64,000 nt of DNA. Origin: a virus (taxonomy: Duplodnaviria > Caudoviricetes). The position numbers and the translations under genes are program-made. The notes beneath the pieces were generated by a model. The model ran no database searches. It had not been told where the DNA came from and worked only from the letters and a program-made list of their open reading frames with translations. The first letter of the stretch is position 1, and the number at the start of each line of letters is the position of its first letter. The stretch is taken from IMG/VR virus record IMGVR_UViG_2895548450_000001, positions 26,778 through 90,777 of that record. One strand, given 5' to 3'. Below, piece by piece: positions 1-64,000 of this stretch.

Positions 1-580
1 GGGAGGTAATAGAGTCCTGCACGGCTTTTATATCTATGTTTGAGAGTCGGGACTTTTTAGTGTCGTCTATTTCATTCGACTTTAACGTTTTCAGTCCTAA
101 CGCAGGAAGGTGTCGCACGGCTTCATGTAGCAAAATTAGCTTGTTGACACGAGCATTCGTGTCCTCAAGTAGCTCAAGGCCTATTTCATCTACCAGCTCA
201 TTAAACGAGTAGAGGAAATCAATCTCGGTGTCGGGTAACTCTTCCTCATATAACCCTAGTAGATTTCTAAGATTAGCTGGGGTCGAGGTGATCATAAAGT
301 CATTGTGAACCCGAACGATATCGGTATAGATACGTTGACGGTTCTCACTGGTAAACTTCACGGTTAGCTTAAAAAAGCTCAAGATATCACCGCTGCTGAC
401 ATTCAGGATATCTTGAGGGATGCTATAGTCAGCATCAAAAGGAACATTCATAGAATGCACCTCAACGCCCTCATGGTCCTTGAGGGAGACACTTACGGTC
501 CCAAAGTCCGGCACATAGGTATAATCACCTATATGAAACTCTGTCAGCATTAACATTTCGTTATTTGGGACACTTAACAT
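1..580 (-). CDS. Virion morphogenesis protein (head completion-like), runs off left edge
   Basis: ATG 580 with AGGA RBS; open in the stretches translated; downstream of capsid genes. Confidence 0.6.
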   Translation of the reverse strand, partial: MLSVPNNEMLMLTEFHIGDYTYVPDFGTVSVSLKDHEGVEVHSMNVPFDADYSIPQDILNVSSGDILSFFKLTVKFTSENRQRIYTDIVRVHNDFMITSTPANLRNLLGLYEEELPDTEIDFLYSFNELVDEIGLELLEDTNARVNKLILLHEAVRHLPALGLKTLKSNEIDDTKKSRLSNIDIKAVQDSITS

Positions 581-589
581 TGTTGTTCC

Positions 590-946
590 TTAAGACTTCG
601 CTTTAGTCGTGCGAGTCGTTGTTTTCTTTGGCGCCGGAGCTTCAGACTCGGGTTCCTTCTCTGGGTCCTTCTCACCCTCGCCAGTTTCTTCCACACCCTC
701 AAGGCTTAACTTGAAGTTCTCAAGTGCGGTTTCCCAGTCACCATCGTGTGAATCCAAGAACTTCTTAAACTCTTCATCCGTGGCGTTATCTGGCAAGTCG
801 TTATCCAGCACTTTTACTTGCTGCTGTGAGACGAACTGGTCTACTTCCGTGCAATGGCCAATTACTGAAGGGCGAAACGCTTCAATAGTTCCGAAACGCG
901 TCATTAGCATAAAAGCTTTAGTGGTTTTAGCTAAAATCATTTTCAT
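590..946 (-). CDS. Hypothetical head-module protein
   Basis: 118 aa ORF, GGAG RBS, acidic then basic tail, directly after capsid gene. Confidence 0.7.
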   Translation of the reverse strand: MKMILAKTTKAFMLMTRFGTIEAFRPSVIGHCTEVDQFVSQQQVKVLDNDLPDNATDEEFKKFLDSHDGDWETALENFKLSLEGVEETGEGEKDPEKEPESEAPAPKKTTTRTTKAKS

Positions 947-960
947 TGGTATTCTCCAAC

Positions 961-983
961 TAGCCCCCTTAAAAAGGGGGCTA
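961..983 (-). terminator. Hairpin after major capsid gene
   Basis: TAGCCCCCTT-AAA-AAGGGGGCTA perfect inverted repeat. Confidence 0.55.
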
Positions 984-990
984 TCTTTGG

Positions 991-2193
991 TTAGGCCGCA
1001 GTATCGAAGATTACGCGAGTATCACCGTAAACTAGGCGATAGCCTGAGTTCTCAGTTTTCACATACGTAATTGACTGGTTCTTAATTGCTGTCTCAGACT
1101 CAGACAGTACAGAACCCGCTTCGATAAGTTCTTCCAGCGTGTCAGCCTTCGAATAACAAATCAGCTTACCGGCTGGGGCTGAGCTTGAAATATGGAAGTT
1201 AACACCGCTTAAGAAGTCCATGGCCAGAGCCACACGAGGACCACCGTTCTCCTGAAGAATTTCAGAGGTAGACTTACCGTTAGGCTGAGTTGGTAAGAAC
1301 ATTAGGAACAGTTCTAACCACATATCGTAGTTACCTACGATAGTATCAACCGGTACACCTTTACGCGCACGCTGGGCCAAGAAGTCAGCCAGAGCAACGT
1401 AGTTACCTTTAAGACCTTTAGCCGCATCCCAGTCTTTATAGCTTGAGGCTGCGACCACTTCTGCCGCTTCGTGAACACCATCACCATTGATCAATAGCGA
1501 GGTAGCCATCTTCACTTTGCTGATTTCTTTGTTACGCGCAATACGGGCCGCATATGGCGTAAGAATATCTAGGCTCACACGACGTTCGAATTCGTATGAG
1601 GTACGGATACCAGAACCATGCTTGAAGAACTTAACCGACTTATCAGAGCTTTTGATAGTCTGCATCGGAATGTTGGCAAGTTCCGCGATAGGCGAAGTAT
1701 TTAGCTGGCCTTGGTCGTCAAAAATTGCGGTGGTAATAAGCTCGTTACCAGTGATAGTACGTGTCTGTGCCACCATAGGGGCCGTTGATTCGTACATATC
1801 TTGGCGCGTATTCCACTGAAGCATATCGTCGATAACTTCAGGGAAAAGTGCGCGAGAGCCTGGGCGAGCACTGAAAGTGTCCGCTGCCGCTTGAAGGGTA
1901 ATACCTTGCTCAAACGCGTTTTTGAACGGTAGGTTCAACTCTACGATAGCGGCTTGGTAGCCGGTCATAAAGTTACCGTTTTCCAAACGGAAGTTTTTAC
2001 CCGACTCAGCATCATTTGACGCACGAACGTCAACCGCTAAGTTTAGGTAATCACGAACATTAATACCGTATTGTTTTGCTGCTTGAACCAGCTTTACGCC
2101 AGCGCGAATTGAATCGTCGCTGTGTTCACTATCGATACCCGCTAGAACTACTTTAAGCGGGGCTCGTTTGATCTGACTAAGATTTGTTTGCAT
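991..2193 (-). CDS. Major capsid protein (HK97-fold likely)
   Basis: 400 aa; order portal-protease-decoration-capsid; capsid-like segments (FFKHGSGIRTSYE, LINGDG). Confidence 0.8.
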   Translation of the reverse strand: MQTNLSQIKRAPLKVVLAGIDSEHSDDSIRAGVKLVQAAKQYGINVRDYLNLAVDVRASNDAESGKNFRLENGNFMTGYQAAIVELNLPFKNAFEQGITLQAAADTFSARPGSRALFPEVIDDMLQWNTRQDMYESTAPMVAQTRTITGNELITTAIFDDQGQLNTSPIAELANIPMQTIKSSDKSVKFFKHGSGIRTSYEFERRVSLDILTPYAARIARNKEISKVKMATSLLINGDGVHEAAEVVAASSYKDWDAAKGLKGNYVALADFLAQRARKGVPVDTIVGNYDMWLELFLMFLPTQPNGKSTSEILQENGGPRVALAMDFLSGVNFHISSSAPAGKLICYSKADTLEELIEAGSVLSESETAIKNQSITYVKTENSGYRLVYGDTRVIFDTAA

Positions 2194-2235
2194 CGTCAAT
2201 CTCCAAATTTTTATTTGCGGTGCGAATCTTCCGAA

Positions 2236-2628
2236 TTAACGGAAGATTACAGATACCAAGTTGTTTGTGGTATCAACGGCAGTAACAACCACGTTGCGAC
2301 CTAGGCCAGCTCCGGCAACTTTTACCTTACCATCACCGTTTGATACTACGTGGCCACCCACCGTTGGAGCGGTACCCGCGTATTCAAACTCGGCGCACAT
2401 ATGCCATGAGACCGCGCCCATTTTTACGTTTTCAACTTCGCGGTCTTCGTATGACTCTAGGTAGCCGATGATCTCAGCATCCGCAGAACCAAAACCCACC
2501 TCAAAGTTACCTGTGATACACACAGGTTTACCAACGTCCGCAAAACCCGTGATTGACGCATCTAGATAGAATGATGCTGCCGCGGATTCAGTGCGGATAC
2601 CCTTATGTTGTAAATCGCCAATTTGCAT
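2236..2628 (-). CDS. Head decoration/cement protein
   Basis: 130 aa Gly-rich beta protein between scaffold and capsid genes. Confidence 0.65.
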   Translation of the reverse strand: MQIGDLQHKGIRTESAAASFYLDASITGFADVGKPVCITGNFEVGFGSADAEIIGYLESYEDREVENVKMGAVSWHMCAEFEYAGTAPTVGGHVVSNGDGKVKVAGAGLGRNVVVTAVDTTNNLVSVIFR

Positions 2629-2639
2629 GACTCTTCCCC

Positions 2640-3806
2640 TTATCGATTAGAAACAAACGCACTGTTATGCGCGGCAGAAAGCACCAGAACGTCGTCAGCT
2701 TCTGGTGCGTCCGCACCTTTACCAACACCACCTCTTGGGATTGCTGCCAGTTTAATTTGAGCCTGTTTTAGAAGCTCAATTTTATCGTCCGCGCTGGCGT
2801 CGTCTGCCAACGTCAAACCCGCTGCAACGACAGCTAGTTTTAGTTGCTCATCGAACACGCCGACAATTTTGTTCGCCGTTGCAAGTTTCGCTTCAGCGGC
2901 TGAAAGATCAGATTGAAGTTTGGTATCTGAACCATTCTCAATCTTCGTATTTAGTTCTTCTACTTGTCCTTTCAGCGCGGCTACTTCCGACTGAGACGCG
3001 GTAAGCGCGGCCTCTGCCGTTTCGAGTTTAACTTCTAGCTTGCCGTTAGCTGCGGACAACGTAGAAACTTGGTTTGTTAAAGCTGATAAATCCATAGTTT
3101 CACCTGTTGTTTCACTTTGAGTGGGGGAGCAAGTCATATACCCATACTGTACGGCTTCATGCGAACTCGAAGCGGCAAGCTGGTTATATGCGTCTTTGCC
3201 CAGACGTTGCTTGGCAGAGCCAAGTATCTTCGGTTTATTACTCGCGCCTTTGTTCACGAGTGATAATTCTTTCCAAGCACGGAGGTCGGTTAAGCGAAGG
3301 TGGGTACCATCTACCCCTATTTGGTGACCGTTATCACACTCACGGAACCAAAAACTCATTTCGTTACCTTCGGCCATATAGTCAAAACCACATTCAGAAC
3401 AAAAAGCGTGGTTGGGCGCGGCACCGACAGAAACTTCATCAAGAATAGAAAGGTCAATATCTCGGGCGTAAGGGCCTTCAGCATCAACGTAGAAAAGTAC
3501 ATTCAGGTCGGTATGGCCTTCGTCCGCGGCATACGTCTCCGCCGCAAAGACTTTACCAACAGGCAACATTTGGCCGTTGTGCATAACCTGAATAGGCACA
3601 CTTTCATCTTTGTAGTATCCGGCCATCTGGTTAAGAAAGCCTTCCGTCATTTGAGCGCCGTGATAGGCTGTGCTTGGTTGGTTGATTGGACGAGTAGATG
3701 CCGCAACGCTTTCATACGCTGCTATCTGCGAAAAGTCTATTTCATCACCCGCGGCTGCGGTGATAAGCGATTTAATACGCTCAGTGAGGGTTAGCCGTTT
3801 AGCCAT
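2640..3806 (-). CDS. Prohead protease/scaffold fusion
   Basis: HK97-type protease-like N-half (QVMH, EVSVG, ELSLV, CxxC insert), coiled-coil C-half. Confidence 0.75.
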   Translation of the reverse strand: MAKRLTLTERIKSLITAAAGDEIDFSQIAAYESVAASTRPINQPSTAYHGAQMTEGFLNQMAGYYKDESVPIQVMHNGQMLPVGKVFAAETYAADEGHTDLNVLFYVDAEGPYARDIDLSILDEVSVGAAPNHAFCSECGFDYMAEGNEMSFWFRECDNGHQIGVDGTHLRLTDLRAWKELSLVNKGASNKPKILGSAKQRLGKDAYNQLAASSSHEAVQYGYMTCSPTQSETTGETMDLSALTNQVSTLSAANGKLEVKLETAEAALTASQSEVAALKGQVEELNTKIENGSDTKLQSDLSAAEAKLATANKIVGVFDEQLKLAVVAAGLTLADDASADDKIELLKQAQIKLAAIPRGGVGKGADAPEADDVLVLSAAHNSAFVSNR

Positions 3807-3833
3807 CGTCAATTTCCATCCAAATTTTCGATT

Positions 3834-3862
3834 ATCTTAGGGCTTTTCAATCGTGTTGCCAA
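3834..3862 (-). promoter_or_regulatory. Candidate sigma70 promoter for protease/capsid genes
   Basis: Minus-strand TTGGCA-17bp-TAAGAT. Confidence 0.4.
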
Positions 3863-3881
3863 GCCCGTTTAAAAATTAACC

Positions 3882-5342
3882 TTAAGACTGGTTAGCCTTA
3901 GACTTCGCGCTTTTGTCTGAAGCTCGACTAACCGAACGTCCTTGAGGGTCCGAATTAGGGCTAACTTTCTCAGCGTCTACTTCCATTGCGCCACCCACAA
4001 AACCGGTGCCGCTTAACTCAGGAACCGCGTCAGGGCGAATACGTCTGTACATTGCAATATGGTAATCGTCGTCTGTAATCAGACCATCACTTAAATCGGT
4101 GCGTAAACGATTAGACTTAAGGTTTAATTGTGCTTCTAATTCTAGCTCAGAACGTAAATCAATATTGGGGAATCTCACAATTACTCGACTTTCTGAACCT
4201 TGAAGTCGTAAGGCCATCGTCAACATACTGCCTAGAATTTCCCCAATAGGCTCGTTCAAGCTGTCCGCGTTTTTGGCAAAGAGGTTGGCTTCCACCGTCG
4301 CGGTATTAACGCCGGATTCCCCGCGCCCTAGAACGGTAGCCATCGTCTTAAGACCGGCTTGGTTCTGTGCGTTGAGGGTATCGATTACTTCTTGAATCTT
4401 TATCCCCGTCGCAGGGTTCTTTTCATTGAGCATTGACACTTCAGCGCTATCCGTGTGGACCATTGCTTGGTCTGGGCGGAGTGTAGCAAAAGCACTGCCG
4501 ATATCTTGTCTACGCTGAGAAATATACGTCCTCATCTTTTGAGGGTCAGCTTTAACGTCTGCAGGGGCATTTTTGACTAACACTTCCTCAAGAACCTTAA
4601 TAGCGATTCTCGGGAAACCCGTAACTTGCATGATTCGGTACAGGTCGTTAATTACCTGTTGTCGCGCTGCCATGGTATTTATCGCACTGATAAACGGACT
4701 ATGGCCATAAGCCTCAACAGGAGGTTTTCTATACCATGCAACGAAGAAAGACGGGATATCCATTTTAATAGGGTCCCCGCCCCCTTGGTCTTGCCACGGT
4801 ACCATTTTCCCAGGCTCTTTTTCTTGCCAGCGAATACTTGCCATATCGATATTGCGAAGTTCCGTTAATTCAAGCTGGTCCCCAAATACGGTTTCACACC
4901 CAATACCCCCACGGGCCAATAGCATGTAACGAAACTCTTCAGAAAGCTCTCTTAAGGTTTTACGCCTCAGGTAACCCTTGGAATAATCTCGACGGGTCTC
5001 GAGCGCTTCAATAAGTTCATTAACAATCTTCGCTCCGTCGCGGTCTATCGCCCCGTCAGGGTCTTTTACGACAATATAGGGGACAGAGCTACCCGCTGTC
5101 GTTAAGTACGCCCCTAATGCCGCTGACGCGTCAGGATCGGACTTAACCAATTTGAGAATTATTTCTTGGGAGGTATCCGACGTTCTTGTCGAATAGATAT
5201 CTTCAAGGTGTTCCCGATAGTCTGGGAGAGAGAGGACTTCGGTGTTATTTTCTGCGTTATAGGTCGCAGTTTGTGTACTCCCCTTCGGCTTAAACCGATT
5301 AGGCACAATTACCTTAAGTTTGCTGAGTATCGTTCCGGCCAT
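3882..5342 (-). CDS. Portal protein
   Basis: 486 aa between terminase and protease; YGHSPF portal-like segment. Confidence 0.75.
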   Translation of the reverse strand: MAGTILSKLKVIVPNRFKPKGSTQTATYNAENNTEVLSLPDYREHLEDIYSTRTSDTSQEIILKLVKSDPDASAALGAYLTTAGSSVPYIVVKDPDGAIDRDGAKIVNELIEALETRRDYSKGYLRRKTLRELSEEFRYMLLARGGIGCETVFGDQLELTELRNIDMASIRWQEKEPGKMVPWQDQGGGDPIKMDIPSFFVAWYRKPPVEAYGHSPFISAINTMAARQQVINDLYRIMQVTGFPRIAIKVLEEVLVKNAPADVKADPQKMRTYISQRRQDIGSAFATLRPDQAMVHTDSAEVSMLNEKNPATGIKIQEVIDTLNAQNQAGLKTMATVLGRGESGVNTATVEANLFAKNADSLNEPIGEILGSMLTMALRLQGSESRVIVRFPNIDLRSELELEAQLNLKSNRLRTDLSDGLITDDDYHIAMYRRIRPDAVPELSGTGFVGGAMEVDAEKVSPNSDPQGRSVSRASDKSAKSKANQS

Positions 5343-5361
5343 CGTCAATTTCCCAAATTAT

Positions 5362-7143
5362 CTAGTACCGACGAATTATTTTCGTCGGGTTATTGCTGGA
5401 AGAATAACCGATTAAATCGCTCGTGCCAAAGATATCGTTGTCTTGCTGGCCTAAGATTATTCCCCCTCCGTGTCCGGCATTTGAAAAGTCCGTGTTCACG
5501 TTGACCCAACCCTCAAGACCGTCTTTCACGATTTTGTACGATACCGCTGAAGCGAGATAGGCCATGGCGTGGAAAAAGTGGTCCTTGCCCGAGAGCTTGA
5601 CCCACACGGCTTGTTCCTCATCAACTTCCTCTCGGATCATATCTTGAAGGTGAGACTCGATTTTATCTTGGTTGCTGGTGTAACCCTCGATAGACCATGT
5701 TAGGTTTCTTACCCCCGTAGCAACATGGTCTAGCATATCAGTACGGTTTACCTTGATATAATCAACCTCACCTAACGCGTTCTTTTCCTCGGCCACTTCC
5801 TTGCTCTTGGTGTAATGCACCGGCATTATTCGGCCTAAACTCCCATTACGTATATCGTTACTGGTTGGCGTGTAAGGGTACCTATCTAAGCCCCCACCAA
5901 CAAAGTGATATTGCTCATCTAGCTTATTAACCAGCCCTCGTAATTGGTCTATATGACAGAATGTTGCCAAAATAATACGCATCTTTCTCGGGTCGGTCCC
6001 ACAGCCCACAACGATATAACAGGTTACGCCCATATCAATACCGATAAAGTGGGGTTCGCCTTGCCTTGGTTCTGGTATGGCTGGACTCCCCATGGCGAGT
6101 TTTATCTGGCTCAAAGATAGCTTTTGGTCTTCGTTGTTGTAGGGCTCACCCTTAACCGTATTGTAAAAGCCCTTAAGATTGTCGTTAGCTTTGTAGTCGA
6201 AAAGCTGGGCAAAACAATACTGGGGATCAAGTCTGTGGGTTGAGAACGTGCGGATTCGATAACCTCTATTCAGAACGCGGCTTGGATATTTGGCCACCCA
6301 TTCTCGGTTTTCATAATCCGAAAGGTCTAATGGCTTACGACACTTCTCACATACCACGCGTGCCGACTGAATATCTATCTGGCCCGAGTCAATCAAGTTA
6401 TCCGAGATATCTTCGAATTTCTCTAAATCGTCGGGTAGGCCATCAACCTCAACAAACGTTCGACTGAAAACCGGTATCTGGTAATGATTGCAGCAACGGC
6501 ACTTAATAACATACTCATGCTGGTCGCTACGCCGATAACCCCTATCCACCCCAACACCTTCGTAGGTGGGCGTGCTAAAGCGCTGGTTTACACGATGGTC
6601 CGAGCCCTGAAGACGCGAGTTAAAAAGCGATAGCATCGAAGGGTCCGTCAAGTCTATCTCATCGTTAAATACAAAGTCCGCGTTGATACTGGTGGCATCG
6701 GCTTCTGCAGAACCGGTTACGTAAAGGAAGCTGGTACCAATTCGCATAAGGTCCATAGACTGTTTAGTCTTGTCCCCGTTGTCTTGACGAAAGGCTTTAT
6801 CGAAGTTGATTAACGGCTGGATACGCGCTTTTGAAATACGCTTAAACATTCGCTCGTTAGGCATGGTGTATATCAACGAAGTGTTTGGGGTTCGGCTAAG
6901 TATAGCCAGCGCTTTACGTATCTGTATTTCGGTAAGACCAACCTGTGACGGTTTAATACAGTCCAGACTCGGGTGCATATCATCTGCGATTTGCTTCTGA
7001 AAAGGGTAACGCTCAAAACTGAAGGGACGCTTATTCAAAGAGGTGTTCACGCACATCCAGTCCCCATGCGTCATATCTTTTGAATCTTTGTTGTACCTAC
7101 CTTCAGCGGTTGAATACAAATCCATTAGGAACTGGTTGGCCAC
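5362..7143 (-). CDS. Terminase large subunit (lambda GpA-like)
   Basis: KPSQVGLTE Walker A-like, FNDEID Walker B, STPT, CxxC motifs, GIDMG nuclease, DHFFHA; likely GTG start 7143. Confidence 0.88.
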   Translation of the reverse strand: MANQFLMDLYSTAEGRYNKDSKDMTHGDWMCVNTSLNKRPFSFERYPFQKQIADDMHPSLDCIKPSQVGLTEIQIRKALAILSRTPNTSLIYTMPNERMFKRISKARIQPLINFDKAFRQDNGDKTKQSMDLMRIGTSFLYVTGSAEADATSINADFVFNDEIDLTDPSMLSLFNSRLQGSDHRVNQRFSTPTYEGVGVDRGYRRSDQHEYVIKCRCCNHYQIPVFSRTFVEVDGLPDDLEKFEDISDNLIDSGQIDIQSARVVCEKCRKPLDLSDYENREWVAKYPSRVLNRGYRIRTFSTHRLDPQYCFAQLFDYKANDNLKGFYNTVKGEPYNNEDQKLSLSQIKLAMGSPAIPEPRQGEPHFIGIDMGVTCYIVVGCGTDPRKMRIILATFCHIDQLRGLVNKLDEQYHFVGGGLDRYPYTPTSNDIRNGSLGRIMPVHYTKSKEVAEEKNALGEVDYIKVNRTDMLDHVATGVRNLTWSIEGYTSNQDKIESHLQDMIREEVDEEQAVWVKLSGKDHFFHAMAYLASAVSYKIVKDGLEGWVNVNTDFSNAGHGGGIILGQQDNDIFGTSDLIGYSSSNNPTKIIRRY

Positions 7144-7256
7144 GCTACCTCTTTTATCGTCAATTAGTCTAATTTTGGGGTAGATTACGCCGCACTGTGT
7201 ATACAAGCAATCTTTCGGTATGATATTTAACCTATTACAACTTGGAATTGACGATT

Positions 7257-7739
7257 ATGAGCGAACGATACTACCCAGAGCTGACCCCTGCCCTTTTCAC
7301 AACTCTTAACACATGGAAAAAACTAGTCCAAGACGACCCTACGTACTTAGACGATGAGAGTTGCCCCTACGAGCAAAATGAGATTGAACTACTTCATTTC
7401 ATGTTTGCTACTCCCGACGCTGGTACACAGATTGCACCAACAAACTATGAAGACCCTGATGAAATTCCTGATTTTGAGAAAGAGGCCTTACGCCTTTATC
7501 GCGATATGAAGGATTTTAAAAGTAAGCTTAGCACTTCAGACACGAGCGAAATGGCCAGTACCTTTAGAACCATGGTTTCACTTATGGAAAAGATACTCGA
7601 CGTTCAGGAAAGAGCTTCAGGGATAAAGCAGTTTGGCGGGTTCAAAACATTCATCCTCGATAGCATGGAACGCTATTTATCGCCGCAGCAAAAATCTGAG
7701 TTTATTGAAGAAATGAAACTTATCCTGAATCGGGAGTAA
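7257..7739 (+). CDS. Hypothetical protein, possible terminase small subunit
   Basis: 160 aa helical protein divergent from terL; assignment positional only. Confidence 0.5.
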   Translation: MSERYYPELTPALFTTLNTWKKLVQDDPTYLDDESCPYEQNEIELLHFMFATPDAGTQIAPTNYEDPDEIPDFEKEALRLYRDMKDFKSKLSTSDTSEMASTFRTMVSLMEKILDVQERASGIKQFGGFKTFILDSMERYLSPQQKSEFIEEMKLILNRE

Positions 7740-7742
7740 CCT

Positions 7743-10241
7743 ATGTATAGCTTGTTATCTAAATCACTTTTTGCTGTTGGGATACCAACCATCCCGTTAT
7801 TCAAAACCTCTAAGCTTCCGGCTATCCCGAAGGATAAGATACAGCACGCGGCTCAAGAGCTACATCAAAAGAACTGGCAAGTCGCTCATGCGGATAAACT
7901 GTGTGGTATCGCACTGGGCCAAGCGCTGATAAACGAAGCGGAGTCGTGCTTAGTGGCGTTAAAACTTGATCACAAGCAAGCTGATTTGAAGCTGGCCCTC
8001 TCCCAAAAACTTCCCTCTAACCTTTGGGTCGTTTCGGAAGGGAACAATCATTACTTAATATTTAAAGCACCGGCCCCATCACCCTGCAGCGAATCGCTAA
8101 AGTCATTTACCCTTTTCGCTTCAGGGGAAGAGTCCGCGCTTTTATCATTCCTTTGCGAAGATACGTTTGTTGTACTGAGTTCTCCAACCCAAACACCAAC
8201 TGAAGAGGTAATTCAAAATCTGCCGGTGTTCGAACCGCATCACATCATGGACCTCGTTCAGGAGATAAAGCCAGAATCCGAGCTACAGAAAGAAGCCTAC
8301 AGCGCCGAAACTAAGACAAAATTACACACCTTAGGACAATTAGACGTAATTATACGTTCTTATCTGGCGCATTTTTGCTACGATTTTTTGCTAAATTGTG
8401 ACAAAAACACCTCGATTCTTCCGGTTTTGCAGGAAATTGAAGCGCTTTATGACAGTTTTTCGGCCAATTTTGTCAATATAACGCCAAATCATCAAAAAGA
8501 GGCCTATTTTCAAGGTTTCTACTCCCTCATTCACCAAGTCCGTATGTACTACAACCTTCGCCTCCCACCTAACTGGGACGACCATATTGGGGCTAAATTA
8601 AGGGACCGGTACCAAATACCGTTCACTTCAAAGGACACCCAGTATACTTATGAGCGTCTTCAACAGTTCGTTTTTGAAAAAATGTCCGAGGCCATCGGCA
8701 ATGAAACCCAAATGTTGGAAGCTTGCCAGTCGGCCATGGAAGAAATTGCACGTTCGTTCACGGTAACGAAACTCGAGGTCGACCAACTTAAACGATATAT
8801 CTCGCGTCAGTCCGGCATGAAGCTAAACATGACCAAAATGGATAGCCAGATAACGAACCTTCGCAAACAAGCTAAAGGTGTCTTGGATTTACCTTCGATA
8901 GTCTCGGTAGTTATTCAATTCTTAAGCGCTCAAACCGAACACCGCTTTGATTCAAGTATCGACCCAAATCGACTGTTCCGCTGGATGGGTACCCATTGGG
9001 AGCCGGTTGAGGACCATGAGATAAGCAACATCATAAACACGTACTTCCCGTCTAATTTCACGGACAAGGGTACGCGTAACGTCAAAGCAATACTGACAGC
9101 TATCAAAAATAAATTGTCGCTGCCACTAAGACGCGTAAGCGCTACGGGCGTGAACTTCAATAACGGCTTTGTAAACCCGCATCTTCAATTACTACCCCAT
9201 GACCCAGATATGGGGTTGACCTATACGCTGCCGTTTACGTTTAAGCCCGAGCAGATATTCCCGCCAGAGAAATTAGAAAACTTCCTGTCGGAGATTTGGG
9301 AAAACGAGCCCGATAACATCCTCGCTTTGCAAGAGGCTATGGCGGCAACGTTCTTCAACACCGGCACACTTTTCCAACGGGCCATACTGCTTCACGGCGC
9401 ATCAAAGTCGGGAAAAAGCCAGGTGCTAAATATTATCCGCGGACTAATCCCCCCTCAAAAGCGCGTGTCTTTGGCGCCGAACAAATGGGGTGATAACGAC
9501 GCACTGGCCGCACTTTCAAACAAGCTGCTTAACCTGTGTGGCGAACTGTCAGAGAACGAGCACATTAACAGCCAGCGCTTCAAGGATATCGTTGATGGGA
9601 ATGAAGTCACACTTAAGCGAAACATAAACCAGCATAACACCCTGCAGCCCATGGCCACCCATTGGTTCGCATCAAACCATCTTCCTAAAACGAAAGACTT
9701 CACCGAAGGCTTTACTCGACGTTGGTTAATACTGGGACTGGAAAAACCTATTCCGCCCGAGAAAAGAGAGTTGGACCTTGGCAACAAAATTGTCGCGGAA
9801 GAGAAAGATAAAATTATCTCTTGGGCCATCCAAGCGTACCCAAGACTGGTTAATAATCGAGACTATACCCTCTCGAACTCACATCACGAGTTGGTAAGTC
9901 AGCTTGGCCAGATGAACAATAACGTTCGTCACTTCTTTGAGGCCTCGGGCTACATTGAGCTATCAGACGATTCAATGATAGCGGTATTGAAGTCATTACC
10001 CAAAGAAGAGTTGATTGAAGAGCTTAAGCAGCTCCCTTCAATCTCAGGCAGGGACCTTTACACGCTCTACGCCACCGCAGTAAAGGAATTCAAAAACGGG
10101 GCTGTTGTGGATGAAGGTGAGTTCTATCGAAGAACGAAAGAACTCAGTGGGATATACCAATTCCTTCAAGTCGTGGGTCGTGATTCAAAAAATAGATTAG
10201 TTATTCAGTATTACGGACTAGATATTCTCTTAAACGGTTAA
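7743..10241 (+). CDS. P4/D5-family primase-helicase-like protein (SF3 helicase)
   Basis: NFNNG (D5_N-like), Walker A GASKSGKS, ASNHLP, FTRRW. Confidence 0.8.
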   Translation: MYSLLSKSLFAVGIPTIPLFKTSKLPAIPKDKIQHAAQELHQKNWQVAHADKLCGIALGQALINEAESCLVALKLDHKQADLKLALSQKLPSNLWVVSEGNNHYLIFKAPAPSPCSESLKSFTLFASGEESALLSFLCEDTFVVLSSPTQTPTEEVIQNLPVFEPHHIMDLVQEIKPESELQKEAYSAETKTKLHTLGQLDVIIRSYLAHFCYDFLLNCDKNTSILPVLQEIEALYDSFSANFVNITPNHQKEAYFQGFYSLIHQVRMYYNLRLPPNWDDHIGAKLRDRYQIPFTSKDTQYTYERLQQFVFEKMSEAIGNETQMLEACQSAMEEIARSFTVTKLEVDQLKRYISRQSGMKLNMTKMDSQITNLRKQAKGVLDLPSIVSVVIQFLSAQTEHRFDSSIDPNRLFRWMGTHWEPVEDHEISNIINTYFPSNFTDKGTRNVKAILTAIKNKLSLPLRRVSATGVNFNNGFVNPHLQLLPHDPDMGLTYTLPFTFKPEQIFPPEKLENFLSEIWENEPDNILALQEAMAATFFNTGTLFQRAILLHGASKSGKSQVLNIIRGLIPPQKRVSLAPNKWGDNDALAALSNKLLNLCGELSENEHINSQRFKDIVDGNEVTLKRNINQHNTLQPMATHWFASNHLPKTKDFTEGFTRRWLILGLEKPIPPEKRELDLGNKIVAEEKDKIISWAIQAYPRLVNNRDYTLSNSHHELVSQLGQMNNNVRHFFEASGYIELSDDSMIAVLKSLPKEELIEELKQLPSISGRDLYTLYATAVKEFKNGAVVDEGEFYRRTKELSGIYQFLQVVGRDSKNRLVIQYYGLDILLNG

Positions 10242-10262
10242 TAATCAACCATTAGTCCCTCT

Positions 10263-10297
10263 AGGCGAAAAAACTTTAAACTTTTTTCGCCTTTTTT
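10263..10297 (+). terminator. Rho-independent terminator
   Basis: AGGCGAAAAAA/TTTTTTCGCCT stem plus T run. Confidence 0.7.
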
Positions 10298-10310
10298 ATT
10301 CCCCCTGTAT

Positions 10311-10386
10311 CACACTTAAAATGTGTTCAAAAAACTTTCCGATTCACTTTTACCCGTATACAAAAACACACTTTTATTGTGTTTTT
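10311..10386. promoter_or_regulatory. Two CACA-N7-TGTG palindromic operator-like sites
   Basis: 10311-10325 and AAAAACACA-N7-TGTGTTTTT 10362-10386; same motif at 13593 and 28781. Confidence 0.6.
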
Positions 10387-10672
10387 TATACGTATGAAAA
10401 CGCTTACCTAAACGCTCCTAATTCATTGTCTTGTTTAATTTACACCCTTGACCGACCACTAAATATTTTATACTTTAGTCGACGTTGACAGCGAACAACG
10501 TCTTGTATATGCATAGACACCTTGCCGCTTATCAACCGAGTGGAGGCTCGACACTATCCACTCCTACAATTTGGAAATTGACGATAAAGCCTGTTCTAAT
10601 TTTAATGCTCGTCCGCATACCTAGTTTCAAGCTTATCTAACGACAACGACCTCTGATTACGTTGAACGTCTC

Positions 10673-10708
10673 AAACCCCGAGTGGCCCAACCCTCGGGGT
10701 TTTATTTT
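10673..10708 (+). terminator. Rho-independent terminator in non-coding region
   Basis: AAACCCCGAG/CTCGGGGTTT stem followed by T-rich tail. Confidence 0.65.
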
Positions 10709-10885
10709 ATTACTCGCTTTTTATTCCTAAGGTTTAGTTTTGGGTCTAGGTTCTCGGGTCTAGTATCTCGTTTTTTGTGTGGAGTTCTCGGGCCTAGGTT
10801 CTAGGGTAGTTAGTATAACCTTCCAAAATCCCAAAAATTTTTCAGGTGGAGTGAGAGGGCCACCCCACTATATCACCTCGTTTTC

Positions 10886-10915
10886 TTGCATAAAAACCAC
10901 CCCCCCTTATATAGT
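10886..10915 (+). promoter_or_regulatory. Candidate early sigma70 promoter
   Basis: TTGCAT-18bp-TATAGT upstream of first palindrome and first early gene. Confidence 0.45.
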
Positions 10916-11003
10916 GAATGCAACTCGGGACACCTACCACGAAACACGGACCGAGGGGGGAACATTCCCCCACCGACAAATTAACTTTTAAGGATTGACG
11001 ATT

Positions 11004-11723
11004 ATGACTACTACTACCACTTTCAACGCTTCAGTGTTTGCATCGGCTCTTGTTACTGCTGATAAAAATGATCTACGTGTGCCAGCCGTTAAAATGGCTA
11101 TCGCTTGCTATGCCGTAGCACACAACATGGAAAAAGGCGCTAACATTGCGCTTTGTTGTGACTTGTATGGCGTGCCAGCTAACCAACGTACAAAAGCCAA
11201 CCGTGACAGCTCACGCCTATACAATCAGGCGAAAGGCTATTGGAAAACGTACGTGAAATTCGTAAATGATAACCGCCAATATCTAACCAAGTTTTTCGAC
11301 GCTATAAAAACGATTGAGTTAAACGGCACATTCGCGCAAATCGGTGACAAGGTATTAAACGCGGATATTTACGGCGAAAATGGCGCTCCTCAAGGCCGCG
11401 TTGAATGGCTTAACTTCCTAGGCGAATACTTGCCTAAGGAAGCGAAAGAAGAAAAGCCTAGCAAGGACGCGAAAAGCGAGCCGGTAAAAGGTAAAGATAA
11501 GGAAGGCGGAGCAGCTAAGCGTGCCGCGGATGATAACGTTACAAGTGCTGTTCAGGCCCTTGTTTCTAAGCTTGAAGATCATACTCAAGCGCTGATCAAT
11601 CATCAGCTTGAGGCCCTAGACGCGGCCGGTTTACCTAAGGCACACCGCGCAAAAGTGAGTAAAGCCATGCTCGCACTATCGCTTGAGATTCAAAAGGATC
11701 TCGAAAAGCAACTAACCAAGTAA
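11004..11723 (+). CDS. Hypothetical early protein
   Basis: 239 aa, ATTGACGAT start motif, flanked by two palindromes. Confidence 0.85.
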   Translation: MTTTTTFNASVFASALVTADKNDLRVPAVKMAIACYAVAHNMEKGANIALCCDLYGVPANQRTKANRDSSRLYNQAKGYWKTYVKFVNDNRQYLTKFFDAIKTIELNGTFAQIGDKVLNADIYGENGAPQGRVEWLNFLGEYLPKEAKEEKPSKDAKSEPVKGKDKEGGAAKRAADDNVTSAVQALVSKLEDHTQALINHQLEALDAAGLPKAHRAKVSKAMLALSLEIQKDLEKQLTK

Positions 11724-11763
11724 GCCCAGCGGGGGGAACATTCCCCCCTCAATTCGAGAAACG

Positions 11764-11807
11764 AAAAACCGATTAGCACGGCTAGTGCTAATCGGTTTTT
11801 TCTTTTT
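11764..11807 (+). terminator. Strong terminator (possibly bidirectional)
   Basis: 16-bp perfect stem AAAAACCGATTAGCAC/GTGCTAATCGGTTTTT. Confidence 0.8.
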
Positions 11808-11884
11808 CGCAAAGCTATTAAGCGCGTGCCTACATCATGTGTGTACCCGTGTGGGTGTGTGCTGGTGGATGTGTGTACCAGTGC

Positions 11885-11919
11885 CTAGGCTCTAGGCTCT
11901 AGGCTCTAGGGTCTAGGCT
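11885..11919 (+). repeat. Tandem CTAGGCT heptamer x5 (one variant)
   Basis: ctaggct ctaggct ctaggct ctagggt ctaggct. Confidence 0.9.
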
Positions 11920-12030
11920 GGTGGATTGTGATAGCAATTCGCGTGAAGGGAATTTGGAGAAACTGGGGGCCGTGACTGTCGCGGCGATTTTAGGGGGGAA
12001 CATTCTCCCCCAATATGAGGGAATAATATT

Positions 12031-12291
12031 ATGAAAATACCAATGCGAATTTTGAGACAGAACAAGGGTTTGAATCTGGGGACCACAGAATATATAAACG
12101 ACAAGAAAGTTTGGTTCCATAAACTTGAGTTGGTAGGTACAACCGCTCAGCTTGAGCGCTGGTGGCGAATGCGCCAGCGTAGACCTAATCCACTTAAAGA
12201 CTTGGATGAGGTTGTTATGTACAACGTTGAGCATGAAGGCGTGCTTGAGTGTGCAGAGGTTCAGGAAATAATTGCTCGTTACGAGCGCTAA
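12031..12291 (+). CDS. Hypothetical protein
   Basis: 86 aa, GAGG RBS, bounded by palindromes. Confidence 0.75.
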   Translation: MKIPMRILRQNKGLNLGTTEYINDKKVWFHKLELVGTTAQLERWWRMRQRRPNPLKDLDEVVMYNVEHEGVLECAEVQEIIARYER

Positions 12292-12332
12292 TTAAGGGGG
12301 GAACATTCCCCCCAGATACAAGGAAATTGATG

Positions 12333-12593
12333 ATGATTACACGTTCTGATTTAGCTTTATTTATCGCGTTTATGGTTCACTTTATGTTGCTGGTGGCTGG
12401 GTTCACGGTCCTCATTTCGAGTCCCGAGGTCCTGGGATTGGGGGGCGTTACGTGTTGGGCCAGTATACCGCTCTTTTGTATCTCTATCGTGAGTCTCTAC
12501 GGCGAAAAACTAGACAAAAGAAGTAACTTGGCGCGGGTGGTATTTCGCTTCAATTGGTGGAAGCTGGCTTTCGTTCTAAAAAATAGAATCTAG
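12333..12593 (+). CDS. Small membrane protein
   Basis: Two hydrophobic segments; GGAAATTGATGATG start variant. Confidence 0.7.
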   Translation: MITRSDLALFIAFMVHFMLLVAGFTVLISSPEVLGLGGVTCWASIPLFCISIVSLYGEKLDKRSNLARVVFRFNWWKLAFVLKNRI

Positions 12594-12827
12594 AGTCTAG
12601 GCTGGTGGTTTTTGGTTCGAGAAAAAAGGATAAAAAACTCGAATCGAGGCTTGACAGCGAGGAAATTGGAGCAGGTCCGACTTCGACCCAAGGGCCTCTA
12701 TCCAAGCTTCTCGCATGAGATTATGGGACGATTAAAAAGCGTCTGTAAAGCATTTTAAAAACTCGGGTATTCACACATACCCTAAAAAAGGGGGGAACAT
12801 TCCCCCCCCAATTACGGGAAATTGACG

Positions 12828-13136
12828 ATGGAATTTAAAAATGTACGTATTCAATTTGGCTGGAATAAGCCGGTTGTTGTCCTCCAATATGGCACCCTGC
12901 AATACGAGATTGGCACGCTAGAATTGAAGGGCGTAACACTCATGCAGCTAGGCAGTTTGAACCCAGAACACGTAGCAAAGCATCACCAAATGTTGTTAGT
13001 TTGCGAAATGAGCACAACAATAAGACTGGCAAAAACCGATGTTCCCGAGCCAGTTAATACGTGTTCCCGTAAACTTTTTGATGAAACCGCTCTGGAACAG
13101 CCAAAAGTAGCACTCAACACCAATTTAAGCGCCTAG
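12828..13136 (+). CDS. Hypothetical protein
   Basis: GGAAATTGACGATG start motif. Confidence 0.65.
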   Translation: MEFKNVRIQFGWNKPVVVLQYGTLQYEIGTLELKGVTLMQLGSLNPEHVAKHHQMLLVCEMSTTIRLAKTDVPEPVNTCSRKLFDETALEQPKVALNTNLSA

Positions 13137-13331
13137 ATTCAAGCACTTAGATTTTGTGTTCCCATAAACTTTCTTGGCCTTTTTTCGCAAATCGTGAAAC
13201 GGTAGAATGCGGGTTGTAGCTGTGCAAATTTTGTACAGTTACGCGTAACCGGCACTGCTGCGAAATATCCACGCAATGGCGTGGTTTACAAGGGCTGAAG
13301 ACGCAGTGGCAAAAATGTTCCCACAAACTTT
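13061..13331 (+). repeat. Three TGTTCCCRYAAACTTT direct repeats
   Basis: Copies at 13062, 13157, 13316, followed by AT-rich tract. Confidence 0.75.
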
Positions 13332-13724
13332 CGTTATTATATGTACATTTATATACTCAACTGAGAACATTTTTTAAGAAGTATACTTTTAAAAACTTTG
13401 CTTTCGTTTTAATTCGTACCTAAGGTTTATTTACACACAATGTTCTCGTTCCTCCTTGTGACTTGCTGCTAGTCGCAGTGATCGGGCAAACGACCTTTGA
13501 GTGACGCGCTGTAACCTTTGCGCGTTTGGGATTTTGGCTTGGCCCTCTCGTCTCACTGTCGCAACGAGCAACAACCCCTAAAAAACGTGAGCCACACCCA
13601 AATTGTGTTTTTTGGCCTTAACAGGCCATTGCAATTGACTCGGGCATTTTGCCCTTGTATAACTGAAATCCGCCCTTCGGGGTGTTACGGCGTGAGCCGA
13701 TTAATTAACTAGGAAATTGACGAT

Positions 13725-14111
13725 ATGACTAAATCCATTCCCCAACCTGTAAACCAGACTGCGCCCTCCCCTCACGAACTCATGCGCCAAACCCAGCGCG
13801 AGATTGCTGAAGCTGTCATGAACATGAAAGCCAAGCAAATCGAATGTCTCATTGGCCTGTACAGAAAATCGGATGCCTTGGAAGGTACCGACGACCTAGG
13901 CGAAATGTATCGTCGTACTCAAATGCTCAGTCAAGAACTCGACCTGGACTTTTCCGTCGTCCAAAAACTCGTCGATTTTGGCTTCAATTGTGGTGTTGAA
14001 TGCGCGGCCTCTATCGCATCCTCAGCGGGTGCAATGGAAAAGGTGCTAGGTAAGGACGAATCTTGCGAGAAGTCTCCGTGTAGTGACGCTGCGGCGCGAG
14101 AATCGGCATAG
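13725..14111 (+). CDS. Hypothetical protein
   Basis: Start motif, 128 aa. Confidence 0.75.
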   Translation: MTKSIPQPVNQTAPSPHELMRQTQREIAEAVMNMKAKQIECLIGLYRKSDALEGTDDLGEMYRRTQMLSQELDLDFSVVQKLVDFGFNCGVECAASIASSAGAMEKVLGKDESCEKSPCSDAAARESA

Positions 14112-14142
14112 TAAACACCAACAATTAGTGAGATTGACGATT

Positions 14143-14448
14143 ATGAGTGTAAAAGTGACTAAAAGTTCGAATCTAAATTCGATGCTTATGAAACATTGTG
14201 TGCGGGTTATTTCTCTTTTGGATGAATTGAAAAAGTTGTGTGATTTACAAGGCACGGTTCATCTTGACGGCGATTATCCGTTGGCTATTACGGGGACGGA
14301 TAGAACGTGTGTTGGCCCTTTCAATGTAAGTGGTGGATGGTTTCAGACAATTATCGCCCGTCGTAAAGCCGAAATTATCGATGAGCTCTTCGATATGGGG
14401 CATGATCTTACTTCCTTCGAAGAGCCTGAGGAAGCGGACGATGAGTAA
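14143..14448 (+). CDS. Hypothetical protein
   Basis: Start motif; start corrected from ORF track. Confidence 0.7.
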   Translation: MSVKVTKSSNLNSMLMKHCVRVISLLDELKKLCDLQGTVHLDGDYPLAITGTDRTCVGPFNVSGGWFQTIIARRKAEIIDELFDMGHDLTSFEEPEEADDE

Positions 14449-14935
14449 AAACCTCCCTATTTTTCGCCGGATGATTGCCGTTGCACACACGGCTCGAAAC
14501 TGTGGTCGTTTGGCTATGACGCTTGAAGGTGAAGATGAGGGCTCTCGGGCCTCAATTGATAACCTCAAGCCGATAACCAAAGACACGCCGCACACGACAA
14601 TCGAGGGTTACTGTGTCCGTGACGAGAAGATTCGGTCCTTGATGGGCTGGAAGTATACGCACTGGATGTTAATTGAATCGGCGTTTATCTGTGCCTTGGT
14701 GGAAGAAGTGAGTATCGCGTTGGAGGATTTTGAAGCGGGGTCGTTGCTGATTGACTCGCTCTTGGGTGTGAATATCCACATTCGCCGGTATTCGGCCGAA
14801 GGTATAGGGATTGACCGCGATAAAATCAAAAGCTTTGCGTGGTTGTATCTGGGCAGTGAATACCTTGATGATTTTATCAGCTATGCCGATTACCTTCTGG
14901 CCATGCTTGAGGTGAGAGCCCAAGACGCTGCGTAA
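14441..14935 (+). CDS. Hypothetical protein
   Basis: Overlaps upstream stop; ends at palindrome. Confidence 0.7.
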   Translation: MSKNLPIFRRMIAVAHTARNCGRLAMTLEGEDEGSRASIDNLKPITKDTPHTTIEGYCVRDEKIRSLMGWKYTHWMLIESAFICALVEEVSIALEDFEAGSLLIDSLLGVNIHIRRYSAEGIGIDRDKIKSFAWLYLGSEYLDDFISYADYLLAMLEVRAQDAA

Positions 14936-15003
14936 GATGCGAAGGGGGAGAATGTTCCCCCCCTGATTTGGTAATTAACTTTTAAAAATTGGAAATTGAC
15001 GTT

Positions 15004-15492
15004 ATGACTAGACTAACTGATTGTGGTCCTTACACCCCTACTGAGAAACGCGCTATCACTCGAGCGCTAAACATCATTCGTGAGAAACAGCCTAACTTCT
15101 ATGGGCGCTCAAAGATAACCAACGTTGACGCATGTAAAACCTACTGTGCACTACAACTGGCCGATGGTTCTCGCGAACGTTTTCTTTGTCTGTTCCTAGA
15201 TTCCCAGCATGGTTTGATTGCCGGTGAAATTCTGTTTGAAGGCACGATAAACTCGGCCTCGGTTTTCCCTCGTGAAATTATTCGTCGTGTTTTAGAGCTG
15301 AATGCTGCGGAGGTAATAATCGCACATAACCATCCTTCGGGCCATCCTGAGCCAAGCACAGCGGATATTCGTTTGACACAAGAAATTAAACAGGCGTTGT
15401 CGGCTATCGATGTGCCGTTACTAGACCATATCATCGTAGGCAACGGCCAAGGATGCCCAACCATTTCTCTTTCACAACGAGGTGACTTATGA
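15004..15492 (+). CDS. radC: RadC-like JAB-domain protein
   Basis: ERFLCLFLD, GTINSASVFPREI, AHNHPSG..PS.AD, LLDHIIVG. Confidence 0.92.
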   Translation: MTRLTDCGPYTPTEKRAITRALNIIREKQPNFYGRSKITNVDACKTYCALQLADGSRERFLCLFLDSQHGLIAGEILFEGTINSASVFPREIIRRVLELNAAEVIIAHNHPSGHPEPSTADIRLTQEIKQALSAIDVPLLDHIIVGNGQGCPTISLSQRGDL

Positions 15493-15986
15493 GTACCGGT
15501 AATTTTCCACTGTTAGAACTGTTAATCGAGACCATGGAACAAGTGGTTGCGTCTAACCTAGATTTTCGGATGGATGATTTCTATTTGGATAGGGATACCG
15601 CAGACCAAGCTACAGATATTCACACTTGTGGTACGGCAGCGTGTGTTGCTGGGTATGGTGCGGTTAACCCTAAAATTCAGAAATTCTTGGAAGTAGATAT
15701 GCCCTACTTCCGAGCGGCAGAAACGGCTGAGGATATTGCGGACTATTTGTTAGAAGAAATCGGCTATTTAGGCTACTCCGTTTTTGCAAGTAAAGCTTAC
15801 GAAAGATATCAACATGCCGCTGATTATCTACCAGAAACCGACCTTGAGTTTGAGCACTTGCACAAAGATGAGCCCGAGGCCAAGGAAACCCTGAAGTACA
15901 TGAAGCATGTGCTGGCCTTCAAAGAGCGTGAGCTTAAGCGCTGGGAGCGTGAGGAAGCGGAAGAGGAAGCGGAAGATGAAAAATGA
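15489..15986 (+). CDS. Hypothetical protein, HTCGTxACVAG family (paralog 1)
   Basis: Similar to N-half of 17203..18099. Confidence 0.8.
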   Translation: MSTGNFPLLELLIETMEQVVASNLDFRMDDFYLDRDTADQATDIHTCGTAACVAGYGAVNPKIQKFLEVDMPYFRAAETAEDIADYLLEEIGYLGYSVFASKAYERYQHAADYLPETDLEFEHLHKDEPEAKETLKYMKHVLAFKERELKRWEREEAEEEAEDEK

Positions 15987-16308
15987 GCATGGAATTGAAA
16001 TTGAACTAGGTACCGTGAGCCGCGCTACGCACCGGACTCAGGATTTAATCCCGACGTTTCTGGATGTTGTCCGTCAGTATGCCGACGCGGAGTATACCCA
16101 GATAATGGCCGCACCTTTCAGCTTTGTTCCAGCATGGGTAACCGATGAAGGTGACGACTGCGATTGGTGGGACAGTGAAGAGGCCGGTTACAAGCTTGAA
16201 GAACTGTTCGATATTTTAGATAACCAAGCCCCCGAAGGATATTATTTTGGGGCTCACGAGGGTGATGGTTCTGATTTTGGCTATTGGCCTCTCCCTGATG
16301 AGAACTAA
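15976..16308 (+). CDS. Acidic hypothetical protein
   Basis: Ends APEGYYFGAHEGDGSDFGYW; coupled to upstream gene. Confidence 0.75.
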   Translation: MKNEHGIEIELGTVSRATHRTQDLIPTFLDVVRQYADAEYTQIMAAPFSFVPAWVTDEGDDCDWWDSEEAGYKLEELFDILDNQAPEGYYFGAHEGDGSDFGYWPLPDEN

Positions 16309-16355
16309 ACGATAACGAGGGTGGGAACATTCCCCCCCTCTTTTGGAGATTGACG

Positions 16356-16511
16356 ATGCGCCAAGTGTGCAAAAAGTGTGGTGGCACCATGCTAGGAGAC
16401 GGGTATAAAACGGTTGAGCACTGCGAGTTTTCTACCGACCCAGAAATTGACTTTATGGCCCCTGATGAAGGGCCAGTTTATTGTGACTTTAAGGAAATTG
16501 ACGATGAGTGA
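16356..16511 (+). CDS. 51-aa Cys-rich protein (not in ORF track)
   Basis: MRQVCKKCGG...EIDDE; follows palindrome and GGAGATTGACGATG. Confidence 0.7.
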   Translation: MRQVCKKCGGTMLGDGYKTVEHCEFSTDPEIDFMAPDEGPVYCDFKEIDDE

Positions 16512-16992
16512 TTTAAAAGAATTCAAAATTGTTCTCGAAGAGAGCGATACGGGCCGACAGCTAGTTTTACCTAACGTCATGGCCAGCGATTATGACGTTG
16601 CTGAAGCGTATGGTAACCATGTTGCGGCGGACCTACCGGTTTCTGACATTGACCGACAACAAGGCTTTGGCATGAGTGAAACGTCGTGGTCTTGTTACCC
16701 TGAAGAAGTGAAGCCCGAACCTGAAAAAATGCGTCGTATGGAGTGGAACACGGGTCGTCACTATGGTCCAGAGGGTCAGATTATTCGAGCAGTTGAATAT
16801 AAAAACGTTGTAGATGAAACCCTCACGCTGTCGGGCGTCTTGTTGCAGGATATGACTCGAAAGCTTTGCTATCAGATTGAGGACTGTGCTTTCACCCAAA
16901 CCGCGATCTTACATCGTTACGACTTTGGTGGGCATCGTAACTATTCCACAGCCGAGTTCGAAAAAGCCTGGGCGGAGGCCGTAGACGTATGA
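16504..16992 (+). CDS. Hypothetical protein
   Basis: Start motif; start corrected. Confidence 0.75.
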   Translation: MSDLKEFKIVLEESDTGRQLVLPNVMASDYDVAEAYGNHVAADLPVSDIDRQQGFGMSETSWSCYPEEVKPEPEKMRRMEWNTGRHYGPEGQIIRAVEYKNVVDETLTLSGVLLQDMTRKLCYQIEDCAFTQTAILHRYDFGGHRNYSTAEFEKAWAEAVDV

Positions 16993-17210
16993 GTGAAGAC
17001 ACCCCGAAGATAAAGCGTCCCAGAAACAAGACGCTTATTGAAGTTATCACTTACCTTGAGTCGATAAACCTAAATGTTTACGGCCCTGCGCTTTGTTTAG
17101 AAACGGGTAAAAAGTCCTTTGGTTTTATGGACTATTCCCCCGAGAACGTACTTAAGTACCGCAAGTTACTGGAAGCGAGAAAAATTGCTGAGGAAATTGA
17201 CGATGAATAA
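16989..17210 (+). CDS. Hypothetical protein
   Basis: ATGA overlap with upstream gene. Confidence 0.7.
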   Translation: MSEDTPKIKRPRNKTLIEVITYLESINLNVYGPALCLETGKKSFGFMDYSPENVLKYRKLLEARKIAEEIDDE

Positions 17211-18099
17211 CCAACCACCAAAAGTAAACCCGCGTTTTCCCCTACTCCGCATGTTAATTGCGACGATGGAGGAAGTCGTTAAGGCTGAGTTGCCTTTGAA
17301 AATGACTGTCTACTTTGATAGTCCTGCGGTGGCTAAGGACGCGAAAGATATTCACACCTGTGGAACTCCGGCTTGTGTCGCTGGCTATGGTGCGGTCACG
17401 CCAGAAATTCAGAAATTAGTGGGTGTAGATACCGAGGATTTTCGAAGCCAAATCGCAGCGGAGCAAGTTTTTTGGGCCTTACACCATGAAATAGGCAATC
17501 TTGCGGAGTCAATCGTCGCAGGGTCACTTTATCTAAGACGCTCGGCAGCAGAAACCTATCTCCCCCCTGAGTCCAAACGTTTCCAGCATCTATTAGTGGA
17601 GGAACCTACCGCGCTGGACGCGTTGGAGTTTATGAAGCATGTGCTGGACCTGTTGTTAAATGGCCGTGTTGGAGTGAATGAAAGAAGACAGCCACACCCT
17701 CACAGATACACCTCAGAAGAGATTTTGGCGGATAAGGATATTGCGTTCTACAACATCCCCGAAAGAGTCAGTTCCGGTATGCCTATTCACTACATAATAG
17801 CGGATGAGGAATGGGGCTGGATGAACTTCGTTGAAGGTAAGTACAGCATTCACGACTACATCATGAAAAACCTTGAGTGGGTTGACCCTGATGATCCTGA
17901 AGCGGAAAACCAAGTGCCGGTTCTCACTATCACTTGTGCCGATGAATTGAGTCGAGCGCTCGATGCCGATTGTGGAGGGGCGGGTAAAGCCGCGTGCTTG
18001 GCGGACGATACCGCGCTACAGGCTATTTTCTTCTCGCTGTATCAAGAAGACTGGAACGAACGTTTGGAGGACTTTGACGATGCCAAAGAAGAAGAATAA
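17203..18099 (+). CDS. Hypothetical protein, HTCGTxACVAG family (paralog 2) with extra acidic domain
   Basis: Start motif; similarity to 15489..15986. Confidence 0.8.
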   Translation: MNNQPPKVNPRFPLLRMLIATMEEVVKAELPLKMTVYFDSPAVAKDAKDIHTCGTPACVAGYGAVTPEIQKLVGVDTEDFRSQIAAEQVFWALHHEIGNLAESIVAGSLYLRRSAAETYLPPESKRFQHLLVEEPTALDALEFMKHVLDLLLNGRVGVNERRQPHPHRYTSEEILADKDIAFYNIPERVSSGMPIHYIIADEEWGWMNFVEGKYSIHDYIMKNLEWVDPDDPEAENQVPVLTITCADELSRALDADCGGAGKAACLADDTALQAIFFSLYQEDWNERLEDFDDAKEEE

Positions 18100-18340
18100 A
18101 AACGTCCACATGATTGTGTGCCGTAGGCCGAATTCGGAGGAATTTAGTTTCTGGCCTCCGAAGATATTTCATGGTCGCGTTGAAGCTATTGCTGAGTTCG
18201 ACAGCACGTTTATTAAGTGTGATTCCTTTGAGGAAACGGGGAGAAAAGAATACTGCGACCAAACAGGCCAGTTATTGTTTTTTGTAACGTCGGCGGGTTT
18301 CCGCTGGCAATTGTATTTAGACCTAGAACCTAACGATTAA
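18080..18340 (+). CDS. Hypothetical protein
   Basis: GGAGG RBS and TTGACGATG start. Confidence 0.65.
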   Translation: MPKKKNKNVHMIVCRRPNSEEFSFWPPKIFHGRVEAIAEFDSTFIKCDSFEETGRKEYCDQTGQLLFFVTSAGFRWQLYLDLEPND

Positions 18341-18363
18341 AATTGACGATAAGGAGAAAAGCC

Positions 18364-18591
18364 GTGAGTAAGATTGGATTAATGACCGCTATTGTGGCGG
18401 GTATGGGGGCCTCGGTCTCTGGGGCGTGGGGTGAGAAAGTAAAAGCTTCACACCTCGAGTCTATCAACCTAGCTAAGAAGTACGCGCCGAAGGTCGACCA
18501 CTTGGGACGAAAGAAGCCTAAAGGTAGCGCTGCGGTCCAGCGTCGTGAAGCGAAAAAGCGAAAAGCGCTTCGAGCGCGTTCGAAGAAATAG
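18364..18591 (+). CDS. Small basic protein
   Basis: AGGAG RBS, GTG start, hydrophobic N-terminus, Lys/Arg tail. Confidence 0.65.
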   Translation: MSKIGLMTAIVAGMGASVSGAWGEKVKASHLESINLAKKYAPKVDHLGRKKPKGSAAVQRREAKKRKALRARSKK

Positions 18592-18600
18592 GGGTTTTTG

Positions 18601-18786
18601 ATGCAATCCAAGCTATTTAAAAACCTCACCCCTGCAAAGGCTGACACGAACTGTTCAAAGTGTCAGTCAGTGATAAGTGACTCAAGACGCCGTGCGATAG
18701 AAATGGAACTTGAGTTGATGGGTTCGAGCAAGAATATCTGCTCGGAGTGTTATGGCCGTGAAGCAGTAATACTTAGCGTGGTTTAG
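18601..18786 (+). CDS. Small Zn-finger protein
   Basis: CxxC...RRRA...CxxC, DksA/TraR C4-like spacing. Confidence 0.6.
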   Translation: MQSKLFKNLTPAKADTNCSKCQSVISDSRRRAIEMELELMGSSKNICSECYGREAVILSVV

Positions 18787-18833
18787 GGGGGAATGTTCTC
18801 CCCCCTTTGGAATTAACTTTTTGGAGATTGACG

Positions 18834-19019
18834 ATGAAAGACGATTTAAAAGATATTGTTCTTAAAAATCTTCTTAAAAAGATTGAGGCTATAAAAATTG
18901 AACCTGAAAGATTCGTTGGATATCGAGGGGTCAATGAGTGTTATGAACCATCTACCGCGGATGGGGAGAAAGTCAAAGAAGTAAAAAAGCTGGCTAAAAA
19001 ACTACGCAAGTTAGTTTAG
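18834..19019 (+). CDS. Hypothetical protein
   Basis: Start motif after palindrome. Confidence 0.65.
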   Translation: MKDDLKDIVLKNLLKKIEAIKIEPERFVGYRGVNECYEPSTADGEKVKEVKKLAKKLRKLV

Positions 19020-19049
19020 AAAATTAACTCTTAAATTTGGAAATTGACG

Positions 19050-19949
19050 ATGCAAATAAACGTAAACAGTTACTTTAGTGGTGCTGGCCTGATGGATGTT
19101 GGGCTGATAAACGCGGGTTTAACGATAAACCAAGCGTTTGAAATTGATAAAGACGCGGTTAAGACGTACCGCGAGAATATTGGTTCCCACGTTCAACAGT
19201 GCGACTTGACCGAAGAACTGGTGTTAAATCAAGAAGAGTGTGACGCTATGATCTTCACCTACCCTTGCACCAAGTATTCAACGATTGGTGATATCCACGG
19301 GGTTAGAACGGGTGACGAGTTGTTCCTTCATGCTTTACGCCACTTGGCCATTCGCAAGCCCGATGCTTATGTTGTGGAAAATGTGCCAGGAATGAGAGCG
19401 TTCCCGCTGGTAATGGAAGCTATGACAAAATTACCAGATTACTACGTTCACGTTTTCTGTCCGGTCCAGTCGCAGCATTGGCTACCCCAGCGTAGAGACC
19501 GTTTGATTATTTTTGGTACCCGCCGACCTTTTGAAGTTCGCCCACCGAAGAACTGTCGTCCGGTCACGCTGGCTGAGATTGTCGAGCACGACCCTGACGT
19601 AACGTTACCCAGTGCTATCAAAGCGCGAATGACGGGTAAGTATCGCGACCTACCAATAATCAGCGACCCGAGCAAAGGTGACTTAGCACCAACCTGTGTT
19701 GCTCACTATGCGAAGGACAAATCAACACGATTACTGGCGGACAAGCGATTCCCCATGGGTGTTCGTCCTTACTCAGTGCGTGAATATGCACGGCTTCAAG
19801 GGGTACCAGATTGGTTTACGTTCCCTGTCTCGGCAACAGCCGCATACCGCCAGATTGGTAATGGTGTATCGGTACCGAAAGGTGAATGGGTAGGCGGCGA
19901 GTTGTACCGCTATTTTCAACAAAGTAAAAAATTAGACAAGGTGGCTTAA
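19050..19949 (+). CDS. C5-cytosine DNA methyltransferase (orphan)
   Basis: FSGAG, PC catalytic, ENV, QRRDR, REYARLQG, QIGNGV motifs. Confidence 0.93.
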   Translation: MQINVNSYFSGAGLMDVGLINAGLTINQAFEIDKDAVKTYRENIGSHVQQCDLTEELVLNQEECDAMIFTYPCTKYSTIGDIHGVRTGDELFLHALRHLAIRKPDAYVVENVPGMRAFPLVMEAMTKLPDYYVHVFCPVQSQHWLPQRRDRLIIFGTRRPFEVRPPKNCRPVTLAEIVEHDPDVTLPSAIKARMTGKYRDLPIISDPSKGDLAPTCVAHYAKDKSTRLLADKRFPMGVRPYSVREYARLQGVPDWFTFPVSATAAYRQIGNGVSVPKGEWVGGELYRYFQQSKKLDKVA

Positions 19950-20285
19950 ATGAAAGTTGAAGAACTCTTAGACATTGTGGCGAGTCAGGAATGTTTATTT
20001 GGAAGTAGTACAAGACTAACTTTGTTAAGAGAAAAAGCCCTCGTTTCTAAAGTTGAACTTTATGCTGCGGGATGCCGATTAGGGGTTTTTAGGGGTTATG
20101 GCTTGGAATCTCGGATAAATCTTCAAACCTTGAGAGCCCGACTAAATAGTTGCAACCCTCAGACAATAATAACCTCAACACATAAGTCGTTCCCAAGATT
20201 CAAAATCGGTTTCTTAGACTACGAAGAGGGTTGGGTTGAAACTGTGACGTCTGAAGAACTGGGGCTAAGTGAGGACCCGAAATGA
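19950..20285 (+). CDS. Hypothetical protein
   Basis: Abuts upstream stop. Confidence 0.6.
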   Translation: MKVEELLDIVASQECLFGSSTRLTLLREKALVSKVELYAAGCRLGVFRGYGLESRINLQTLRARLNSCNPQTIITSTHKSFPRFKIGFLDYEEGWVETVTSEELGLSEDPK

Positions 20286-20524
20286 AATACGAACTGGTAT
20301 ATCACGATAGGTTTACTCACGAACGTCGGACGCAAAATTTCTTTGCCCCGAACCCAGATAAGGCAAAAGAGCACGCTGACCGTATGTGTGAGCGACGTAA
20401 TGTGTCTTACTGTTTAGTAGATGCAAATGGTAGAACGTGGGAGCGAGATTATAGTCGAGATACTATGAAGCTCTACGATTGGTTTGAAGTAACAACACAA
20501 AGCCCGATACGGGTTGCAAGCTAA
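20282..20524 (+). CDS. Hypothetical protein
   Basis: GAGG RBS, ATGA overlap. Confidence 0.65.
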   Translation: MKYELVYHDRFTHERRTQNFFAPNPDKAKEHADRMCERRNVSYCLVDANGRTWERDYSRDTMKLYDWFEVTTQSPIRVAS

Positions 20525-20535
20525 GGAAATTGATG

Positions 20536-20814
20536 ATGTGTAACTGTTTTGAAGAAACAATGGAAAAAGTAACCGAGCATGTTAAAGAGCAATTGCCGGA
20601 CAACGTGGAAGAATTTAAAGCCGAATGGCAGGGCCGAGCTTATATGCTTGCGGAAGGTCAGTATGCTCCAACCAGCCCTAAAATTGAATACGAGTATCGG
20701 CCTATGAAGCGAGACGGTACCCCGCAAAAGAATCTTAAGAAAGATTCAATAACGATACTAGCAAGCCATTGCTGCTATTGTGGTGAGAAGTTCGAACGAC
20801 CTCAAACGTCGTAA
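20536..20814 (+). CDS. Small Cys-containing phage protein
   Basis: MCNC...CCYCG; start motif variant. Confidence 0.7.
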   Translation: MCNCFEETMEKVTEHVKEQLPDNVEEFKAEWQGRAYMLAEGQYAPTSPKIEYEYRPMKRDGTPQKNLKKDSITILASHCCYCGEKFERPQTS

Positions 20815-20872
20815 CTCTCGGGGGAGAATATTCCCCCCTCTTAATTAACTTTTAAATTGGAAATTGACAATT

Positions 20873-21676
20873 ATGACTGATGTTAAACGTATCAATAAAC
20901 AGGCTACGGCCACGATGCTATTTGTAATTGCTGACGCGATCACACAACCACGCTTCGTAAAGTTCTTAGAAGATAACACCTCGCGCTTTGGCTCAGATGG
21001 TACCGGTACCGTTGAAGAGCTTCACGACAAACTACGCCACAATTTTGATTTTCAACTCAAGCAAGCCGTGAGTGTGTTTTCAGAACACTATTCAGTTTTA
21101 AGCTGGGAAGAAAAGCTGCAAATGATAAGCGAAAAGCTTATCGACTTAGGCAACCGAACGTCTCTTAAGTGGCGCGTAAAGCTACACCAAAGCAGCAAGA
21201 AATTTATTGTCCCTCGAGGGGTGAGTGTATCGAAAGCCCTAACGGACTTAATGTTAAGTGCTCAACCTCACCGAATTATTTTAGCCCAGTCTAGAACCCC
21301 TACTCACCCAGACCACGACTGGCGTTGGGGTGGTGATATTGCCAAGGTCGATATTTTTCTAGCCTCGCTATATAGTTTCGTTATTGCCAAAGACACGCTG
21401 GCCTACGACACAGGCATGGTGTTCTTTGAAGACGTATTAACCGAGTTTGGCAATAAAATCGAATGGTTCGTGAAGGGCTACCCCCACGACTTATTGGTTG
21501 TTGACCGCATGATAAACGCGGGGGCACAGCGTAAAGACTATCAAGGTATAGGATTACGCACGGAGTTCTGTTCTACGTGGTCTATCACTTCCGAAACTAA
21601 AAATATCTTGGTTAGTAACGGGTATCGAGAACTACGCCATAAAACGTATGGCCGAACTAAACAGGTGGCCGCATGA
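20873..21676 (+). CDS. Hypothetical protein
   Basis: 267 aa after palindrome and motif variant. Confidence 0.75.
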   Translation: MTDVKRINKQATATMLFVIADAITQPRFVKFLEDNTSRFGSDGTGTVEELHDKLRHNFDFQLKQAVSVFSEHYSVLSWEEKLQMISEKLIDLGNRTSLKWRVKLHQSSKKFIVPRGVSVSKALTDLMLSAQPHRIILAQSRTPTHPDHDWRWGGDIAKVDIFLASLYSFVIAKDTLAYDTGMVFFEDVLTEFGNKIEWFVKGYPHDLLVVDRMINAGAQRKDYQGIGLRTEFCSTWSITSETKNILVSNGYRELRHKTYGRTKQVAA

Positions 21677-21903
21677 AGAACAACTGTGAAAACCCAGAGT
21701 ATGACAATTCTCTAGGTGAAGCTATTTGCGCGGAATCCCCGACCTTCAACCAAATTGTGGGCGAAGCTTTAAACGACGACTTTTTTGATGAGTCTTTTGT
21801 GGATGTTGAGTTTTGGCTTTCTTCACTCACTCACAAAGGCAAGCGTGTTCAAGTGCAATTGAAAGTAACCGCTGACCCTGAAGACTTTATAGACGAGAAC
21901 TAA
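21673..21903 (+). CDS. Acidic hypothetical protein
   Basis: ATGA overlap, Asp/Glu-rich. Confidence 0.65.
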   Translation: MKNNCENPEYDNSLGEAICAESPTFNQIVGEALNDDFFDESFVDVEFWLSSLTHKGKRVQVQLKVTADPEDFIDEN

Positions 21904-21906
21904 ATT

Positions 21907-23058
21907 ATGATGGATAAAATTGAATACAAACTCCTGGCCTCTCGAGGCGTGCAAGGTTCAAGACCTTTTTACCAAGTGCTTATCCCTTTGCGCCAGTTGA
22001 GTTCGCTTTTGAAACTAGATGATCATTGGGATATCACTAAACGTAGCCAACGATTAGTAAATGTCCCGCGTGCTAAGAAGTTCGCAAAGTATCTAATTGA
22101 GAATCACAAAAACGATACGATGTTTGTCGTTCCCCCTCTAGTGGGCTCGTTGGAAGGAGACTTTGACTTCGTTGAAGTGCAAATGGACCAGTATCGAAAC
22201 ATAGGCCATCTGCGTGTGGACCTCGATGCTCAAATGCTTTTGTTTGATGGCCAGCACCGAGCAAAAGGGGTTCAACTGGCTTTGCAAGAATATCCGATGC
22301 TTCAAAACAGCCAAGTATCGATTATGCTTTTCCCGATGCTGGATTTATCTGAAAGACAACAAGCATTCCACGATATTAATTCGATGCAAAAGGTACCGGT
22401 TGACTCTATCCGCATTGCATACAACAACGCGGACCCGATAGCGTCGACATTGATGGATACGGTACAAGCTTCAGATATTCGTGCTGTGGTTGAGTATGAG
22501 AAGAACAGTTGTACGGGGGACTCAGATAAATTCTGGGCACTAAAACAGCTCAATGAGTTTGCCAAGCTATTTTGTGGTAAAGACAACTCACCGGAGCGCA
22601 TGGCGGAATATTTAAAAGTCTTCTTAGACAAAATGTTTATCAGCCAAAAACTACGGCAGTTATATACGTCACACCCACATGCTTGTAAGGAATATATACA
22701 CCCGTCGGCCCAGTTCACGAGACAACTCTATATTCTTCCTTTCACCGTGACACTGAAGGCGTTAGCCCTGCTTTTTCGAAAAGCGGAGGAACTTGAAATT
22801 GGCCCTGAAGTGCTAAGTAACTTCTTAGAAGAAAGTAGCCCCAGTAATCATAAAAACTGGCACTACTTCGACAAAGACAACGGCAAGTGGGAACATCGTT
22901 GTGTATCTCATGACTACAAAATGAAGAGTAATGCGGTTGCGGTGCGAATGACGTACTATCAACTGGCTAAAGACGCGGGGATTGAGTTGTCTGAAGAAGA
23001 ACTCGCGGAAGAAGAAAAGGTCCTGGCTGAAGCAAAAGCGATTGCTGCAGCCGTTTAA
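21907..23058 (+). CDS. DGQHR-domain (DndB-like) protein
   Basis: SQR, FDGQHR, QQAFHDIN motifs. Confidence 0.85.
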   Translation: MMDKIEYKLLASRGVQGSRPFYQVLIPLRQLSSLLKLDDHWDITKRSQRLVNVPRAKKFAKYLIENHKNDTMFVVPPLVGSLEGDFDFVEVQMDQYRNIGHLRVDLDAQMLLFDGQHRAKGVQLALQEYPMLQNSQVSIMLFPMLDLSERQQAFHDINSMQKVPVDSIRIAYNNADPIASTLMDTVQASDIRAVVEYEKNSCTGDSDKFWALKQLNEFAKLFCGKDNSPERMAEYLKVFLDKMFISQKLRQLYTSHPHACKEYIHPSAQFTRQLYILPFTVTLKALALLFRKAEELEIGPEVLSNFLEESSPSNHKNWHYFDKDNGKWEHRCVSHDYKMKSNAVAVRMTYYQLAKDAGIELSEEELAEEEKVLAEAKAIAAAV

Positions 23059-23117
23059 CTTAGGGGGGAATGTTCTCCCCCTTCAATTAACTTTTAACAA
23101 TTTGGAAATTGACGATT

Positions 23118-24503
23118 ATGACTAATCAAACTATTGCTACAAAACACGAAGATATCGAACGCGCCACTTACTCACCAGAAGATAACAAGCTTCGTATTTA
23201 TCCGCTCTGCCGCTTAGACACCGACCTTTATAACGAGCTTAAGGAACTGGGCTTTGGTTGGGCGCCAAAACAAGAACTCTTCGTTAAACCCTCTTGGTCC
23301 CCTGAAGCGGAAGATTTATGTATTCGCTTGGCCGGCACGATTGAACCTGAAGACACGACGATGGCCGAACGTGCAGAAGTGAAGGCTGAGCGTCTAAGAG
23401 CCCTTGCTGAAAAGCGTGCTGACCAAGCACGAGGTTTTAGTGCCGCTGCGAACAGTATGGAGTTTGGTGATCAACCTATTCTCATGGGCCATCACAGCCA
23501 GCGTAAAATGCAGAAAGCGCAAGAAGCCCAAGAGCGTAACGAAGAACGCGCCAAGGAAGCCAGCTCAGCGGTTCGCTATTGGAACTGGCGCATGATGGGT
23601 ACCATTGCTCATGCTAACCACAAAAATCGCCCTGACGTTATCTACCGTCGCATTAAAACTCTACTTACTGATTTGCGTAAGCAACAGCGTTATTTGCACG
23701 CTGCTGGCGATTGTCTATCTCTTTGGGAACGCTGCAAAGGTATGGAGGATGCCGAGAAGCAAAAAGGTTTTGCGTTAATGATTGCCAATTACCGTTGGGA
23801 TATCTGTGTTTCAGACAGTCACCGCGACATTAAGGAAGATAGAAAGCCTTTAAACGAAATCATCGACGCCAATATTGAGTTAGGTACCAAGCGTAAGAAC
23901 GACCAGAACCTACACCGCAAGATAAACCATATCTTGAACCGTCTTACTTACGAACGGGCTCAACTGGGCGAAGTCGAATACTACACAGGGAAAATTACCG
24001 GCCCCGTATTACAAACGTTTCTTAGAACGCACGGTGCAGATAAACCGAAGGCTACCAAGTCGGACTTTGGCTGGATTGTGGAGTGTGACAACGACCTACC
24101 TATCCATATTGGGTCGGGTTCTACCTTAGAGCTTGAAGAAATTGAATGGCGAGACTTGATGATGGATGTTGGTTATGAAGTACCGGTCTCTAAACCTAAG
24201 GCTCCACCAATTCTTAACCTGTCACCGGAAGAAGTAAAAAGCGTGACGGTGAAAATGTGGGGCAACGTGAACAAGTATTCTATCGTCTCAATGACGAAAG
24301 CAGAGTATTCGGCTACGCATAGTGAACAGCGAGGCGTGAAGCCGAGCATCTGTGGCCAGTTCCGAGTAAAAGTTTGTCGAATTGTCCCCAAAGGCCAGGA
24401 TTATTGGAAAGGCGAATGGTCGGCAGTTTACCTAACTGACTCGAAGACGCACGCCGCGCCGAATTCAACCGCTCTTGAGTATGTGGAAGTGGAGACAGCC
24501 TAA
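23118..24503 (+). CDS. DUF3560-family protein
   Basis: ATYSPEDNKLR N-terminus and QPILMGHHS motif. Confidence 0.8.
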   Translation: MTNQTIATKHEDIERATYSPEDNKLRIYPLCRLDTDLYNELKELGFGWAPKQELFVKPSWSPEAEDLCIRLAGTIEPEDTTMAERAEVKAERLRALAEKRADQARGFSAAANSMEFGDQPILMGHHSQRKMQKAQEAQERNEERAKEASSAVRYWNWRMMGTIAHANHKNRPDVIYRRIKTLLTDLRKQQRYLHAAGDCLSLWERCKGMEDAEKQKGFALMIANYRWDICVSDSHRDIKEDRKPLNEIIDANIELGTKRKNDQNLHRKINHILNRLTYERAQLGEVEYYTGKITGPVLQTFLRTHGADKPKATKSDFGWIVECDNDLPIHIGSGSTLELEEIEWRDLMMDVGYEVPVSKPKAPPILNLSPEEVKSVTVKMWGNVNKYSIVSMTKAEYSATHSEQRGVKPSICGQFRVKVCRIVPKGQDYWKGEWSAVYLTDSKTHAAPNSTALEYVEVETA

Positions 24504-25120
24504 TGGACTCATCTGTTTATGTAAGACCGAACAAACCAAAGCATGTTACCGCGCCTGAAAAAGTAGAACTCGAGCCTATCGAGTTCTCCGAGGCCCCTAA
24601 ACCTGTTGTGGTTCATGCCTCAACGGAATGCCACGTTACGCCTCCGGCGGTAGCTGCGCGTATGGCCGAACTCTTAGAGCTGGAACCGGACGATAAGGTT
24701 CTCGAACCTTCAGGTGGTACCGGTAATTTGGTTCAGGCTGTTATAGCTAAGGGTCACGATGCGGACCGAATAAACGTTGTGGAGCGAGACTACTCCTTAA
24801 TTCAAGCGTTGTTGTCTCGTTTTAGTATGGCGGATAGTGACGGGGTTACCCCTTTGATTTACCACGAAGACTTTCTTACCTGGGCAGAGGCCCGTTACAA
24901 CGCAGGGTATCGTTATGAAAAGATCATAATGAATCCACCATTCAAACAGGTAAAAGCGCACATGGAAGCCGCACGTAAGTTACTTCGCTTCACTGGGGTT
25001 CTTGTTGCAGTGGTACCCACGACGTTCGACCACCCCAGTTATGAGGAAGTTGAGACGTTACCTAGTGACACGTTTAGCACCTGTAAGGTGTTTACTAAAA
25101 TCGTGCGGTACGAGGCGTAA
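24503..25120 (+). CDS. SAM-dependent amino-methyltransferase (likely N6-adenine DNA)
   Basis: LEPSGGTG, MNPPF; coupled to DUF3560 gene. Confidence 0.85.
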   Translation: MDSSVYVRPNKPKHVTAPEKVELEPIEFSEAPKPVVVHASTECHVTPPAVAARMAELLELEPDDKVLEPSGGTGNLVQAVIAKGHDADRINVVERDYSLIQALLSRFSMADSDGVTPLIYHEDFLTWAEARYNAGYRYEKIIMNPPFKQVKAHMEAARKLLRFTGVLVAVVPTTFDHPSYEEVETLPSDTFSTCKVFTKIVRYEA

Positions 25121-25122
25121 TC

Positions 25123-25314
25123 ATGGCAATACTTAAAGTTGAATGGGTGATAAAGAAGCACCCCAAACGAAAGGTATCCGCCGATGTTGACCGGCTACTA
25201 ACATGCCGGTGTTTACCTGAAATCACAAATTATATTTGTGAAGACCATATGGAGGGCCGAGTCGAAACCGAGTACGACGGTGAAGCCTATTATGGGGTTT
25301 GGATGTTGGTCTAA
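25123..25314 (+). CDS. Hypothetical protein
   Basis: GAGG RBS; ends at palindrome. Confidence 0.6.
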   Translation: MAILKVEWVIKKHPKRKVSADVDRLLTCRCLPEITNYICEDHMEGRVETEYDGEAYYGVWMLV

Positions 25315-25370
25315 ACCTTAACGGGGGGAATGTTCTCCCCCCCTTTTAATTAACTTGTTGGAAATTGACG

Positions 25371-25817
25371 ATGAAACGTATTAGTAATTTTGATTTTGAA
25401 TTAAACCTATCCCATGCCGGAGAAGCTACCGACGACACGACTAAGATGAAGCGCGAGATTATTCGTGTTTTAAAAGCCACTATTGCAGAACTTGAGGGAG
25501 GTGTGGGCGATAGCGAGGAATTCTGGAAGAAGTCTTTCAACGATATTAACGGACGTCCCTTTGGTAATGCGTATCTTAATGTTGAAGAAATGGACTGGAT
25601 TTCAGACTGGGACGAATGGATTGAACACTGCAAAGAATATATCAAAGAGCACGGCTTCTACCTAGAGCAGGAAAGCACCACTATCTATGAGTGGGACACG
25701 TTAGCAGAACTTGACGAAACGGCTTTAGCGGAGTGGTTCAGTAATTACACGGACAGTTCAGTAACAAGCGAGATAGTTTGCCCTGAAGCGCGTAACTGGG
25801 GATGGGATAGCGAATGA
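25371..25817 (+). CDS. Acidic hypothetical protein
   Basis: Start motif; Trp/Asp/Glu-rich. Confidence 0.75.
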   Translation: MKRISNFDFELNLSHAGEATDDTTKMKREIIRVLKATIAELEGGVGDSEEFWKKSFNDINGRPFGNAYLNVEEMDWISDWDEWIEHCKEYIKEHGFYLEQESTTIYEWDTLAELDETALAEWFSNYTDSSVTSEIVCPEARNWGWDSE

Positions 25818-26026
25818 GTGATAAAGACTTAGGCACCCTGCTTCGAGCTAAAGAGATTCTTAACGGTTACTTTCTCCCTCGACCTTTCGAGTCGGCGGAG
25901 AAAGCCTTGAACCGCGCTAAGAATGAAGCTATTCAAAATCTACAAAAGCAAATTGTAGATATCCGTAATTTAACCAGTGAAGAGTTCTACACTTCTTCAG
26001 AGAAGGAAATTGACGATGCCTGTTAG
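25814..26026 (+). CDS. Hypothetical protein
   Basis: ATGA overlap. Confidence 0.65.
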   Translation: MSDKDLGTLLRAKEILNGYFLPRPFESAEKALNRAKNEAIQNLQKQIVDIRNLTSEEFYTSSEKEIDDAC

Positions 26027-26363
26027 TGAAAAAGACAAGCAAGCTATTCTTGAAGAAATAAACGCGGCATTCATAGGCCATTGCGTTAGAGCGTACATTA
26101 GTTTGCTAAACCCGAGCCTTAAAGCTTTTATAGAAGCGAACCTCGATGAGATAGACCCCCCGGTTGTGTTTATTGATAACGATATCGATATGGGGGCCGC
26201 GTCCCGAGCTAGAAACTCTTTGAAGCCTACCTTGTTCGTGTTTACCGAGAACATGAGAGCCGACTCATATATAACGAGTTGTGCAGACAAAGTAGAAATT
26301 CCTGAAGAGCTTCGATTGCGGGTTCTTGATGCGTGGTATGAAGCACAAAAAGCCACAGCGTAG
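26016..26363 (+). CDS. Hypothetical protein
   Basis: Start motif; start corrected. Confidence 0.7.
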   Translation: MPVSEKDKQAILEEINAAFIGHCVRAYISLLNPSLKAFIEANLDEIDPPVVFIDNDIDMGAASRARNSLKPTLFVFTENMRADSYITSCADKVEIPEELRLRVLDAWYEAQKATA

Positions 26364-26422
26364 TAACACATTCAAGGGGGGGAATGTTCTCCCCTTTTTA
26401 ATTAACTTGTTGGAGATTGACG

Positions 26423-27262
26423 ATGCACCCTGAATTAACAAAACAACTGAAAGCAAACTGCCAAAAACTAGGTCTAGATTTCAACGCACTTGACTTGATT
26501 GGCGAATCTGAAACCCAGATTAGAGATATCACAATTAAGATTGAGCGTGATGAGGATGCGGAGAGCCCTCGAGAGTGGGACAACGTAGGAAAAATGGTGT
26601 GCTGGCACCGTAATTATAGATTAGGTGACGAACAGCCTTCAGGGAGCCACGAAGATTATCGTATTGGCATGGTAGAAGCGGTTGAGCCAGGGTTTGAAGA
26701 TATGCTTCAACGTCTAGAGCATAACTGGCCCTCAACAAACTGGGATGCCGCGGGGACTAAAGAGTATCAAGAGCTGGTTGAAGCGAAGATAGCGGCGAGA
26801 CTTGAGAAATATTACTTTATGCTGCCGCTTTATCTATATGACCATTCAGGCATTACTATGAATACAAGTGGGTTCTCGTGCTCTTGGGACTCGGGCCAAG
26901 TAGGTTTCATCTATGTGTCGAAAGAAAGAGCCCGTGAACAGTATGGATTTAAGCGGTTAACTAAAGAGCGCGTCCAAAAGGTTTATGATTACTTAGACAG
27001 TGAAGTTAAGACCTATGCTTCTTATCTTGAAGGTAATGTTTATGGCTACGTTATTGAAGGTGGTGATATCGATGATTCGTGCTGGGGATATGTCGGCCCA
27101 GATGGTGAAGGTTGGGCATTGTCCGAAGCCTTAGCTATTTTGGCCACCCACAAAAAACAGCGTGTGGAAAGCCGAGTTGACAAAATTAAGACTTGGATCA
27201 AAAACCAAGTACCCTTGCTAAAACGTCGCGAACTGGCAACAGACCTACCAATATTGTTATAG
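26423..27262 (+). CDS. Conserved phage hypothetical protein
   Basis: SPREWDN, LPLYLYDHSG, WDSGQVGFIY motifs. Confidence 0.8.
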   Translation: MHPELTKQLKANCQKLGLDFNALDLIGESETQIRDITIKIERDEDAESPREWDNVGKMVCWHRNYRLGDEQPSGSHEDYRIGMVEAVEPGFEDMLQRLEHNWPSTNWDAAGTKEYQELVEAKIAARLEKYYFMLPLYLYDHSGITMNTSGFSCSWDSGQVGFIYVSKERAREQYGFKRLTKERVQKVYDYLDSEVKTYASYLEGNVYGYVIEGGDIDDSCWGYVGPDGEGWALSEALAILATHKKQRVESRVDKIKTWIKNQVPLLKRRELATDLPILL

Positions 27263-27268
27263 TGATCA

Positions 27269-27300
27269 CGAAATGTTGCCGTAGCTTAGGCAACATTTCG
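27269..27300 (+). terminator. Hairpin closing the early gene array
   Basis: CGAAATGTTGCC/GGCAACATTTCG 12-bp stem; weak T tail. Confidence 0.5.
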
Positions 27301-27415
27301 CCTCTTAGATCACTCTATTTCGCCTTAAACCGTCTAAAAACCTTAGACTTTAGTTTTAGGCATACGCTTTGCAATTGACTCCATATAAACAAAACAATCC
27401 AAATGGAGAAACACA

Positions 27416-27568
27416 ATGAAGAAGTTAGGATTTGCAATCGCGCTAGTATTAGGAATGGGTTCTACAATGGCTATGGCAGACGTTGAGAGCAACGTAGTGG
27501 TCCCTAAACCGTCGGATACACCAAAGACTAAATCGCTCAAGCCAAAGAAGCCTACCGTAGGTTTTTAA
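27416..27568 (+). CDS. 50-aa secreted peptide precursor (not in ORF track)
   Basis: GGAG RBS; MKKLGFAIALVLGMGSTMAMA|DVESNVVVPKPSDTPKTKSLKPKKPTVGF, Sec signal with AxA site. Confidence 0.8.
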   Translation: MKKLGFAIALVLGMGSTMAMADVESNVVVPKPSDTPKTKSLKPKKPTVGF

Positions 27569-27578
27569 AGCAGAACAA

Positions 27579-27603
27579 AAAAGAGCGGCTAAGCCGCTCT
27601 TTT
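27579..27603. terminator. Bidirectional terminator between convergent genes
   Basis: AAAAGAGCGGCT-A-AGCCGCTCTTTT. Confidence 0.75.
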
Positions 27604-28347
27604 AAATAGAACCTCGAGTTTTCTTGGAATAGACCCCGCGAGGTCTTTAACGTAGCACTCTTGAATACTGGCATGAAACAATAAAGCTAAAAGCATAAGC
27701 GTTTGAGTTACAAAGACCACGTTAAACAAGAAATAGAAGCTCGGTAAATGCAACGCATACTCGATATCTACTAAACGGTAATCATAGAGCAAAGGCCCAG
27801 TCTCATGAATACCAAAATGTATCGTAAAGATATGATAGTAAGCCGCGACACAAAAACAAACGTACCACCCCGCTTTGTAAATAAGCGTTAAGGCTGTACC
27901 TAAATTGGTGTCCTCTGTCTTATCTAGAAGATATAAACCCGCGCTACGAAATTTTTCTGTTTTAATTAATTGCTCCCCTAACCAGAACTGGAACTTAACT
28001 CGGTAAGAGTATATAAGCACCGTAATAATGCCTGGGGCGTAAGTCATAGCAATCGCCGTATGAAGCGTTGGCGAAAGCGAAAACATAAAACTGGAAATCA
28101 CTTGCTCGAAAATCGAGGCCAGAACAATTAACCCGAGTACGGCGCGATTATTAAAACCACGAATCATGATGCCAGCGAGTATCACACAAGTGAACATAAC
28201 AGAGTAGTAGCTGACAAGATCAGAAATGGAGTTTAATGCCCACTGTCCGTTGTCTAGAAAATTATTGAGCACCGCTACAAATATGAGAAGTGATGATACA
28301 AAGAGTGAGAATCTTAACCCGTAGGTTTTGAAGAAATGTCGATACAT
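27589..28347 (-). CDS. Multi-pass (~6 TM) membrane protein
   Basis: About six hydrophobic segments; starts 4 bp after the HTH gene stop. Confidence 0.8.
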   Translation of the reverse strand: MYRHFFKTYGLRFSLFVSSLLIFVAVLNNFLDNGQWALNSISDLVSYYSVMFTCVILAGIMIRGFNNRAVLGLIVLASIFEQVISSFMFSLSPTLHTAIAMTYAPGIITVLIYSYRVKFQFWLGEQLIKTEKFRSAGLYLLDKTEDTNLGTALTLIYKAGWYVCFCVAAYYHIFTIHFGIHETGPLLYDYRLVDIEYALHLPSFYFLFNVVFVTQTLMLLALLFHASIQECYVKDLAGSIPRKLEVLFKRAA

Positions 28348-28351
28348 TGAC

Positions 28352-28720
28352 TTACTCCCAGAACGTTGTCAGAAAACGTCTAAAGTCCGAAAACGGGATA
28401 TCAGATAACGTTATCTTACTAACTACAGACCCTAAGCTCTTTTTCATGTGAGCACGCTTAGCGATTTGTTGGTACCAGTAAAATTCTTCGGTGGGGATTT
28501 TTCCGTATCGTTCAGCGTTAGATATCGTGTTCTTGTGTACGTCAGCAGCGATAGCTAACTCTTCTTGGGTTAACCGATAGTTCTGACGCATTTGCTTAAA
28601 CTTTCGAGCCATAATGCGGCGTCTTTCGAGTTCCCAAGGGGGTTCTAAATTATCGTCAATTTTTCTAGACAAGGCGTGTACTCCATCAAGGCCATATTGT
28701 AAATCTTTTACTACAGACAA
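28352..28720 (-). CDS. XRE-family HTH regulator, candidate prophage repressor (start TTG 28720 or ATG 28612)
   Basis: RQNYRLTQEELAIAADVHKNTISNAERYG; divergent from replication genes; no S24 peptidase domain. Confidence 0.8.
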   Translation of the reverse strand: MSVVKDLQYGLDGVHALSRKIDDNLEPPWELERRRIMARKFKQMRQNYRLTQEELAIAADVHKNTISNAERYGKIPTEEFYWYQQIAKRAHMKKSLGSVVSKITLSDIPFSDFRRFLTTFWE

Positions 28721-28749
28721 AAACGGACAAATAATAACCTATTAAATTA

Positions 28750-28856
28750 ATTAAATAAAGTTAATTTATTTAATATTTATAAAAACACAAATTGATTGTG
28801 TTTTTACAAAATAACTGCGTTTCTGACTTGATATACGAAAGTTGAAAGCGTAGTTT
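28750..28856. promoter_or_regulatory. Divergent control region with palindromes and sigma70-like promoter
   Basis: ATTAAATAAA-N5-TTTATTTAAT 28750; AAAAACACA-N7-TGTGTTTTT 28781-28805; TTGATA-17-TAGTTT 28828-28856. Confidence 0.65.
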
Positions 28857-28901
28857 TATCTCTGCCTACGGGCTTAACTTTAAAATTTGGAAATTGACGA
28901 T

Positions 28902-30077
28902 ATGAATATCCCCGCTAATACAGCAAACACTACCTCTTTAGATACCGACGTTCGCTTCGAACAAACCCTTTTCAAGGTTCACTCTGGTGGTAAAGTCGGC
29001 TCATGGCATATCAAGGTTACGCTTAACCCAGATGATACCGCCAGTACACTTGTTACGTCTCGAAAGGTCTTAGGTGGTAAGGGTGTTGAAACCCCCACGG
29101 ATTACACGGAAGGCAAGAATATCGGCCGCAGCAACGAAACCACCCCAATTATGCAAGCGGTGTTCGAAGCCCAAAGCAAAGTCAAAAAGCAGCTAGATAA
29201 AGGCTATGTTGAAGAACAGCCGGAAGAAGGTGCAGCGGTAACGAACTCCCTCGGACTAGTTAAACCTATGCTGGCCCAACCTATCGAGAAAGTAAAAAGC
29301 TGGGAATTCCCAGTCTTTGTGCAGCCTAAGATGGATGGGCACCGATGCTTAGCCACTATCAAAGACGGTAAAGTATTCCTTTACTCTCGAGGCGGCAAAC
29401 CTATTACTGTGGTCCATATCATGGAACGTTTACAGGCTCTCTACGATAAAGGTATTTGGGATGGTACGACGTTGGATGGTGAGCTTTACTGTCATGGTAA
29501 AGCCTTTGAAAATATTTCTAGCCTCATCAAGAAGCCCCAAGAAGACAGTAAACACCTGTCGTACAATATCTATGATGTTGTTATGGATGCTCCTTACGTG
29601 GATCGATTTGATTACTTGGACGCTCGTATAACTGAAAGCTCTTACCCTACCCTCTGTCTAACGGCCTGTTACAAAGTTTCAGACCAAGCGAGTATTGACC
29701 ACTATCATGCTTCTTGGACCTCTAACGGCTATGAAGGCACGATGATTCGCCAAGGGGATGCCCCCTATGAAACGGACAAGCGCAGCGCTTCTTTGATGAA
29801 GAGAAAGGACGAAGAAGACGCGGAGTTTGAGATTATCGGTATTCGCAAAGGTAAGCCTAATAAGCGTCTAGGTACCGAAGTCGGTATTTATGTTTGTCAA
29901 ACCGCGGATGGTAAAACGTTTGATGTTACGGCGCCTGGGGATGCGAACGAGAAACACGACCATGCTATGAATGGTCATAAGAATATCGGTAAAAAGCTCA
30001 CCGTGTTCTCATATGGCTACACCCAAGAAGGTAAGCCATGCCATATCACAAATTCTCGTATTCGTGAGGACCTGTAA
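28902..30077 (+). CDS. ATP-dependent DNA ligase
   Basis: QPKMDG, LDGELY, YEGTMIR motifs. Confidence 0.92.
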   Translation: MNIPANTANTTSLDTDVRFEQTLFKVHSGGKVGSWHIKVTLNPDDTASTLVTSRKVLGGKGVETPTDYTEGKNIGRSNETTPIMQAVFEAQSKVKKQLDKGYVEEQPEEGAAVTNSLGLVKPMLAQPIEKVKSWEFPVFVQPKMDGHRCLATIKDGKVFLYSRGGKPITVVHIMERLQALYDKGIWDGTTLDGELYCHGKAFENISSLIKKPQEDSKHLSYNIYDVVMDAPYVDRFDYLDARITESSYPTLCLTACYKVSDQASIDHYHASWTSNGYEGTMIRQGDAPYETDKRSASLMKRKDEEDAEFEIIGIRKGKPNKRLGTEVGIYVCQTADGKTFDVTAPGDANEKHDHAMNGHKNIGKKLTVFSYGYTQEGKPCHITNSRIREDL

Positions 30078-30712
30078 TGGCCCAGCTACGTCGTGATAAT
30101 GTATTTCGATTACAACGTAGCTTGTTCTACTGGGATAAGTCTTTTGACGCACCATTCGTGCATCTTATCTACAAAAAGCTTCGAGCTTACATTGACGATA
30201 AGTTCCCTGATTTTGACTGGGATAGCGAATTAAAGTTAGCGAGGGAAGACTTTTCCCATGTTAAGACTTGGGGGGACTTAGATACAGGTCTTGAAAAAGA
30301 CCGCGTAGTCATTCGGTTCAAAGGCCAGAGTATAGATATCACACTCACTAAAATGATGTGGTGTTTACTTTACCCTGATTACTTACTGATAACCTACCCT
30401 ATCTGGCCCCCAGGAAAAGTAAAGACGATGGACCCAGTGACACGACGTTGGGCTAACCCTATGTATCACTATCCGTCTCGTTACTGGCACCTACCGGATC
30501 ACGTTTACACCTATTTCGAGAGTGTTTATGGTGAACGTAGGTTGGAGGATATTAAAAGTAACAATTATCACAGGTACCTAGAAAAGCGTGATGAGTATTG
30601 CCGATACTTTGCTCGTAAGTATAAGTTACCCGAGTCACATTTTGCGGCGGTAACCGGTACTAAAGTACAGGCAAGAAAGTTAGATTTACAAAGTATCTTA
30701 TCTGTTTATTGA
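30077..30712 (+). CDS. Hypothetical protein
   Basis: TAATG coupling to ligase. Confidence 0.7.
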   Translation: MAQLRRDNVFRLQRSLFYWDKSFDAPFVHLIYKKLRAYIDDKFPDFDWDSELKLAREDFSHVKTWGDLDTGLEKDRVVIRFKGQSIDITLTKMMWCLLYPDYLLITYPIWPPGKVKTMDPVTRRWANPMYHYPSRYWHLPDHVYTYFESVYGERRLEDIKSNNYHRYLEKRDEYCRYFARKYKLPESHFAAVTGTKVQARKLDLQSILSVY

Positions 30713-30732
30713 CTTAGGAGGACCTATATAGA

Positions 30733-31002
30733 ATGGCTCAAAATATGAGAGCGGATTACCTATTAAAGTTAAGAAGGGTGCAAGCCCAGCTTTCTAAAAT
30801 TAGGGACTTAGGTTCGAGCGCGAACTTTGAGACTTTACTTAAAGATATCGACGAAGCTAACACCATAGCGGGAGCTTTAGGGATTGAGGAACCTTACCCT
30901 GATAACCTAATAGGTGAAATTAAGGCCATGCAAGACCGTTTAACGCGTTATCAACAAACCGGCTTAGACGTCCCGAGTTTAGGTAATGTCGTCAAACACT
31001 AA
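30733..31002 (+). CDS. Hypothetical protein
   Basis: AGGAGG RBS. Confidence 0.65.
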   Translation: MAQNMRADYLLKLRRVQAQLSKIRDLGSSANFETLLKDIDEANTIAGALGIEEPYPDNLIGEIKAMQDRLTRYQQTGLDVPSLGNVVKH

Positions 31003-31264
31003 ACCCCAACCCAAGTTGGAGCCTATAACGCTCCAACTTGAGGTTGTATCCTCGCTTCACAAAGCGATTGGGATGCGAATAGATTTCCATACGACTTTTA
31101 CGTTTGAAGATAACGGAGAGGCCTTACGGAAGAAATTAGATATGGCTGAGAGTAGCTTCAGCCGATTACGACGCGGTACTAAAGAAATAACTTTGACAGA
31201 CTTACAAATTCTGGCAGAATTCTTTAATACTAGGGTAATAAATATTATTAAAGCTAATTTTTAA
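30986..31264 (+). CDS. HTH DNA-binding protein
   Basis: LRKKLDMAESSFSRLRRG..ITLTDLQILAEFF XRE-like. Confidence 0.65.
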   Translation: MSSNTKPQPKLEPITLQLEVVSSLHKAIGMRIDFHTTFTFEDNGEALRKKLDMAESSFSRLRRGTKEITLTDLQILAEFFNTRVINIIKANF

Positions 31265-31290
31265 TTACTCAAACAATCAGGAAATTGACG

Positions 31291-31983
31291 ATGCAACTGC
31301 ACAAAGACCCCGCACCCCTCGGGCACTACGGTATCCATGAGGACGACGGTGTAAATTATCTCTATCAAGATATTTGTCCCCACGGCTGGAACTTTATCGG
31401 CCTAAGTACAAAATCAAATCTCACTGTAAAACCGCTTAAAAACCAGTGCTCACATAATATCAATGTGAATCTGGCCACGCGTAAACTCAGTAAAATCCAT
31501 TTGGCTAAGTTCAACAACATCGTGGCCGATCCTTTGGTTCAAGCAATGTTACCGGTCCCTAATGGTAAGACTTACTTTCTGGATGCGAATAAGTTCCCCG
31601 ACGCTGCGGTATGGCTTGCGTGTCTTGAGCGTTTGAATTCTCCACTTCATACATGGGTTAAGCCTTTGTTTGCGGTGAGCATGAACCATGCGCTGAAGCA
31701 TATTGATAAGACCAACATTCACCCTATGGTCTTTGTCGACCTTAAGGGCACTGACACGGAAGAGGTTCTTAAGCTTGCAACTGCAGCTCGTACTTCACCC
31801 CGCACGGTTATCTTTTGTGGTGATCCCTCAATGGTGCTTCCTAAGCATATTGAACGCTTGGATACGAAGCTCGATGAGCTTACGACGTTGCAAGATTTGA
31901 TTAGCCTTCCACTGGAACACCTAGGGAGCTATATCCTTTCGGAATACTGCAAAGGAACACGTTCCTTTTCGAAAGTCGCGTAA
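31291..31983 (+). CDS. Hypothetical protein
   Basis: Start motif, 230 aa. Confidence 0.75.
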   Translation: MQLHKDPAPLGHYGIHEDDGVNYLYQDICPHGWNFIGLSTKSNLTVKPLKNQCSHNINVNLATRKLSKIHLAKFNNIVADPLVQAMLPVPNGKTYFLDANKFPDAAVWLACLERLNSPLHTWVKPLFAVSMNHALKHIDKTNIHPMVFVDLKGTDTEEVLKLATAARTSPRTVIFCGDPSMVLPKHIERLDTKLDELTTLQDLISLPLEHLGSYILSEYCKGTRSFSKVA

Positions 31984-32027
31984 CAATAAGAGCAACTAAT
32001 AAATTGACGATAAGAGACACGAAAGCC

Positions 32028-32369
32028 ATGTTGAAATTTTCAGAAAGACTCGCGCTAATCAAGAATGCCCTAAAAGAGAAAGGGCTTAGCCAGAAGGACG
32101 TAGCCCAAGCTTTAAACAGCAACCAAGCTAAAGTCTCTCTGGCGTTATCTGGCACTAAAGAAATCCCTATGGAGTTTCTTCTAGAGCTGTTACGTGAGTC
32201 TGAATACCCCATTGAAAAGGTCTTCCCCACTTTGCAACGTGATTTGAAGGATATTGTCACTTTGCTCGAGAAAGGGGCCAGTCAACAGGCAACGGTAAAT
32301 TTACTTAATTTGATGAAATTGACTAACCACTATGACAGACCTCAAGAAGATACCAAAGCAGCCAGCTAA
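32028..32369 (+). CDS. XRE/Cro-like HTH regulator
   Basis: KEKGLSQKDVAQALNSNQAKVSLALSG. Confidence 0.8.
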   Translation: MLKFSERLALIKNALKEKGLSQKDVAQALNSNQAKVSLALSGTKEIPMEFLLELLRESEYPIEKVFPTLQRDLKDIVTLLEKGASQQATVNLLNLMKLTNHYDRPQEDTKAAS

Positions 32370-33810
32370 CGAAATTTGGTTCGATATGAATGACGTATAT
32401 GACAGACGCGATTCACTGTCATTGCGTGATTATCAAATCGAGCACTTAGGTTTCTCACTGGCGAACCCTCGTTCTATGGACCTCTCAGAGGCCGGTACCG
32501 GTAAAACGCCGGCTGGGTGCCTCTGGGTTTATCACCACACTAAAGATGGTCGCGTTATCTGGACCATGCCTAAGTCTTTACTGGTAAAAAACTACCATGA
32601 ATTATTACTGTGGTCAGACTTAGAGCCCCACCAAATTATGGTGATTGATGGTACGCCAGCGCAACGGGCCAAGCAGTTCGCTAACAAAGAAACCAAAGTA
32701 TTTATGATGGGGTTCGATGCCTTCGCTAATAATCACAAGGAGATTGTTGAACGATACCCCGACACGTATCACCTATGTGGTGATGAATGGCACTTAGGGT
32801 TTAGCACCCACGGAGAACCGCATTACCGAAAGCCTAATACTTTTATAGGCCCCCAGCGCACCCACAAAATGTACCAGTATATGAAACGTGGCGGGGACTT
32901 ATTGATTATGACGGGTACATTTATCAATGGCCGGTTGTGTTCAGCATACCCAGGGTTGAAGTTGATTAACCCTCTGTACTATCCAACGTACAACAACTTC
33001 ATGATGTGGCACGCTATGTTGGATGAGTATGGAAAGCCTTTCATGTGGAAGAACCACGACAGGCTGCAAGAGCTTATCGACAAACACAGTAAGCGGGTTA
33101 CGTATGAAAAAGCTTACGGCAAGGAAAAGAAAGTTATCGTTGCCGAAATGTGTACTATGTCTAAGTCTCAGGCCAAAGCGTTCAACGATATTAAGCAAAA
33201 AGGTATCACTGAACTTGAAGATGATTTCTTAGAAGCAGAGAACGAAGCGGTAACTCTGCAGCGGTGCTTTAAGATCATGCAATGCCCTGAAGAGTATGGG
33301 TTGAAACATAACGATTCGGACGGTAAAGACGCTCACCTCATACAGCATCTTGAGACGCACAAGTTCAACGAAGAGCCTTTGATTATCTTCGAAACAGTTG
33401 TTGCGGCCCATGTGCGCTATAAGAAGATATGCGAAAAAATGGGGCTTCGTGCTGAGTATATAAATGGCAGCATAACGAGTCGACGCGGGGAAATAGACCA
33501 CAAGTTCCGCCATGGTGAAATTGATGTGTTGATTTGTAGCCCTGAAGTTGCCGGTGTGGGTTTTAACTGGGGTCACGTAGACCACATGATATTTACCTCG
33601 TTTGACTGGCAAGACACTACGTTTATTCAGAACTATCGAAGAGCGCTTCGTGGTGTTCGTGAGAAAGCCGTGCGAATTACCTTGCTTGTCTATCGTGGTG
33701 GCCTAGAGCTTCACGTAGCTAAAAAACTACTAAATAAATCGAATGACCGTACACAAGTTGAAGAAGGTGTGACGGTTGACCTTGTAACCCCAATAATGCA
33801 AGCCGCTTAA
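32332..33810 (+). CDS. SNF2-like SF2 helicase
   Basis: LRDYQ, GTGKT, DEWH, MTGT, GVGFN, QNYRRALR. Confidence 0.87.
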   Translation: MTDLKKIPKQPANEIWFDMNDVYDRRDSLSLRDYQIEHLGFSLANPRSMDLSEAGTGKTPAGCLWVYHHTKDGRVIWTMPKSLLVKNYHELLLWSDLEPHQIMVIDGTPAQRAKQFANKETKVFMMGFDAFANNHKEIVERYPDTYHLCGDEWHLGFSTHGEPHYRKPNTFIGPQRTHKMYQYMKRGGDLLIMTGTFINGRLCSAYPGLKLINPLYYPTYNNFMMWHAMLDEYGKPFMWKNHDRLQELIDKHSKRVTYEKAYGKEKKVIVAEMCTMSKSQAKAFNDIKQKGITELEDDFLEAENEAVTLQRCFKIMQCPEEYGLKHNDSDGKDAHLIQHLETHKFNEEPLIIFETVVAAHVRYKKICEKMGLRAEYINGSITSRRGEIDHKFRHGEIDVLICSPEVAGVGFNWGHVDHMIFTSFDWQDTTFIQNYRRALRGVREKAVRITLLVYRGGLELHVAKKLLNKSNDRTQVEEGVTVDLVTPIMQAA

Positions 33811-33900
33811 GGACTATTATGCAAAAGACAAAAGTTGCACTCGCTGTACAACTTGCGCTGTATACAGACGCATTTCATCAAACCGTTATGGAGAATAAAA

Positions 33901-34170
33901 ATGCCGGAGTTTAAGCCTACGGAAATGAGAGTTATTCCCGCGCTTTTGAAGTCCAATTTGGATTTTATATCTAAGTCTTTGAAAAATCCTGTGGACCAAG
34001 ACGAGCATATAATGGAGTACGGCATACTCAAAATGCAGCAAAAAATTCAAACTCTCAACAGTAAGGAATTAGAAACCTTCCTAGCTGAATCAAAGGACAA
34101 TATAGCGACACTAAGAATGGTTTTAGATGCCGCTGAAAAAGAAATAGCAACATTAGTTGACGAAGGTTAA
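33901..34170 (+). CDS. Hypothetical protein
   Basis: GGAG RBS; start corrected. Confidence 0.65.
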   Translation: MPEFKPTEMRVIPALLKSNLDFISKSLKNPVDQDEHIMEYGILKMQQKIQTLNSKELETFLAESKDNIATLRMVLDAAEKEIATLVDEG

Positions 34171-34304
34171 TTAATAAGCTAAGGTTATCATCTATACCTC
34201 TTTAAAGGCCGGTATAGCGATACTTCGGAGCAAACCGAAGGGCGAAAGCCGAACAAACAGTAATTAATCAAAATGTAATTAATCAAAAAATTAGGAAATT
34301 GACG

Positions 34305-35360
34305 ATGAACAATATCGAACAAATGATCGCGGCTGCTCAAAATAACGCAGCTCAAGCTACTACTGCTCAACAGGAAACTCAAGTTACCCAGCAAGCCGCG
34401 GGTCAAGACTTCCAGCAAGCTAACACGGTTCAAGCTAATACTACGCAGCAACAAGCTACGCAGCAACAAGCGAACCCACAGGTTGTGAACCAGACTGAAA
34501 CTTATACTCAGACTGCGGAAGCCGCCCCCCAGCAAGCTACCCCACAGGTTGTAAATCAACAAGCTAATACTGCTCAGGTTAACACCCAGCAAGCGAGTGC
34601 AATCCCACAGCACTTGCAACAACAAGCACAAGCTCAGCAAGCAGCACAAGCTCAACCACAACAGCAAGCTCCAATGGCGGTGAACCCCGTAGGTAATATG
34701 AGTATGGATATCCCTGCGAACTTACCGCCCGAGTTGGCTAAGTTTATCGGTCAGCGCGAAATGTCGATGGATACCATGTCTAACTCTGACCTATTGGTTC
34801 AAGACTGGTTGAAGCCAAGCTACCACGGTATGGTTTTAGGTAGCGCTCCTGCAACACTTCTTAACCCGTTCCAGGTTGAAATTGATATGACTGAGAACGT
34901 TGGGTATATGCTTTGCCAAATGGTTCGCTGGACGGTGCCAACACCAACAGGAGACCAAACCAACTATGTTCACACCTACGACGGTTTGACAGGTTCAGAT
35001 GGTCAACCTTGGGCGAATGCTGTAATAACAGCTTACCGCGCCCCCACTACGGACCCTAAAAAGCCAAACGTACCGTTCCCAAGTGTTCAGTTACCAATGC
35101 GTTTACTTAACGACATTGCTAACCAGCAAGGCGCGGTTATCGCTCAGGCAGGGATCATGATTGGTCACACTACGGCCAAGACTGGCTGGCAGAACTGGCA
35201 GAACTTCCACAATGCGTGTAAGCAAGCTGGGTTACTAGGTCAGAAAGTGATTGTTGAAGTGTCTAACCAACCAGTGGCACCAAAAGGTATCACGTATAAG
35301 TGGGGGACTCTAGAGTTCAAATTGATTGGTCCGGCACAAGGCCAAATCGCAGCACAATAA
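34305..35360 (+). CDS. Protein with Gln/Ala-rich N-terminus, possible ssDNA-binding protein
   Basis: ~125 aa Q/A/T low complexity plus globular domain; SSB call positional only. Confidence 0.6.
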   Translation: MNNIEQMIAAAQNNAAQATTAQQETQVTQQAAGQDFQQANTVQANTTQQQATQQQANPQVVNQTETYTQTAEAAPQQATPQVVNQQANTAQVNTQQASAIPQHLQQQAQAQQAAQAQPQQQAPMAVNPVGNMSMDIPANLPPELAKFIGQREMSMDTMSNSDLLVQDWLKPSYHGMVLGSAPATLLNPFQVEIDMTENVGYMLCQMVRWTVPTPTGDQTNYVHTYDGLTGSDGQPWANAVITAYRAPTTDPKKPNVPFPSVQLPMRLLNDIANQQGAVIAQAGIMIGHTTAKTGWQNWQNFHNACKQAGLLGQKVIVEVSNQPVAPKGITYKWGTLEFKLIGPAQGQIAAQ

Positions 35361-35378
35361 CCTTTTAATTAACTTAAG

Positions 35379-35403
35379 AAGGGTCGGCTTGTCCGGCCCT
35401 TTT
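35379..35403 (+). terminator. Rho-independent terminator
   Basis: AAGGGTCGG/CCGGCCCTT stem plus T run. Confidence 0.6.
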
Positions 35404-35422
35404 ACTCTCGGAAATTGACGAT

Positions 35423-36226
35423 ATGACAAAGCTAAAACTACACGTTTGTGATGGTAATAACCTTCTTCGCCGCAAGTTTGAAAGTGAGGGTCCTAGCTGG
35501 GCTATCCTTGCCTACGTTCAGGCTTGTGCAAATAATTCTCCTAACGGCTCACTCATCTGGGTTTGGGATGGCGCTAACGCTAAAAAGCCTCGCCAAGAAA
35601 TTCACCCAGCCTATAAAGCCGGTTCAGATTCTACCGACGAATTCTATCTCTTCATGGATAAGTTCCGTGAATTGCTTACACACTCTGGCTGTATCCAGAT
35701 TCGATGCGAAGGCCGAGAAGCCGATGATGTTATTGCTGAATTGGTAAATACCAAATCGCCTGAAACTGAAATCTTTATCGACAGTAACGACCAAGATTTT
35801 CGCCAACTGCTTAGCGACACGGTAACTATGGACTACGTGAGCGAGAAGCTTAAAGAATTCAAGCCTGATGATATGCGCCTCTACAAAACACTGGTTGGCG
35901 ATAAATCGGATGCGATTACGGGCCTCGCACGTTTCGGCCATGGCACGTACCAGAAACTAAATGATTCCGCGAAGTGCTTTCTAGAAGATGCTTTGCAAAG
36001 TGATGAGCCTATCACAGCGGAGCAAGTTGAAGCTGAAGCGGGATTCACAAAAGCTATGGCTGCTCGATTTGTTGAGAGCCGTGATGAGCTGAAGAAGTTC
36101 TGGAAGATCATCGGTTTCTTCCACGTACCTCAAAGCGAAATTCACGCTGGTACGATTATCGGTAAGCAAGATACCGTAGCGGCCAAAGCTGTCTTCGACG
36201 CTTTAGCAATTCCTATCAACTTATAG
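35423..36226 (+). CDS. 5'-3' exonuclease / flap endonuclease
   Basis: DGNN, VWDG, YKA, EADDVIA, DQDFRQL, LVGDKSD. Confidence 0.9.
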   Translation: MTKLKLHVCDGNNLLRRKFESEGPSWAILAYVQACANNSPNGSLIWVWDGANAKKPRQEIHPAYKAGSDSTDEFYLFMDKFRELLTHSGCIQIRCEGREADDVIAELVNTKSPETEIFIDSNDQDFRQLLSDTVTMDYVSEKLKEFKPDDMRLYKTLVGDKSDAITGLARFGHGTYQKLNDSAKCFLEDALQSDEPITAEQVEAEAGFTKAMAARFVESRDELKKFWKIIGFFHVPQSEIHAGTIIGKQDTVAAKAVFDALAIPINL

Positions 36227-36257
36227 TGGTTGGGGCTTCGGCCCCTCGAGAACGATT

Positions 36258-36887
36258 ATGAGTAGCACAAATAAAAAGGTCGCTGAGTTCGAAGACTACC
36301 CCACCCCTAGAGAACTTGTCGAAGCCTTATTCAAACATATTGACTGGGACGCGCTTAGGCACTTTGCGTCCTACGACAACCGGCCAGCTCGGTTCCTAGA
36401 GCCGTGTCGGGGCCTGAAAAGAAATATCTACGACTTGGTACCACCGGACTTTGAAAAGTATTACTGCGAAATTCAAGAAGGTTTGGACTACCTAGAAGCG
36501 GAGTTCGACCCAATAAACTTCGATATTATTGTAACGAACCCCCCTTTCTCACTCTTTGAAGAATTCGTCACCAAAGCACGAAGCGAAGCTGCAGACCACG
36601 GGTTCGTATGCTTCTTAATGCGGATTAACGCTTTAGGTACGAAGAAACGAGAACAGTTCTGGGCGGATAACCCGCCGGATAAAATTATTGTCGCTGTACC
36701 ACGCCCAGACTTTAGTGGTGGAGGTGGGGATAGCTGCGAGTATGCGTGGTTCTGCTGGGACCCCACAGGGATACTCTTAGTGGACTCTAACGTTGGGCGC
36801 CTTAACTGGGATAAACCATCAAAGCGCAGAAGCAAGAAGATAGACAACCGGAAATTGACTGATGAAAAAGAAAGCCAAACGCAATAA
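36258..36887 (+). CDS. DNA amino-methyltransferase
   Basis: DYPTP, LEPC.G, TNPPFS, EYAWFCW. Confidence 0.85.
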   Translation: MSSTNKKVAEFEDYPTPRELVEALFKHIDWDALRHFASYDNRPARFLEPCRGLKRNIYDLVPPDFEKYYCEIQEGLDYLEAEFDPINFDIIVTNPPFSLFEEFVTKARSEAADHGFVCFLMRINALGTKKREQFWADNPPDKIIVAVPRPDFSGGGGDSCEYAWFCWDPTGILLVDSNVGRLNWDKPSKRRSKKIDNRKLTDEKESQTQ

Positions 36888-37380
36888 GAAATACAACCCT
36901 CGAAAGTATATGGACCTAGTTGTTCGCGACAGGGTGAAGAACTTTGCTATCGCAATGGTTTTAGGTGAAACAAAATATTGCACACTTATTGACTATAAGA
37001 CCGGCGAGGAACTTAACGTAACGGTTGATGTGGCCGAGAGTGTTGAGAAGGGTTGTTTCAATTGGTATTACGAATGTTCAGTAGTTTGTCGCGATCAGAC
37101 AGGTAAAGAATACGTCGTTAGTGAACCACATTATTTCCAATCGCGTTACCGCCAGTCGGATAAGCGTCTAAATAAGTACCTCAACCAAGTACATGCTGCT
37201 TTCAAAGAAAAACAAAATCCCCTTCATGTTGTCACGATGGCCTGGGTCGCTATTCCCGTTATCGACGAAACAGAAAACCTCGACCTCGAGACTCTTGGCA
37301 AAATCTACGAAAACCTTGGCGCGTTCGATTACCTATCAAAGTGGGAGAACGACCAGCTTGAGAAGGAGAAAGTGGCGTGA
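36862..37380 (+). CDS. Hypothetical protein
   Basis: KRNKKYNPRK basic N-terminus; motif variant. Confidence 0.7.
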   Translation: MKKKAKRNKKYNPRKYMDLVVRDRVKNFAIAMVLGETKYCTLIDYKTGEELNVTVDVAESVEKGCFNWYYECSVVCRDQTGKEYVVSEPHYFQSRYRQSDKRLNKYLNQVHAAFKEKQNPLHVVTMAWVAIPVIDETENLDLETLGKIYENLGAFDYLSKWENDQLEKEKVA

Positions 37381-38237
37381 GCAAATACAAATTTAATAAC
37401 GGCTTTATTTATTGCAACGATTTTAAGCTGCCAATGACTAGAGTTGTAGAAGCTCTGAATGAAATGAGTGCGAAGCTACACGAAAAGGACAGGGAATATA
37501 AGGACCTTTTCGAAGCCTTTGAGGATGGTCAAAAGGTTTTAAGGGCTGCGAATAAGCGCGTGGAAAACCTCTCCCGAGTAAACAATGAGTATGGGGAGGT
37601 TCTAACCCCTATCTGGGATTACTGTCGGGGGAACGTAAAGGTTGAGCTAGGGAAAAGTATGACTGAGGCCTTAATTGAATCGCATAAACTTTTACAGTCT
37701 CAAGTTTGGAGCCTAGAACAGCGATGTAAATTGCTTGAGGAAGATGCCGAGGATACTGCTAAGTATGTAGAAATTCAGCGGGGGGAACTAGCAAAGGCTA
37801 ATGAGCGTGTGAAGGAGTGCCACGAAGAGCTTGTTAACAGGCATAATCACATACAGGAGTTAAGACAAGAAAGCGGAGAATACGCAATGCTTATTGCGAA
37901 TTTAGTTAGGCGTGCCGATGTTAAAACAGATTTACTGCAAAACCCGACATTTGAAAAGGCAAGTGAGCAACTAAACAAATTCGCCATAGAGAAGAAGGTG
38001 GAAGGTTACTACGACTCTTGTATTGAATCTGGTATGAATGGCGGTCAGGCAGATTTACTTTCTGACATCTACGGTGAACAACTACGCAAGGAGCAAGCGT
38101 CAGAATACGAATTTCGTGAAATCGGTGAAACTGAATGGACTCCATGCGATAAAGATTGGTTTGATTACTGTCAAAAATCACCCGAGCATGAAGCTAGGTT
38201 ACGCAAGGAGCAAGACGATGAAAAAACTAAAAGCTAA
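37377..38237 (+). CDS. Mosaic coiled-coil protein
   Basis: GTGA overlap; internal repeats (ANKRV/ANERV, LRKEQ x2). Confidence 0.7.
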   Translation: MSKYKFNNGFIYCNDFKLPMTRVVEALNEMSAKLHEKDREYKDLFEAFEDGQKVLRAANKRVENLSRVNNEYGEVLTPIWDYCRGNVKVELGKSMTEALIESHKLLQSQVWSLEQRCKLLEEDAEDTAKYVEIQRGELAKANERVKECHEELVNRHNHIQELRQESGEYAMLIANLVRRADVKTDLLQNPTFEKASEQLNKFAIEKKVEGYYDSCIESGMNGGQADLLSDIYGEQLRKEQASEYEFREIGETEWTPCDKDWFDYCQKSPEHEARLRKEQDDEKTKS

Positions 38238-38424
38238 TCAGCTAGGCCCATGGTGCTATTTCTGCGCTCCTAAGACGACGAGAGCGGTTTATCGTGAGAA
38301 TGGGTTTGCAGACAAGTTCGCTTGTTCAGAGCATAAAGGCGCTTTAGCTGAACATGAGAAGCGAGAAGCAGAGCAAGAAGCAAGGCTGACTGAAGCCGAT
38401 TATCAAACTTGGATGAGGTTATAG
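38218..38424 (+). CDS. Small Zn-binding protein
   Basis: CxxC...CxxH; AAGGAG RBS. Confidence 0.65.
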   Translation: MKKLKANQLGPWCYFCAPKTTRAVYRENGFADKFACSEHKGALAEHEKREAEQEARLTEADYQTWMRL

Positions 38425-38428
38425 GATT

Positions 38429-38686
38429 ATGTTTAGAGCAATTTACATATTTTACGTTATGAAGTTCGCACCTCGAACTATCGACAATAAAGCGAGTAAG
38501 TTTTGGCGCTTTAACGTAGAGCTTTTAAACGGGTTGCGCCGGTACGACACTTGGAAGCTTTATTCGCTGGGTCGGTTTTCAATCCGAGACCCCTTCAGTT
38601 ACCCCATGAGAACCCACTTTTCTTACTCGAGAGACTGGCATCCCTTTGTGTGGCAAAAGAAATTGACTCGTAAGGAGAGTGTTTAA
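38429..38686 (+). CDS. Hypothetical protein
   Basis: Tight operon packing. Confidence 0.55.
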   Translation: MFRAIYIFYVMKFAPRTIDNKASKFWRFNVELLNGLRRYDTWKLYSLGRFSIRDPFSYPMRTHFSYSRDWHPFVWQKKLTRKESV

Positions 38687-38688
38687 TT

Positions 38689-38874
38689 ATGCCGATTAAC
38701 CGAAAAACAAAAAAGAATGCTTGGTCCACTGAAGAAGAAACCAGGATGTTTAAAATGGCTAGAAATAAAACAACGTTCGAGGAACTTGAATCGGAGTTCC
38801 CAAATCGAACACTTGTTGCGATTAAAGATAAGTTCTATCGCATGGGGTTTAAGAATGAACATATCAGAACTTAA
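38689..38874 (+). CDS. Small Myb/SANT-like HTH protein
   Basis: WSTEEE...FPNRTLVAIKDK pattern. Confidence 0.6.
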   Translation: MPINRKTKKNAWSTEEETRMFKMARNKTTFEELESEFPNRTLVAIKDKFYRMGFKNEHIRT

Positions 38875-39064
38875 AATGATTCGTGTGGTGTGCCCTGATT
38901 GTGGGGCTGGCGGCGCGAGTAACTGGGCTTGCTTCTGTCACGTTTGTGAAGACCGAATTTTAATGCTCCCAGCTAAAGGGTCAAGCAACACCCAGAACTG
39001 GAACGAAATAGCGAGGCTGTATGAAGGTAAGGTATCAACGTACAGTCCGCAACTACCAGCTTAA
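38855..39064 (+). CDS. Small Zn-ribbon protein
   Basis: CPDC...CHVC. Confidence 0.6.
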   Translation: MNISELKMIRVVCPDCGAGGASNWACFCHVCEDRILMLPAKGSSNTQNWNEIARLYEGKVSTYSPQLPA

Positions 39065-39084
39065 CTAAAAACAGGGTATAGGTG

Positions 39085-39240
39085 ATGCCAACGGAAACTA
39101 AAGAGTCTCTTGAGGAAGTTGCGAAAGCCTTAGAGATTGTTCAAGAATTCGCAGAACGACATTGGAAGCCATGCCTTAGAGATTGTTGTGGGGATGCTAT
39201 GACCGATGTTGAAGAAATGAAACAACAACTATCAGCTTAA
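39085..39240 (+). CDS. 51-aa hypothetical protein between direct repeats (not in ORF track)
   Basis: MPTETKESLEEV...QLSA; flanked by 26-bp repeats. Confidence 0.55.
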   Translation: MPTETKESLEEVAKALEIVQEFAERHWKPCLRDCCGDAMTDVEEMKQQLSA

Positions 39241-39260
39241 CTAAAAACAGGAAATTGACG

Positions 39261-40151
39261 ATGTATTTTAAAAACGCAAAGATTTATTCACTCACTCAAA
39301 ATGTTGACTTGTCTAACCTAGGCCCAGCGCTAGAGGCAATCCCCTTTCACCCTTGTGGTTCACATACCCTAGCCTCTTTAGGTTTTGCACCTATCATTGG
39401 TTCTTTACTGGCTCACGAAGTTCAAGGTATTTACACGGTTAAGCTTTTAAAAGAGAGCAAGATACTACCGGCCCGTGTTATCAACCGTGAGTTAGAAGAA
39501 AAAGTTAAGTTGATTGAAGCGGAAACGGGGTCACCGGTTGGCAAGAAGCAACGCTCAGATTTAAAAGAGCAAATCGTAGCCCAGCTAACTCCGCGTGCTT
39601 TCACGGATCAAACCTCAACCATTGGCACCATCATCCCAGAGCATAAACTTGTGTTCGTGAATGCCTCTTCAGATGGTGAGGCCGAAATCTTCCTTGCGGT
39701 ACTTCGTAAAGCGCTGGGTAGTTTACCTGTAGTTCCCTTCGCAAGACGCTCACTTGCTTCAGACTTAACAAGCTGGCTTGTTAATGGCCACCCTGACAAG
39801 TTCGAATTGCTCGAAGAGACTGAGCTTCAAGCCACAGATGAAACCAAAGCAGTTATCCGAGCCAAGAACCAAGAACTTGCATCTGAAGAAATTCAACTGT
39901 GTTTAGACTCAGGCAAGCTCGTTCAGAAACTTGCGGTCAGTTACGACGACCAGTTAACCGCTATGCTTTGCGAAGATGGTTCTGTTAAGCGTATCAAGTA
40001 TTCCGAGCGCTTGATTGAAGAAAGCGATGATATTCCTAAGGACCAACAGGAAGCGCGTCTTGATTCAGAAATCTATCTTGGGGCCAGTGCACTTCTAGAC
40101 TTGGCGCTGGACCTTAAAGCGGCGTTTAACCTTGATGCTGATGAAGTGTAA
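39261..40151 (+). CDS. rdgC: Recombination-associated protein RdgC
   Basis: MYFKNAKIY, KILPARVI, PRAF, LRKALGSLPVVP. Confidence 0.92.
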   Translation: MYFKNAKIYSLTQNVDLSNLGPALEAIPFHPCGSHTLASLGFAPIIGSLLAHEVQGIYTVKLLKESKILPARVINRELEEKVKLIEAETGSPVGKKQRSDLKEQIVAQLTPRAFTDQTSTIGTIIPEHKLVFVNASSDGEAEIFLAVLRKALGSLPVVPFARRSLASDLTSWLVNGHPDKFELLEETELQATDETKAVIRAKNQELASEEIQLCLDSGKLVQKLAVSYDDQLTAMLCEDGSVKRIKYSERLIEESDDIPKDQQEARLDSEIYLGASALLDLALDLKAAFNLDADEV

Positions 40152-40162
40152 GGAGATTGACG

Positions 40163-40603
40163 ATGCCAGAGTATAAACCAGACATAAATGTAACGACCGC
40201 GTTCAATAATGAAGTGATTGAACAGTCCGTAGCGTTCCCAAGACAGGAATCGTTATTCAATCATATAACGAAGCAAATTGTTTTCTTACAAGACGAGGGT
40301 ATTAATCAAGCGTTGTATAAGCTGGGCTACCTTAACCCTAAACAAGTTATTGCGCTCAAAGACGCTTACCTCGCAGCAAAACATAACGAGGGGGGCGTAC
40401 AGCGTGTTATGGGCGAGTTAGGTAGGCTCTTTGATGAGCCAGCCATCCCTTCTGAAAAGCCAGAAGAAAGCGCACCTGAAGTAGTAGTTAGAAATAAACC
40501 CGAAGGCCCACAGAACGAGAAGATACCCCCTACTGTTACAAAAATGTGCGGGTCCTTTTCGGAGGGCGGGTATATTTATAACAAGAAGCCCGAGTCAAAA
40601 TAA
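40163..40603 (+). CDS. Hypothetical protein
   Basis: Start motif. Confidence 0.7.
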   Translation: MPEYKPDINVTTAFNNEVIEQSVAFPRQESLFNHITKQIVFLQDEGINQALYKLGYLNPKQVIALKDAYLAAKHNEGGVQRVMGELGRLFDEPAIPSEKPEESAPEVVVRNKPEGPQNEKIPPTVTKMCGSFSEGGYIYNKKPESK

Positions 40604-43476
40604 TGTACTCGCAAATTAACGAGAGAACTGGACTGGTCGAGCAATTGGTTGATGCTCGTAACGTCCACGTTCTCGAAGAAATCAAAGCTAAAATTAACCA
40701 GATGGGACAGCCTGTGGGTTTCGATATCGAAACCCATGACGCTGACAGGCACGAAGGCCTGAACCAATTCATGAAGTTAAACAAAGATGATGAGGACTAT
40801 CGCAACCCTAAGAAGCTGGTCTTTGATATCAATAGAACGACGGTAACAGGCTTTTCTCTGTATATCCGAGGGGATGCCACGGTTTATTATGCAAACGCCG
40901 CTCACGCTGATGCAGACAACCGTATAGCGCCTGATGTTATACGTAGTTTTGTTCAGTATATGGCAGACCATCCGCTGAAGATAATTCATAACTACCCCTT
41001 TGAGCGGACGATGTGCTTTAAAAGCCTAGGTATCGATTTAGGTTGGAACTACGTAGACACGCTTCAAATGGCGGTATCCGCTTACAACTCTGACCAATAC
41101 GATATTGAGATATTTAGACGCGCTGACCTGATGGGTATTAAGAAGCTTATCCCTCAGATTCGCCGTACCTTCGCGGGGGTTCAAGACTTTAGAAAACTCG
41201 ATACCGCCCAACAAGAACTTATGCAAAAGGTATTGGGTAAAGACTCGAAGGCCGACCATAGCTACAACGGTTTTGTAAAGTCGATTAACTATGGGTACAA
41301 CCTAAAGCAGATCACAGAACGTATCTTTGGTTACAAGCAGACCTCATTTAAAGATGCGCTTCAAGGTAAAGCCCATATGGGATTGCTTACCGGTGAAGAG
41401 GTGCTACACTACGGTGCTGATGATGCTTACTGGTGTGTACGTATTTATGATTGGCTTTGCCAGTTCATGCAGAACACGAACCCTGCAGTTTTACGTACCT
41501 TCTTCGAGCAAGAAAACCCAATGTGTTATGTCTACTCTGATTGCTGGGTTAAAGGCTGGCGTGTTAACAAAGACGCGGTTCTTTCCCGCCGTGAAACGGA
41601 ACGCGCCAACTATATCGAAGTAATTAAGGAGTTAGGCGAACTACTTCAAACCTTGGAGTTCCCCGAGGCCCCTGCCCCGCGTCTCTATCAGAAGCAACCT
41701 AAATGGTATGTCGGTAAAGAAGGTATTTCGTACCAGCGCTATCGAGACAAGATATTGTTTCTAAAGGAGGGCTATGCGGACTTTATACAAGCATACGACC
41801 AAGATATGGCCGTTGAGGACTTCGATTTCGCCACGCTAACCTCGGGGCCGGTATCAATACCCTGGATGGCCGAAGAAAAGTTCAAGCTCAAGAAGAAGGA
41901 ACTCGACTTACGCGGCAACTTCTCACATTACATGGTACAGCGCACGCTATTCCACGACCTACTGTATCTACCGTTCGTTTATATCAAAGGGGATATCAAA
42001 ACGGATGCGGAAGCACGCGGAAAGTTGATTGAGTTTGCGGAACGCTTAGGATCAGAACCCGCGCTTTGGGTTAAGGAATGGAAACGCTATGGTCAGTTAG
42101 CCGAGCTGCCGGACGAAACTTTACAAGTTCTTGCTGAACAGTGTTGTGAACAGTATCCAACGGATACTGCTAAGCAGATTATAAACGCGATTAATAAGCT
42201 GGCCCAGATAGAACAGCGAATGAAGTTGTATATCACGAACTACCTGTTACTTACGGACCCTGATACAGACCGCATGTACCCGATTATTAGTTCGCGACTT
42301 AACACGCGCCGGATGGCCGCTGAGAACCCTAACCCGATGCAGTTAAGTAAACGTGGTGAGTCTACCTATATTCGTGGGTTCTTCTTACCGCACAGAGACG
42401 ACCATTTATTGGTTGCTGTGGATTGGTCTCAGGTAGAACTTGTGTTGATTGGGGAGCTAAGTAAAGACCCTAACTTCCAGAAGGCTTATGGCCAGATACC
42501 TTACGATGATTTGCATTTAGGCGCGGCAACCTCAGCAATCAAAGTTTTCTACCCTGATTTTACTTCGGGAATGTTGGCCAGCGTGAAGAACCTCGAGGGC
42601 CAAGAATTAGAAGCGTTCAAACTACAGTATTCCAGAGTGCTTATAGACCCAGTTAAAAACGCCGCGCTTGAACCTTATGAAGTTGCTAAGTGGTGGCGTG
42701 GTTCAGCCGGTAAACCTTCTAACTTCGGTTACTGGTACTCGGGCTCTCTAATGACGGTACAGGATAAGCTAGGTTGGACGTCGGATGAAATGTGGGCGGG
42801 TACCGACAACTATCGAGATACCTTCCCTGTTGCAGAGCAATGGAGAATAAACACCCAGCGCGAGATTGAAGTACAAGGTTACGTTGATATCTTCGATGGC
42901 CACAGACGTTACAAATACGAAGGTACCAACGATTGGTTCTATCACTTCACGGCCAAGTGGGATGCGTATAACGATCCGGTATTGTCACAGTTCGGTGCGT
43001 TTATCGCTAAGAAGATTCAACGCCGAGCTGGGAACCAAGCGGTAAATGCTAAAATTCAAGGTGGTTGTGCAACGTTAGCTAAGCGCTCGATGCTCAAACT
43101 ATGGCACGAGATTAATGCCCCAGATACAAAATGGGACGCAGATATCGTAATGCCTATTCACGATGAATTAGTATTTAGTGTACGATGGGACCAAGCTGTT
43201 GATTTCGGTCAACGCATACTCGAAGTGATGTGTAGTCACCCTGACTTAGTGAGCTGGTTGAAACTAGATGGTACCGTTTCAGTTGGTCGCACGCTCGAGC
43301 CGTATCACCCAACGAAGGCCCCGTTCGGTCAAGTCGAACTCGATGAAGCACCGGAGCTTGAAGGGTATATTCCAAAGGAACTGAAAGATACTAAGCTCAC
43401 CACGGAATACCGACATAATGTAGTTGCTTATCTTATGGGACACGATCCTTTAGTCCCTGTGGAGGTGGCCGCATGA
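40603..43476 (+). CDS. Family A DNA polymerase with 3'-5' exonuclease
   Basis: DIET, YGADD, PNPMQL, DWSQVEL, KPSNFGYWY, IQG, HDEL. Confidence 0.93.
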   Translation: MYSQINERTGLVEQLVDARNVHVLEEIKAKINQMGQPVGFDIETHDADRHEGLNQFMKLNKDDEDYRNPKKLVFDINRTTVTGFSLYIRGDATVYYANAAHADADNRIAPDVIRSFVQYMADHPLKIIHNYPFERTMCFKSLGIDLGWNYVDTLQMAVSAYNSDQYDIEIFRRADLMGIKKLIPQIRRTFAGVQDFRKLDTAQQELMQKVLGKDSKADHSYNGFVKSINYGYNLKQITERIFGYKQTSFKDALQGKAHMGLLTGEEVLHYGADDAYWCVRIYDWLCQFMQNTNPAVLRTFFEQENPMCYVYSDCWVKGWRVNKDAVLSRRETERANYIEVIKELGELLQTLEFPEAPAPRLYQKQPKWYVGKEGISYQRYRDKILFLKEGYADFIQAYDQDMAVEDFDFATLTSGPVSIPWMAEEKFKLKKKELDLRGNFSHYMVQRTLFHDLLYLPFVYIKGDIKTDAEARGKLIEFAERLGSEPALWVKEWKRYGQLAELPDETLQVLAEQCCEQYPTDTAKQIINAINKLAQIEQRMKLYITNYLLLTDPDTDRMYPIISSRLNTRRMAAENPNPMQLSKRGESTYIRGFFLPHRDDHLLVAVDWSQVELVLIGELSKDPNFQKAYGQIPYDDLHLGAATSAIKVFYPDFTSGMLASVKNLEGQELEAFKLQYSRVLIDPVKNAALEPYEVAKWWRGSAGKPSNFGYWYSGSLMTVQDKLGWTSDEMWAGTDNYRDTFPVAEQWRINTQREIEVQGYVDIFDGHRRYKYEGTNDWFYHFTAKWDAYNDPVLSQFGAFIAKKIQRRAGNQAVNAKIQGGCATLAKRSMLKLWHEINAPDTKWDADIVMPIHDELVFSVRWDQAVDFGQRILEVMCSHPDLVSWLKLDGTVSVGRTLEPYHPTKAPFGQVELDEAPELEGYIPKELKDTKLTTEYRHNVVAYLMGHDPLVPVEVAA

Positions 43477-43676
43477 GTTCGCATATTCCAGGGGTGATAG
43501 TACAGCTTACTCCTGAGGCTGAGTTTTGTTGTGGTTCTTTGTGTGATAAGTCTCGGCTTATCACACAAATAAGTAGCCAGATAGAACGCGCCTTATTACT
43601 TGAACATGCGTTGCGGGAACTAAACCCGCAACATCCTTTACTGAGAGACAAACATGGCCCCAGCAACCGGAAATAA
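43473..43676 (+). CDS. Hypothetical protein
   Basis: ATGA overlap, GGAGG RBS. Confidence 0.55.
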   Translation: MSSHIPGVIVQLTPEAEFCCGSLCDKSRLITQISSQIERALLLEHALRELNPQHPLLRDKHGPSNRK

Positions 43677-44340
43677 CTTACCAGCTCCGTTTTCGTATCT
43701 ACTTGGAAAACACTGGTGTACTTTGGATACTGAAACGACAGGTATAGGCCATGGCCATCAAATCGTAGAAATTGCGGTAAAAGATGGACTAACCGGAAAA
43801 GTATTGCTTGATACATTGGTACGCCCTACTCGGGATATTGACCCTAAAGCACAAGCTGTTCACGGCATTAGCCTTCAGTCCTGTGCTTTGGCACCCACTT
43901 GGCCGGAGGTTCGCTATAAGCTGATAGAGGCTGTGAGAGGTAAAACAGTCATTATCTATAACGCTAACTTCGATATTCAGATGCTCGTTCAAACAAATGC
44001 CGCTTGGAATATTAACTGTAACGCGTACTTTGGCGCCAAAGAATACTTCTGCGCTATGACGGAGTATTCCAGAAGGGCTCGTATCTATAATCACCTTCAT
44101 GGTCGCAACCGCAGCTTTAAGCTAGTAGATGCCGCCGCGCTTGAGGGTATTACACCGAATGGGACCTTACACCGTGCGGTATCGGATTGTGATCTAACTT
44201 ACGATTTGGTTCACAAGATAATGTCTGAGTTCGTTGTATCCGCTAATGAACCACAGTTTGAGGAACTAGGACCGGAGTTTGACGACCCTAACTGGGAAGA
44301 AGTGGATATGCCGGACGCTGCACCGTGGAGAGAATTTTGA
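43654..44340 (+). CDS. DEDDh 3'-5' exonuclease
   Basis: LDTETTG, YNANFD, HRAVSD. Confidence 0.92.
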   Translation: MAPATGNNLPAPFSYLLGKHWCTLDTETTGIGHGHQIVEIAVKDGLTGKVLLDTLVRPTRDIDPKAQAVHGISLQSCALAPTWPEVRYKLIEAVRGKTVIIYNANFDIQMLVQTNAAWNINCNAYFGAKEYFCAMTEYSRRARIYNHLHGRNRSFKLVDAAALEGITPNGTLHRAVSDCDLTYDLVHKIMSEFVVSANEPQFEELGPEFDDPNWEEVDMPDAAPWREF

Positions 44341-44546
44341 ATACCGAACTAGAGTTTTACGTTTGGGGTTTATGGATAGCGCTGGTAATTACAGCGCTCT
44401 ATATTATCCCCCGCTATATACGAGAGCGAATCGCTCAATCTAAGAAAATGGCCCTAGGTTCAGAACCTTACGAGCCGTTTCAGGAACCTAAGACGGAGAA
44501 CGATTTAACTACCATTGAGAAAAACGATTCAGGACGACTAATCTGA
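44325..44546 (+). CDS. Small single-TM protein
   Basis: One hydrophobic helix; start uncertain. Confidence 0.5.
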   Translation: MERILNTELEFYVWGLWIALVITALYIIPRYIRERIAQSKKMALGSEPYEPFQEPKTENDLTTIEKNDSGRLI

Positions 44547-44635
44547 TTAATAAAAATCCAGTCAGTTTACCAGCAACTCGCTTGATTACTTTTTATAATG
44601 CTGGTCTCATACTTAAAAATTAAAGGAAATTGACG

Positions 44636-45244
44636 ATGATACTTAACGGTATTAAATATGACTTTTTAACACCTGAAATCTTTAAAAAGTTTTTCAGCGA
44701 TATTACTGATTTCAGAACCGCTTTTGACTTGCCGATAGGTGTCCCTTACCGCTCAGAAGACTATCAATTACACTTCGACTTATATCGAGAGGAAATGCGT
44801 GAGCTTTTTAGTGCTCATAAGCGCAAGGATAAGCTTGACGCTATTCTAGATAGTCTCTATGTGTTGTTTGGTAAATACGTTCACTTCGATATCGTTCTGG
44901 ATGAGCAAGAACCTTGCGAACTAAACGTAGTTGAAACACTTCTATCTTCATCAGAAGAACTAAACTTCGATATCCTTAAAGGCTGGGATATCGTCCATCA
45001 CTCGAATATGAGTAAGCTATGCAACGATGATAACGTGCAAGCGACACTCGACCACTACACTTCCTTAGGTGTTAGTGTTGAAGCAAAACCTGTAACACTT
45101 ACCAATAAAAATAAAAATGAAGGTACCGCGCTCTGGGCCGTGAAGGTTAAAGAAGAGAGTACCGATCATAATGGTAAAAGCTATGCTGCTGGCAAAGTGC
45201 TTAAGTCTGTTGATTATACCCCTGCAGACCTAAGTAAACTTTGA
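44636..45244 (+). CDS. MazG-like NTP pyrophosphohydrolase
   Basis: EEMREL, DAILDSLYV, VHHSNMSK, GKVLKS. Confidence 0.85.
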   Translation: MILNGIKYDFLTPEIFKKFFSDITDFRTAFDLPIGVPYRSEDYQLHFDLYREEMRELFSAHKRKDKLDAILDSLYVLFGKYVHFDIVLDEQEPCELNVVETLLSSSEELNFDILKGWDIVHHSNMSKLCNDDNVQATLDHYTSLGVSVEAKPVTLTNKNKNEGTALWAVKVKEESTDHNGKSYAAGKVLKSVDYTPADLSKL

Positions 45245-45294
45245 TGAAGTCGGCCCTCACTTAGAGGGCCGCTACAATTTGGATTAAATTGACG

Positions 45295-48200
45295 ATGGCT
45301 AACCAAGTAGAACAAAAGTTTTACCTGACACTCTTTACCAACTCCACCGGAGTGCTCACTAAAGAGCTGCGAATGGAGCATGGTAAAATTATAAGTGATG
45401 CACCAAAGATGGTGACAGGTACCGCAAAACGCGTAGAACTAACATTAACTGAACTGCCGGACTTTATAAAGAGTCTCAACCATAACCAGTGCTTTACTCC
45501 TGGCATTATGGATACGGAACATGAGTTTGTTGAGGTTCTAACCAGCAACGAGTTTGAGCGTCGAGGATACCAATACCCAGTTCACGTAGATGAGACGGGT
45601 GTATATGGCACACGTTCTTCAAAATCTATGATCACAAAAGGTCCTAGCTTAGTTCTTTTCGATTACGACAAAGACGAACACGCAAAACTAAAAATCAAAG
45701 GCCCTGAGGAATTCCTAACGCATCTTAATAATGCAGTTCCAGAACTAGAATTAAATAACACGGACTACATTAGAACCTACAGTACCTCTACGTCATTATT
45801 CGACAAAGAAACCAATAAGGTAATACGCCCCGCGGATGGCTTCCATATTTATATGCTGGTTGAGAAAGGGGAAGATATTGCTCGATTTGGCAAGATGCTT
45901 GAGAAGCGTTGCTGGATGGCTGGCCTAGGCCACATTAAAGTGAGCGCGAGTGGGGGCCGACTACCACGAACAGTTTTCGATACCTCAGTTTTCCAGCCAG
46001 AACGTCTATGTTTTGAAGCTGGCGCATTTATTCGAGCCAAAGAGAACTTCTACCAGAATTTACCGAAAGGCGAGATTAACCGTAAAGGTAAGCGGTTATT
46101 AAAAACTAAGCTTCTGAAGGACTTTACACCTACTCAAGATAAAGAATTTCGTCGTGTTGTTGAGTTAGAAAAACAATCTAAAGACGTAATGGAACGTGTA
46201 TCTGAATTTAGAGAAGTAAAAGTTCAGAGAATGGTTAACACCACACACTACACGCAAATGCCGCTTTCTCGTGACGACGCTATGAAGATAGTCAAGGCAC
46301 ATGAGAACAAGATACTTCACCCTGCGGATGTTCTAGAGTTTGAAGATGGTCGTATAACCAGCGTGCTTGAAGCGTTCTTAAACCCTACGCTTTATGATGG
46401 TGCCCAATTACAAGACCCACTACGCCCTGAGAAAGGCTATTCGAAAGCTAAGTTCTACGCCAACGCTGGCCGCTATGGTGACTACAACCCGACGATACAC
46501 TCGTTTGTGGAAGGTGAGAGAAACTTTGAGCTGCGTGAGTCTATTGAGACCTTTATGAGTAAGACCGAGACTACCGAGTCTAGGCTTGAGGAATTCGATT
46601 CTAAAGCTATGGTTATTAACCAGCGCTATCTACCAGAGCTAAGACTACGCCCTGGCATAACACTGGTGAAAAGCGATAAAGGTACCGGTAAAACGTTTAT
46701 GCTTAGGAATCAAGTAAAGGATACCGAAGTCCGAGTTATTGCTATCAGTCACCTTATCTCGTTAGTTAACTCACTTTCAAAACAGTTCAATCTTGCAGAC
46801 TACAATGAAATTGAAAGCGAACGGTTGCACTCGTTACGTATGCAAAAACGCTTAGGTATCTGCCTTAATTCGATATACAAGCTTCAAGGCCAGAACTACG
46901 ACATTGTTATTATGGATGAGGTTTGTCAGCTTGTACGTGCAATTAAAGCGACAACCGTTGATAAACCGGCAGCGTGTTTGAAAGTGCTTCGCGAGATTAT
47001 CGCTGGCGCTAAATATGTGGTTTGTATGGATGCCGACTTAAACAAAGAGTTCGTGGACCTAATGAGAGACCCTGACTTTGGTATTCTTCCTCAAGAACGT
47101 GCAATGAACGTCGTTATCAACAATTATCGTCCAGCTCGAGAGCAAGGCCGACAAGTAACGCTGTATCAAGATACCGATGGGAAGGGTGACACCTCTGCGT
47201 TTGTTGAGTCTTTGATCAACGAAGCTAAAACCGAGGGCTTATTCTACGCCTCAAACTCTAAAGTTGATGTACTTAAAAAAGCTGCAACGATTATTGAGGA
47301 ACTGGGGGGTGATGGCCAGATTGAGCATGAACACTTTATAACCGAAGTGAATGGACGCCGAGTTATTACTATCACCAGTAACAACTCCCAGACCCCAGAC
47401 GTTCAAGCCTTCATTCGAGACTTAAATGGTAACCTTAAAGAAGATGATATTTTTATGTCCTCCCCTTCTATGGGTACCGGCCACTCAATTGATGCTACAG
47501 AAATGGGGGCTAAGTTTAAAAAGACTTTTGCGTTCTTTACTAAAATGGCGGGTAACCTCCCTTCGGATTGCTTGCAGCATATGAGCCGCGTTCGTGAGTG
47601 CACCGACTATCACATTATGTATTTGGATAATGCGAGACGTTACCCTACCGCTCCCTTAGAAATCGTTCAAAAAGAGGTTTTTGGTAACCGGAACACCATT
47701 GATAATAAACTCTGTGTTCAATTTATTTCGGAGTACGACCATGCCACGGAACGTTTGAAAATAAATGACCATGGTTGGTCGGACTGGTATGGCCAACTAA
47801 AGAGTTTTGAAAATAATAAGCTTAATCACTTTTCTAAAAACTTGGTCAACGCTTTAGAAAATGAAGGTTACCAAATAAACACGCTTTATACGCTGGCCTC
47901 TGAAGAAGGCTACAATTTAAAAATGCTGATGGACGAACTAACAGACCAGATTAGAGAAGTAGAGAAACAAAAACTTCGTGAAACGGAGCTGTTATCGGAC
48001 GAAGAATTTGAAATCTTAGATAACCAGACTTTGAAAAATGCGGAGGAACAACGTCAGCTACTTAAGAAACGACAAGCGCGACTCTTTGGCCTAGAGGCTG
48101 GGGATGAGCTTAACGATGTAGTTACTATGTCAACACAGGCACTTAATGGCCGACGTAAGGGCTTACTCTTAGGGGCTAATAATGACGACCTTTTCCTTAT

Positions 48201-48798
48201 CGATATGATTAACCGCTTTGATACAAAGCGTCATGATAAAGATAAAACAGCGTTTGCGGACCACCAAGGCTTAGGCCGCGGGTTCTTCTACCATTTAGGC
48301 GTGGAATTTCTAAATGATATACCAACTTATGATGGTCGAGAGATAACGAATTTAGAAAAAGATCGCGCTTTTGATTTTCTATTAGCACACTCGAGAGATT
48401 TAGAAATTCTGCAGGGAATTCGTATGCCGTTATGTGATACGGACAAGAAGCGTCATGAGTTTGTTCGCCGTGTACTTACTTCGTTCGGTATGAAGTTTAG
48501 AAGAGAGAAAAAACGTGTCGGTCTAAGCTCTGTTTATAAATACTATTTAGATGATGAGCGTTTTAATCGCTGGGCTGAGGATGTGAGAAGAGCGAAGGAA
48601 TCTTCAGATAGCACCATGTTTACGGGTCTAGAAGAGATACCTGGGAATTTGAAAGCCTATGTTTTCCAAGCCCTAGCGGGGTCACCGCAAGTTTCTGAAT
48701 TGCATCCTTATATTTCTAAATTGCACCCTGAAATACAAAACCGGTTAATAAGCTTGTTAAATAATAAACTGTTTATGGTAACGACTAAAGTTGCATAA
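45295..48798 (+). CDS. Large replication protein: primase-like N-domain plus origin-binding SF2-type helicase
   Basis: LFDYD/STS/GFHIY AEP-like motifs; KGTGKT, IMDEVCQ, MDAD, SPSMGTG, QHMSRVR. Confidence 0.75.
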   Translation: MANQVEQKFYLTLFTNSTGVLTKELRMEHGKIISDAPKMVTGTAKRVELTLTELPDFIKSLNHNQCFTPGIMDTEHEFVEVLTSNEFERRGYQYPVHVDETGVYGTRSSKSMITKGPSLVLFDYDKDEHAKLKIKGPEEFLTHLNNAVPELELNNTDYIRTYSTSTSLFDKETNKVIRPADGFHIYMLVEKGEDIARFGKMLEKRCWMAGLGHIKVSASGGRLPRTVFDTSVFQPERLCFEAGAFIRAKENFYQNLPKGEINRKGKRLLKTKLLKDFTPTQDKEFRRVVELEKQSKDVMERVSEFREVKVQRMVNTTHYTQMPLSRDDAMKIVKAHENKILHPADVLEFEDGRITSVLEAFLNPTLYDGAQLQDPLRPEKGYSKAKFYANAGRYGDYNPTIHSFVEGERNFELRESIETFMSKTETTESRLEEFDSKAMVINQRYLPELRLRPGITLVKSDKGTGKTFMLRNQVKDTEVRVIAISHLISLVNSLSKQFNLADYNEIESERLHSLRMQKRLGICLNSIYKLQGQNYDIVIMDEVCQLVRAIKATTVDKPAACLKVLREIIAGAKYVVCMDADLNKEFVDLMRDPDFGILPQERAMNVVINNYRPAREQGRQVTLYQDTDGKGDTSAFVESLINEAKTEGLFYASNSKVDVLKKAATIIEELGGDGQIEHEHFITEVNGRRVITITSNNSQTPDVQAFIRDLNGNLKEDDIFMSSPSMGTGHSIDATEMGAKFKKTFAFFTKMAGNLPSDCLQHMSRVRECTDYHIMYLDNARRYPTAPLEIVQKEVFGNRNTIDNKLCVQFISEYDHATERLKINDHGWSDWYGQLKSFENNKLNHFSKNLVNALENEGYQINTLYTLASEEGYNLKMLMDELTDQIREVEKQKLRETELLSDEEFEILDNQTLKNAEEQRQLLKKRQARLFGLEAGDELNDVVTMSTQALNGRRKGLLLGANNDDLFLIDMINRFDTKRHDKDKTAFADHQGLGRGFFYHLGVEFLNDIPTYDGREITNLEKDRAFDFLLAHSRDLEILQGIRMPLCDTDKKRHEFVRRVLTSFGMKFRREKKRVGLSSVYKYYLDDERFNRWAEDVRRAKESSDSTMFTGLEEIPGNLKAYVFQALAGSPQVSELHPYISKLHPEIQNRLISLLNNKLFMVTTKVA

Positions 48799-48889
48799 AG
48801 GGTTATTCTTAAGCATAATAACTATTAAATAATATAATAACTATAAGGCTCCGCTAGGGGCCTTTTAAATATAAATTGACGAGTCGAGC

Positions 48890-49396
48890 ATGGATAACGC
48901 CACTTTTGGAATTGAAGGCGTCAGCCTTAAACATAATTCTAAAAAACTTCAATTTGAAAAACCTATCCATTGCTGGCTGTGGGTGGTTACTTATTGTCGA
49001 AAAAATAAATTTAGAATTTTCACAAACAAACCCTTAAGTCGTGATATTTATGACCAGCTTCGAGCGGTTATCTCTCCGAAGAAAGTAAGCTCGAGAGAGC
49101 TGTACGACGCCATAGGCTTTCACGTTAATTCTATAAAATACCTTAATCGTATTCGCACCGGAGCCCAGCGTTTTAATCTGTGGGGTAAGCCGGACGGTAA
49201 GGTCACTGAATCGGAATCTGACTACGCTAGAAAGCGAATGGTTGAACTACATTCTATGTACTTGCGTGCTAAGCGTAAGAACAAGAAGCAAGGGATTATC
49301 GTAAATCAAAAAGTGGGGCGTGGTATGCGTCAGAAGTCCACGACGGATAATACAGATAAACCCAAAAGAGTATTGACTCTAAATAAAACAAAATAA
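48890..49396 (+). CDS. ProQ/FinO-domain RNA chaperone
   Basis: KPL...YLNRIRTGAQRFNLWGKPDGKVT matches FinO/ProQ core; basic tail. Confidence 0.75.
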   Translation: MDNATFGIEGVSLKHNSKKLQFEKPIHCWLWVVTYCRKNKFRIFTNKPLSRDIYDQLRAVISPKKVSSRELYDAIGFHVNSIKYLNRIRTGAQRFNLWGKPDGKVTESESDYARKRMVELHSMYLRAKRKNKKQGIIVNQKVGRGMRQKSTTDNTDKPKRVLTLNKTK

Positions 49397-49421
49397 GTTT
49401 TATACAATTAGGAAATTGACG

Positions 49422-49829
49422 ATGCAAAACACTGGTAAAACCTCCGAAGATATCTTCGAAGAGAATATGAAAGCGCTGGGCGCTCATGTATATCGCTTCG
49501 AAGATCATGCTGATGTAAACAAGTCCCGCGTTCGTAAGCGTATTGTTTCATCCAAACCCTCTGATTTTCTTGTGACTCAGAAAGGCTTAACGTCCTTCGC
49601 GGAAGTAAAGAGTATTTCTGAAAGCCCTCGTTTTGATTTCTCTCGAATTGAAAAGCGTCAGTGGCGTGAAGCGACAAAGGTAACCAAAGCTAAAGGCCTC
49701 TACTACTTCTATCTTCATTTCATAAGTATTGATGGGTGGTTTAAAGTCCCCGCGGACCTAATTCTAAGCTGGCCTAAGAAGTCTATGCGTTATGACGAAC
49801 TCACCCAGTTCCAATTTACGTGGGGGTAA
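49422..49829 (+). CDS. PD-(D/E)xK nuclease, RecU-like resolvase
   Basis: GKTSE, PSDF, AEVKS, Q motif. Confidence 0.75.
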   Translation: MQNTGKTSEDIFEENMKALGAHVYRFEDHADVNKSRVRKRIVSSKPSDFLVTQKGLTSFAEVKSISESPRFDFSRIEKRQWREATKVTKAKGLYYFYLHFISIDGWFKVPADLILSWPKKSMRYDELTQFQFTWG

Positions 49830-49833
49830 CCTT

Positions 49834-50211
49834 ATGCTTGAGGTTACTTGTAATTGGGCCTTACATGCTAAAACCGAGATCAACACCTTAATTTGGCAAA
49901 ACGCTCGGCTGGCTAAACTGGTTTTGTTGTGGCGAAGAGGACATATAACAGACCAGAACTTTATACCTCGAATCGTTCAACCGTGGGAACCGGATGAGGA
50001 ATCGGAAGAGTTTGAAGACTTTAACGAGTTAAAAAATCCTAATGCTGCCTACAAGGTTTTAGCCTACGCCAACAGCGGTCAAGGTTGGAGACCAAGGTAT
50101 TTAGATATAGACAACTTTATTAAAGAATACTGGCCTTACTTTAGCCCAGCTTTAAATTGGAAAATTAGAGTTAACTTTACCGAGGGACAAGTACCCTCGA
50201 TTATTATTTAG
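49834..50211 (+). CDS. Hypothetical protein
   Basis: Operon packing; start corrected. Confidence 0.6.
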   Translation: MLEVTCNWALHAKTEINTLIWQNARLAKLVLLWRRGHITDQNFIPRIVQPWEPDEESEEFEDFNELKNPNAAYKVLAYANSGQGWRPRYLDIDNFIKEYWPYFSPALNWKIRVNFTEGQVPSIII

Positions 50212-50221
50212 GAAATTGACG

Positions 50222-51247
50222 ATGCAAATGCAACCAATCGAATCGCTTAACGATTTAGTTAAACTCCCCTCTTTTGTACAGACGTTAGGTGACCCGCACC
50301 TAGCCCGTAAATTCAATACTGGCGTACCTACACACCGTAAAGGTGAGCGCGAAGAAATGGTGAAAGATACCTTTGCGGGTATTGTTACTGCGCCAGGGTA
50401 TAAGCTTCACGTTTGTATGGGTGACTTGTTTGATAAGTTCCGCGTGCCGGAAGAAGATATCTTATTTGCGGCCGACGTTTATCGTCTTGCGGCCAGCACT
50501 TATCCAGACCGTCAGTTCGTGATAATTCGCGGCAATCATGATGCCTCGAGAGACACCCAGTTCAAAAGCTCGTTTGATGTATTTACACAGCTTGTCGCTC
50601 ACGTTCCTAATATTCACGTAGTTGCTGAAAGCGCACTTAAGCTAACCATTGAGAAAGAGCACTTTGTTTTCTATCCGTGGCACCCTTTCAAAACGGCGAA
50701 AGAAATTGCGGCGGAGATTAAACCTCCTGTTGGGTTCTTTGCGTTTGGCCACTGGGATATTCTCGCATTTAGTGAAGATAGTTCAGCAACCGATAACTTG
50801 ATCCCTTTTGAAGAAATGCAAACCGCGCTTGCGGTTATCACTGGCCACTATCACACCCCGCGTATTTTTATGGAAGGTGATACACCAGTCTGGGTTACTG
50901 GTTCTATGCAACCATACTCACATGCTGAGGACCCAACTAACCAGCTTTATATAACAGCCACGCTTCAGGAAGCGACAGAGGCCTTAGAAGCTAACCCAGA
51001 AAGGTTTAAGAATATGAACCTTCGCGTCACGCTTCTCCCTAACGAGGCCCCTATTGCGGATGTAGATTGTTTAAGCCTGACTTTTAAACGCGTCTCGGAT
51101 AATAAAGACGACGAACTGGAAGTAAATCTAGATAGCTTTGACTTAGAAGGCATCTTCAAAGCAACAATGGCAGAACACGACGTTTCAACTGAAACAACCA
51201 ATCAACTTTGGGGCCAGTTTATGGACCTAAGCGCGGAGGCTGAATAA
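50222..51247 (+). CDS. SbcD/Mre11-like nuclease
   Basis: GDPH, GDLFD, GNHD, GHYH. Confidence 0.9.
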   Translation: MQMQPIESLNDLVKLPSFVQTLGDPHLARKFNTGVPTHRKGEREEMVKDTFAGIVTAPGYKLHVCMGDLFDKFRVPEEDILFAADVYRLAASTYPDRQFVIIRGNHDASRDTQFKSSFDVFTQLVAHVPNIHVVAESALKLTIEKEHFVFYPWHPFKTAKEIAAEIKPPVGFFAFGHWDILAFSEDSSATDNLIPFEEMQTALAVITGHYHTPRIFMEGDTPVWVTGSMQPYSHAEDPTNQLYITATLQEATEALEANPERFKNMNLRVTLLPNEAPIADVDCLSLTFKRVSDNKDDELEVNLDSFDLEGIFKATMAEHDVSTETTNQLWGQFMDLSAEAE

Positions 51248-53271
51248 TGCTTTCTTCAATTAAATATGACTTAACGTTCTCGAACGGCAAAACAATTAAA
51301 AACGAGTTGGAACTAAATGCGGGTTCAACGTTGATCACCGGCGCGAACGGCAAAGGTAAATCACTTAACTTTGAAATGGTGGGCTTTGCCCTCTTTGGTA
51401 ATAAATCCCTTCGCGGCATTGCTGGCGATTACAAGCGAATGAAGGTAGAGGTTGTTATTGCTATCAATGGCGAGACTTACACTATCACTCGTACCAAATC
51501 TAAGTCTGAGGTACACCACAAAGGTGAGCCTATCGTAAGTGGTACCAAGCCAGTTAATCAGTGGGTGGTTAGAACCTTAGGATATGGCTTTGATGTATTC
51601 CGTATTGCTCACTGGTGCGCTCAAGGTGATATCCAAGCGCTTGCGGATATGCGCCCCACGGAACGTAAACAAATGATTGATTCGGTTGCTGGCCTAACTC
51701 AAATGGATGGGCTTGCTAATAATATGGCCGGAGAGATTAGGGAACTGCGTGCGGTTATTGATACGCACAAAAAGAACTTGGTCGAGCCTGTGGCGCCTAC
51801 GCAACCTCAAACACCTAAAGCGGATATCGAGAACGCGTTATCGACGTACAAAACGAGTCTTGAGAACTGGCTAACGGCAAAAGCTGTATCGGTACCAACC
51901 GAACCAACAAAACCGGTACCACCCCAAGAGCCGATTTACCCAGACAAGCCCGAACCTCTAGCCCCGACGATGAAGGCCCCTGAGTTCCCTACGCTAAGTA
52001 ACGGTATGCCAACCACGGTATCTCAGTTAACAACGGTGGAACTGAACCTTCAGAATAACCTTGATAAAGCGGTAAAGGTTGAAGCTGAGTTCTTGCGTCT
52101 CGAGGCACAATACAAACCTTGTGAACCTAACCCAGACTGGCCAGAGCAACAGCCGCTTTATGACGCTTGGGCCGAGCACGATCGCTTTAACCGTATTCAA
52201 GAACTTAAGGCTTCACACACGATTGAATGCCCGAACTGTAAGCATCACTTCCATTTGTCGGCGGAGATTGAAGAACTAGAAAAGTTACCAGTCCGTGAAG
52301 AGGCCCCAAGCGTAACCGTTAAAGAATGGAATGAAACAAGGACCCAGATTGAAATAAACAAGAAGCATGACAGCCTATTAGAAGAGCTGCAGAGCTTAAA
52401 TATTGATGATTTGAGAACCGCGCTTCACGAAGTTCGCACGGCTAAGTCTGCAATACTTCAGTTTGAGAAAGAGAACAAGGACTATAAGAGCCATGTGTCT
52501 AATATCTCTCAGATGAATGAACAGCAAAGTAAAAACTGGGAAGGTACCTGTAAGCGGATAAAAGACCAGTTTGATAATCAAATGCGGATGTATGATAGTC
52601 AAGCCACCCATTTTGAAGGTTTGAAGCAAGCTTACGGTGAAGCTAAAGCGAGGTATGACGAAGCGCAAGAAACGCTTAAAGGTATTACTCAGCAATTCCC
52701 TGAGAATACCGAAGCGACCCTACGTAATGTGATTAGCCAGCTAGAGTCGGCCCGTCAAGAATGGGCGAACTACGAGCATCTTTCTGGCCAGTACGAACAG
52801 GCTTTGGCCACCTATAATAAAAGTATTGAAGGTGTAGCTGCCGAGGAAGCGCGTTTATCGGAACTGTCTCGGGCTCGTGAAGCACTTAAGGTAGTGAAAG
52901 CTAAGGTTCAAAGTCACCTATTGCCTTCACTTAATAAAGTGGCCTCGATGCTTATGAGTGAAATGACCGGTGGCGAATTCCAGTCTGTTGAAGTAGGGCA
53001 AGATTTCGAGGTTGTTGTTGATGGCCAGCCGCTAAGAACGCTGTCAGGATCGGGTAAAGACCTTGCTAATTTAACACTGCGAATCGGTTTAGGTCGTATT
53101 TTGACTCACCGTGTATTACCTTTAATGATGCTAGACGAGATTGATAGTGCTATGGACGACACCCGAGCCAGCTTCACATGGCAATGTATCCAACGTATCA
53201 CGCCACATATCGGACAGGTTTTACAGGCATCACATAAAGAACTCGATGCCGAGAACCGCGTAGCTGTTTAA
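51247..53271 (+). CDS. SbcC/Rad50-like ATPase
   Basis: GANGKGKS, CPNC zinc hook, LSGS, LDEID. Confidence 0.9.
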   Translation: MLSSIKYDLTFSNGKTIKNELELNAGSTLITGANGKGKSLNFEMVGFALFGNKSLRGIAGDYKRMKVEVVIAINGETYTITRTKSKSEVHHKGEPIVSGTKPVNQWVVRTLGYGFDVFRIAHWCAQGDIQALADMRPTERKQMIDSVAGLTQMDGLANNMAGEIRELRAVIDTHKKNLVEPVAPTQPQTPKADIENALSTYKTSLENWLTAKAVSVPTEPTKPVPPQEPIYPDKPEPLAPTMKAPEFPTLSNGMPTTVSQLTTVELNLQNNLDKAVKVEAEFLRLEAQYKPCEPNPDWPEQQPLYDAWAEHDRFNRIQELKASHTIECPNCKHHFHLSAEIEELEKLPVREEAPSVTVKEWNETRTQIEINKKHDSLLEELQSLNIDDLRTALHEVRTAKSAILQFEKENKDYKSHVSNISQMNEQQSKNWEGTCKRIKDQFDNQMRMYDSQATHFEGLKQAYGEAKARYDEAQETLKGITQQFPENTEATLRNVISQLESARQEWANYEHLSGQYEQALATYNKSIEGVAAEEARLSELSRAREALKVVKAKVQSHLLPSLNKVASMLMSEMTGGEFQSVEVGQDFEVVVDGQPLRTLSGSGKDLANLTLRIGLGRILTHRVLPLMMLDEIDSAMDDTRASFTWQCIQRITPHIGQVLQASHKELDAENRVAV

Positions 53272-53344
53272 CTTTTATAGGCTGGTGAAAGCCAGCCGAA
53301 CCTACCCTTTAGGGTATAACTTTTAAAATTTGGAAATTGACGAT

Positions 53345-53593
53345 ATGACGAACTCAGCTAATGATAACTACCCTGTTGCTATTAATGTGACTACTAGCCT
53401 AAGAACCGTACCACTCACTAAATATTGTGAACTGTCTGGTGAAGACATAGAAACGGTACGACAGAGAATTAAACGCGGACACTGGGTAAAAGGCGTACAT
53501 GCAATTAAGCCACCCCATATCCGCGAACTTTGGATTGACTTAGAAGCGGTAGAACAATGGATAAGAAATGGGGGCAACTCCCTCGCGGGGTAA
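53345..53593 (+). CDS. xis: Excisionase
   Basis: VPLTKYCELSG...WIDLEAVEQW; overlaps integrase. Confidence 0.8.
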   Translation: MTNSANDNYPVAINVTTSLRTVPLTKYCELSGEDIETVRQRIKRGHWVKGVHAIKPPHIRELWIDLEAVEQWIRNGGNSLAG

Positions 53594-54795
53594 CTATTCG
53601 GCCTGGGGCCAAAGAAGCCCGTATTCAAATTAACTTCGAATACAAAGGGGTTCGCTGTCGCGAACTCCTTAAGGTTCCAGTCAACAAATCTAATATCCGA
53701 TACGCGGGTAACTTACGCGGCGAGATATTAAATAAGATCGAACGTGAAACTTTCCGGTACGCGGATTACTTCCCGAGCTCACCAAAGCTGAAAATATTCG
53801 GTGGCGCGGTAGCGTGGGGCAAGACTGTTGAAGCGTACTTAGAGGAATATATTGAGAGCGTCAAGAAACGGGGGCTCTCACCTTCCACGATTAAAGGCTA
53901 CGAAAAACTTAAGACCTCGGTTAAGGAGCTCCACCCTATTCCGGTAACCGAACTTTCCCCACAAGTTTTGAAAAGCTTTGTTCTCAAGTCTGGGAACTCA
54001 CCTAAAACCCTGCGAAACAAGTTCAGCTTTTTACGTACCGCGCTGGCCGAGGCCGTAACCGACGGACTGGTATCTACCAACCCAATCGACGGTGTGAAGC
54101 TTTCTAACTACGTGGAAAAAGATAACAAGGTCGATTTAGACGGTGGCCACGATGATATTGACCCGTTCACGCCGCAAGAAGTGGAAGCTATCTATGAGCA
54201 TTGCAGACCGGAAGAACTTAATATCGTTGAGCTGGTTTTCAATACAGGGATGCGGCCTAGTGAATGGTCAGCGCTTAAATGGAACGAGGTTGATTTCATT
54301 CACAACACTTTAGTCGTAAAAGCGGCCATTGTGCATAACGAGATCAAGGGTCCCAAATCGAAAGCCGGTAAGCGTGCCATACCTTTAAATGAAAGTGCTA
54401 TGAATGCCCTGAACCGGCAAAGAGAACTTTCCTATCTGGGTCGTGGTTTTGTGTTCCCTAAAAACTTAAAGTTTGGAATGGAACTGCCAGAGGGGGAGTT
54501 GAACCGGATAAACCCAGACTCATTTCGTAAACACAAATGGAGTCGAATTCTCACTGCGGCAAAAGTAAGGTACCGGTACCCCTATCAAATGCGTCATACT
54601 TTCGCGACCCGACATATTAGTGAAGGAATAAACTTGTGGCAGTTGGCAAATTGGATGGGCCACTCTTCGCCAGAAATGCTATTTCGACACTACGGTAAAT
54701 TCATTGAAGATTATGAGAAGAAAATCCAAAATGACACGAGCGCGGCACGAGACACCAATGGCCCGAACAAAAAATCAAGTTTATCAGCTATTTAG
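53557..54795 (+). CDS. int: Prophage tyrosine integrase
   Basis: Arm-binding N-domain, TGMRPSE, YQMRHTFA, MGH, HY. Confidence 0.93.
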   Translation: MDKKWGQLPRGVTIRPGAKEARIQINFEYKGVRCRELLKVPVNKSNIRYAGNLRGEILNKIERETFRYADYFPSSPKLKIFGGAVAWGKTVEAYLEEYIESVKKRGLSPSTIKGYEKLKTSVKELHPIPVTELSPQVLKSFVLKSGNSPKTLRNKFSFLRTALAEAVTDGLVSTNPIDGVKLSNYVEKDNKVDLDGGHDDIDPFTPQEVEAIYEHCRPEELNIVELVFNTGMRPSEWSALKWNEVDFIHNTLVVKAAIVHNEIKGPKSKAGKRAIPLNESAMNALNRQRELSYLGRGFVFPKNLKFGMELPEGELNRINPDSFRKHKWSRILTAAKVRYRYPYQMRHTFATRHISEGINLWQLANWMGHSSPEMLFRHYGKFIEDYEKKIQNDTSAARDTNGPNKKSSLSAI

Positions 54796-54804
54796 GGAAT
54801 AATC

Positions 54805-54835
54805 GACGCGGGTTCAAATCCCGCCAGCTCCACCA
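54805..54835 (+). other. ssrA: att site: duplicated 3' end of tmRNA gene (fragment only)
   Basis: GACGCGGGTTCAAATCCCGCCAGCTCCACCA = T-arm, acceptor strand and CCA typical of ssrA; no 5' part upstream. Confidence 0.88.
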
Positions 54836-54847
54836 ATTCAATAAATT

Positions 54848-54872
54848 AAGACGTCCTAGGGCGTCTTTTTTT
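54848..54872 (+). terminator. Terminator after ssrA 3' end
   Basis: AAGACGTCC/GGGCGTCTT stem plus T run. Confidence 0.75.
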
Positions 54873-54949
54873 ATGTCTGCAACAACGTAATATCAATAAC
54901 TTAGCGTATTTTAACGTTCAATAGCTTCCTCTAGCTTCTTTGATCTTTA

Positions 54950-54998
54950 GGTACACCATTGGGTACACTACGCAAACTAGATGAAATTGGTGTACCCA
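54950..54998. repeat. GGTACAC direct/inverted repeats, likely integrase arm sites
   Basis: GGTACAC at 54950 and 54962, GTGTACCCA at 54990. Confidence 0.55.
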
Positions 54999-55000
54999 TT

Positions 55001-56242
55001 ATGGCAAAAGTTACTACACGGCTCTCTGATAAAGAAATCAAATCTGCAAAGCCAAGCGAAAAAGAATATAACCTGTTTGATGGAGATGGCCTGCGACTTC
55101 GTATTAAGCCAAATGGTTCTAAAAATTGGATATTTAATTATTACAGGCCTACTAGCCGTAAAAGAGCTAATCTCAGTCTAGGTAAATATCCTGACCTATC
55201 ACTAGCGAATGCTCGTAAAGCGACGCTTGAAGCAAACGAGTTACTTGCCCAAGGCATTGACCCTCAAGAAGAACGAAAACGTCAGCAGCAGGAATATAAG
55301 TCTGGCCACCAGCATACATTCAGTAACGTAGCTAAAGAATGGTTTGAAATTAAAAAGGACGATATTACACCTGATTACGCGGTTGATATCTGGCGCTCTT
55401 TAGAGCTACACATATTCCCTTCAATATCGAAAGTTCCGGTAAGTGCTATTACTGCCCCACAAATTATCGACTTACTTAAGCCAATCGAGGCTAAAGGAAG
55501 TTTAGAAACGGTAAAACGCTTATCACAGCGCCTAAATGAAATAATGAACTTCGCTACAAACTGTGGATTTATTCAAGCTAACCCACTTGTAGGGATTAAA
55601 GCTGCATTTAAAAAGCCGAAAAAGGAAAACATGGCTGCACTGAAGCCAGCAGAACTACCTGAGCTTATGGGTGCAATTGCTAACGCTAGTATTAAGCGAA
55701 CCACACGCTGTCTTATTGAGTGGCAACTGCACACTATGACAAGGCCGAGTGAAGCATCTGGTGCTATGTGGAAAGAGATTGATATGGAAAGTAAGGTTTG
55801 GACAATTCCGTCGGAACGTATGAAAAAACGCAGAGATCAGCGTATTCCACTTACTGACCAAATGTTGGCTATTCTCGAAGTTATGAAGCCAATCAGCGGT
55901 CATCGAGAGTTTATATTCCCTTCTGACCGTGACCCAAAAAAGCCATGTAACAGCCAGACTGCAAATATGGCACTTAAGCGAATGGGCTTTGCTGGCCGTT
56001 TAGTGAGCCACGGTCTCCGCTCTCTGGCAAGTACTACGCTGAATGAACAAGGTTTTGACCGCGATTTAATTGAAGCCGCGCTTGCTCATGTAGACGACAA
56101 CCAAGTACGAAGTGCCTATAACAGAACTGACTATTTAGAGCGCCGCCGCCCTATGATGAATTGGTGGAGTGAGCATATTCTTGAAGCTGCGATGGGCTGT
56201 AATTCCATTGCTAGCGTTAACCTCTTTAAAGTGTATTGTTAA
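55001..56242 (+). CDS. intA: P4/CP4-57-type tyrosine integrase
   Basis: LFDGDGL, LGKYPDLSLA, TRPSE, SHGLR, LAH, AYNR. Confidence 0.92.
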   Translation: MAKVTTRLSDKEIKSAKPSEKEYNLFDGDGLRLRIKPNGSKNWIFNYYRPTSRKRANLSLGKYPDLSLANARKATLEANELLAQGIDPQEERKRQQQEYKSGHQHTFSNVAKEWFEIKKDDITPDYAVDIWRSLELHIFPSISKVPVSAITAPQIIDLLKPIEAKGSLETVKRLSQRLNEIMNFATNCGFIQANPLVGIKAAFKKPKKENMAALKPAELPELMGAIANASIKRTTRCLIEWQLHTMTRPSEASGAMWKEIDMESKVWTIPSERMKKRRDQRIPLTDQMLAILEVMKPISGHREFIFPSDRDPKKPCNSQTANMALKRMGFAGRLVSHGLRSLASTTLNEQGFDRDLIEAALAHVDDNQVRSAYNRTDYLERRRPMMNWWSEHILEAAMGCNSIASVNLFKVYC

Positions 56243-56378
56243 CAAGCTTATAAAACTATATTTTCCTATTAGGCCGCACTGCTCATGTTTTTAATTAAGC
56301 GGAAATTATGCGGTTAAATATAGTAGGTTCCGCTTTGAAAGAAGACAATGCCCCTTTTCAGTGCTCAGAGAGATTTTA

Positions 56379-56558
56379 ATGGGAATAGACAAAATTAATC
56401 AGCTCCAATTTTGCAATTTGCAGTCGAATCAAAAATATAGGCTACTCCAATTTCTGGAGCAAAAAGATAAAGAGATACTGCTTCATTCGATCGCAAATTA
56501 CATCTCTCTCCCGATAGAGCAGATAGAATTTGCTTCGGCTCCTGAATATATTATATGA
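56379..56558 (+). CDS. Short ORF, possibly frameshifted N-terminus of the helicase
   Basis: Overlaps helicase ORF; deleting one T at 56529-56531 fuses them. Confidence 0.4.
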   Translation: MGIDKINQLQFCNLQSNQKYRLLQFLEQKDKEILLHSIANYISLPIEQIEFASAPEYII

Positions 56559-58278
56559 TGCCTTGGTAACTTTCTCTGAACAAGTTAAAGAAACGGCTGA
56601 CTTTGATGAAAAACTAATCTTAGAATTTCTTGAATCTTCAAAGTTTTATGACACTACAGAAAAAGCACTTGTAGTTGACACTAGCATCAATAGCCTAAGT
56701 ACTGAAGACTCTAAGTCCACTACCAAAATAAGTTTTCAAGACAAACTTTGTCCCCCCCCAAATCTTTATAACGCTACTGTAAGGTTCAACGTTCAAAAGC
56801 CTACACTAGAACAACAAGAAGCTCTTGATCTTTGTAGTGGAGGAATACTAGTTAATAGTTTTGCAGGCACTGGTAAAACAACATTTTCAGGACAGGTAGC
56901 CGAAAAGCTAGGTTATGACAACACATTGTACACTGCTTTTTTAAAGGAAAATGCGAGCGAGGCACGCGAGCGAGTCACAAAGCAAGCATATACCCAAGAT
57001 GCATTGGCATACCACTATGTATTGAAATGCTCACCTTTTAAAGACTCTTTGAATCCTAAGTTGGCAAAAAAGCATTCCGATGCAACAGCGCTTCAAATGC
57101 TATTGGGATTGCCAGTGAAATTGGATTTAGGGGGAAAGACTGTAAAGTCTTACGTCATTTCAAGATTAATACAAGAAACTGTTTATAATTTCTGCAATAG
57201 CATTGAAGAAGAAGTCTCTGTAGCACATGTTCCTAAACAAGTTTTTTCAGCGCAAGCAGTAAAACAAATCAGAGTTTGGGCGACAGCGTACTGGGACTTT
57301 TTGATTTCTTCGCGCAATCACGACAAACACATAATTAAGTTTTCTCATCTCATGAAGTTCTGGGCATTGAGGCCCGATATCCAATTACCATACGAATTTT
57401 CAAACTTCATAGTAGATGAAGCACAAGATACAAACGGGGCGTTCTATCAAGTAATGCAGAATCATATCGATCGCAACTTTGTCGTGATAGGAGACCGCCA
57501 TCAGCAATTATTTCAATGGCGAGGGGCGATAAACACCATGAATTTGTTTAAGTTGCCAAAGAAATCGCTAACGATGTCACATCGATTCGGTGAAAGTATT
57601 GCTAATGTAGCTAACAATGTTCTGGCAAAGCACAGCGAGCCGCCTAGCGCGCTAATAACTGGTAACCAAGACCTCGAATCAAAAATTGTTTATTACCATC
57701 CAAATGAGCCTTTCCCGAAGGACGTAGGTGCTATTCTAACGAGAACTAGAACAGAAATAATTTCCATCGCTAAAAATGAGATTGAGCAGGGTCATGCAAT
57801 CAGTGTCAAAACTGAATTTAATAGTATTAGGTTTCTCTGCCAGAATATTATTGCCCTAGCTGAAAATAGACATAACGACATTAGACATCCAACAATAGCT
57901 AACTGTTACTCACTGAGTAATCTGGAAACTGAGCTAGAAAATTCGCCTGATGGCGATCTGTACTTTGCGCTCAAACTATATAAGAAATTTAGCAAAGAGA
58001 TTTTATATATCATTGACCAAGTGGAACGACTCAATCAACCAGAGTCAGAAACTACTCGGCTAATCAGTACGACTCACGCTTTAAAGGGCCGCGAATGGAA
58101 AACGATAGTAATCGCAAGCGATTATTCATATTTGATAGAGTCGCCAAATGTGCAGATAGATGACGAATTATGTGTTTTATATGTAGCCATTACTAGAGCA
58201 AAAAGAAAAGCTTACATGCCTTATGGCCTAAAACCTTATTTCGATAAACACAATAATATTGCTAAATCGCAACTATAG
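56530..58278 (+). CDS. UvrD/Rep-like SF1 helicase
   Basis: AGTGKT, DEAQD, GDRHQQ, SHRFG, KGREW, LYVAITRAK. Confidence 0.9.
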   Translation: MLRLLNILYDALVTFSEQVKETADFDEKLILEFLESSKFYDTTEKALVVDTSINSLSTEDSKSTTKISFQDKLCPPPNLYNATVRFNVQKPTLEQQEALDLCSGGILVNSFAGTGKTTFSGQVAEKLGYDNTLYTAFLKENASEARERVTKQAYTQDALAYHYVLKCSPFKDSLNPKLAKKHSDATALQMLLGLPVKLDLGGKTVKSYVISRLIQETVYNFCNSIEEEVSVAHVPKQVFSAQAVKQIRVWATAYWDFLISSRNHDKHIIKFSHLMKFWALRPDIQLPYEFSNFIVDEAQDTNGAFYQVMQNHIDRNFVVIGDRHQQLFQWRGAINTMNLFKLPKKSLTMSHRFGESIANVANNVLAKHSEPPSALITGNQDLESKIVYYHPNEPFPKDVGAILTRTRTEIISIAKNEIEQGHAISVKTEFNSIRFLCQNIIALAENRHNDIRHPTIANCYSLSNLETELENSPDGDLYFALKLYKKFSKEILYIIDQVERLNQPESETTRLISTTHALKGREWKTIVIASDYSYLIESPNVQIDDELCVLYVAITRAKRKAYMPYGLKPYFDKHNNIAKSQL

Positions 58279-58661
58279 TCCAAAAGGAATTATTTTGGCT
58301 TAATAGATGAGTCGCTGTGCAAATCAATGCTAACCAAGTAAGAAGCGTACGAAGCAAAAACTGATTACTTTGCGTGCTACTGTCCAGCAACTGGACTCAT
58401 AGAGTAAGCATAATCTAAGTACTTAAATAAGATAGCAGTAGTCTTACTATTCCTTTAGTGAAATGAGAAACTAGGTTCTGGCATTTTCCACCTTGTATCT
58501 GTTATCTTAACCTTTGTTCTATTCAACTAACGTACAGTAAGCCCCCTTTTTTGTATACCAAAGTCGTGATTTATCAGTACGGTCGACTATTTGAGGTTGA
58601 GAATGTCAGATGGAAGTTTGGTCTAAAAAAGAATAAAAGATAAAATTATAAGAGAATAAAA

Positions 58662-59912
58662 ATGGAATTAGCATATACATCAAGGAATATAAGAAAAAGA
58701 ATAACAATTCTCGATATCAGGAAAAATCGAAATCTAGAAGGTTCAGTCCACAGGGAGAATCTAGCTAAAAATGCGAGTAAAAGCACTCGCAATGAAAGCC
58801 TCTCTTGTGACCTTAAAGAAATTAAATTGCATGACAGAAGCGGGGTTGTTTTTCAATCCCTTGAAACTGAGCTTGTTTTTAGACTATTGAGCAAGAATTT
58901 AAAAACTTGCTACAACATCCAGTTGAATAGTAGACAAACGATAATTGAAAACTTGATCTCCTTCCTTGAAGAGAGTTTCACGAAAAGCATTTACAGATTT
59001 GATATCCAAAAATTCTATCAAAATATTGATGTTTACAGGTTACTTGAAAAAATTAGAGCTGATGGCTTGATATCAAATACCTCGCTAAAACTTATCGAAA
59101 AACTCCATCAAACTCTAAAAAGCAAAAAGATAAAAGGGCTACCTCCAGGCCTATCTATATGCGGCGTATTAGCAGAAATATGGATCAAAACGTTTGATCA
59201 GAATATGCGCAACGTAGATGGGGTGCTATTTTTCGGCAGATTTGTTGATGACTTTATAGCAGTTACCGATACGAAAATCACAGCATCTCACTTCCAGAAA
59301 CAAGTGAATTTTGCGTTGCCCGATGGATTGAATACACATCAAAAAGGGGACAAAAAAACCACAATAGAGAATATTGGCAAATCAGGAAGTAGTAACAAGC
59401 CAAATAGGAACGTTTCATATCTAGGCTATAATTTTAATATAACCAATAGTGAAGATGACAAGGATTCGTTTGTAGGGAGGAAAAAGAGAAAAGTAGAGAT
59501 AATGATATCTCATGATAAGTTTAGCCGAATGAAAAGAAGGCTGTTTAGTACTTTAATTTCTTATGCAAAATCTAACCGAGGTGAAGAAGATTTAAAGTTA
59601 TTGCGGTTTAAACTTCAATACCTCACTAGCAATCAAGAAGTTGTTAAATCTATAGATGGAAGAAAAGTGAAAGTAGGTATTTACTACAATTACAATAAAA
59701 TTAGTGAGAAGCAGCAACTTTCAGAGTTAGATAATTACCTTTTAGGATTTGCTTATGGAAAGAGCAGATTGTTCAAAAGTTTAAAGCTTACCAAGTTTAA
59801 CAATGTAGAAAGAAAAGTCATATTATCTCACTCATTTTTAAGGGGGTTTGAGGAGAAAATATTTTATAACTTCTCTCAAGATATGCTCACCAGTATAAAG
59901 GGGGGATGGTAA
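58662..59912 (+). CDS. drt3a: Antiphage reverse transcriptase Drt3a (UG3-type)
   Basis: RFDIQKFY, GLPPG, RFVDD, YLGY, GIYYNY; TAATG-coupled to second RT. Confidence 0.85.
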   Translation: MELAYTSRNIRKRITILDIRKNRNLEGSVHRENLAKNASKSTRNESLSCDLKEIKLHDRSGVVFQSLETELVFRLLSKNLKTCYNIQLNSRQTIIENLISFLEESFTKSIYRFDIQKFYQNIDVYRLLEKIRADGLISNTSLKLIEKLHQTLKSKKIKGLPPGLSICGVLAEIWIKTFDQNMRNVDGVLFFGRFVDDFIAVTDTKITASHFQKQVNFALPDGLNTHQKGDKKTTIENIGKSGSSNKPNRNVSYLGYNFNITNSEDDKDSFVGRKKRKVEIMISHDKFSRMKRRLFSTLISYAKSNRGEEDLKLLRFKLQYLTSNQEVVKSIDGRKVKVGIYYNYNKISEKQQLSELDNYLLGFAYGKSRLFKSLKLTKFNNVERKVILSHSFLRGFEEKIFYNFSQDMLTSIKGGW

Positions 59913-61918
59913 TGAAGACTAAGTTAAGAGTATCAAAAGAAGATTTTGAAAGAATACTTCTATCAGAAACGGCCCCTGTTGATATATCAATTATTTTTTC
60001 GAACCACCATTTTTACAGTCATATGAAACGGGAAAGTTCTGACAATCTCTATCAGTTCGTGAACTTTATGTTCGGAAAAAATGATGATGTGTCATATTTT
60101 CCATTGAAGTATCCAATCCTAAAAGGTATGGATGGTGAAACTAGAACTATTTCTTTGCTTCATCCTTCGTCTCAAAATCTTTTAAAATCAGCGATTAAAA
60201 TATTTGGAAATCGAATTATTAACCATTGTTCAATGAGCATAGCTAGCTTGAGATACCCTAGGAAAATTTCTTCGACTTTCCCGGTTATCAAATCGAATAG
60301 AGACACAAGCCATTTTAAGGGCTCTGAAGTAACAACCGAAAAAAGTGAAAACTCATTTAAGTACGTAACGTCATATTTCTCATATAAACCGTTCTCTCAA
60401 CTACATCATTTTTTTGAATCAAGAGATTACCTTAACCTTGAATCGAAATTTATAAATTTGTGGTCTTTAGACATTTCCCGTTGTTTCGATAGTATTTACA
60501 CACATTCTTTTTCATGGGCGGTCAAAGGAAAAGAGCTATCTCAAAATTCAACAACGACGTACGACTTTGGAAATGCATTAGATCGTGTAATGCAATTATC
60601 TAACAATCGTGAAACTAATGGTATACCAGTAGGGAACGAATTTTCTAGACTGTTCGTCGAAGTAATACTTCAGGACGTTGATAATAGAGTTATAAATATC
60701 TTAAACGAAGAACCTTATAACCTTACTTACGGCAAAGACTATGTTTTTAAAAGATATGTTGATGATTACTATTTGTTCTTCAATAAAGACGCTGTGGGAA
60801 ACAATTTAAAAATAGAACTTGAGAAGACTTTGCGTTTTTATAAGCTTTTTCTGCAGCCTAACAAATCTATAAAACTCACTAGACCTCTAATAACTGACAT
60901 TACTAGAGCAAAGGTCCAAGTAAACGAAATAATAAATGACTTTTTAGATACCACACTGTTTGAAAAGCGCGTTGATGGAGCACTAAGCCCAAATAAGATT
61001 TACTCATCTTCAAAAGTTTTGAGAAGCTTCATAGATAAGGTAATGAATGCGTGCTACCAAAGCGAACGGTCGTATAAGAGTATGGCTTCGTATTGTATCG
61101 GAGCAATTAAAAAGAGAGTTAGCTTAATTAGTTTCCCTAGAGAAGGAAGTGACGAAGAGAGGCAAGAGTACGTTAAGAATCTAGTTTTAGTTATTAAAGT
61201 TTTAATCGAAGCTATCTTTCACTTTTTTCAAGTTAACCCGACTTCGAAAAGTAGCCTATCCATATCCCAAATCTCCTACATCATTAAAGAGTTGGCTTCT
61301 ATTGATAAGGATTTAGAAGTTGAAGTCGAGTTTTTAATTAGCGCTGAAATAAAACGTTTTTTTGAAAGTGGATGTTTTGATTTTTTAAGCAATAAGAATA
61401 GAAAGTTCTTGCCCGTTGAGTTCTCCAATCTACTCTGTGTGTCTAGAAATATATGTCCTCACCATCTTCTCTCGGAGTCAATGCTCATGCACATATTTAA
61501 GATAGATGATATGGAAAGGAGCTCTACACTTTATTTAGAAATTGAAGAGTCGTGCGATTATTTTCAGATTATCGCGGCGCTGTATTATATTGGCGATAAT
61601 GAAAGATACTCAAAAATTAGAAGAAAAATTATAAGTACCGTCCATGAACGACTTAAAAATGGAATGCGGTACTTTCGCGTTGACGCACGAATTACATATT
61701 TATTTCTTGATTGCATGTCATGCCCCTACATACCTAACGGGAAAAAAGAAGAATGGAATAATTTATTCTATGTACATACCGGCGTTAAATCTGCATTAAA
61801 CGGAATGGATAAAGCTGCTACTTTTGACTTACTAACAAAACACTCGTGGTTTGTTACGTGGGACAGCCTCGAACTATGGAATATTTTATGTAGAAAAGAA
61901 ATCTTGTTCGGCTATTAA
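59912..61918 (+). CDS. drt3b: Antiphage reverse transcriptase Drt3b (UG8-type)
   Basis: IIFSN, LLHP, DISRCFDSIYTHSFSWA, ETNGIPVGNEFSR, RYVDDY. Confidence 0.88.
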   Translation: MKTKLRVSKEDFERILLSETAPVDISIIFSNHHFYSHMKRESSDNLYQFVNFMFGKNDDVSYFPLKYPILKGMDGETRTISLLHPSSQNLLKSAIKIFGNRIINHCSMSIASLRYPRKISSTFPVIKSNRDTSHFKGSEVTTEKSENSFKYVTSYFSYKPFSQLHHFFESRDYLNLESKFINLWSLDISRCFDSIYTHSFSWAVKGKELSQNSTTTYDFGNALDRVMQLSNNRETNGIPVGNEFSRLFVEVILQDVDNRVINILNEEPYNLTYGKDYVFKRYVDDYYLFFNKDAVGNNLKIELEKTLRFYKLFLQPNKSIKLTRPLITDITRAKVQVNEIINDFLDTTLFEKRVDGALSPNKIYSSSKVLRSFIDKVMNACYQSERSYKSMASYCIGAIKKRVSLISFPREGSDEERQEYVKNLVLVIKVLIEAIFHFFQVNPTSKSSLSISQISYIIKELASIDKDLEVEVEFLISAEIKRFFESGCFDFLSNKNRKFLPVEFSNLLCVSRNICPHHLLSESMLMHIFKIDDMERSSTLYLEIEESCDYFQIIAALYYIGDNERYSKIRRKIISTVHERLKNGMRYFRVDARITYLFLDCMSCPYIPNGKKEEWNNLFYVHTGVKSALNGMDKAATFDLLTKHSWFVTWDSLELWNILCRKEILFGY

Positions 61919-61940
61919 AATTCAGTTACATTAAAACCTC

Positions 61941-62088
61941 TAGGGGAGCTCTGGATACCTAAACACCTCTGCCGATAAGGCAGTCCAGTAAGGGTATTTA
62001 AGTTGCGGTTGGCTCGTTCAAGCCGATGCAACGTTATCAGTCATAAAAAGCTGGTAGTGCTCTATGCACACACAACTCAGCTCCCCTA
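61941..62088 (+). ncRNA. DRT3-associated ncRNA with ACACACA tract
   Basis: Closed by TAGGGGAGCT (61941)/AGCTCCCCTA (62079); internal hairpins; ACACACA 62068-62074; position matches DRT3 layout. Confidence 0.78.
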
Positions 62089-62168
62089 CCCCCGTTTCCT
62101 TTTTCGTTGTTATAGCTCATTAAACAGCGATTAAAATCACTGTACGTTAGTTGAAGATATTTAAATCA

Positions 62169-62735
62169 TCAGGTGTTCCAGTGCCTTTTGACTGTCGCAA
62201 TCCCTAAACCCAGAATTTCTGCAGTTTTTGACTGAGACAATCCTTCAGCTTTCTTCTCCTGAACGGACAACTTTGTTGCTATAGCCGCAGGTCTGCCGAG
62301 CTTCTTTCCCTCTGCTTTAGCTCGCTCAAGCCCTTCTCTTGTCCTCTCTCTAATTCTATTACGCTCAAACTCTGCAAATGCTGAGAACATTTGAAGCATA
62401 AGCTTACCTTCTGCACTAGAAAGATCAGCCACTGGCAAATCTAGGCACACCACCTTGATTCCTTTATCAGTGAGTATATTAATTGTACTTTGCACATCAA
62501 TGTTGTCTCGACCTAAACGGTCTAATTTCAAAACCACCAGCATATCGCCCTTTTCCATCTTGTGGTTGATGAGCATTTTAAACTTTTCCCGTTTAATAGC
62601 TTCAACTGAACCTGAAACCGTTTCACTAACTATCCGTGAATCGATGACTTCATATCCTTTTTGACGGATGGCTATTACTTGGTTTTCTGTCGTTTGCTCT
62701 GTGGTAGAAACTCGACAATAAGCAAATATACGCAT
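62169..62735 (-). CDS. Serine recombinase (resolvase/invertase)
   Basis: MRIFAYCRVST, LDRLGR, FAEFER, GRP, C-terminal HTH; ATG 62735. Confidence 0.93.
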   Translation of the reverse strand: MRIFAYCRVSTTEQTTENQVIAIRQKGYEVIDSRIVSETVSGSVEAIKREKFKMLINHKMEKGDMLVVLKLDRLGRDNIDVQSTINILTDKGIKVVCLDLPVADLSSAEGKLMLQMFSAFAEFERNRIRERTREGLERAKAEGKKLGRPAAIATKLSVQEKKAEGLSQSKTAEILGLGIATVKRHWNT

Positions 62736-62756
62736 TATTCGATTAACTTCCTTTTT

Positions 62757-62876
62757 AGTATCATTTATTGAGGTATCATATAATATTAGCATCATTATTT
62801 AAAGACCCTACTTTTATGATACCAACCAAGACATAAAAAAGCTGGTATCAACATACGAATGTTTATTGATACCAGC
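62757..62876. promoter_or_regulatory. res-like site for the serine recombinase
   Basis: Several GTATCA/TGATAC half-sites; perfect IR GCTGGTATCAA 62841 / TTGATACCAGC 62866. Confidence 0.55.
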
Positions 62877-62899
62877 TGAGATTGACCTACTTATGAATG

Positions 62900-64000
62900 T
62901 TATATATTCCCTTTCATTTGCTGGAACTGCATGAACTGTTTAAATTGTTCCTCCATATCATGTGAGGTATTTTGTGCAGGCTTCGACAGTTTCCGAAGCA
63001 GTTCAGCTTGTTTATAGTCAGGAACATCTCCATAGCTATAAAAACTTGTTAGCACACTCTCATGCCCTAGATTCTGACTCCACGCCTTAAACTCTTCTGG
63101 CGTCTGACAAAGCTTTTCGCCTAAACGCACTAAGGTGTTTCGAAAACTGTGTGGATTGAAATAGGGTAATTCAGCTAGGGCGAATGCTTGCGCAAATATT
63201 TTACGAATCGGATTGGCATTGCTCCAATGCTCATCAAGTAACCCTACCGCTTCAAATTGCTGATTAGCATCATGAGCCAGCTTTGTTTTTGGAAACAATG
63301 GTGAATTCTGTTTGTATCCTAATTCGGTCACTAAGTAATCAACCCAATCAGCTAGTATTTTATGTGGCAACTCTCCTACTGGGAAAAAATAAGTAGTGAA
63401 TGTTTTACTAAATTTCGTATTCACGTCTCTAGCATCTTGATAAAAGCTATGGTCAGCGAGATCAACATGCTTAATTTTTGAAGAGGCAACTGCTCCGTCT
63501 CGCGCACCAGTCAGAATAACAAATGCTATTAAAGCTCTGTCTCGCATTTCAATTGAAGTCGAACAAGGCATTCCTTCTAGGGTTTTAACGATTTGTTCAA
63601 TTGTCGCCACACTCCTTTTACGCTTTGCATTTCCAATACGAGTGTCTTTTTCCGATAGATTGAAATATTCGATGTCACTATAGTTAACTTTTGCGCGATA
63701 TCCTTTTTGAGTAGCTAAGTATTGGAAAAACGCTTTTAGGTGACGGGTCGCTGTAAGCACCGTTGCTTTACTCAGTTTTTCACCAGTTGCTAGAGACTTT
63801 TTGCTAAGAAGATTCTTTTTAAAAGCAATCGCATGCTTTGCCCTAAATTTCCTAAAGTCTATATACCCTGTGAAATCTTCAAAGCGATTTATAGATTTGA
63901 GAGCGCCATCAATCGTCGAGTCATCTAAGCGCTTTGCTTCCTTCAAAAACTTTGTATATTCGTAGATAATTCGGGCATTATTTGTACTATTATTTTTCAT
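62900..64000 (-). CDS. Tyrosine recombinase (XerC/D-like)
   Basis: RDRAL..LTGAR, TK, PHSFR, LGH, Y. Confidence 0.88.
   Translation of the reverse strand: MKNNSTNNARIIYEYTKFLKEAKRLDDSTIDGALKSINRFEDFTGYIDFRKFRAKHAIAFKKNLLSKKSLATGEKLSKATVLTATRHLKAFFQYLATQKGYRAKVNYSDIEYFNLSEKDTRIGNAKRKRSVATIEQIVKTLEGMPCSTSIEMRDRALIAFVILTGARDGAVASSKIKHVDLADHSFYQDARDVNTKFSKTFTTYFFPVGELPHKILADWVDYLVTELGYKQNSPLFPKTKLAHDANQQFEAVGLLDEHWSNANPIRKIFAQAFALAELPYFNPHSFRNTLVRLGEKLCQTPEEFKAWSQNLGHESVLTSFYSYGDVPDYKQAELLRKLSKPAQNTSHDMEEQFKQFMQFQQMKGNI

Follow-up and report, generated by a model that had tools for sequence, protein, structure and literature searches.

A repeated sequence word at translation starts of a tailed phage, a candidate clade-specific initiation element

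Layout of the repeated word

The window analyzed here, a 64-kb stretch of phage DNA, encodes head proteins, the portal and the terminase large subunit on the minus strand and, on the plus strand, a DNA methyltransferase, replication and recombination enzymes, a ProQ/FinO-family RNA-binding protein and a tyrosine integrase, which marks the right end of the motif-bearing phage (Table 1). The window is part of a 90.8-kb provirus record that reaches 26.8 kb further to the left, and the phage is probably an ~80-kb temperate siphophage of Alteromonadaceae. The nonamer ATTGACGAT occurs in the window in 34 exact copies, compared with 0.55 expected (standard deviation 0.78, maximum 3, in 100 dinucleotide shuffles), and 54 sites match it with at most one mismatch, compared with 14.4 expected. 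Seven further exact copies lie left of the window, giving 41 in the record, all 41 in gene orientation. The repeated start motif described in the original prediction is thus real: at each of the 26 starts listed there, an ATG or GTG on the correct strand is preceded by the nonamer at no more than 30 nt, and, as had been stated, there are no exact copies past 54.8 kb. "Prophage-wide" is accurate in that many starts carry the motif, but not every start does, because it is found on ~40 of the ~100 phage genes (~40%).

The word is found in two main layouts. In 31 of the 41 copies in the record, it forms part of the 14-nt GGAR-ATTGACG-ATG, that is, a Shine-Dalgarno (SD) sequence, a fixed spacer and the start codon (class I), with the ATG at offset 7 (n = 23), 9 (n = 4) or 10 (n = 4). 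Six copies follow another order (class II), with the nonamer, then A, N1-5, an SD, N4-7 and the start, and four lack a headed ORF of at least 40 codons. Within the window, 28 of the 34 exact copies are start-fused, with the same three offsets, and three (7156-, 18342+ and 32003+) precede a separate SD and start by 12-16 nt; the remaining three head no ORF, namely an orphan at 10577, flanked by a hairpin and a terminator within 700 nt of non-coding sequence, and the copies at 28652- and 30191 within genes. Six degenerate copies (12326, 14995, 20529, 20863, 36854 and 48875) are also found at starts. GGAR is present precisely where a downstream SD is missing and missing where one exists, which argues that GGAR itself acts as the SD and must be included in the transcript. 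The six copies located 5' of their own SD indicate that the nonamer is a self-standing element; accordingly, the proposed frozen SD-to-start spacer is an incomplete description.

The edges of the conserved block are sharp, with no downstream conservation (77 sites), and the A/T-rich positions upstream are weak (0.2-0.5 bits). Even with 74-180 nt of free intergenic space before a gene, the motif remains next to the start, and it reaches into upstream genes, with three ORFs ending in EIDDE, EIDDE and EIDDAC before the stop codon, as originally reported. At 20 sites, TTG-ACG-ATG yields a false in-frame TTG start (MTM), and the motif accounts for the spurious MTM/EIDD features in the ORF track.

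Possession of the word is linked to independent initiation. The median upstream gap of motif genes in three gene sets is 57, 33 and 56 nt, compared with 4, 1.5 and 14.5 nt for the other, coupled genes of the same sets, and gaps of at least 15 nt precede 33/40 motif genes versus 26/59 others (Fisher 1.5e-4), 28/36 versus 32/76 in the second set (5e-4), and 31/33 versus 33/66 in the third (6e-6). At motif starts, SD:anti-SD pairing is weaker (median -4.3 versus -5.9 kcal/mol; n = 100 versus 195, p = 0.0095) and ATG prevails (98/100 versus 154/195 genes), and initiation regions are predicted to be as open as those of other genes (0.52 versus 0.50, p = 0.61). The word is borne by core genes for the capsid, portal, tape measure and primase-helicase; opposite-strand genes inside lytic blocks and the integrase, HTH and ProQ genes lack the canonical cassette.

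A motif follows several of the G/C-rich intergenic hairpins at a distance of 8-24 nt, and AATTAACTT often comes next after the hairpin. The inverted repeats of the divergent switch region bear no relation to the motif and represent operators of the usual dimer type. Rfam yielded no matches in the window.

Table 1. Copies of the word and other features in the window
Feature	Position	Strand	Details
Class I, GGAG-ATTGACG-ATG	2192..2200	-	start 2193, major head protein, 400 aa
Class I	3805..3813	-	start 3806, head-module protein, 388 aa
Class I	5341..5349	-	start 5342, portal protein
Class II	7156..7164	-	nonamer, AAAAGAGGTAGC, GTG 7143; terminase large subunit
Class I, offset 10	7247..7255	+	start 7257, 160 aa
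Orphan, full GGAA context, no start codon (GACGATAAAG)	10577..10585	+	
Class I, offset 10	10994..11002	+	start 11004, 239 aa
Degenerate class I, ATTGATGAT	12326..12334	+	start 12333, 86 aa
Class I	12821..12829	+	start 12828, 102 aa
Class I, offset 9	13716..13724	+	start 13725, 128 aa
Class I, offset 10	14133..14141	+	start 14143, 101 aa
Degenerate class I, ATTGACGTT	14995..15003	+	start 15004, 162 aa
Class I	16349..16357	+	start 16356, 51 aa
Class I, within upstream ORF 3' end (EIDDE-stop)	16497..16505	+	start 16504, 162 aa
Class I, within upstream ORF 3' end (EIDDE-stop)	17196..17204	+	start 17203, 298 aa
Class II	18342..18350	+	nonamer, AAGGAGAAAAGCC, GTG 18364
Class I	18827..18835	+	start 18834, 61 aa; gene missing in G002, between two cassettes
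Class I	19043..19051	+	start 19050, DNA methyltransferase, 299 aa
Degenerate class I, ATTGATGAT	20529..20537	+	start 20536, 92 aa
Degenerate class I, ATTGACAAT	20863..20871	+	start 20873, 267 aa
Class I, offset 10	23108..23116	+	start 23118, 461 aa
Class I	25364..25372	+	start 25371, 148 aa
Class I, within upstream ORF 3' end (EIDDAC-stop)	26009..26017	+	start 26016, 115 aa
Class I	26416..26424	+	start 26423, 279 aa
Exact copy without GGAR, in 5' part of HTH_3 gene	28652..28660	-	probably no start site
Class I, offset 9	28893..28901	+	start 28902, ATP-dependent DNA ligase
Exact copy within gene, no GGAR	30191..30199	+	consistent with chance
Class I	31284..31292	+	start 31291, 230 aa
Class II	32003..32011	+	ATG 32028, 113 aa
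Class I	34298..34306	+	start 34305, 351 aa
Class I, offset 9	35414..35422	+	start 35423, 5'-3' exonuclease-like, 267 aa
Degenerate class I, one extra base (ATTGACTGAT)	36854..36863	+	start 36862, 172 aa
Class I	39254..39262	+	start 39261, recombination exonuclease, 296 aa
Class I	40156..40164	+	start 40163, 146 aa; gene precedes DNA polymerase A
Class I	44629..44637	+	start 44636, MazG-like protein, 202 aa
Class I, GGA 3 nt further upstream	45288..45296	+	start 45295, primase-helicase, 1167 aa
Degenerate, ATTGACGAG	48875..48883	+	15 nt upstream of ProQ/FinO start 48890
Class I	49415..49423	+	start 49422, RecU-like resolvase, 135 aa
Class I	50215..50223	+	start 50222, SbcD-like nuclease
Class I, offset 9	53336..53344	+	start 53345, 82 aa; gene before integrase
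G/C-rich intergenic hairpin, GGGGGGAACATTCCCCCC type, 11 copies	span 10955..26394	both	at 10955, 11731, 11993, 12296, 12790, 14944, 18786, 20820, 23063, 25323, 26376
HTH_3 (Cro/CI-type) protein	28352..28720	-	
Two 15-nt inverted repeats, divergent switch region	28740..28810		
ProQ/FinO-family RNA-binding protein	48890..49396	+	168 aa; 47 bits, cutoff 27
Tyrosine integrase	53557..54795	+	right end of motif-bearing phage

Conservation, drift and host distribution

The same word is kept in two related phages with proteins 30-71% identical, G001 (29 copies), of which just 10.4 kb is alignable, at 68%, and G002, with 21 copies of ATTGACGAT and 19 of ATCGACGAT, although each lineage's hairpin word differs. 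In Pseudoalteromonas phage KB12-38, the word has drifted to GGATTGAC, present at 27 sites, and the motif was not found in any of five more distant, integrase-less relatives. A lineage-neutral pattern recovers 36, 38, 35 and 23 starts, compared with 3, 3, 1 and 1 in reversed controls. Between close relatives, 1 change was counted in 336 motif positions, compared with 95 in 1234 upstream and 30 in 871 coding positions, so that the motif changes at a rate 25 times below that of the upstream intergenic flank and 11 times below that of the adjacent codons; the motif is kept in 26 of 32 G002 orthologues.

In the hosts, the word is nearly absent. The 13-mer occurs once across five related host genomes, the 14-mer has 26 matches in 200 host-family genomes, at most two per genome, and in the host metagenome-assembled genome, eight of nine copies lie on prophage fragments. 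The enrichment over host starts that was proposed as a check is thereby borne out, and the word is phage-specific and tied to translation starts, as had been claimed, and is under strong selection.

The motif also lies at mosaic joints. Ten of the 49 homology breakpoints between G000 and G002 fall within 40 nt of a motif, compared with 2.4 ± 1.5 for random positions, a control that did not consist of motif-less gene starts, so that part of the enrichment reflects only intergenic location. Genes at window positions 18834-19019 and 14330-14935 were inserted between two cassettes. Given this clustering, part of the spread of the motif may be recombinational.

Possible reading of the word at initiation

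On balance, the sequence evidence tips slightly toward a clade-specific, start-associated element that acts at the mRNA level as a fixed initiation cassette read by a factor and, since many genes share the word at their heads, also serves as a joint for gene insertion or loss. The cassette, (A/T-rich)-GGAR-ATTGACG-ATG, would head cistrons that recruit ribosomes independently, namely those following an intergenic gap or hairpin, with translationally coupled genes doing without it. The word would work on the mRNA at initiation, with GGAR as a weak SD, and a trans-acting factor, which is not base-pairing 16S rRNA and is probably a protein, would recognize the invariant (T)TGACG between GGAR and the AUG, or 5' of the class II SD, and set the availability of the site to the 30S subunit. 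The original interpretation as a whole is partly supported.

The only conserved RNA-binding candidate for this reader is the ProQ/FinO-domain protein, present in 4/4 motif-bearing phages and 0/5 outgroups. Two virion proteins, the MazG-like protein, the primase-helicase and ProQ/FinO are shared by every motif-bearing phage and by none of the outgroups, ProQ/FinO being the sole regulator-type protein with the distribution of the motif; the integrase is likewise distributed (4/4 versus 0/5). As the link comes from one clade, it counts as a single evolutionary event, and marine host and temperate lifestyle covary with it. Moreover, FinO domains are described in a review as binding a helix that ends in a single-stranded 3' tail rather than an unstructured word, and the domain would fit the cassettes' repeated terminator hairpins more naturally than the word. 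Further points against this reading are the equal predicted openness of initiation regions at motif and other starts and the lack of any RegA, CsrA, S1, S21 or sigma-like protein among the ORFs scanned, and the reader might instead be a DNA-binding protein of unknown fold. The drift of the word between lineages would suit a co-evolving phage factor.

Reading of initiation regions on this scale has a parallel in T4, where RegA and RegB/S1 are described as acting on ~30 or more phage mRNAs, RegA at sites overlapping the AUG (SELEX consensus aaAAUUGUUAUGUAA) and RegB, at its strong sites, on the SD and the next 7 nt (GG*AGRAYARAA; PMC3014915), the same footprint as GGAR-ATTGACG. The T4 sites, however, are characterized in that account as degenerate, A/U-rich and confined to early genes, whereas the word here is fixed, and RegA/RegB-family proteins were not detected in this phage.

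Other explanations were weighed against this initiation cassette. The L5 immunity repressor reads stoperators on DNA, and a comparable prophage DNA-binding protein might bind the asymmetric word at the heads of most lytic cistrons, block RNA polymerase and silence the prophage. As described for mycobacteriophage L5 and Cluster A (PMC3203893, PMC4351075), stoperators resemble the word in being dozens of asymmetric, transcription-oriented sites across the genome of a temperate phage, mostly in short intergenic spaces. The presence of the integrase in all motif-bearing phages and in none of the five motif-less relatives fits such an operator, as do the genes lacking the canonical cassette and the G002 variant, by inspection a perfect 4+1+4 palindrome. 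Nevertheless, G000, G001 and KB12-38 carry broken forms of the palindrome, no DNA-binding protein is conserved along with the word (HTH_3 is common only to this phage and G002), and separate palindromic operators are present in the switch region. An operator also does not predict a word welded to the SD and ATG despite intergenic room or the swapping of GGAR with a downstream SD, and stoperators, in those accounts, are not tied to start codons, which makes this reading unlikely. We regard as similarly improbable that the word is solely a recombination joint, the conserved 3' end of hairpin/leader cassettes that are copied or exchanged together with it, with no reader beyond an ordinary ribosome site. 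Such cassettes recall the promoter-early/stem-loop (PeSL) cassettes of T4-like phages and the module "linkers" of Susskind and Botstein: in both, repeated intergenic stem-loop cassettes end at a start codon and the flanking genes vary between relatives. The breakpoints and inserted genes described above agree with this, and the G002 copies are half T, half C at one position, as with spreading variants. However, beyond the choice of random positions as control, the never-swapped core genes bear the word even where hairpins are lacking, it outlives the hairpin sequence and flanks between lineages unchanged, and its rate of change is far below that of its surroundings; 14 bases are short for homologous exchange, and selection for evolvability alone would hardly hold 14/14 bases at 20-30 sites. 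Unlike in PeSL cassettes, the 8-24 nt between hairpin and word fits no sigma-70 promoter.

The same limited room counts against a promoter, with TTGACG as the -35 box or the ~20-nt AAATTWGGAR-ATTGACGAT as a phage promoter of leaderless or short-leader mRNAs, a reading to which we assign little probability. TTGAC does fit the -35 consensus (TTGACA in KB12-38), and the early region is poor in sigma-70-like sites (16 versus 27.5 expected) and rich in terminator-like hairpins (39 versus 20.9). Yet no conserved -10 was found at any downstream distance, just one motif site in window positions 10000-29500 reached a promoter score, the A/T-rich stretch upstream is weak, GGAR has to be transcribed to act as an SD, and the ORFs scanned yielded neither an RNA polymerase nor a sigma factor. 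Least probable, and very much so, is that the word pairs with 16S rRNA or a phage or host small RNA, possibly aided by ProQ/FinO. Chaperones of this type have precedents in FinP/traJ and RocR, and the gene here adjoins the replication genes. In a review, FinO family members are described as promoting small RNA pairing at ribosome sites, and the T-to-C change in G002 might convert a G.U pair to G-C where the partner base is G. The host-type 16S 3' end is canonical, however, and the suggested resemblance to a 16S segment is attributable to chance, with a shared same-sense 8-mer in 63 of 300 shuffled motifs; pairing fares no better, since 213 of 300 shuffles reach or surpass the best 16S duplex (-11.0 kcal/mol). 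The complementary small RNA that had been proposed did not emerge beyond chance from a search of the phage (best anti-motif about -15 with sites masked; shuffle minima -15.0 to -17.7), and 200 host-family genomes contain no conserved perfect complement on either strand.

The closest known counterpart of the initiation cassette is the start-associated sequence (SAS) of Cluster K mycobacteriophages and Cluster EF Microbacterium phages, which is accompanied by the ESAS and the function of which was still unresolved as of 2025 (PMC3203893, PMC7302621, PMC12699233). As these reports describe it, SAS is, like the word, a short asymmetric repeat in one orientation a few bases from the start, with a strong ATG preference, at least 10 copies per genome and virtual absence from the host, kept across subclusters of temperate siphoviruses before unrelated genes; both also have a second lineage-specific upstream repeat, ESAS there and the hairpins here. 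The two share no sequence similarity. According to the same reports, SAS, with its AGGAG, is an SD in extended form, located 3-7 nt ahead of the start and found only at non-structural genes. Here, by contrast, what stays fixed is the spacer between SD and start together with the ATG, the SD is weak, and capsid, portal, tape-measure and tail genes carry the word as well. Copies here (36-41) number two to three times those of SAS as reported, the hosts are Gram-negative marine bacteria, and the class II form 5' of a separate SD sets the word apart from SAS.

Start cassette in the phage genome

The prophage, an ~80-kb temperate siphovirus (G000), carries at many of its translation starts a fixed cassette of 14 nt, GGAR-ATTGACG-ATG, whose 9-nt core, ATTGACGAT, is present in the window in 34 copies, where 100 dinucleotide-preserving shuffles give 0.55 on average and never more than 3; allowing up to one mismatch, there are 54 sites, with 14.4 expected. 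As the original prediction had it, the core lies just upstream of ATG or GTG, on the right strand, at all 26 starts named there, no exact copy is found beyond 54.8 kb, and three upstream ORFs end in the EIDD C-termini attributed to the motif. In the whole 90,777-bp IMG/VR provirus record, of which the window is the right-hand 64 kb, every one of the 41 exact copies is oriented as the local genes, so that the motif is a short asymmetric repeat with at least 10 copies per genome and a single orientation relative to transcription; the extended form GGARATTGACGAT is present 29 times (0 for the reversed control). The motif is almost certainly real and under selection. It corrects gene starts in these phages, where TTG ('MTM') had been called falsely, and prophages of this clade can be found with it sensitively.

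Most copies (31/41) are fused to ATG (class I), at an offset of 7 in 23 cases, where ATG overlaps the last two bases of the core, and of 9 or 10 in four cases each; in front of every one of these stands GGAA or GGAG, or else GGA shifted by 1-3 nt. The six class II copies, no more than 25 nt away from a start, have no GGAR; after the core come A, N1-5, a strong Shine-Dalgarno (SD) sequence, N4-7 and ATG or GTG. Four copies head no ORF of at least 40 codons. Because GGAR is present exactly where no SD follows, it behaves as an SD, and the 9-mer represents an element in its own right. When 77 class I sites of three phages are profiled together, the conserved block GGAA-ATTGACGAT-G is sharply bounded: upstream, only positions -11 to -5 are weakly A/T-rich, and there is no conservation downstream. 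The invariant part of the cassette is the SD-to-start spacer, with GGAR at its 5' edge. An upstream AATTAACTT element was noted as well, which may resemble the 'epsilon' enhancer of T7 gene 10.

The genes headed by the motif come after intergenic gaps, whereas most of those lacking it are translationally coupled and have strong SDs (Fisher's test, 1.5e-4, 5e-4 and 6e-6 in three phages). Accompanying this, SD:anti-SD pairing is weaker at motif starts (median -4.3 vs -5.9 kcal/mol; p=0.0095), and ATG is used at 98 of 100 of them. The motif is not restricted to non-structural genes, heading those for the capsid, portal, terminase, tape measure and tail proteins as well. The original prediction would have failed if the motif were equally common at host starts, and the comparison with hosts came out otherwise: the 13-mer has a single match in five related genomes totalling 22.6 Mb, and the 14-mer has 26 matches in 200 further host-family genomes, with a maximum of two per genome (reversed control, 3). 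The phage terminase matches a contig of an Alteromonadaceae metagenome-assembled genome (MAG); eight of the nine MAG copies of the motif lie on four short contigs that align over their full length to G000, the ninth, on contig C531, being the exception.

Conservation and drift of the word

The same word is present in another IMG/VR record, G001 (29 copies), and in the provirus G002 (21 copies). The former is alignable to G000 over just 10.4 kb, at 68% identity, its proteins being 30-71% identical and its hairpin word different, and the latter over 58 kb, at 72%. G002 has 19 further sites of the form ATCGACGAT, and T and C alternate between orthologous sites. This second form, which replaces ATTGACGAT in about half of the G002 start words (loci L120-L123), is a perfect 4+1+4 palindrome, and the mixture could mean that the copies are polymorphic, that specificity is relaxed or that there are two readers. 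A fifth lineage, L160, shares with G001 the invariant core TGACG-ATG-A, the 1-2 bases before it being free. The Pseudoalteromonas phage KB12-38, with proteins 25-60% identical, has a drifted word, GGATTGAC(A/G/T)-N0-8-ATG, at 27 sites, along with upstream AATTAAACTAAAA and a repeated hairpin of its own in 18 copies. A lineage-neutral pattern recovers 36, 38, 35 and 23 starts, vs 3, 3, 1 and 1 in the reversed controls. Sites are retained in orthologues in 26 of 32 cases in G002, in 5 of 17 in G001 by the exact word (many more with one mismatch) and in 8 of 16 in KB12-38 (exact). Among five more distant, integrase-less relatives used as outgroups, JWF, Seuss, EAb13 and Lumi lack a start word, and phiVP505 has only a mild SD-like one.

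Among four close relatives, of which three are mutually close and hence not independent, a single change is seen over 336 positions of the 14-nt word, vs 95 over 1234 for the 60 nt upstream of it and 30 over 871 for the first 45 coding nucleotides. An exact 14-mer scan of IMG/VR returned at least 111 stretches, most of them single chance matches, with only contigs of ~72-83 kb being informative; among the matches listed, G003, G004 and G005 have 8, 3 and 1 copies, respectively. The drift of the word between lineages points to a reader that may co-evolve with it.

Candidate readings of the word

Several readings found no support. As a -35 box of a sigma-70 promoter, the motif lacks a -10 element 16-18 bp on, and no conservation downstream is apparent in the 77 sites; promoter-like sites number 16, vs 27.5 in shuffles, with a single one taking a motif as its -35, and the ORFs scanned include neither an RNA polymerase nor a sigma factor. 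The resemblance to 16S rRNA raised in the original prediction is fortuitous: with the 16S of a host relative, whose 3' end is canonical, 213 of 300 shuffled motifs do as well as the best motif duplex (-11.0 kcal/mol), and 63 of 300 reach the common 8-mer, AATTGACG. The complementary sRNA likewise envisaged there did not materialize in the phage: a first scan picked up only the opposite strand of the motif sites, and once these were masked, nothing exceeded the shuffle minima. The motif does not open the initiation region, the unpaired probability being no different, and the 3-bp hairpin inside the word (AUU-GAC-GAU; C-G in the G002 variant) is too weak and is broken by the G001 variants. The elemental-pause consensus and RNase E-like site inside the word are presumably too degenerate to account for 14 fixed bases. 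Rfam, at gathering thresholds, has no matches in the window, and a literature search with the 9-mer sequence yielded primer coincidences only.

We lean towards the view that the motif acts on mRNA at initiation. A more specific form of this reading, a private translation-initiation code in which a phage-encoded trans-acting factor reads the 14-nt word on the mRNA of ~40% of the cistrons, those with weak SDs, is a tentative and rather doubtful proposal. This factor could be the ProQ/FinO-domain protein, acting jointly with the hairpins of the cassette, or some RNA-binding protein that has escaped recognition, and the whole lytic programme could then be translated, or not, as a block, independently of host mRNAs, for example, to silence leaky lytic transcripts in the lysogen. 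If true, such a code would be the first mechanism for any start-associated sequence.

Two other explanations are, in our estimate, improbable. If the word were a DNA operator like the L5-type stoperators, the lifestyle correlation would follow, given that a tyrosine integrase is encoded by G000, G001 and G002, is annotated in KB12-38 and is found in none of the five outgroups, and the asymmetric sites are indeed oriented with transcription in a temperate phage. However, the repressor should be conserved with its sites, but no HTH or other DNA-binding protein is common to all motif-bearing phages; the HTH_3 protein is shared with G002 only, and the switch region beside its gene has its own 15-nt inverted repeats. 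Only five proteins occur in every motif-bearing phage while being absent from each outgroup: two virion proteins, a MazG-like protein, the primase-helicase and ProQ/FinO. The same low probability attaches to the word being purely a recombination joint: although 10 of 49 breakpoints fall within 40 nt of a motif, vs 2.4 for random positions, which served as the control, a joint leaves unexplained why the word is fixed at never-swapped core genes while hairpins and flanks diverge.

The shortlist of candidate readers is made up of the five clade-specific proteins named above. The ProQ/FinO protein (PF04352, 47.1 bits vs a gathering cutoff of 27; E 2.6e-12) is encoded by 4/4 motif-bearing phages and 0/5 outgroups, and IMG/VR searches with the single protein and with an alignment retrieved the same clade only (7 contigs). 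Its gene is one of few that are preceded by a gap yet carry the canonical cassette in none of the four phages; in G000, there is only a degenerate motif copy 15 nt upstream of its start. FinO domains are described in a family review as binding a helix with a single-stranded 3' tail. The repeated terminator hairpins suit this preference better than the word does, and ProQ is therefore retained as a candidate partner of the cassette rather than a demonstrated reader. Sequence-identical terminators are unusual and would be natural ligands for the phage FinO-domain protein. Who reads the start-associated word, and whether as RNA or DNA, is directly testable in culturable hosts (Alteromonas, or Pseudoalteromonas with KB12-38).

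Known systems and neighbouring elements

The closest known kind, going by main-text descriptions, is the start-associated sequences (SAS/ESAS) of Cluster K and Cluster EF actinobacteriophages, which have been catalogued since 2011 and the role of which was still called unverified in 2025 (PMC3203893, PMC7302621, PMC12699233). Both lie at or near starts (here, 31/41 fused to ATG and 6/41 within 25 nt), ATG is preferred (98/100), and the motif is very rare in the host (1 match in 5 genomes; 26 in 200). By contrast, the word is unrelated to the published consensus, GGGATAGGAGCCC or GGGAAAGGACCCC, which makes it an analogue rather than a homologue; its fixed part is the spacer and ATG, whereas SAS are described as an extended SD; it covers structural genes, whereas SAS are described as restricted to non-structural ones; and, on the same descriptions, it has more copies, a class II form and Gram-negative hosts. 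Temperate phages of Gram-negative marine bacteria thus have an SAS-type phenomenon of independent origin and of a sharper kind: a normally unconstrained SD-to-AUG spacer is fixed, structural as well as early genes are covered, and the word survives divergence of the proteins to 30-70% identity. PeSL cassettes have in common with the motif a repeated stem-loop flanking genes that differ between relatives (11 hairpins; 10/49 breakpoints) but need a host-type early promoter, whereas the motif cassettes have no -10/-35 pair (16 promoter-like sites vs 27.5). The T4 RegA operators and RegB/S1 sites, as described in PMC3014915, are examples of the SD-spacer-AUG region being read by phage proteins, across dozens of mRNAs; T4 has a RegA-family repressor, whereas the ORFs scanned here have no such Pfam or PHROG match.

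Features of the prophage and its surroundings (window positions unless a genome or locus is named)
Feature	Position	Strand	Content
Capsid, portal, terminase, tape measure, J-like tail fibre		minus	
Primase, ligase, helicase, DNA polymerase A, primase-helicase, SbcCD		plus	
Non-coding stretch	10290-10990		700 nt, heading the plus-strand early genes; sigma-70-like hexamers and direct repeats of TCTAGGTTCTCGGG type (iterons or operators?)
Orphan motif	10577		no start codon; between a hairpin and a strong terminator
G/C-rich hairpin, 11 copies	10955-26394		early region; several copies 8-24 nt before a motif
Divergent motif pair, G000	16297/16410 (L002, about 2100-2220)	minus/plus	~110 nt apart, in the tail-gene block
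Divergent motif pair, G002	67506/67611	minus/plus	conserved counterpart
Two 15-nt inverted repeats	28740-28810		between the divergent HTH_3 gene and ligase operon
Upstream region of ProQ/FinO gene	48798-48890		
ProQ/FinO ORF	48890-49396		
Prophage integrase	53.6-54.8 kb		
Second mobile island	54959-64000		right of prophage integrase; GC 34-39%; 0 motif copies; tyrosine integrase, UvrD-like helicase, two reverse-transcriptase ORFs (416 and 670 aa), serine resolvase, another integrase

The 235-nt stretch around the orphan copy folds with z = -2.57 and could be a non-coding RNA with a decoy start site. The plus-strand copy of the divergent pair is followed by AGGAG and TTG/GTG with no long ORF, and could mark a tiny gene or a regulatory RNA. 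The 15-nt inverted repeats are probably operators of the immunity switch. Each lineage has its own repeated G/C-rich intergenic hairpin, GGGGGGAACATTCCCCCC in G000, GGGGGCATGTGCCCCC in G001 and GGGGTAACGTTACCCC in KB12-38. The second mobile island looks like defence-island-type cargo, and there are no tRNAs in the window. DndB, RadC, methyltransferase and GH108 endolysin families are represented, unlocalised, among 64 ORFs (alignment A1), and KB12-38 is annotated with DndB and PAPS-reductase genes, which suggests a DNA-modification module in this phage group.

What the first reader, a model, noticed from the sequence alone, without database searches (positions are those of the whole stretch)
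27416..28856. Secreted peptide + membrane protein + XRE regulator at the prophage control locus: candidate peptide-signalling switch in a Gram-negative phage
Seen: an unannotated 50-aa ORF with RBS, a clear Sec signal peptide (…AMA|) and a 29-aa Pro/Lys-rich mature part ending KKPTVGF. It converges at a shared bidirectional terminator on a two-gene operon (XRE HTH, then ~6-TM protein 4 bp later). These are the only credible minus-strand genes between 7.2 and 54.8 kb, and they are divergent from the replication operon across a palindrome-rich spacer. Known: this is the position of cI-type immunity loci; lambda-type repressors carry an S24 autocleavage domain, absent here; arbitrium in Bacillus phages uses a secreted peptide with a cytoplasmic RRNPP receptor. 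Inference: peptide = signal, membrane protein = sensor, HTH = output, i.e. an arbitrium analogue built from unrelated parts. Alternative: superinfection exclusion or toxin/immunity.
Basis: partly seen in the sequence, partly recalled or inferred. Interest (0 to 1): 0.86.

Follow-up and report, generated by a model that had tools for sequence, protein, structure and literature searches.

The report
Phage repressor with add-on envelope cassette
A marine temperate phage carries a repressor gene next to an optional two-gene insert, an unknown membrane protein and a small secreted peptide, that looks like an accessory envelope module and not like a peptide-signalling switch.

Summary
The 50-aa ORF is a real gene (dN/dS 0.02-0.06) with a Sec-type leader. 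It converges on a bidirectional terminator with an XRE-HTH gene and a 6-TM protein 4 nt downstream. The element is an ~80 kb temperate phage with an integrase and no S24 peptidase.

The signalling interpretation is not supported. Two more distant relatives, one a 94%-complete provirus with integrase, keep the HTH gene divergent from the ligase operon. Both lack the peptide and the membrane protein entirely. The repressor is therefore the conserved core, and peptide plus membrane protein are a 1,089-nt accessory insert.

The peptide's C-terminal 11 residues are invariant in 7 variants, so it shows no arbitrium-like diversification. The membrane protein has no known domain or fold and only short periplasmic loops, and its conserved residues lie mostly on the cytoplasmic side.

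Best reading (confidence 0.5): an immunity repressor plus a repressor-co-transcribed membrane protein and a secreted peptide, probably acting in exclusion or defence. The architecture resembles lambda cI-rexAB, but the proteins are orphans. Peptide signalling keeps about 8%.

The parts
26417..27262 (+). Last gene of the upstream plus-strand operon ('up281', PHROG 6186, function unknown). It is the left boundary of the accessory insert. The true ATG is probably at 26423, after the GGAGATTGACG motif.
   Evidence: It is 85% identical in close relatives and 67% in L027/L028, where its stop lies 2 nt from the HTH stop.
27263..27415 (+). Conserved non-coding leader of the peptide gene. It holds a stable hairpin (about 27269-27300, no U-tract) and the GGAG RBS at 27405-27408. 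No canonical sigma-70 promoter was found.
   Evidence: The hairpin folds at -21.2 kcal/mol, z -5.5. The region is 113-125 of 155 identical to relatives, against 25-28 of 50 at third codon positions of the peptide ORF. The promoter scan found none on the + strand here.
27416..27568 (+). Gene for a 50-aa pre-peptide. It has a Sec-type leader (MKKLGFAIALVLGMGSTMAMA) and a 29-aa Pro/Lys-rich mature part ending SLKPKKPTVGF.
   Evidence: dN/dS is 0.019-0.058. Seven distinct variants keep an invariant C-terminal 11 aa. No Pfam, PHROG, NCBIfam or PADLOC match.
27579..27603 (.). Bidirectional intrinsic terminator shared by the peptide gene and the HTH-membrane operon. It overlaps the last codons and the stop codon of the membrane protein.
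   Evidence: It is conserved in relatives.
27589..28347 (-). Orphan 252-aa inner-membrane protein with 6 TM helices, N-in/C-in. It is translationally coupled to the HTH gene through a 4-nt gap.
   Evidence: The family is only 5 clusters at 50% identity among 1.84 billion representatives. No family match and no significant fold match.
28352..28672 (-). XRE-family HTH protein, 106 aa from the TTG at 28672 (the longest ORF runs to 28720). It is the conserved core of the locus and the likely immunity or early-promoter repressor.
   Evidence: HTH_3 at 24.8 bits against cut-off 23. PHROG transcriptional repressor and regulator families match. Start-codon argument. It is present alone in L027/L028 at 67% identity with an invariant helix-turn-helix stretch.
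28673..28901 (.). Divergent control region. It holds GGAG at 28681-28684, a -10-like TACAAT at 28696-28701 (minus), palindromes at 28740-28775 and 28776-28810, and a promoter-like TTGATA (28828-28833), 17-nt spacer, TAGTTT (28851-28856) on the plus strand ahead of the ligase.
   Evidence: The promoter-like hexamers ahead of the ligase keep their position in both phage lineages. The hexamer assignments are my reading and come from no tool.
28902..30077 (+). ATP-dependent DNA ligase, first gene of the divergent replication operon. The true ATG follows the GGAAATTGACGAT motif.
   Evidence: PF01068 at 1e-19 and PHROG 114 at 7e-74. Motif.

Best explanation
The locus is the early-control (immunity) region of an ~80 kb temperate marine phage.

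Core. The conserved core is a small XRE-type repressor gene transcribed leftward, back to back with the promoter of the ligase/replication operon.

Insert. In one sub-lineage, which includes the window, a 1,089-nt accessory insert (27263-28351) lies between the repressor's stop codon and the last gene of the upstream operon. It carries two genes.
(i) An orphan 6-TM inner-membrane protein. Its ATG lies 2-4 nt after the repressor stop, so it is made whenever the repressor is made, that is, in lysogens.
(ii) A convergent gene for a 50-aa Sec-exported (or signal-anchored) Pro/Lys-rich peptide, with its own conserved leader region and RBS.
Both transcripts end at one bidirectional terminator.

Function. 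The pair most likely acts in the cell envelope as a prophage-expressed accessory function, such as superinfection exclusion or another defence or host-modulating role. It is not part of the lysis-lysogeny decision circuit.

Shown:
- The three genes are real, and their topology and coupling are as described.
- The peptide and the membrane protein are present together or absent together.
- The repressor occurs alone in temperate relatives.

Inferred:
- The repressor role of the HTH.
- Expression of the membrane protein in lysogens.
- The envelope or exclusion function.
- That the peptide and the membrane protein work together.
For: Temperate phage:
- Terminase, portal, primase, polymerase and integrase are present.
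- The integrase is found in 4 of 4 close relatives, two of which have direct terminal repeats at ~80-81 kb.

HTH as core:
- It is an XRE HTH.
- It is the only sizeable minus-strand block in 47 kb of plus-strand genes.
- It lies divergent from the ligase operon across a spacer with palindromes and conserved promoter-like hexamers.
- In L027 and L028 the HTH (67% identical, helix-turn-helix stretch invariant) sits flush against the upstream gene with nothing in between.

Accessory nature of the insert:
- Peptide and membrane protein occur together in 7 of 7 records of one lineage: the window, L001-L004, L017 and L018.
- Both are absent from 2 of 2 records of the sister lineage, searched over the whole records with positive controls. 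One of those two is a 94%-complete provirus with integrase.
- The nearest cultured relative, Pseudoalteromonas prophage KB12-38 (terminase 50% identical, same architecture), has none of the three genes.

Coupling:
- The gap between HTH stop and membrane-protein ATG is 2-4 nt in all relatives.
- The terminator is shared.

Independent unit for the peptide:
- Its leader has a 155-column alignment that is 73-81% identical to relatives, against 50-56% at the gene's own third codon positions.
- It has its own GGAG RBS and a terminator.

Purifying selection:
- On the peptide, dN/dS is 0.02-0.06.
- Of 30 columns invariant across remote homologues of the membrane protein, most lie in cytoplasmic segments: H4/F5, G64-N67, Y115, E145/T147/N148 and E230...P241.
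Against: - No experiment or RNA data show when any of the three genes is expressed.
- No canonical promoter was found for the peptide gene. It could be read through from the upstream lytic operon instead of being a prophage-expressed unit.
- No similarity to any known exclusion, abortive-infection or defence protein was found in Pfam, PHROGs, NCBIfam or PADLOC. No informative fold match was found. The proposed function rests on architecture alone.
- The joint presence and absence of the peptide and the membrane protein reflects at most one gain or loss event of adjacent genes. It is weak evidence that they act together.
- The repressor role of the HTH is positional. No operator was defined, and the main palindrome (28776-28810) is not conserved in the L027 lineage even though the recognition helix is invariant.
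- Two other HTH_3-like ORFs exist on the plus strand, at 30986-31264 and 32004-32369.
Confidence: 0.5

Rival explanations
1. Peptide-signalling switch. The exported peptide, whole or trimmed to a short C-terminal piece, accumulates outside cells. The 6-TM protein senses it and alters the activity of the co-expressed HTH repressor, biasing lysis versus lysogeny. In the light of the sister lineage, this could only be an add-on layer on a repressor that can act alone.
For: - The peptide has the general shape of a propeptide: a basic N-terminus, a hydrophobic core and a conserved C-terminus. This is the shape the RRNPP literature describes (passages of PMC10075063).
- The C-terminal SLKPKKPTVGF is invariant in 7 variants and is preceded by Lys-rich potential cleavage sites.
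- Peptide and membrane protein are gained or lost together.
- Periplasmic loop 3 of the membrane protein (residues 181-203) is nearly invariant in 7 records although the protein overall is only 76-82% identical.
- Peptide position 18 (K or E) tracks loop-1 position 35 (Q or K) in those 7 records. This is anecdotal, because it involves at most 3 independent lineages.
- The membrane protein is translationally coupled to the HTH.
Against: - The HTH stands alone at the same locus in 2 of 2 sister-lineage records, one an integrase-bearing provirus.
- There is no diversification of the putative signal among related phages.
- The membrane protein has no recognisable sensor, kinase or DNA-binding-partner domain. 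Its periplasmic loops are 12, 5 and 14 residues by the hydropathy scan, and conservation is mostly cytoplasmic.
- A 29-aa peptide released into a Gram-negative periplasm must also cross two outer membranes. This point rests on established knowledge and was not tested.
- No AimR/TPR-type receptor is present. The only NCBIfam AimR hit is E 0.0018, 17 bits against a cut-off of 70, on the HTH part of ORF 32004-32369.
Confidence: 0.08
2. Unlinked genes. The peptide gene is simply the last gene of the upstream plus-strand (lytic, early) operon and acts in the periplasm during lytic growth. The membrane protein is a separate repressor-linked gene, and the two share only a terminator.
For: - No sigma-70-like promoter was found upstream of the peptide gene.
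- The hairpin after the upstream gene lacks a U-tract, so read-through is plausible.
- Joint gain or loss of adjacent genes needs only one event.
Against: - The 153-nt leader is unusually long for this tightly packed genome and is more conserved than synonymous sites.
- The peptide gene uses a GGAG-type RBS, not the GGAAATTGACG-ATG start motif found at 45 places in the record. Many genes lack that motif, so this is weak.
- The insert boundaries enclose exactly these two genes.
Confidence: 0.2
3. Secreted toxin plus immunity. The cationic Pro/Lys-rich peptide is a bacteriocin-like or envelope-active toxin, and the 6-TM protein is its immunity protein. This would give lysogens an advantage over non-lysogens or stabilise the prophage.
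For: - The pairing is a small exported cationic peptide (net +3) next to a multi-pass membrane protein of no known family, gained and lost together.
- The putative immunity gene is tied to the repressor transcript, so lysogens would always be protected.
Against: - No similarity to any bacteriocin, microcin or immunity family.
- No export or outer-membrane release genes lie in the insert.
- The peptide is under strong purifying selection with no sign of the diversification common in toxin-immunity pairs.
Confidence: 0.08
4. Toxin-antitoxin or abortive-infection pair. The XRE protein is an antitoxin and autorepressor, and the downstream membrane protein is a membrane-depolarising toxin triggered on superinfection.
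For: - The gene order is HTH first with a 2-4 nt gap, which is typical of type II TA operons.
- The weak best NCBIfam hits of the HTH are antitoxin families: Y4mF/HipB at 4e-5 and MqsA at 9e-5, both far below their cut-offs.
Against: - The same HTH occurs without any downstream partner in 2 of 2 sister-lineage records, at the same divergent position relative to the ligase promoter.
- No PADLOC match for the membrane protein.
Confidence: 0.08

Closest known systems
Lambda immunity operon cI-rexA-rexB (recalled from established knowledge; not retrieved by any search)
   Same: A repressor gene is transcribed divergently from the early lytic operon. Downstream genes on the same transcript are therefore expressed in lysogens. 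One of them is a multi-pass inner-membrane protein that is not needed for repression.
   Different: - There is no sequence or fold similarity to RexA or RexB: zero Pfam or PHROG families for the membrane protein.
- The repressor here is a 106-aa XRE protein without an S24 cleavage domain.
- There is no RexA-like cytoplasmic partner. Instead there is a convergent secreted peptide.
Prophage superinfection-exclusion membrane proteins such as P22 SieA
   Same: SieA is a small prophage-expressed inner-membrane protein with predicted TM helices. It is present in only some members of a phage group and is dispensable for lysogeny. In P22 it blocks DNA delivery (abstract and passages of PMC10883804).
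   Different: - SieA is 162-164 aa with 3 predicted TM helices and needs no other phage protein. Here the protein is 252 aa with 6 TM helices and is paired with a secreted peptide.
- No homology was detected.
- Exclusion activity is untested.
T4 Imm (membrane) and Sp (periplasmic) exclusion proteins (recalled; not retrieved by any search)
   Same: An inner-membrane protein combined with a signal-peptide-bearing periplasmic protein, both acting at the envelope against incoming phage.
   Different: - The T4 genes are not adjacent.
- T4 is virulent.
- There is no sequence relationship.
- The function here is untested.
Arbitrium (AimP-AimR-AimX) and other RRNPP peptide systems of Bacillota phages
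   Same: A short ORF encodes a signal sequence followed by a conserved C-terminus, next to a phage regulator of the lysis-lysogeny region. The propeptide profile is described in PMC10075063 (passages).
   Different: - There is no cytoplasmic TPR receptor.
- The peptide does not vary between related phages.
- The host has an outer membrane.
- The regulator works without the peptide in sister phages.
Morons (independent accessory transcription units in phage genomes)
   Same: The genes are present in some members of a phage group and absent in others. They are bounded by a hairpin and a terminator and inserted between conserved genes. The definition was seen only in the search listing and abstract start of PMC3594210.
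   Different: - Only the peptide gene could be a self-contained unit, and its promoter was not found.
- The membrane-protein gene rides on the repressor transcript instead.

Membership tests
XRE-family helix-turn-helix regulators (Pfam HTH_3, PF01381) | Match to the HTH_3 profile above the curated cut-off | tested here: met
   24.8 bits against cut-off 23, E 2.2e-5, residues 42-79 of the long ORF. Confirmed by the six-frame search of the record at 24.7 bits.
Lambda CI / LexA-type self-cleaving repressors | C-terminal Peptidase_S24 domain | tested here: not met
   No PF00717 match at E<=1 anywhere in the 90,777-nt record. The control genomes matched in 12 of 14.
Prophage master repressor (functional class) | Binds operators at early lytic promoters and maintains lysogeny | not testable with these tools
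   Only positional evidence: divergent from the ligase operon, palindromes in the spacer, conserved in both lineages. No operator was defined.
Arbitrium / RRNPP peptide communication | Secreted propeptide with N-terminal signal sequence and conserved C-terminal mature peptide | tested here: inconclusive
   The form is compatible, but it is generic for any small exported protein. No signal-peptide predictor or mass spectrometry was available.
Arbitrium / RRNPP peptide communication | Adjacent cytoplasmic TPR-type receptor (AimR-like) | tested here: not met
   No TPR or AimR match for the HTH or the membrane protein. The only AimR hit in the window is 17.4 bits against a cut-off of 70, on another ORF.
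Arbitrium / RRNPP peptide communication | Peptide sequence differs between related phages, giving signal specificity | tested here: not met
   The C-terminal 11 residues are identical in 7 distinct variants. Changes are confined to mature positions 1-17 and 18.
Sec (type I) signal peptide | Basic n-region, hydrophobic h-region, small residues at -3 and -1, no lipobox Cys | tested here: met
   Direct reading of MKK / LGFAIALVLGMG / STMAMA|D. Judged by inspection only; cleavage itself is not shown.
Moron / accessory insert | Presence/absence polymorphism among related phages at a fixed site | tested here: met
   Present in 7 of 7 records of one lineage and absent in 2 of 2 of the sister lineage, at the same junction.
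Moron / accessory insert | Own promoter and terminator | tested here: inconclusive
   The terminator is found. The leader is conserved, but no consensus promoter was found.
Known exclusion, abortive-infection or defence protein families (RexB, SieA, Imm, PADLOC set) | Sequence or fold similarity to a described member | tested here: inconclusive
   Zero families for the peptide and the membrane protein in Pfam, PHROGs, NCBIfam and PADLOC at E<=0.1. Foldseek found no hit at E<=0.001. VIA-align's best Z was 8.6, on generic helical bundles.
Type II toxin-antitoxin operon | Antitoxin and toxin always paired | tested here: not met
   The HTH occurs without a downstream partner in L027 and L028.

The most novel reading that the evidence does not exclude
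The peptide and the 6-TM protein form a ligand-receptor pair built from parts unrelated to any known quorum-sensing system. They would have been grafted onto a stand-alone XRE repressor. The exported peptide, or a short fragment carrying the invariant C-terminal KPTVGF, would report the density of infected or lysogenic cells. The membrane protein, made in fixed ratio with the repressor, would convert that report into a change in repressor activity. This would be the first peptide-based lysis-lysogeny communication system in a phage of a Gram-negative host.
Probability: 0.08. Interest if true: 0.85.

Novelty: new variant of a known kind. Interest (0 to 1): 0.35.

Why it matters
If the best reading is right, this is one more case of phages parking accessory envelope genes directly behind the repressor gene, so that lysogens express them. 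Here the proteins belong to no described family, and the cassette includes a small secreted peptide.

The natural pair of phage lineages, one with the cassette and one without, offers a clean comparative system for finding the cassette's function. Its practical value is as a candidate for a new exclusion or defence mechanism in marine Gammaproteobacteria-type phages.

If the low-probability signalling reading were right, phage peptide communication would extend beyond Bacillota.

Tried and rejected
Family searches
- Pfam, PHROGs, NCBIfam and PADLOC gave nothing for the peptide or the membrane protein.
- The ESM Atlas gave only unnamed clusters, at 0.78-0.87, below the level the tool itself treats as meaningful.

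Structure
- The AF2 model of the membrane protein has pLDDT 75 and pTM 0.67.
- Foldseek against PDB found no hit at E<=0.001. The top rows were rhodopsins at E 0.25-0.9 with TM 0.26-0.39.
- VIA-align wide gave a best Z of 8.6, on helical bundles, within the tool's stated background for helical models.
- The AF2 model of the HTH was too poor to use: pLDDT 52.6.

Context of the remote membrane-protein homologues (P0010 39%, P0012 30%, P0013 29% identity)
- Two genome-contig scans found nothing.
- The metagenome scan returned only close relatives.
- tblastn against phages and plasmids found nothing.
- 75 distant loci carrying the upstream-gene family held none of the queries.
- A profile search added no members.

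Operator hunt
- The ACACAA...TTGTGT palindrome occurs once in the window.
- A 12-mer search of the spacer against the window found no recurring operator. It did uncover the gene-start motif.

Other checks
- Rfam matched only sub-threshold hits on the terminator hairpin.
- Expression: no RNA holder listed.
- Literature search was badly specified (min_terms 1) and gave nothing useful.

Untested ideas
- The mature N-terminus (ESNVVV) loosely recalls a TonB-box pentapeptide, and a periplasmic mimic could block TonB-dependent phage entry. The consensus is recalled from memory. The passages of PMC11658791 that I read state only that such a conserved N-terminal pentapeptide exists. Treat this as an untested lead only.
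- The leader might stay uncleaved and act as a small membrane-anchored regulator in the style of MgrB (recalled). The leader's near-invariance is compatible with this, but the sample is too small to judge.

Papers
- Passages read (find mode): PMC10883804, PMC10075063, PMC11658791.
- Search listing or abstract start only: PMC3594210, PMC10432266, PMC9228384, PMC10232697.
- Supplements were not opened. None bears on a claim made here.


Full report
WHAT THE ELEMENT IS
- The window is the right-hand 64 kb of a 90,777-nt provirus record.
- It encodes portal and large terminase on the minus strand (3882-7206).
- A 47-kb run of plus-strand genes follows: primase, ATP-dependent ligase, helicase, family-A DNA polymerase, an origin-binding/primase-helicase protein and SbcCD-like nucleases. 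It ends with a tyrosine integrase at 53557-54795.
- Four close relatives in the viral collection are 76-83 kb. Two have direct terminal repeats and one is a provirus. All four carry an integrase 99% identical to this one.
- The nearest cultured relative by terminase (50% identity) is the 78-kb Pseudoalteromonas prophage KB12-38. It has the same overall layout, including excisionase and integrase at the right end.
- This is therefore a family of ~80 kb temperate marine siphovirus-like phages.
- No Peptidase_S24 domain exists anywhere in the record.

THE OBSERVATION

Peptide gene
- The 50-aa ORF (27416-27568) has GGAG 7 nt upstream and a leader with the n/h/c layout of a Sec signal peptide ending AMA|D.
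- The mature part is 29 residues with 5 Pro and 6 Lys.
- It is a real gene. Against four relatives, 22-25 of 27-30 nucleotide differences are at third codon positions, and dN/dS is 0.019-0.058. That is as low as for the ligase, at 0.040-0.057.

Leader and terminator
- The 153-nt leader contains a stable hairpin of -21.2 kcal/mol, z -5.5.
- The leader is 73-81% identical to relatives, while the gene's own third positions are only 50-56% identical. It is therefore constrained non-coding sequence.
- The promoter scan found no consensus sigma-70 site there.
- The terminator at 27579-27603 is bidirectional and includes the last codons of the membrane-protein gene.

Minus-strand genes
- The minus-strand pair is an XRE-type HTH gene and a 252-aa protein whose ATG follows the HTH stop by 4 nt (2-4 nt in relatives).
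- I correct the HTH start to the TTG at 28672, giving 106 aa. All relatives have GTG there, GGAG lies 8 nt upstream, and two relatives have a 1-nt deletion that destroys the longer frame.

Membrane protein
- Hydropathy and the AF2 model agree on six TM helices with both termini in the cytoplasm.
- By the hydropathy scan the periplasmic loops are 12, 5 and 14 residues. A 36-residue cytoplasmic loop and a 28-residue cytoplasmic tail complete the protein.

Strand layout
- The 1.3-kb stretch occupied by these two genes is the only large interruption of plus-strand coding between 7.2 and 54.8 kb.

HOW NARROW THE FAMILIES ARE
- The membrane protein has no match in Pfam, PHROGs, NCBIfam or PADLOC.
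- An exhaustive HMMER pass over 1.84 billion cluster representatives found five clusters in all. Three of them are remote homologues at 29-39% identity.
- Thirty columns are invariant across these homologues. They include MY-HF at the N-terminus, GFNN between TM2 and TM3, E81 in TM3, E-TN before TM5, G184/L187 in periplasmic loop 3, QT in TM6, and E-Y-KDL-G--P in the C-terminal tail.
- Most of these columns face the cytoplasm.
- No solved structure resembles the model beyond generic helical bundles.
- The peptide has relatives only within this phage group.

THE DECISIVE COMPARISON
- A scan with the ligase brought in two further viral records, L027 (G005) and L028 (G006). Their ligase is 82% identical, the upstream gene 67%, the downstream gene 72% and the HTH 67%.
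- In both, the HTH gene lies in the same place and orientation, divergent from the ligase. Its stop codon is 2 nt from the stop of the upstream gene.
- Neither the peptide nor the membrane protein is found in the loci by tblastn at E<=1.
- Neither is found anywhere in the whole records. In the same calls the peptide query and the family profile did find the genes in two positive-control records.
- G006 is a 94%-complete provirus with an integrase 81% identical to the window's.
- So the repressor-type gene is the conserved core of the locus and suffices for a temperate lifestyle.
- The stretch 27263-28351 (hairpin, peptide gene, terminator, membrane-protein gene) is a single accessory insert.
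- The insert is present in 7 of 7 records of one lineage and absent in 2 of 2 of the other.
- KB12-38 has none of the three genes.

WHAT THIS DOES TO THE SIGNALLING MODEL
- A circuit in which the membrane protein is the obligatory sensor feeding the HTH is not tenable, because the HTH works without it.
- An optional add-on remains possible, but other evidence points away from it.
- The putative signal is not diversified: the leader is nearly invariant and the last 11 residues are invariant in 7 distinct variants, while the membrane protein diverges to 76-82% identity.
- The membrane protein exposes very little to the periplasm and carries no known signalling domain.
- Three points in favour should be stated.
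  1. The peptide has the generic propeptide shape described for RRNPP systems (passages of PMC10075063).
  2. Periplasmic loop 3 of the membrane protein is nearly invariant in the seven records.
  3. A K/E change at peptide position 18 goes with a Q/K change at loop-1 position 35.
- With at most three independent lineages, the third point is an anecdote and not a test.

MOST LIKELY MECHANISM
- The HTH is the phage's early-promoter repressor.
  - It is transcribed leftward from a promoter just upstream of its start.
  - A TACAAT at 28696-28701 keeps T1, A2 and T6 in all relatives while positions 4-5 vary.
  - It acts on the ligase-operon promoter. TTGATA, a 17-nt spacer and TAGTTT at 28828-28856 are conserved in position in both lineages.
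  - These hexamer assignments are my reading.
- In the window's lineage the repressor message continues into the membrane-protein gene, so lysogens make the membrane protein.
- The peptide gene is either an independent unit or the tail of the upstream operon. This is unresolved.
- By analogy of architecture with lambda cI-rexAB (recalled), and with prophage exclusion proteins such as P22 SieA, I take the cassette to be an envelope-acting accessory function. [quoted passage not shown]
- Exclusion or defence is the leading guess for that function.
- The function is inferred from architecture alone, and no homology supports it.

NOVELTY AND VERDICT
- The architecture is a familiar one: accessory genes parked behind the repressor.
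- The proteins are new families, and the pairing with a secreted peptide is unusual. Hence 'new variant of a known kind'.
- Interest is moderate (0.35). The striking interpretation is not supported, but an orphan, strongly conserved peptide/membrane-protein pair with natural cassette-free sister phages is a tractable target.
- The most novel reading not excluded is a peptide-receptor add-on to the repressor, at about 8%.

Noticed in passing
whole record; e.g. window 13712, 19039, 23104, 25360, 26005, 28889, 31280, 34294, 35410, 39250, 44625, 49411, 50211, 53332 (+); 3817, 5353 (-): A 13-nt motif GGAAATTGACGAT abuts or overlaps the ATG of many phage genes, most often as GGAAATTGACG-ATG. There are 45 hits with <=2 mismatches in 90.8 kb, against 2.2 in mononucleotide shuffles. 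Nearly all are in the orientation of the local genes, and none lies to the right of 53332. This is far more conserved than a Shine-Dalgarno plus spacer needs to be, so it may be a phage-wide translational or transcriptional control site. It makes ORF listing false TTG starts ('MEIDDM...'). The three genes of the finding use plain GGAG sites instead.
   Followed up: partly
window 54959-64000: Directly right of the prophage integrase lies a second island. It holds another tyrosine integrase (54959-56242), a UvrD/GajB-like helicase (56530-58278), a DRT type 3 defence pair (Drt3a 58662-59912 at E 4e-103; Drt3b 59906-61918 at E 2.5e-169), a serine resolvase (62169-62795, minus) and a further integrase-family ORF (62900-64000, minus). 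This looks like an integration hotspot with tandem mobile elements, included in the 'provirus' record.
   Followed up: partly
window 53557-54795 and L005-L008: The integrase is 99% identical at the protein level in all four close relatives, while neighbouring replication genes are 76-94% identical. This suggests recent exchange of the integration module or unusually strong constraint on it.
   Followed up: no
window 30986-31264 and 32004-32369 (+): Two further small HTH_3-like ORFs (15.6 and 24.0 bits) lie inside the replication operon, 2-3.5 kb downstream of the ligase. They are candidates for Cro-like, CII-like or antirepressor regulators.
   Followed up: no
window 53330-53593 (+): An 87-aa ORF with the start motif lies immediately upstream of the integrase and overlaps it. 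Its position matches the annotated excisionase of KB12-38. No family match in NCBIfam.
   Followed up: partly
protein P0003 versus record MF098558.1: One close homologue of the membrane protein is labelled by NCBI as coming from a Tenacibaculum sp. assembly (Bacteroidota). The nearest cultured phage relative is from Pseudoalteromonas (Gammaproteobacteria). The host range of this phage group, or the purity of that assembly, is uncertain.
   Followed up: no
protein P0007: A 264-aa database protein joins the first ~150 residues of a membrane-protein homologue to an SMC/ABC-type C-terminus on a 2.5-kb contig. It is most likely an assembly chimera and not a natural fusion.
   Followed up: no
L027:4407-4431 and window 27269-27300: Both lineages keep a stable 11-12 bp hairpin at the 3' end of the upstream gene. 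In L027 it is inside the coding sequence, and in the window it is just after the stop. The sequences differ. It could be an RNA-stability or processing element for the upstream operon.
   Followed up: no
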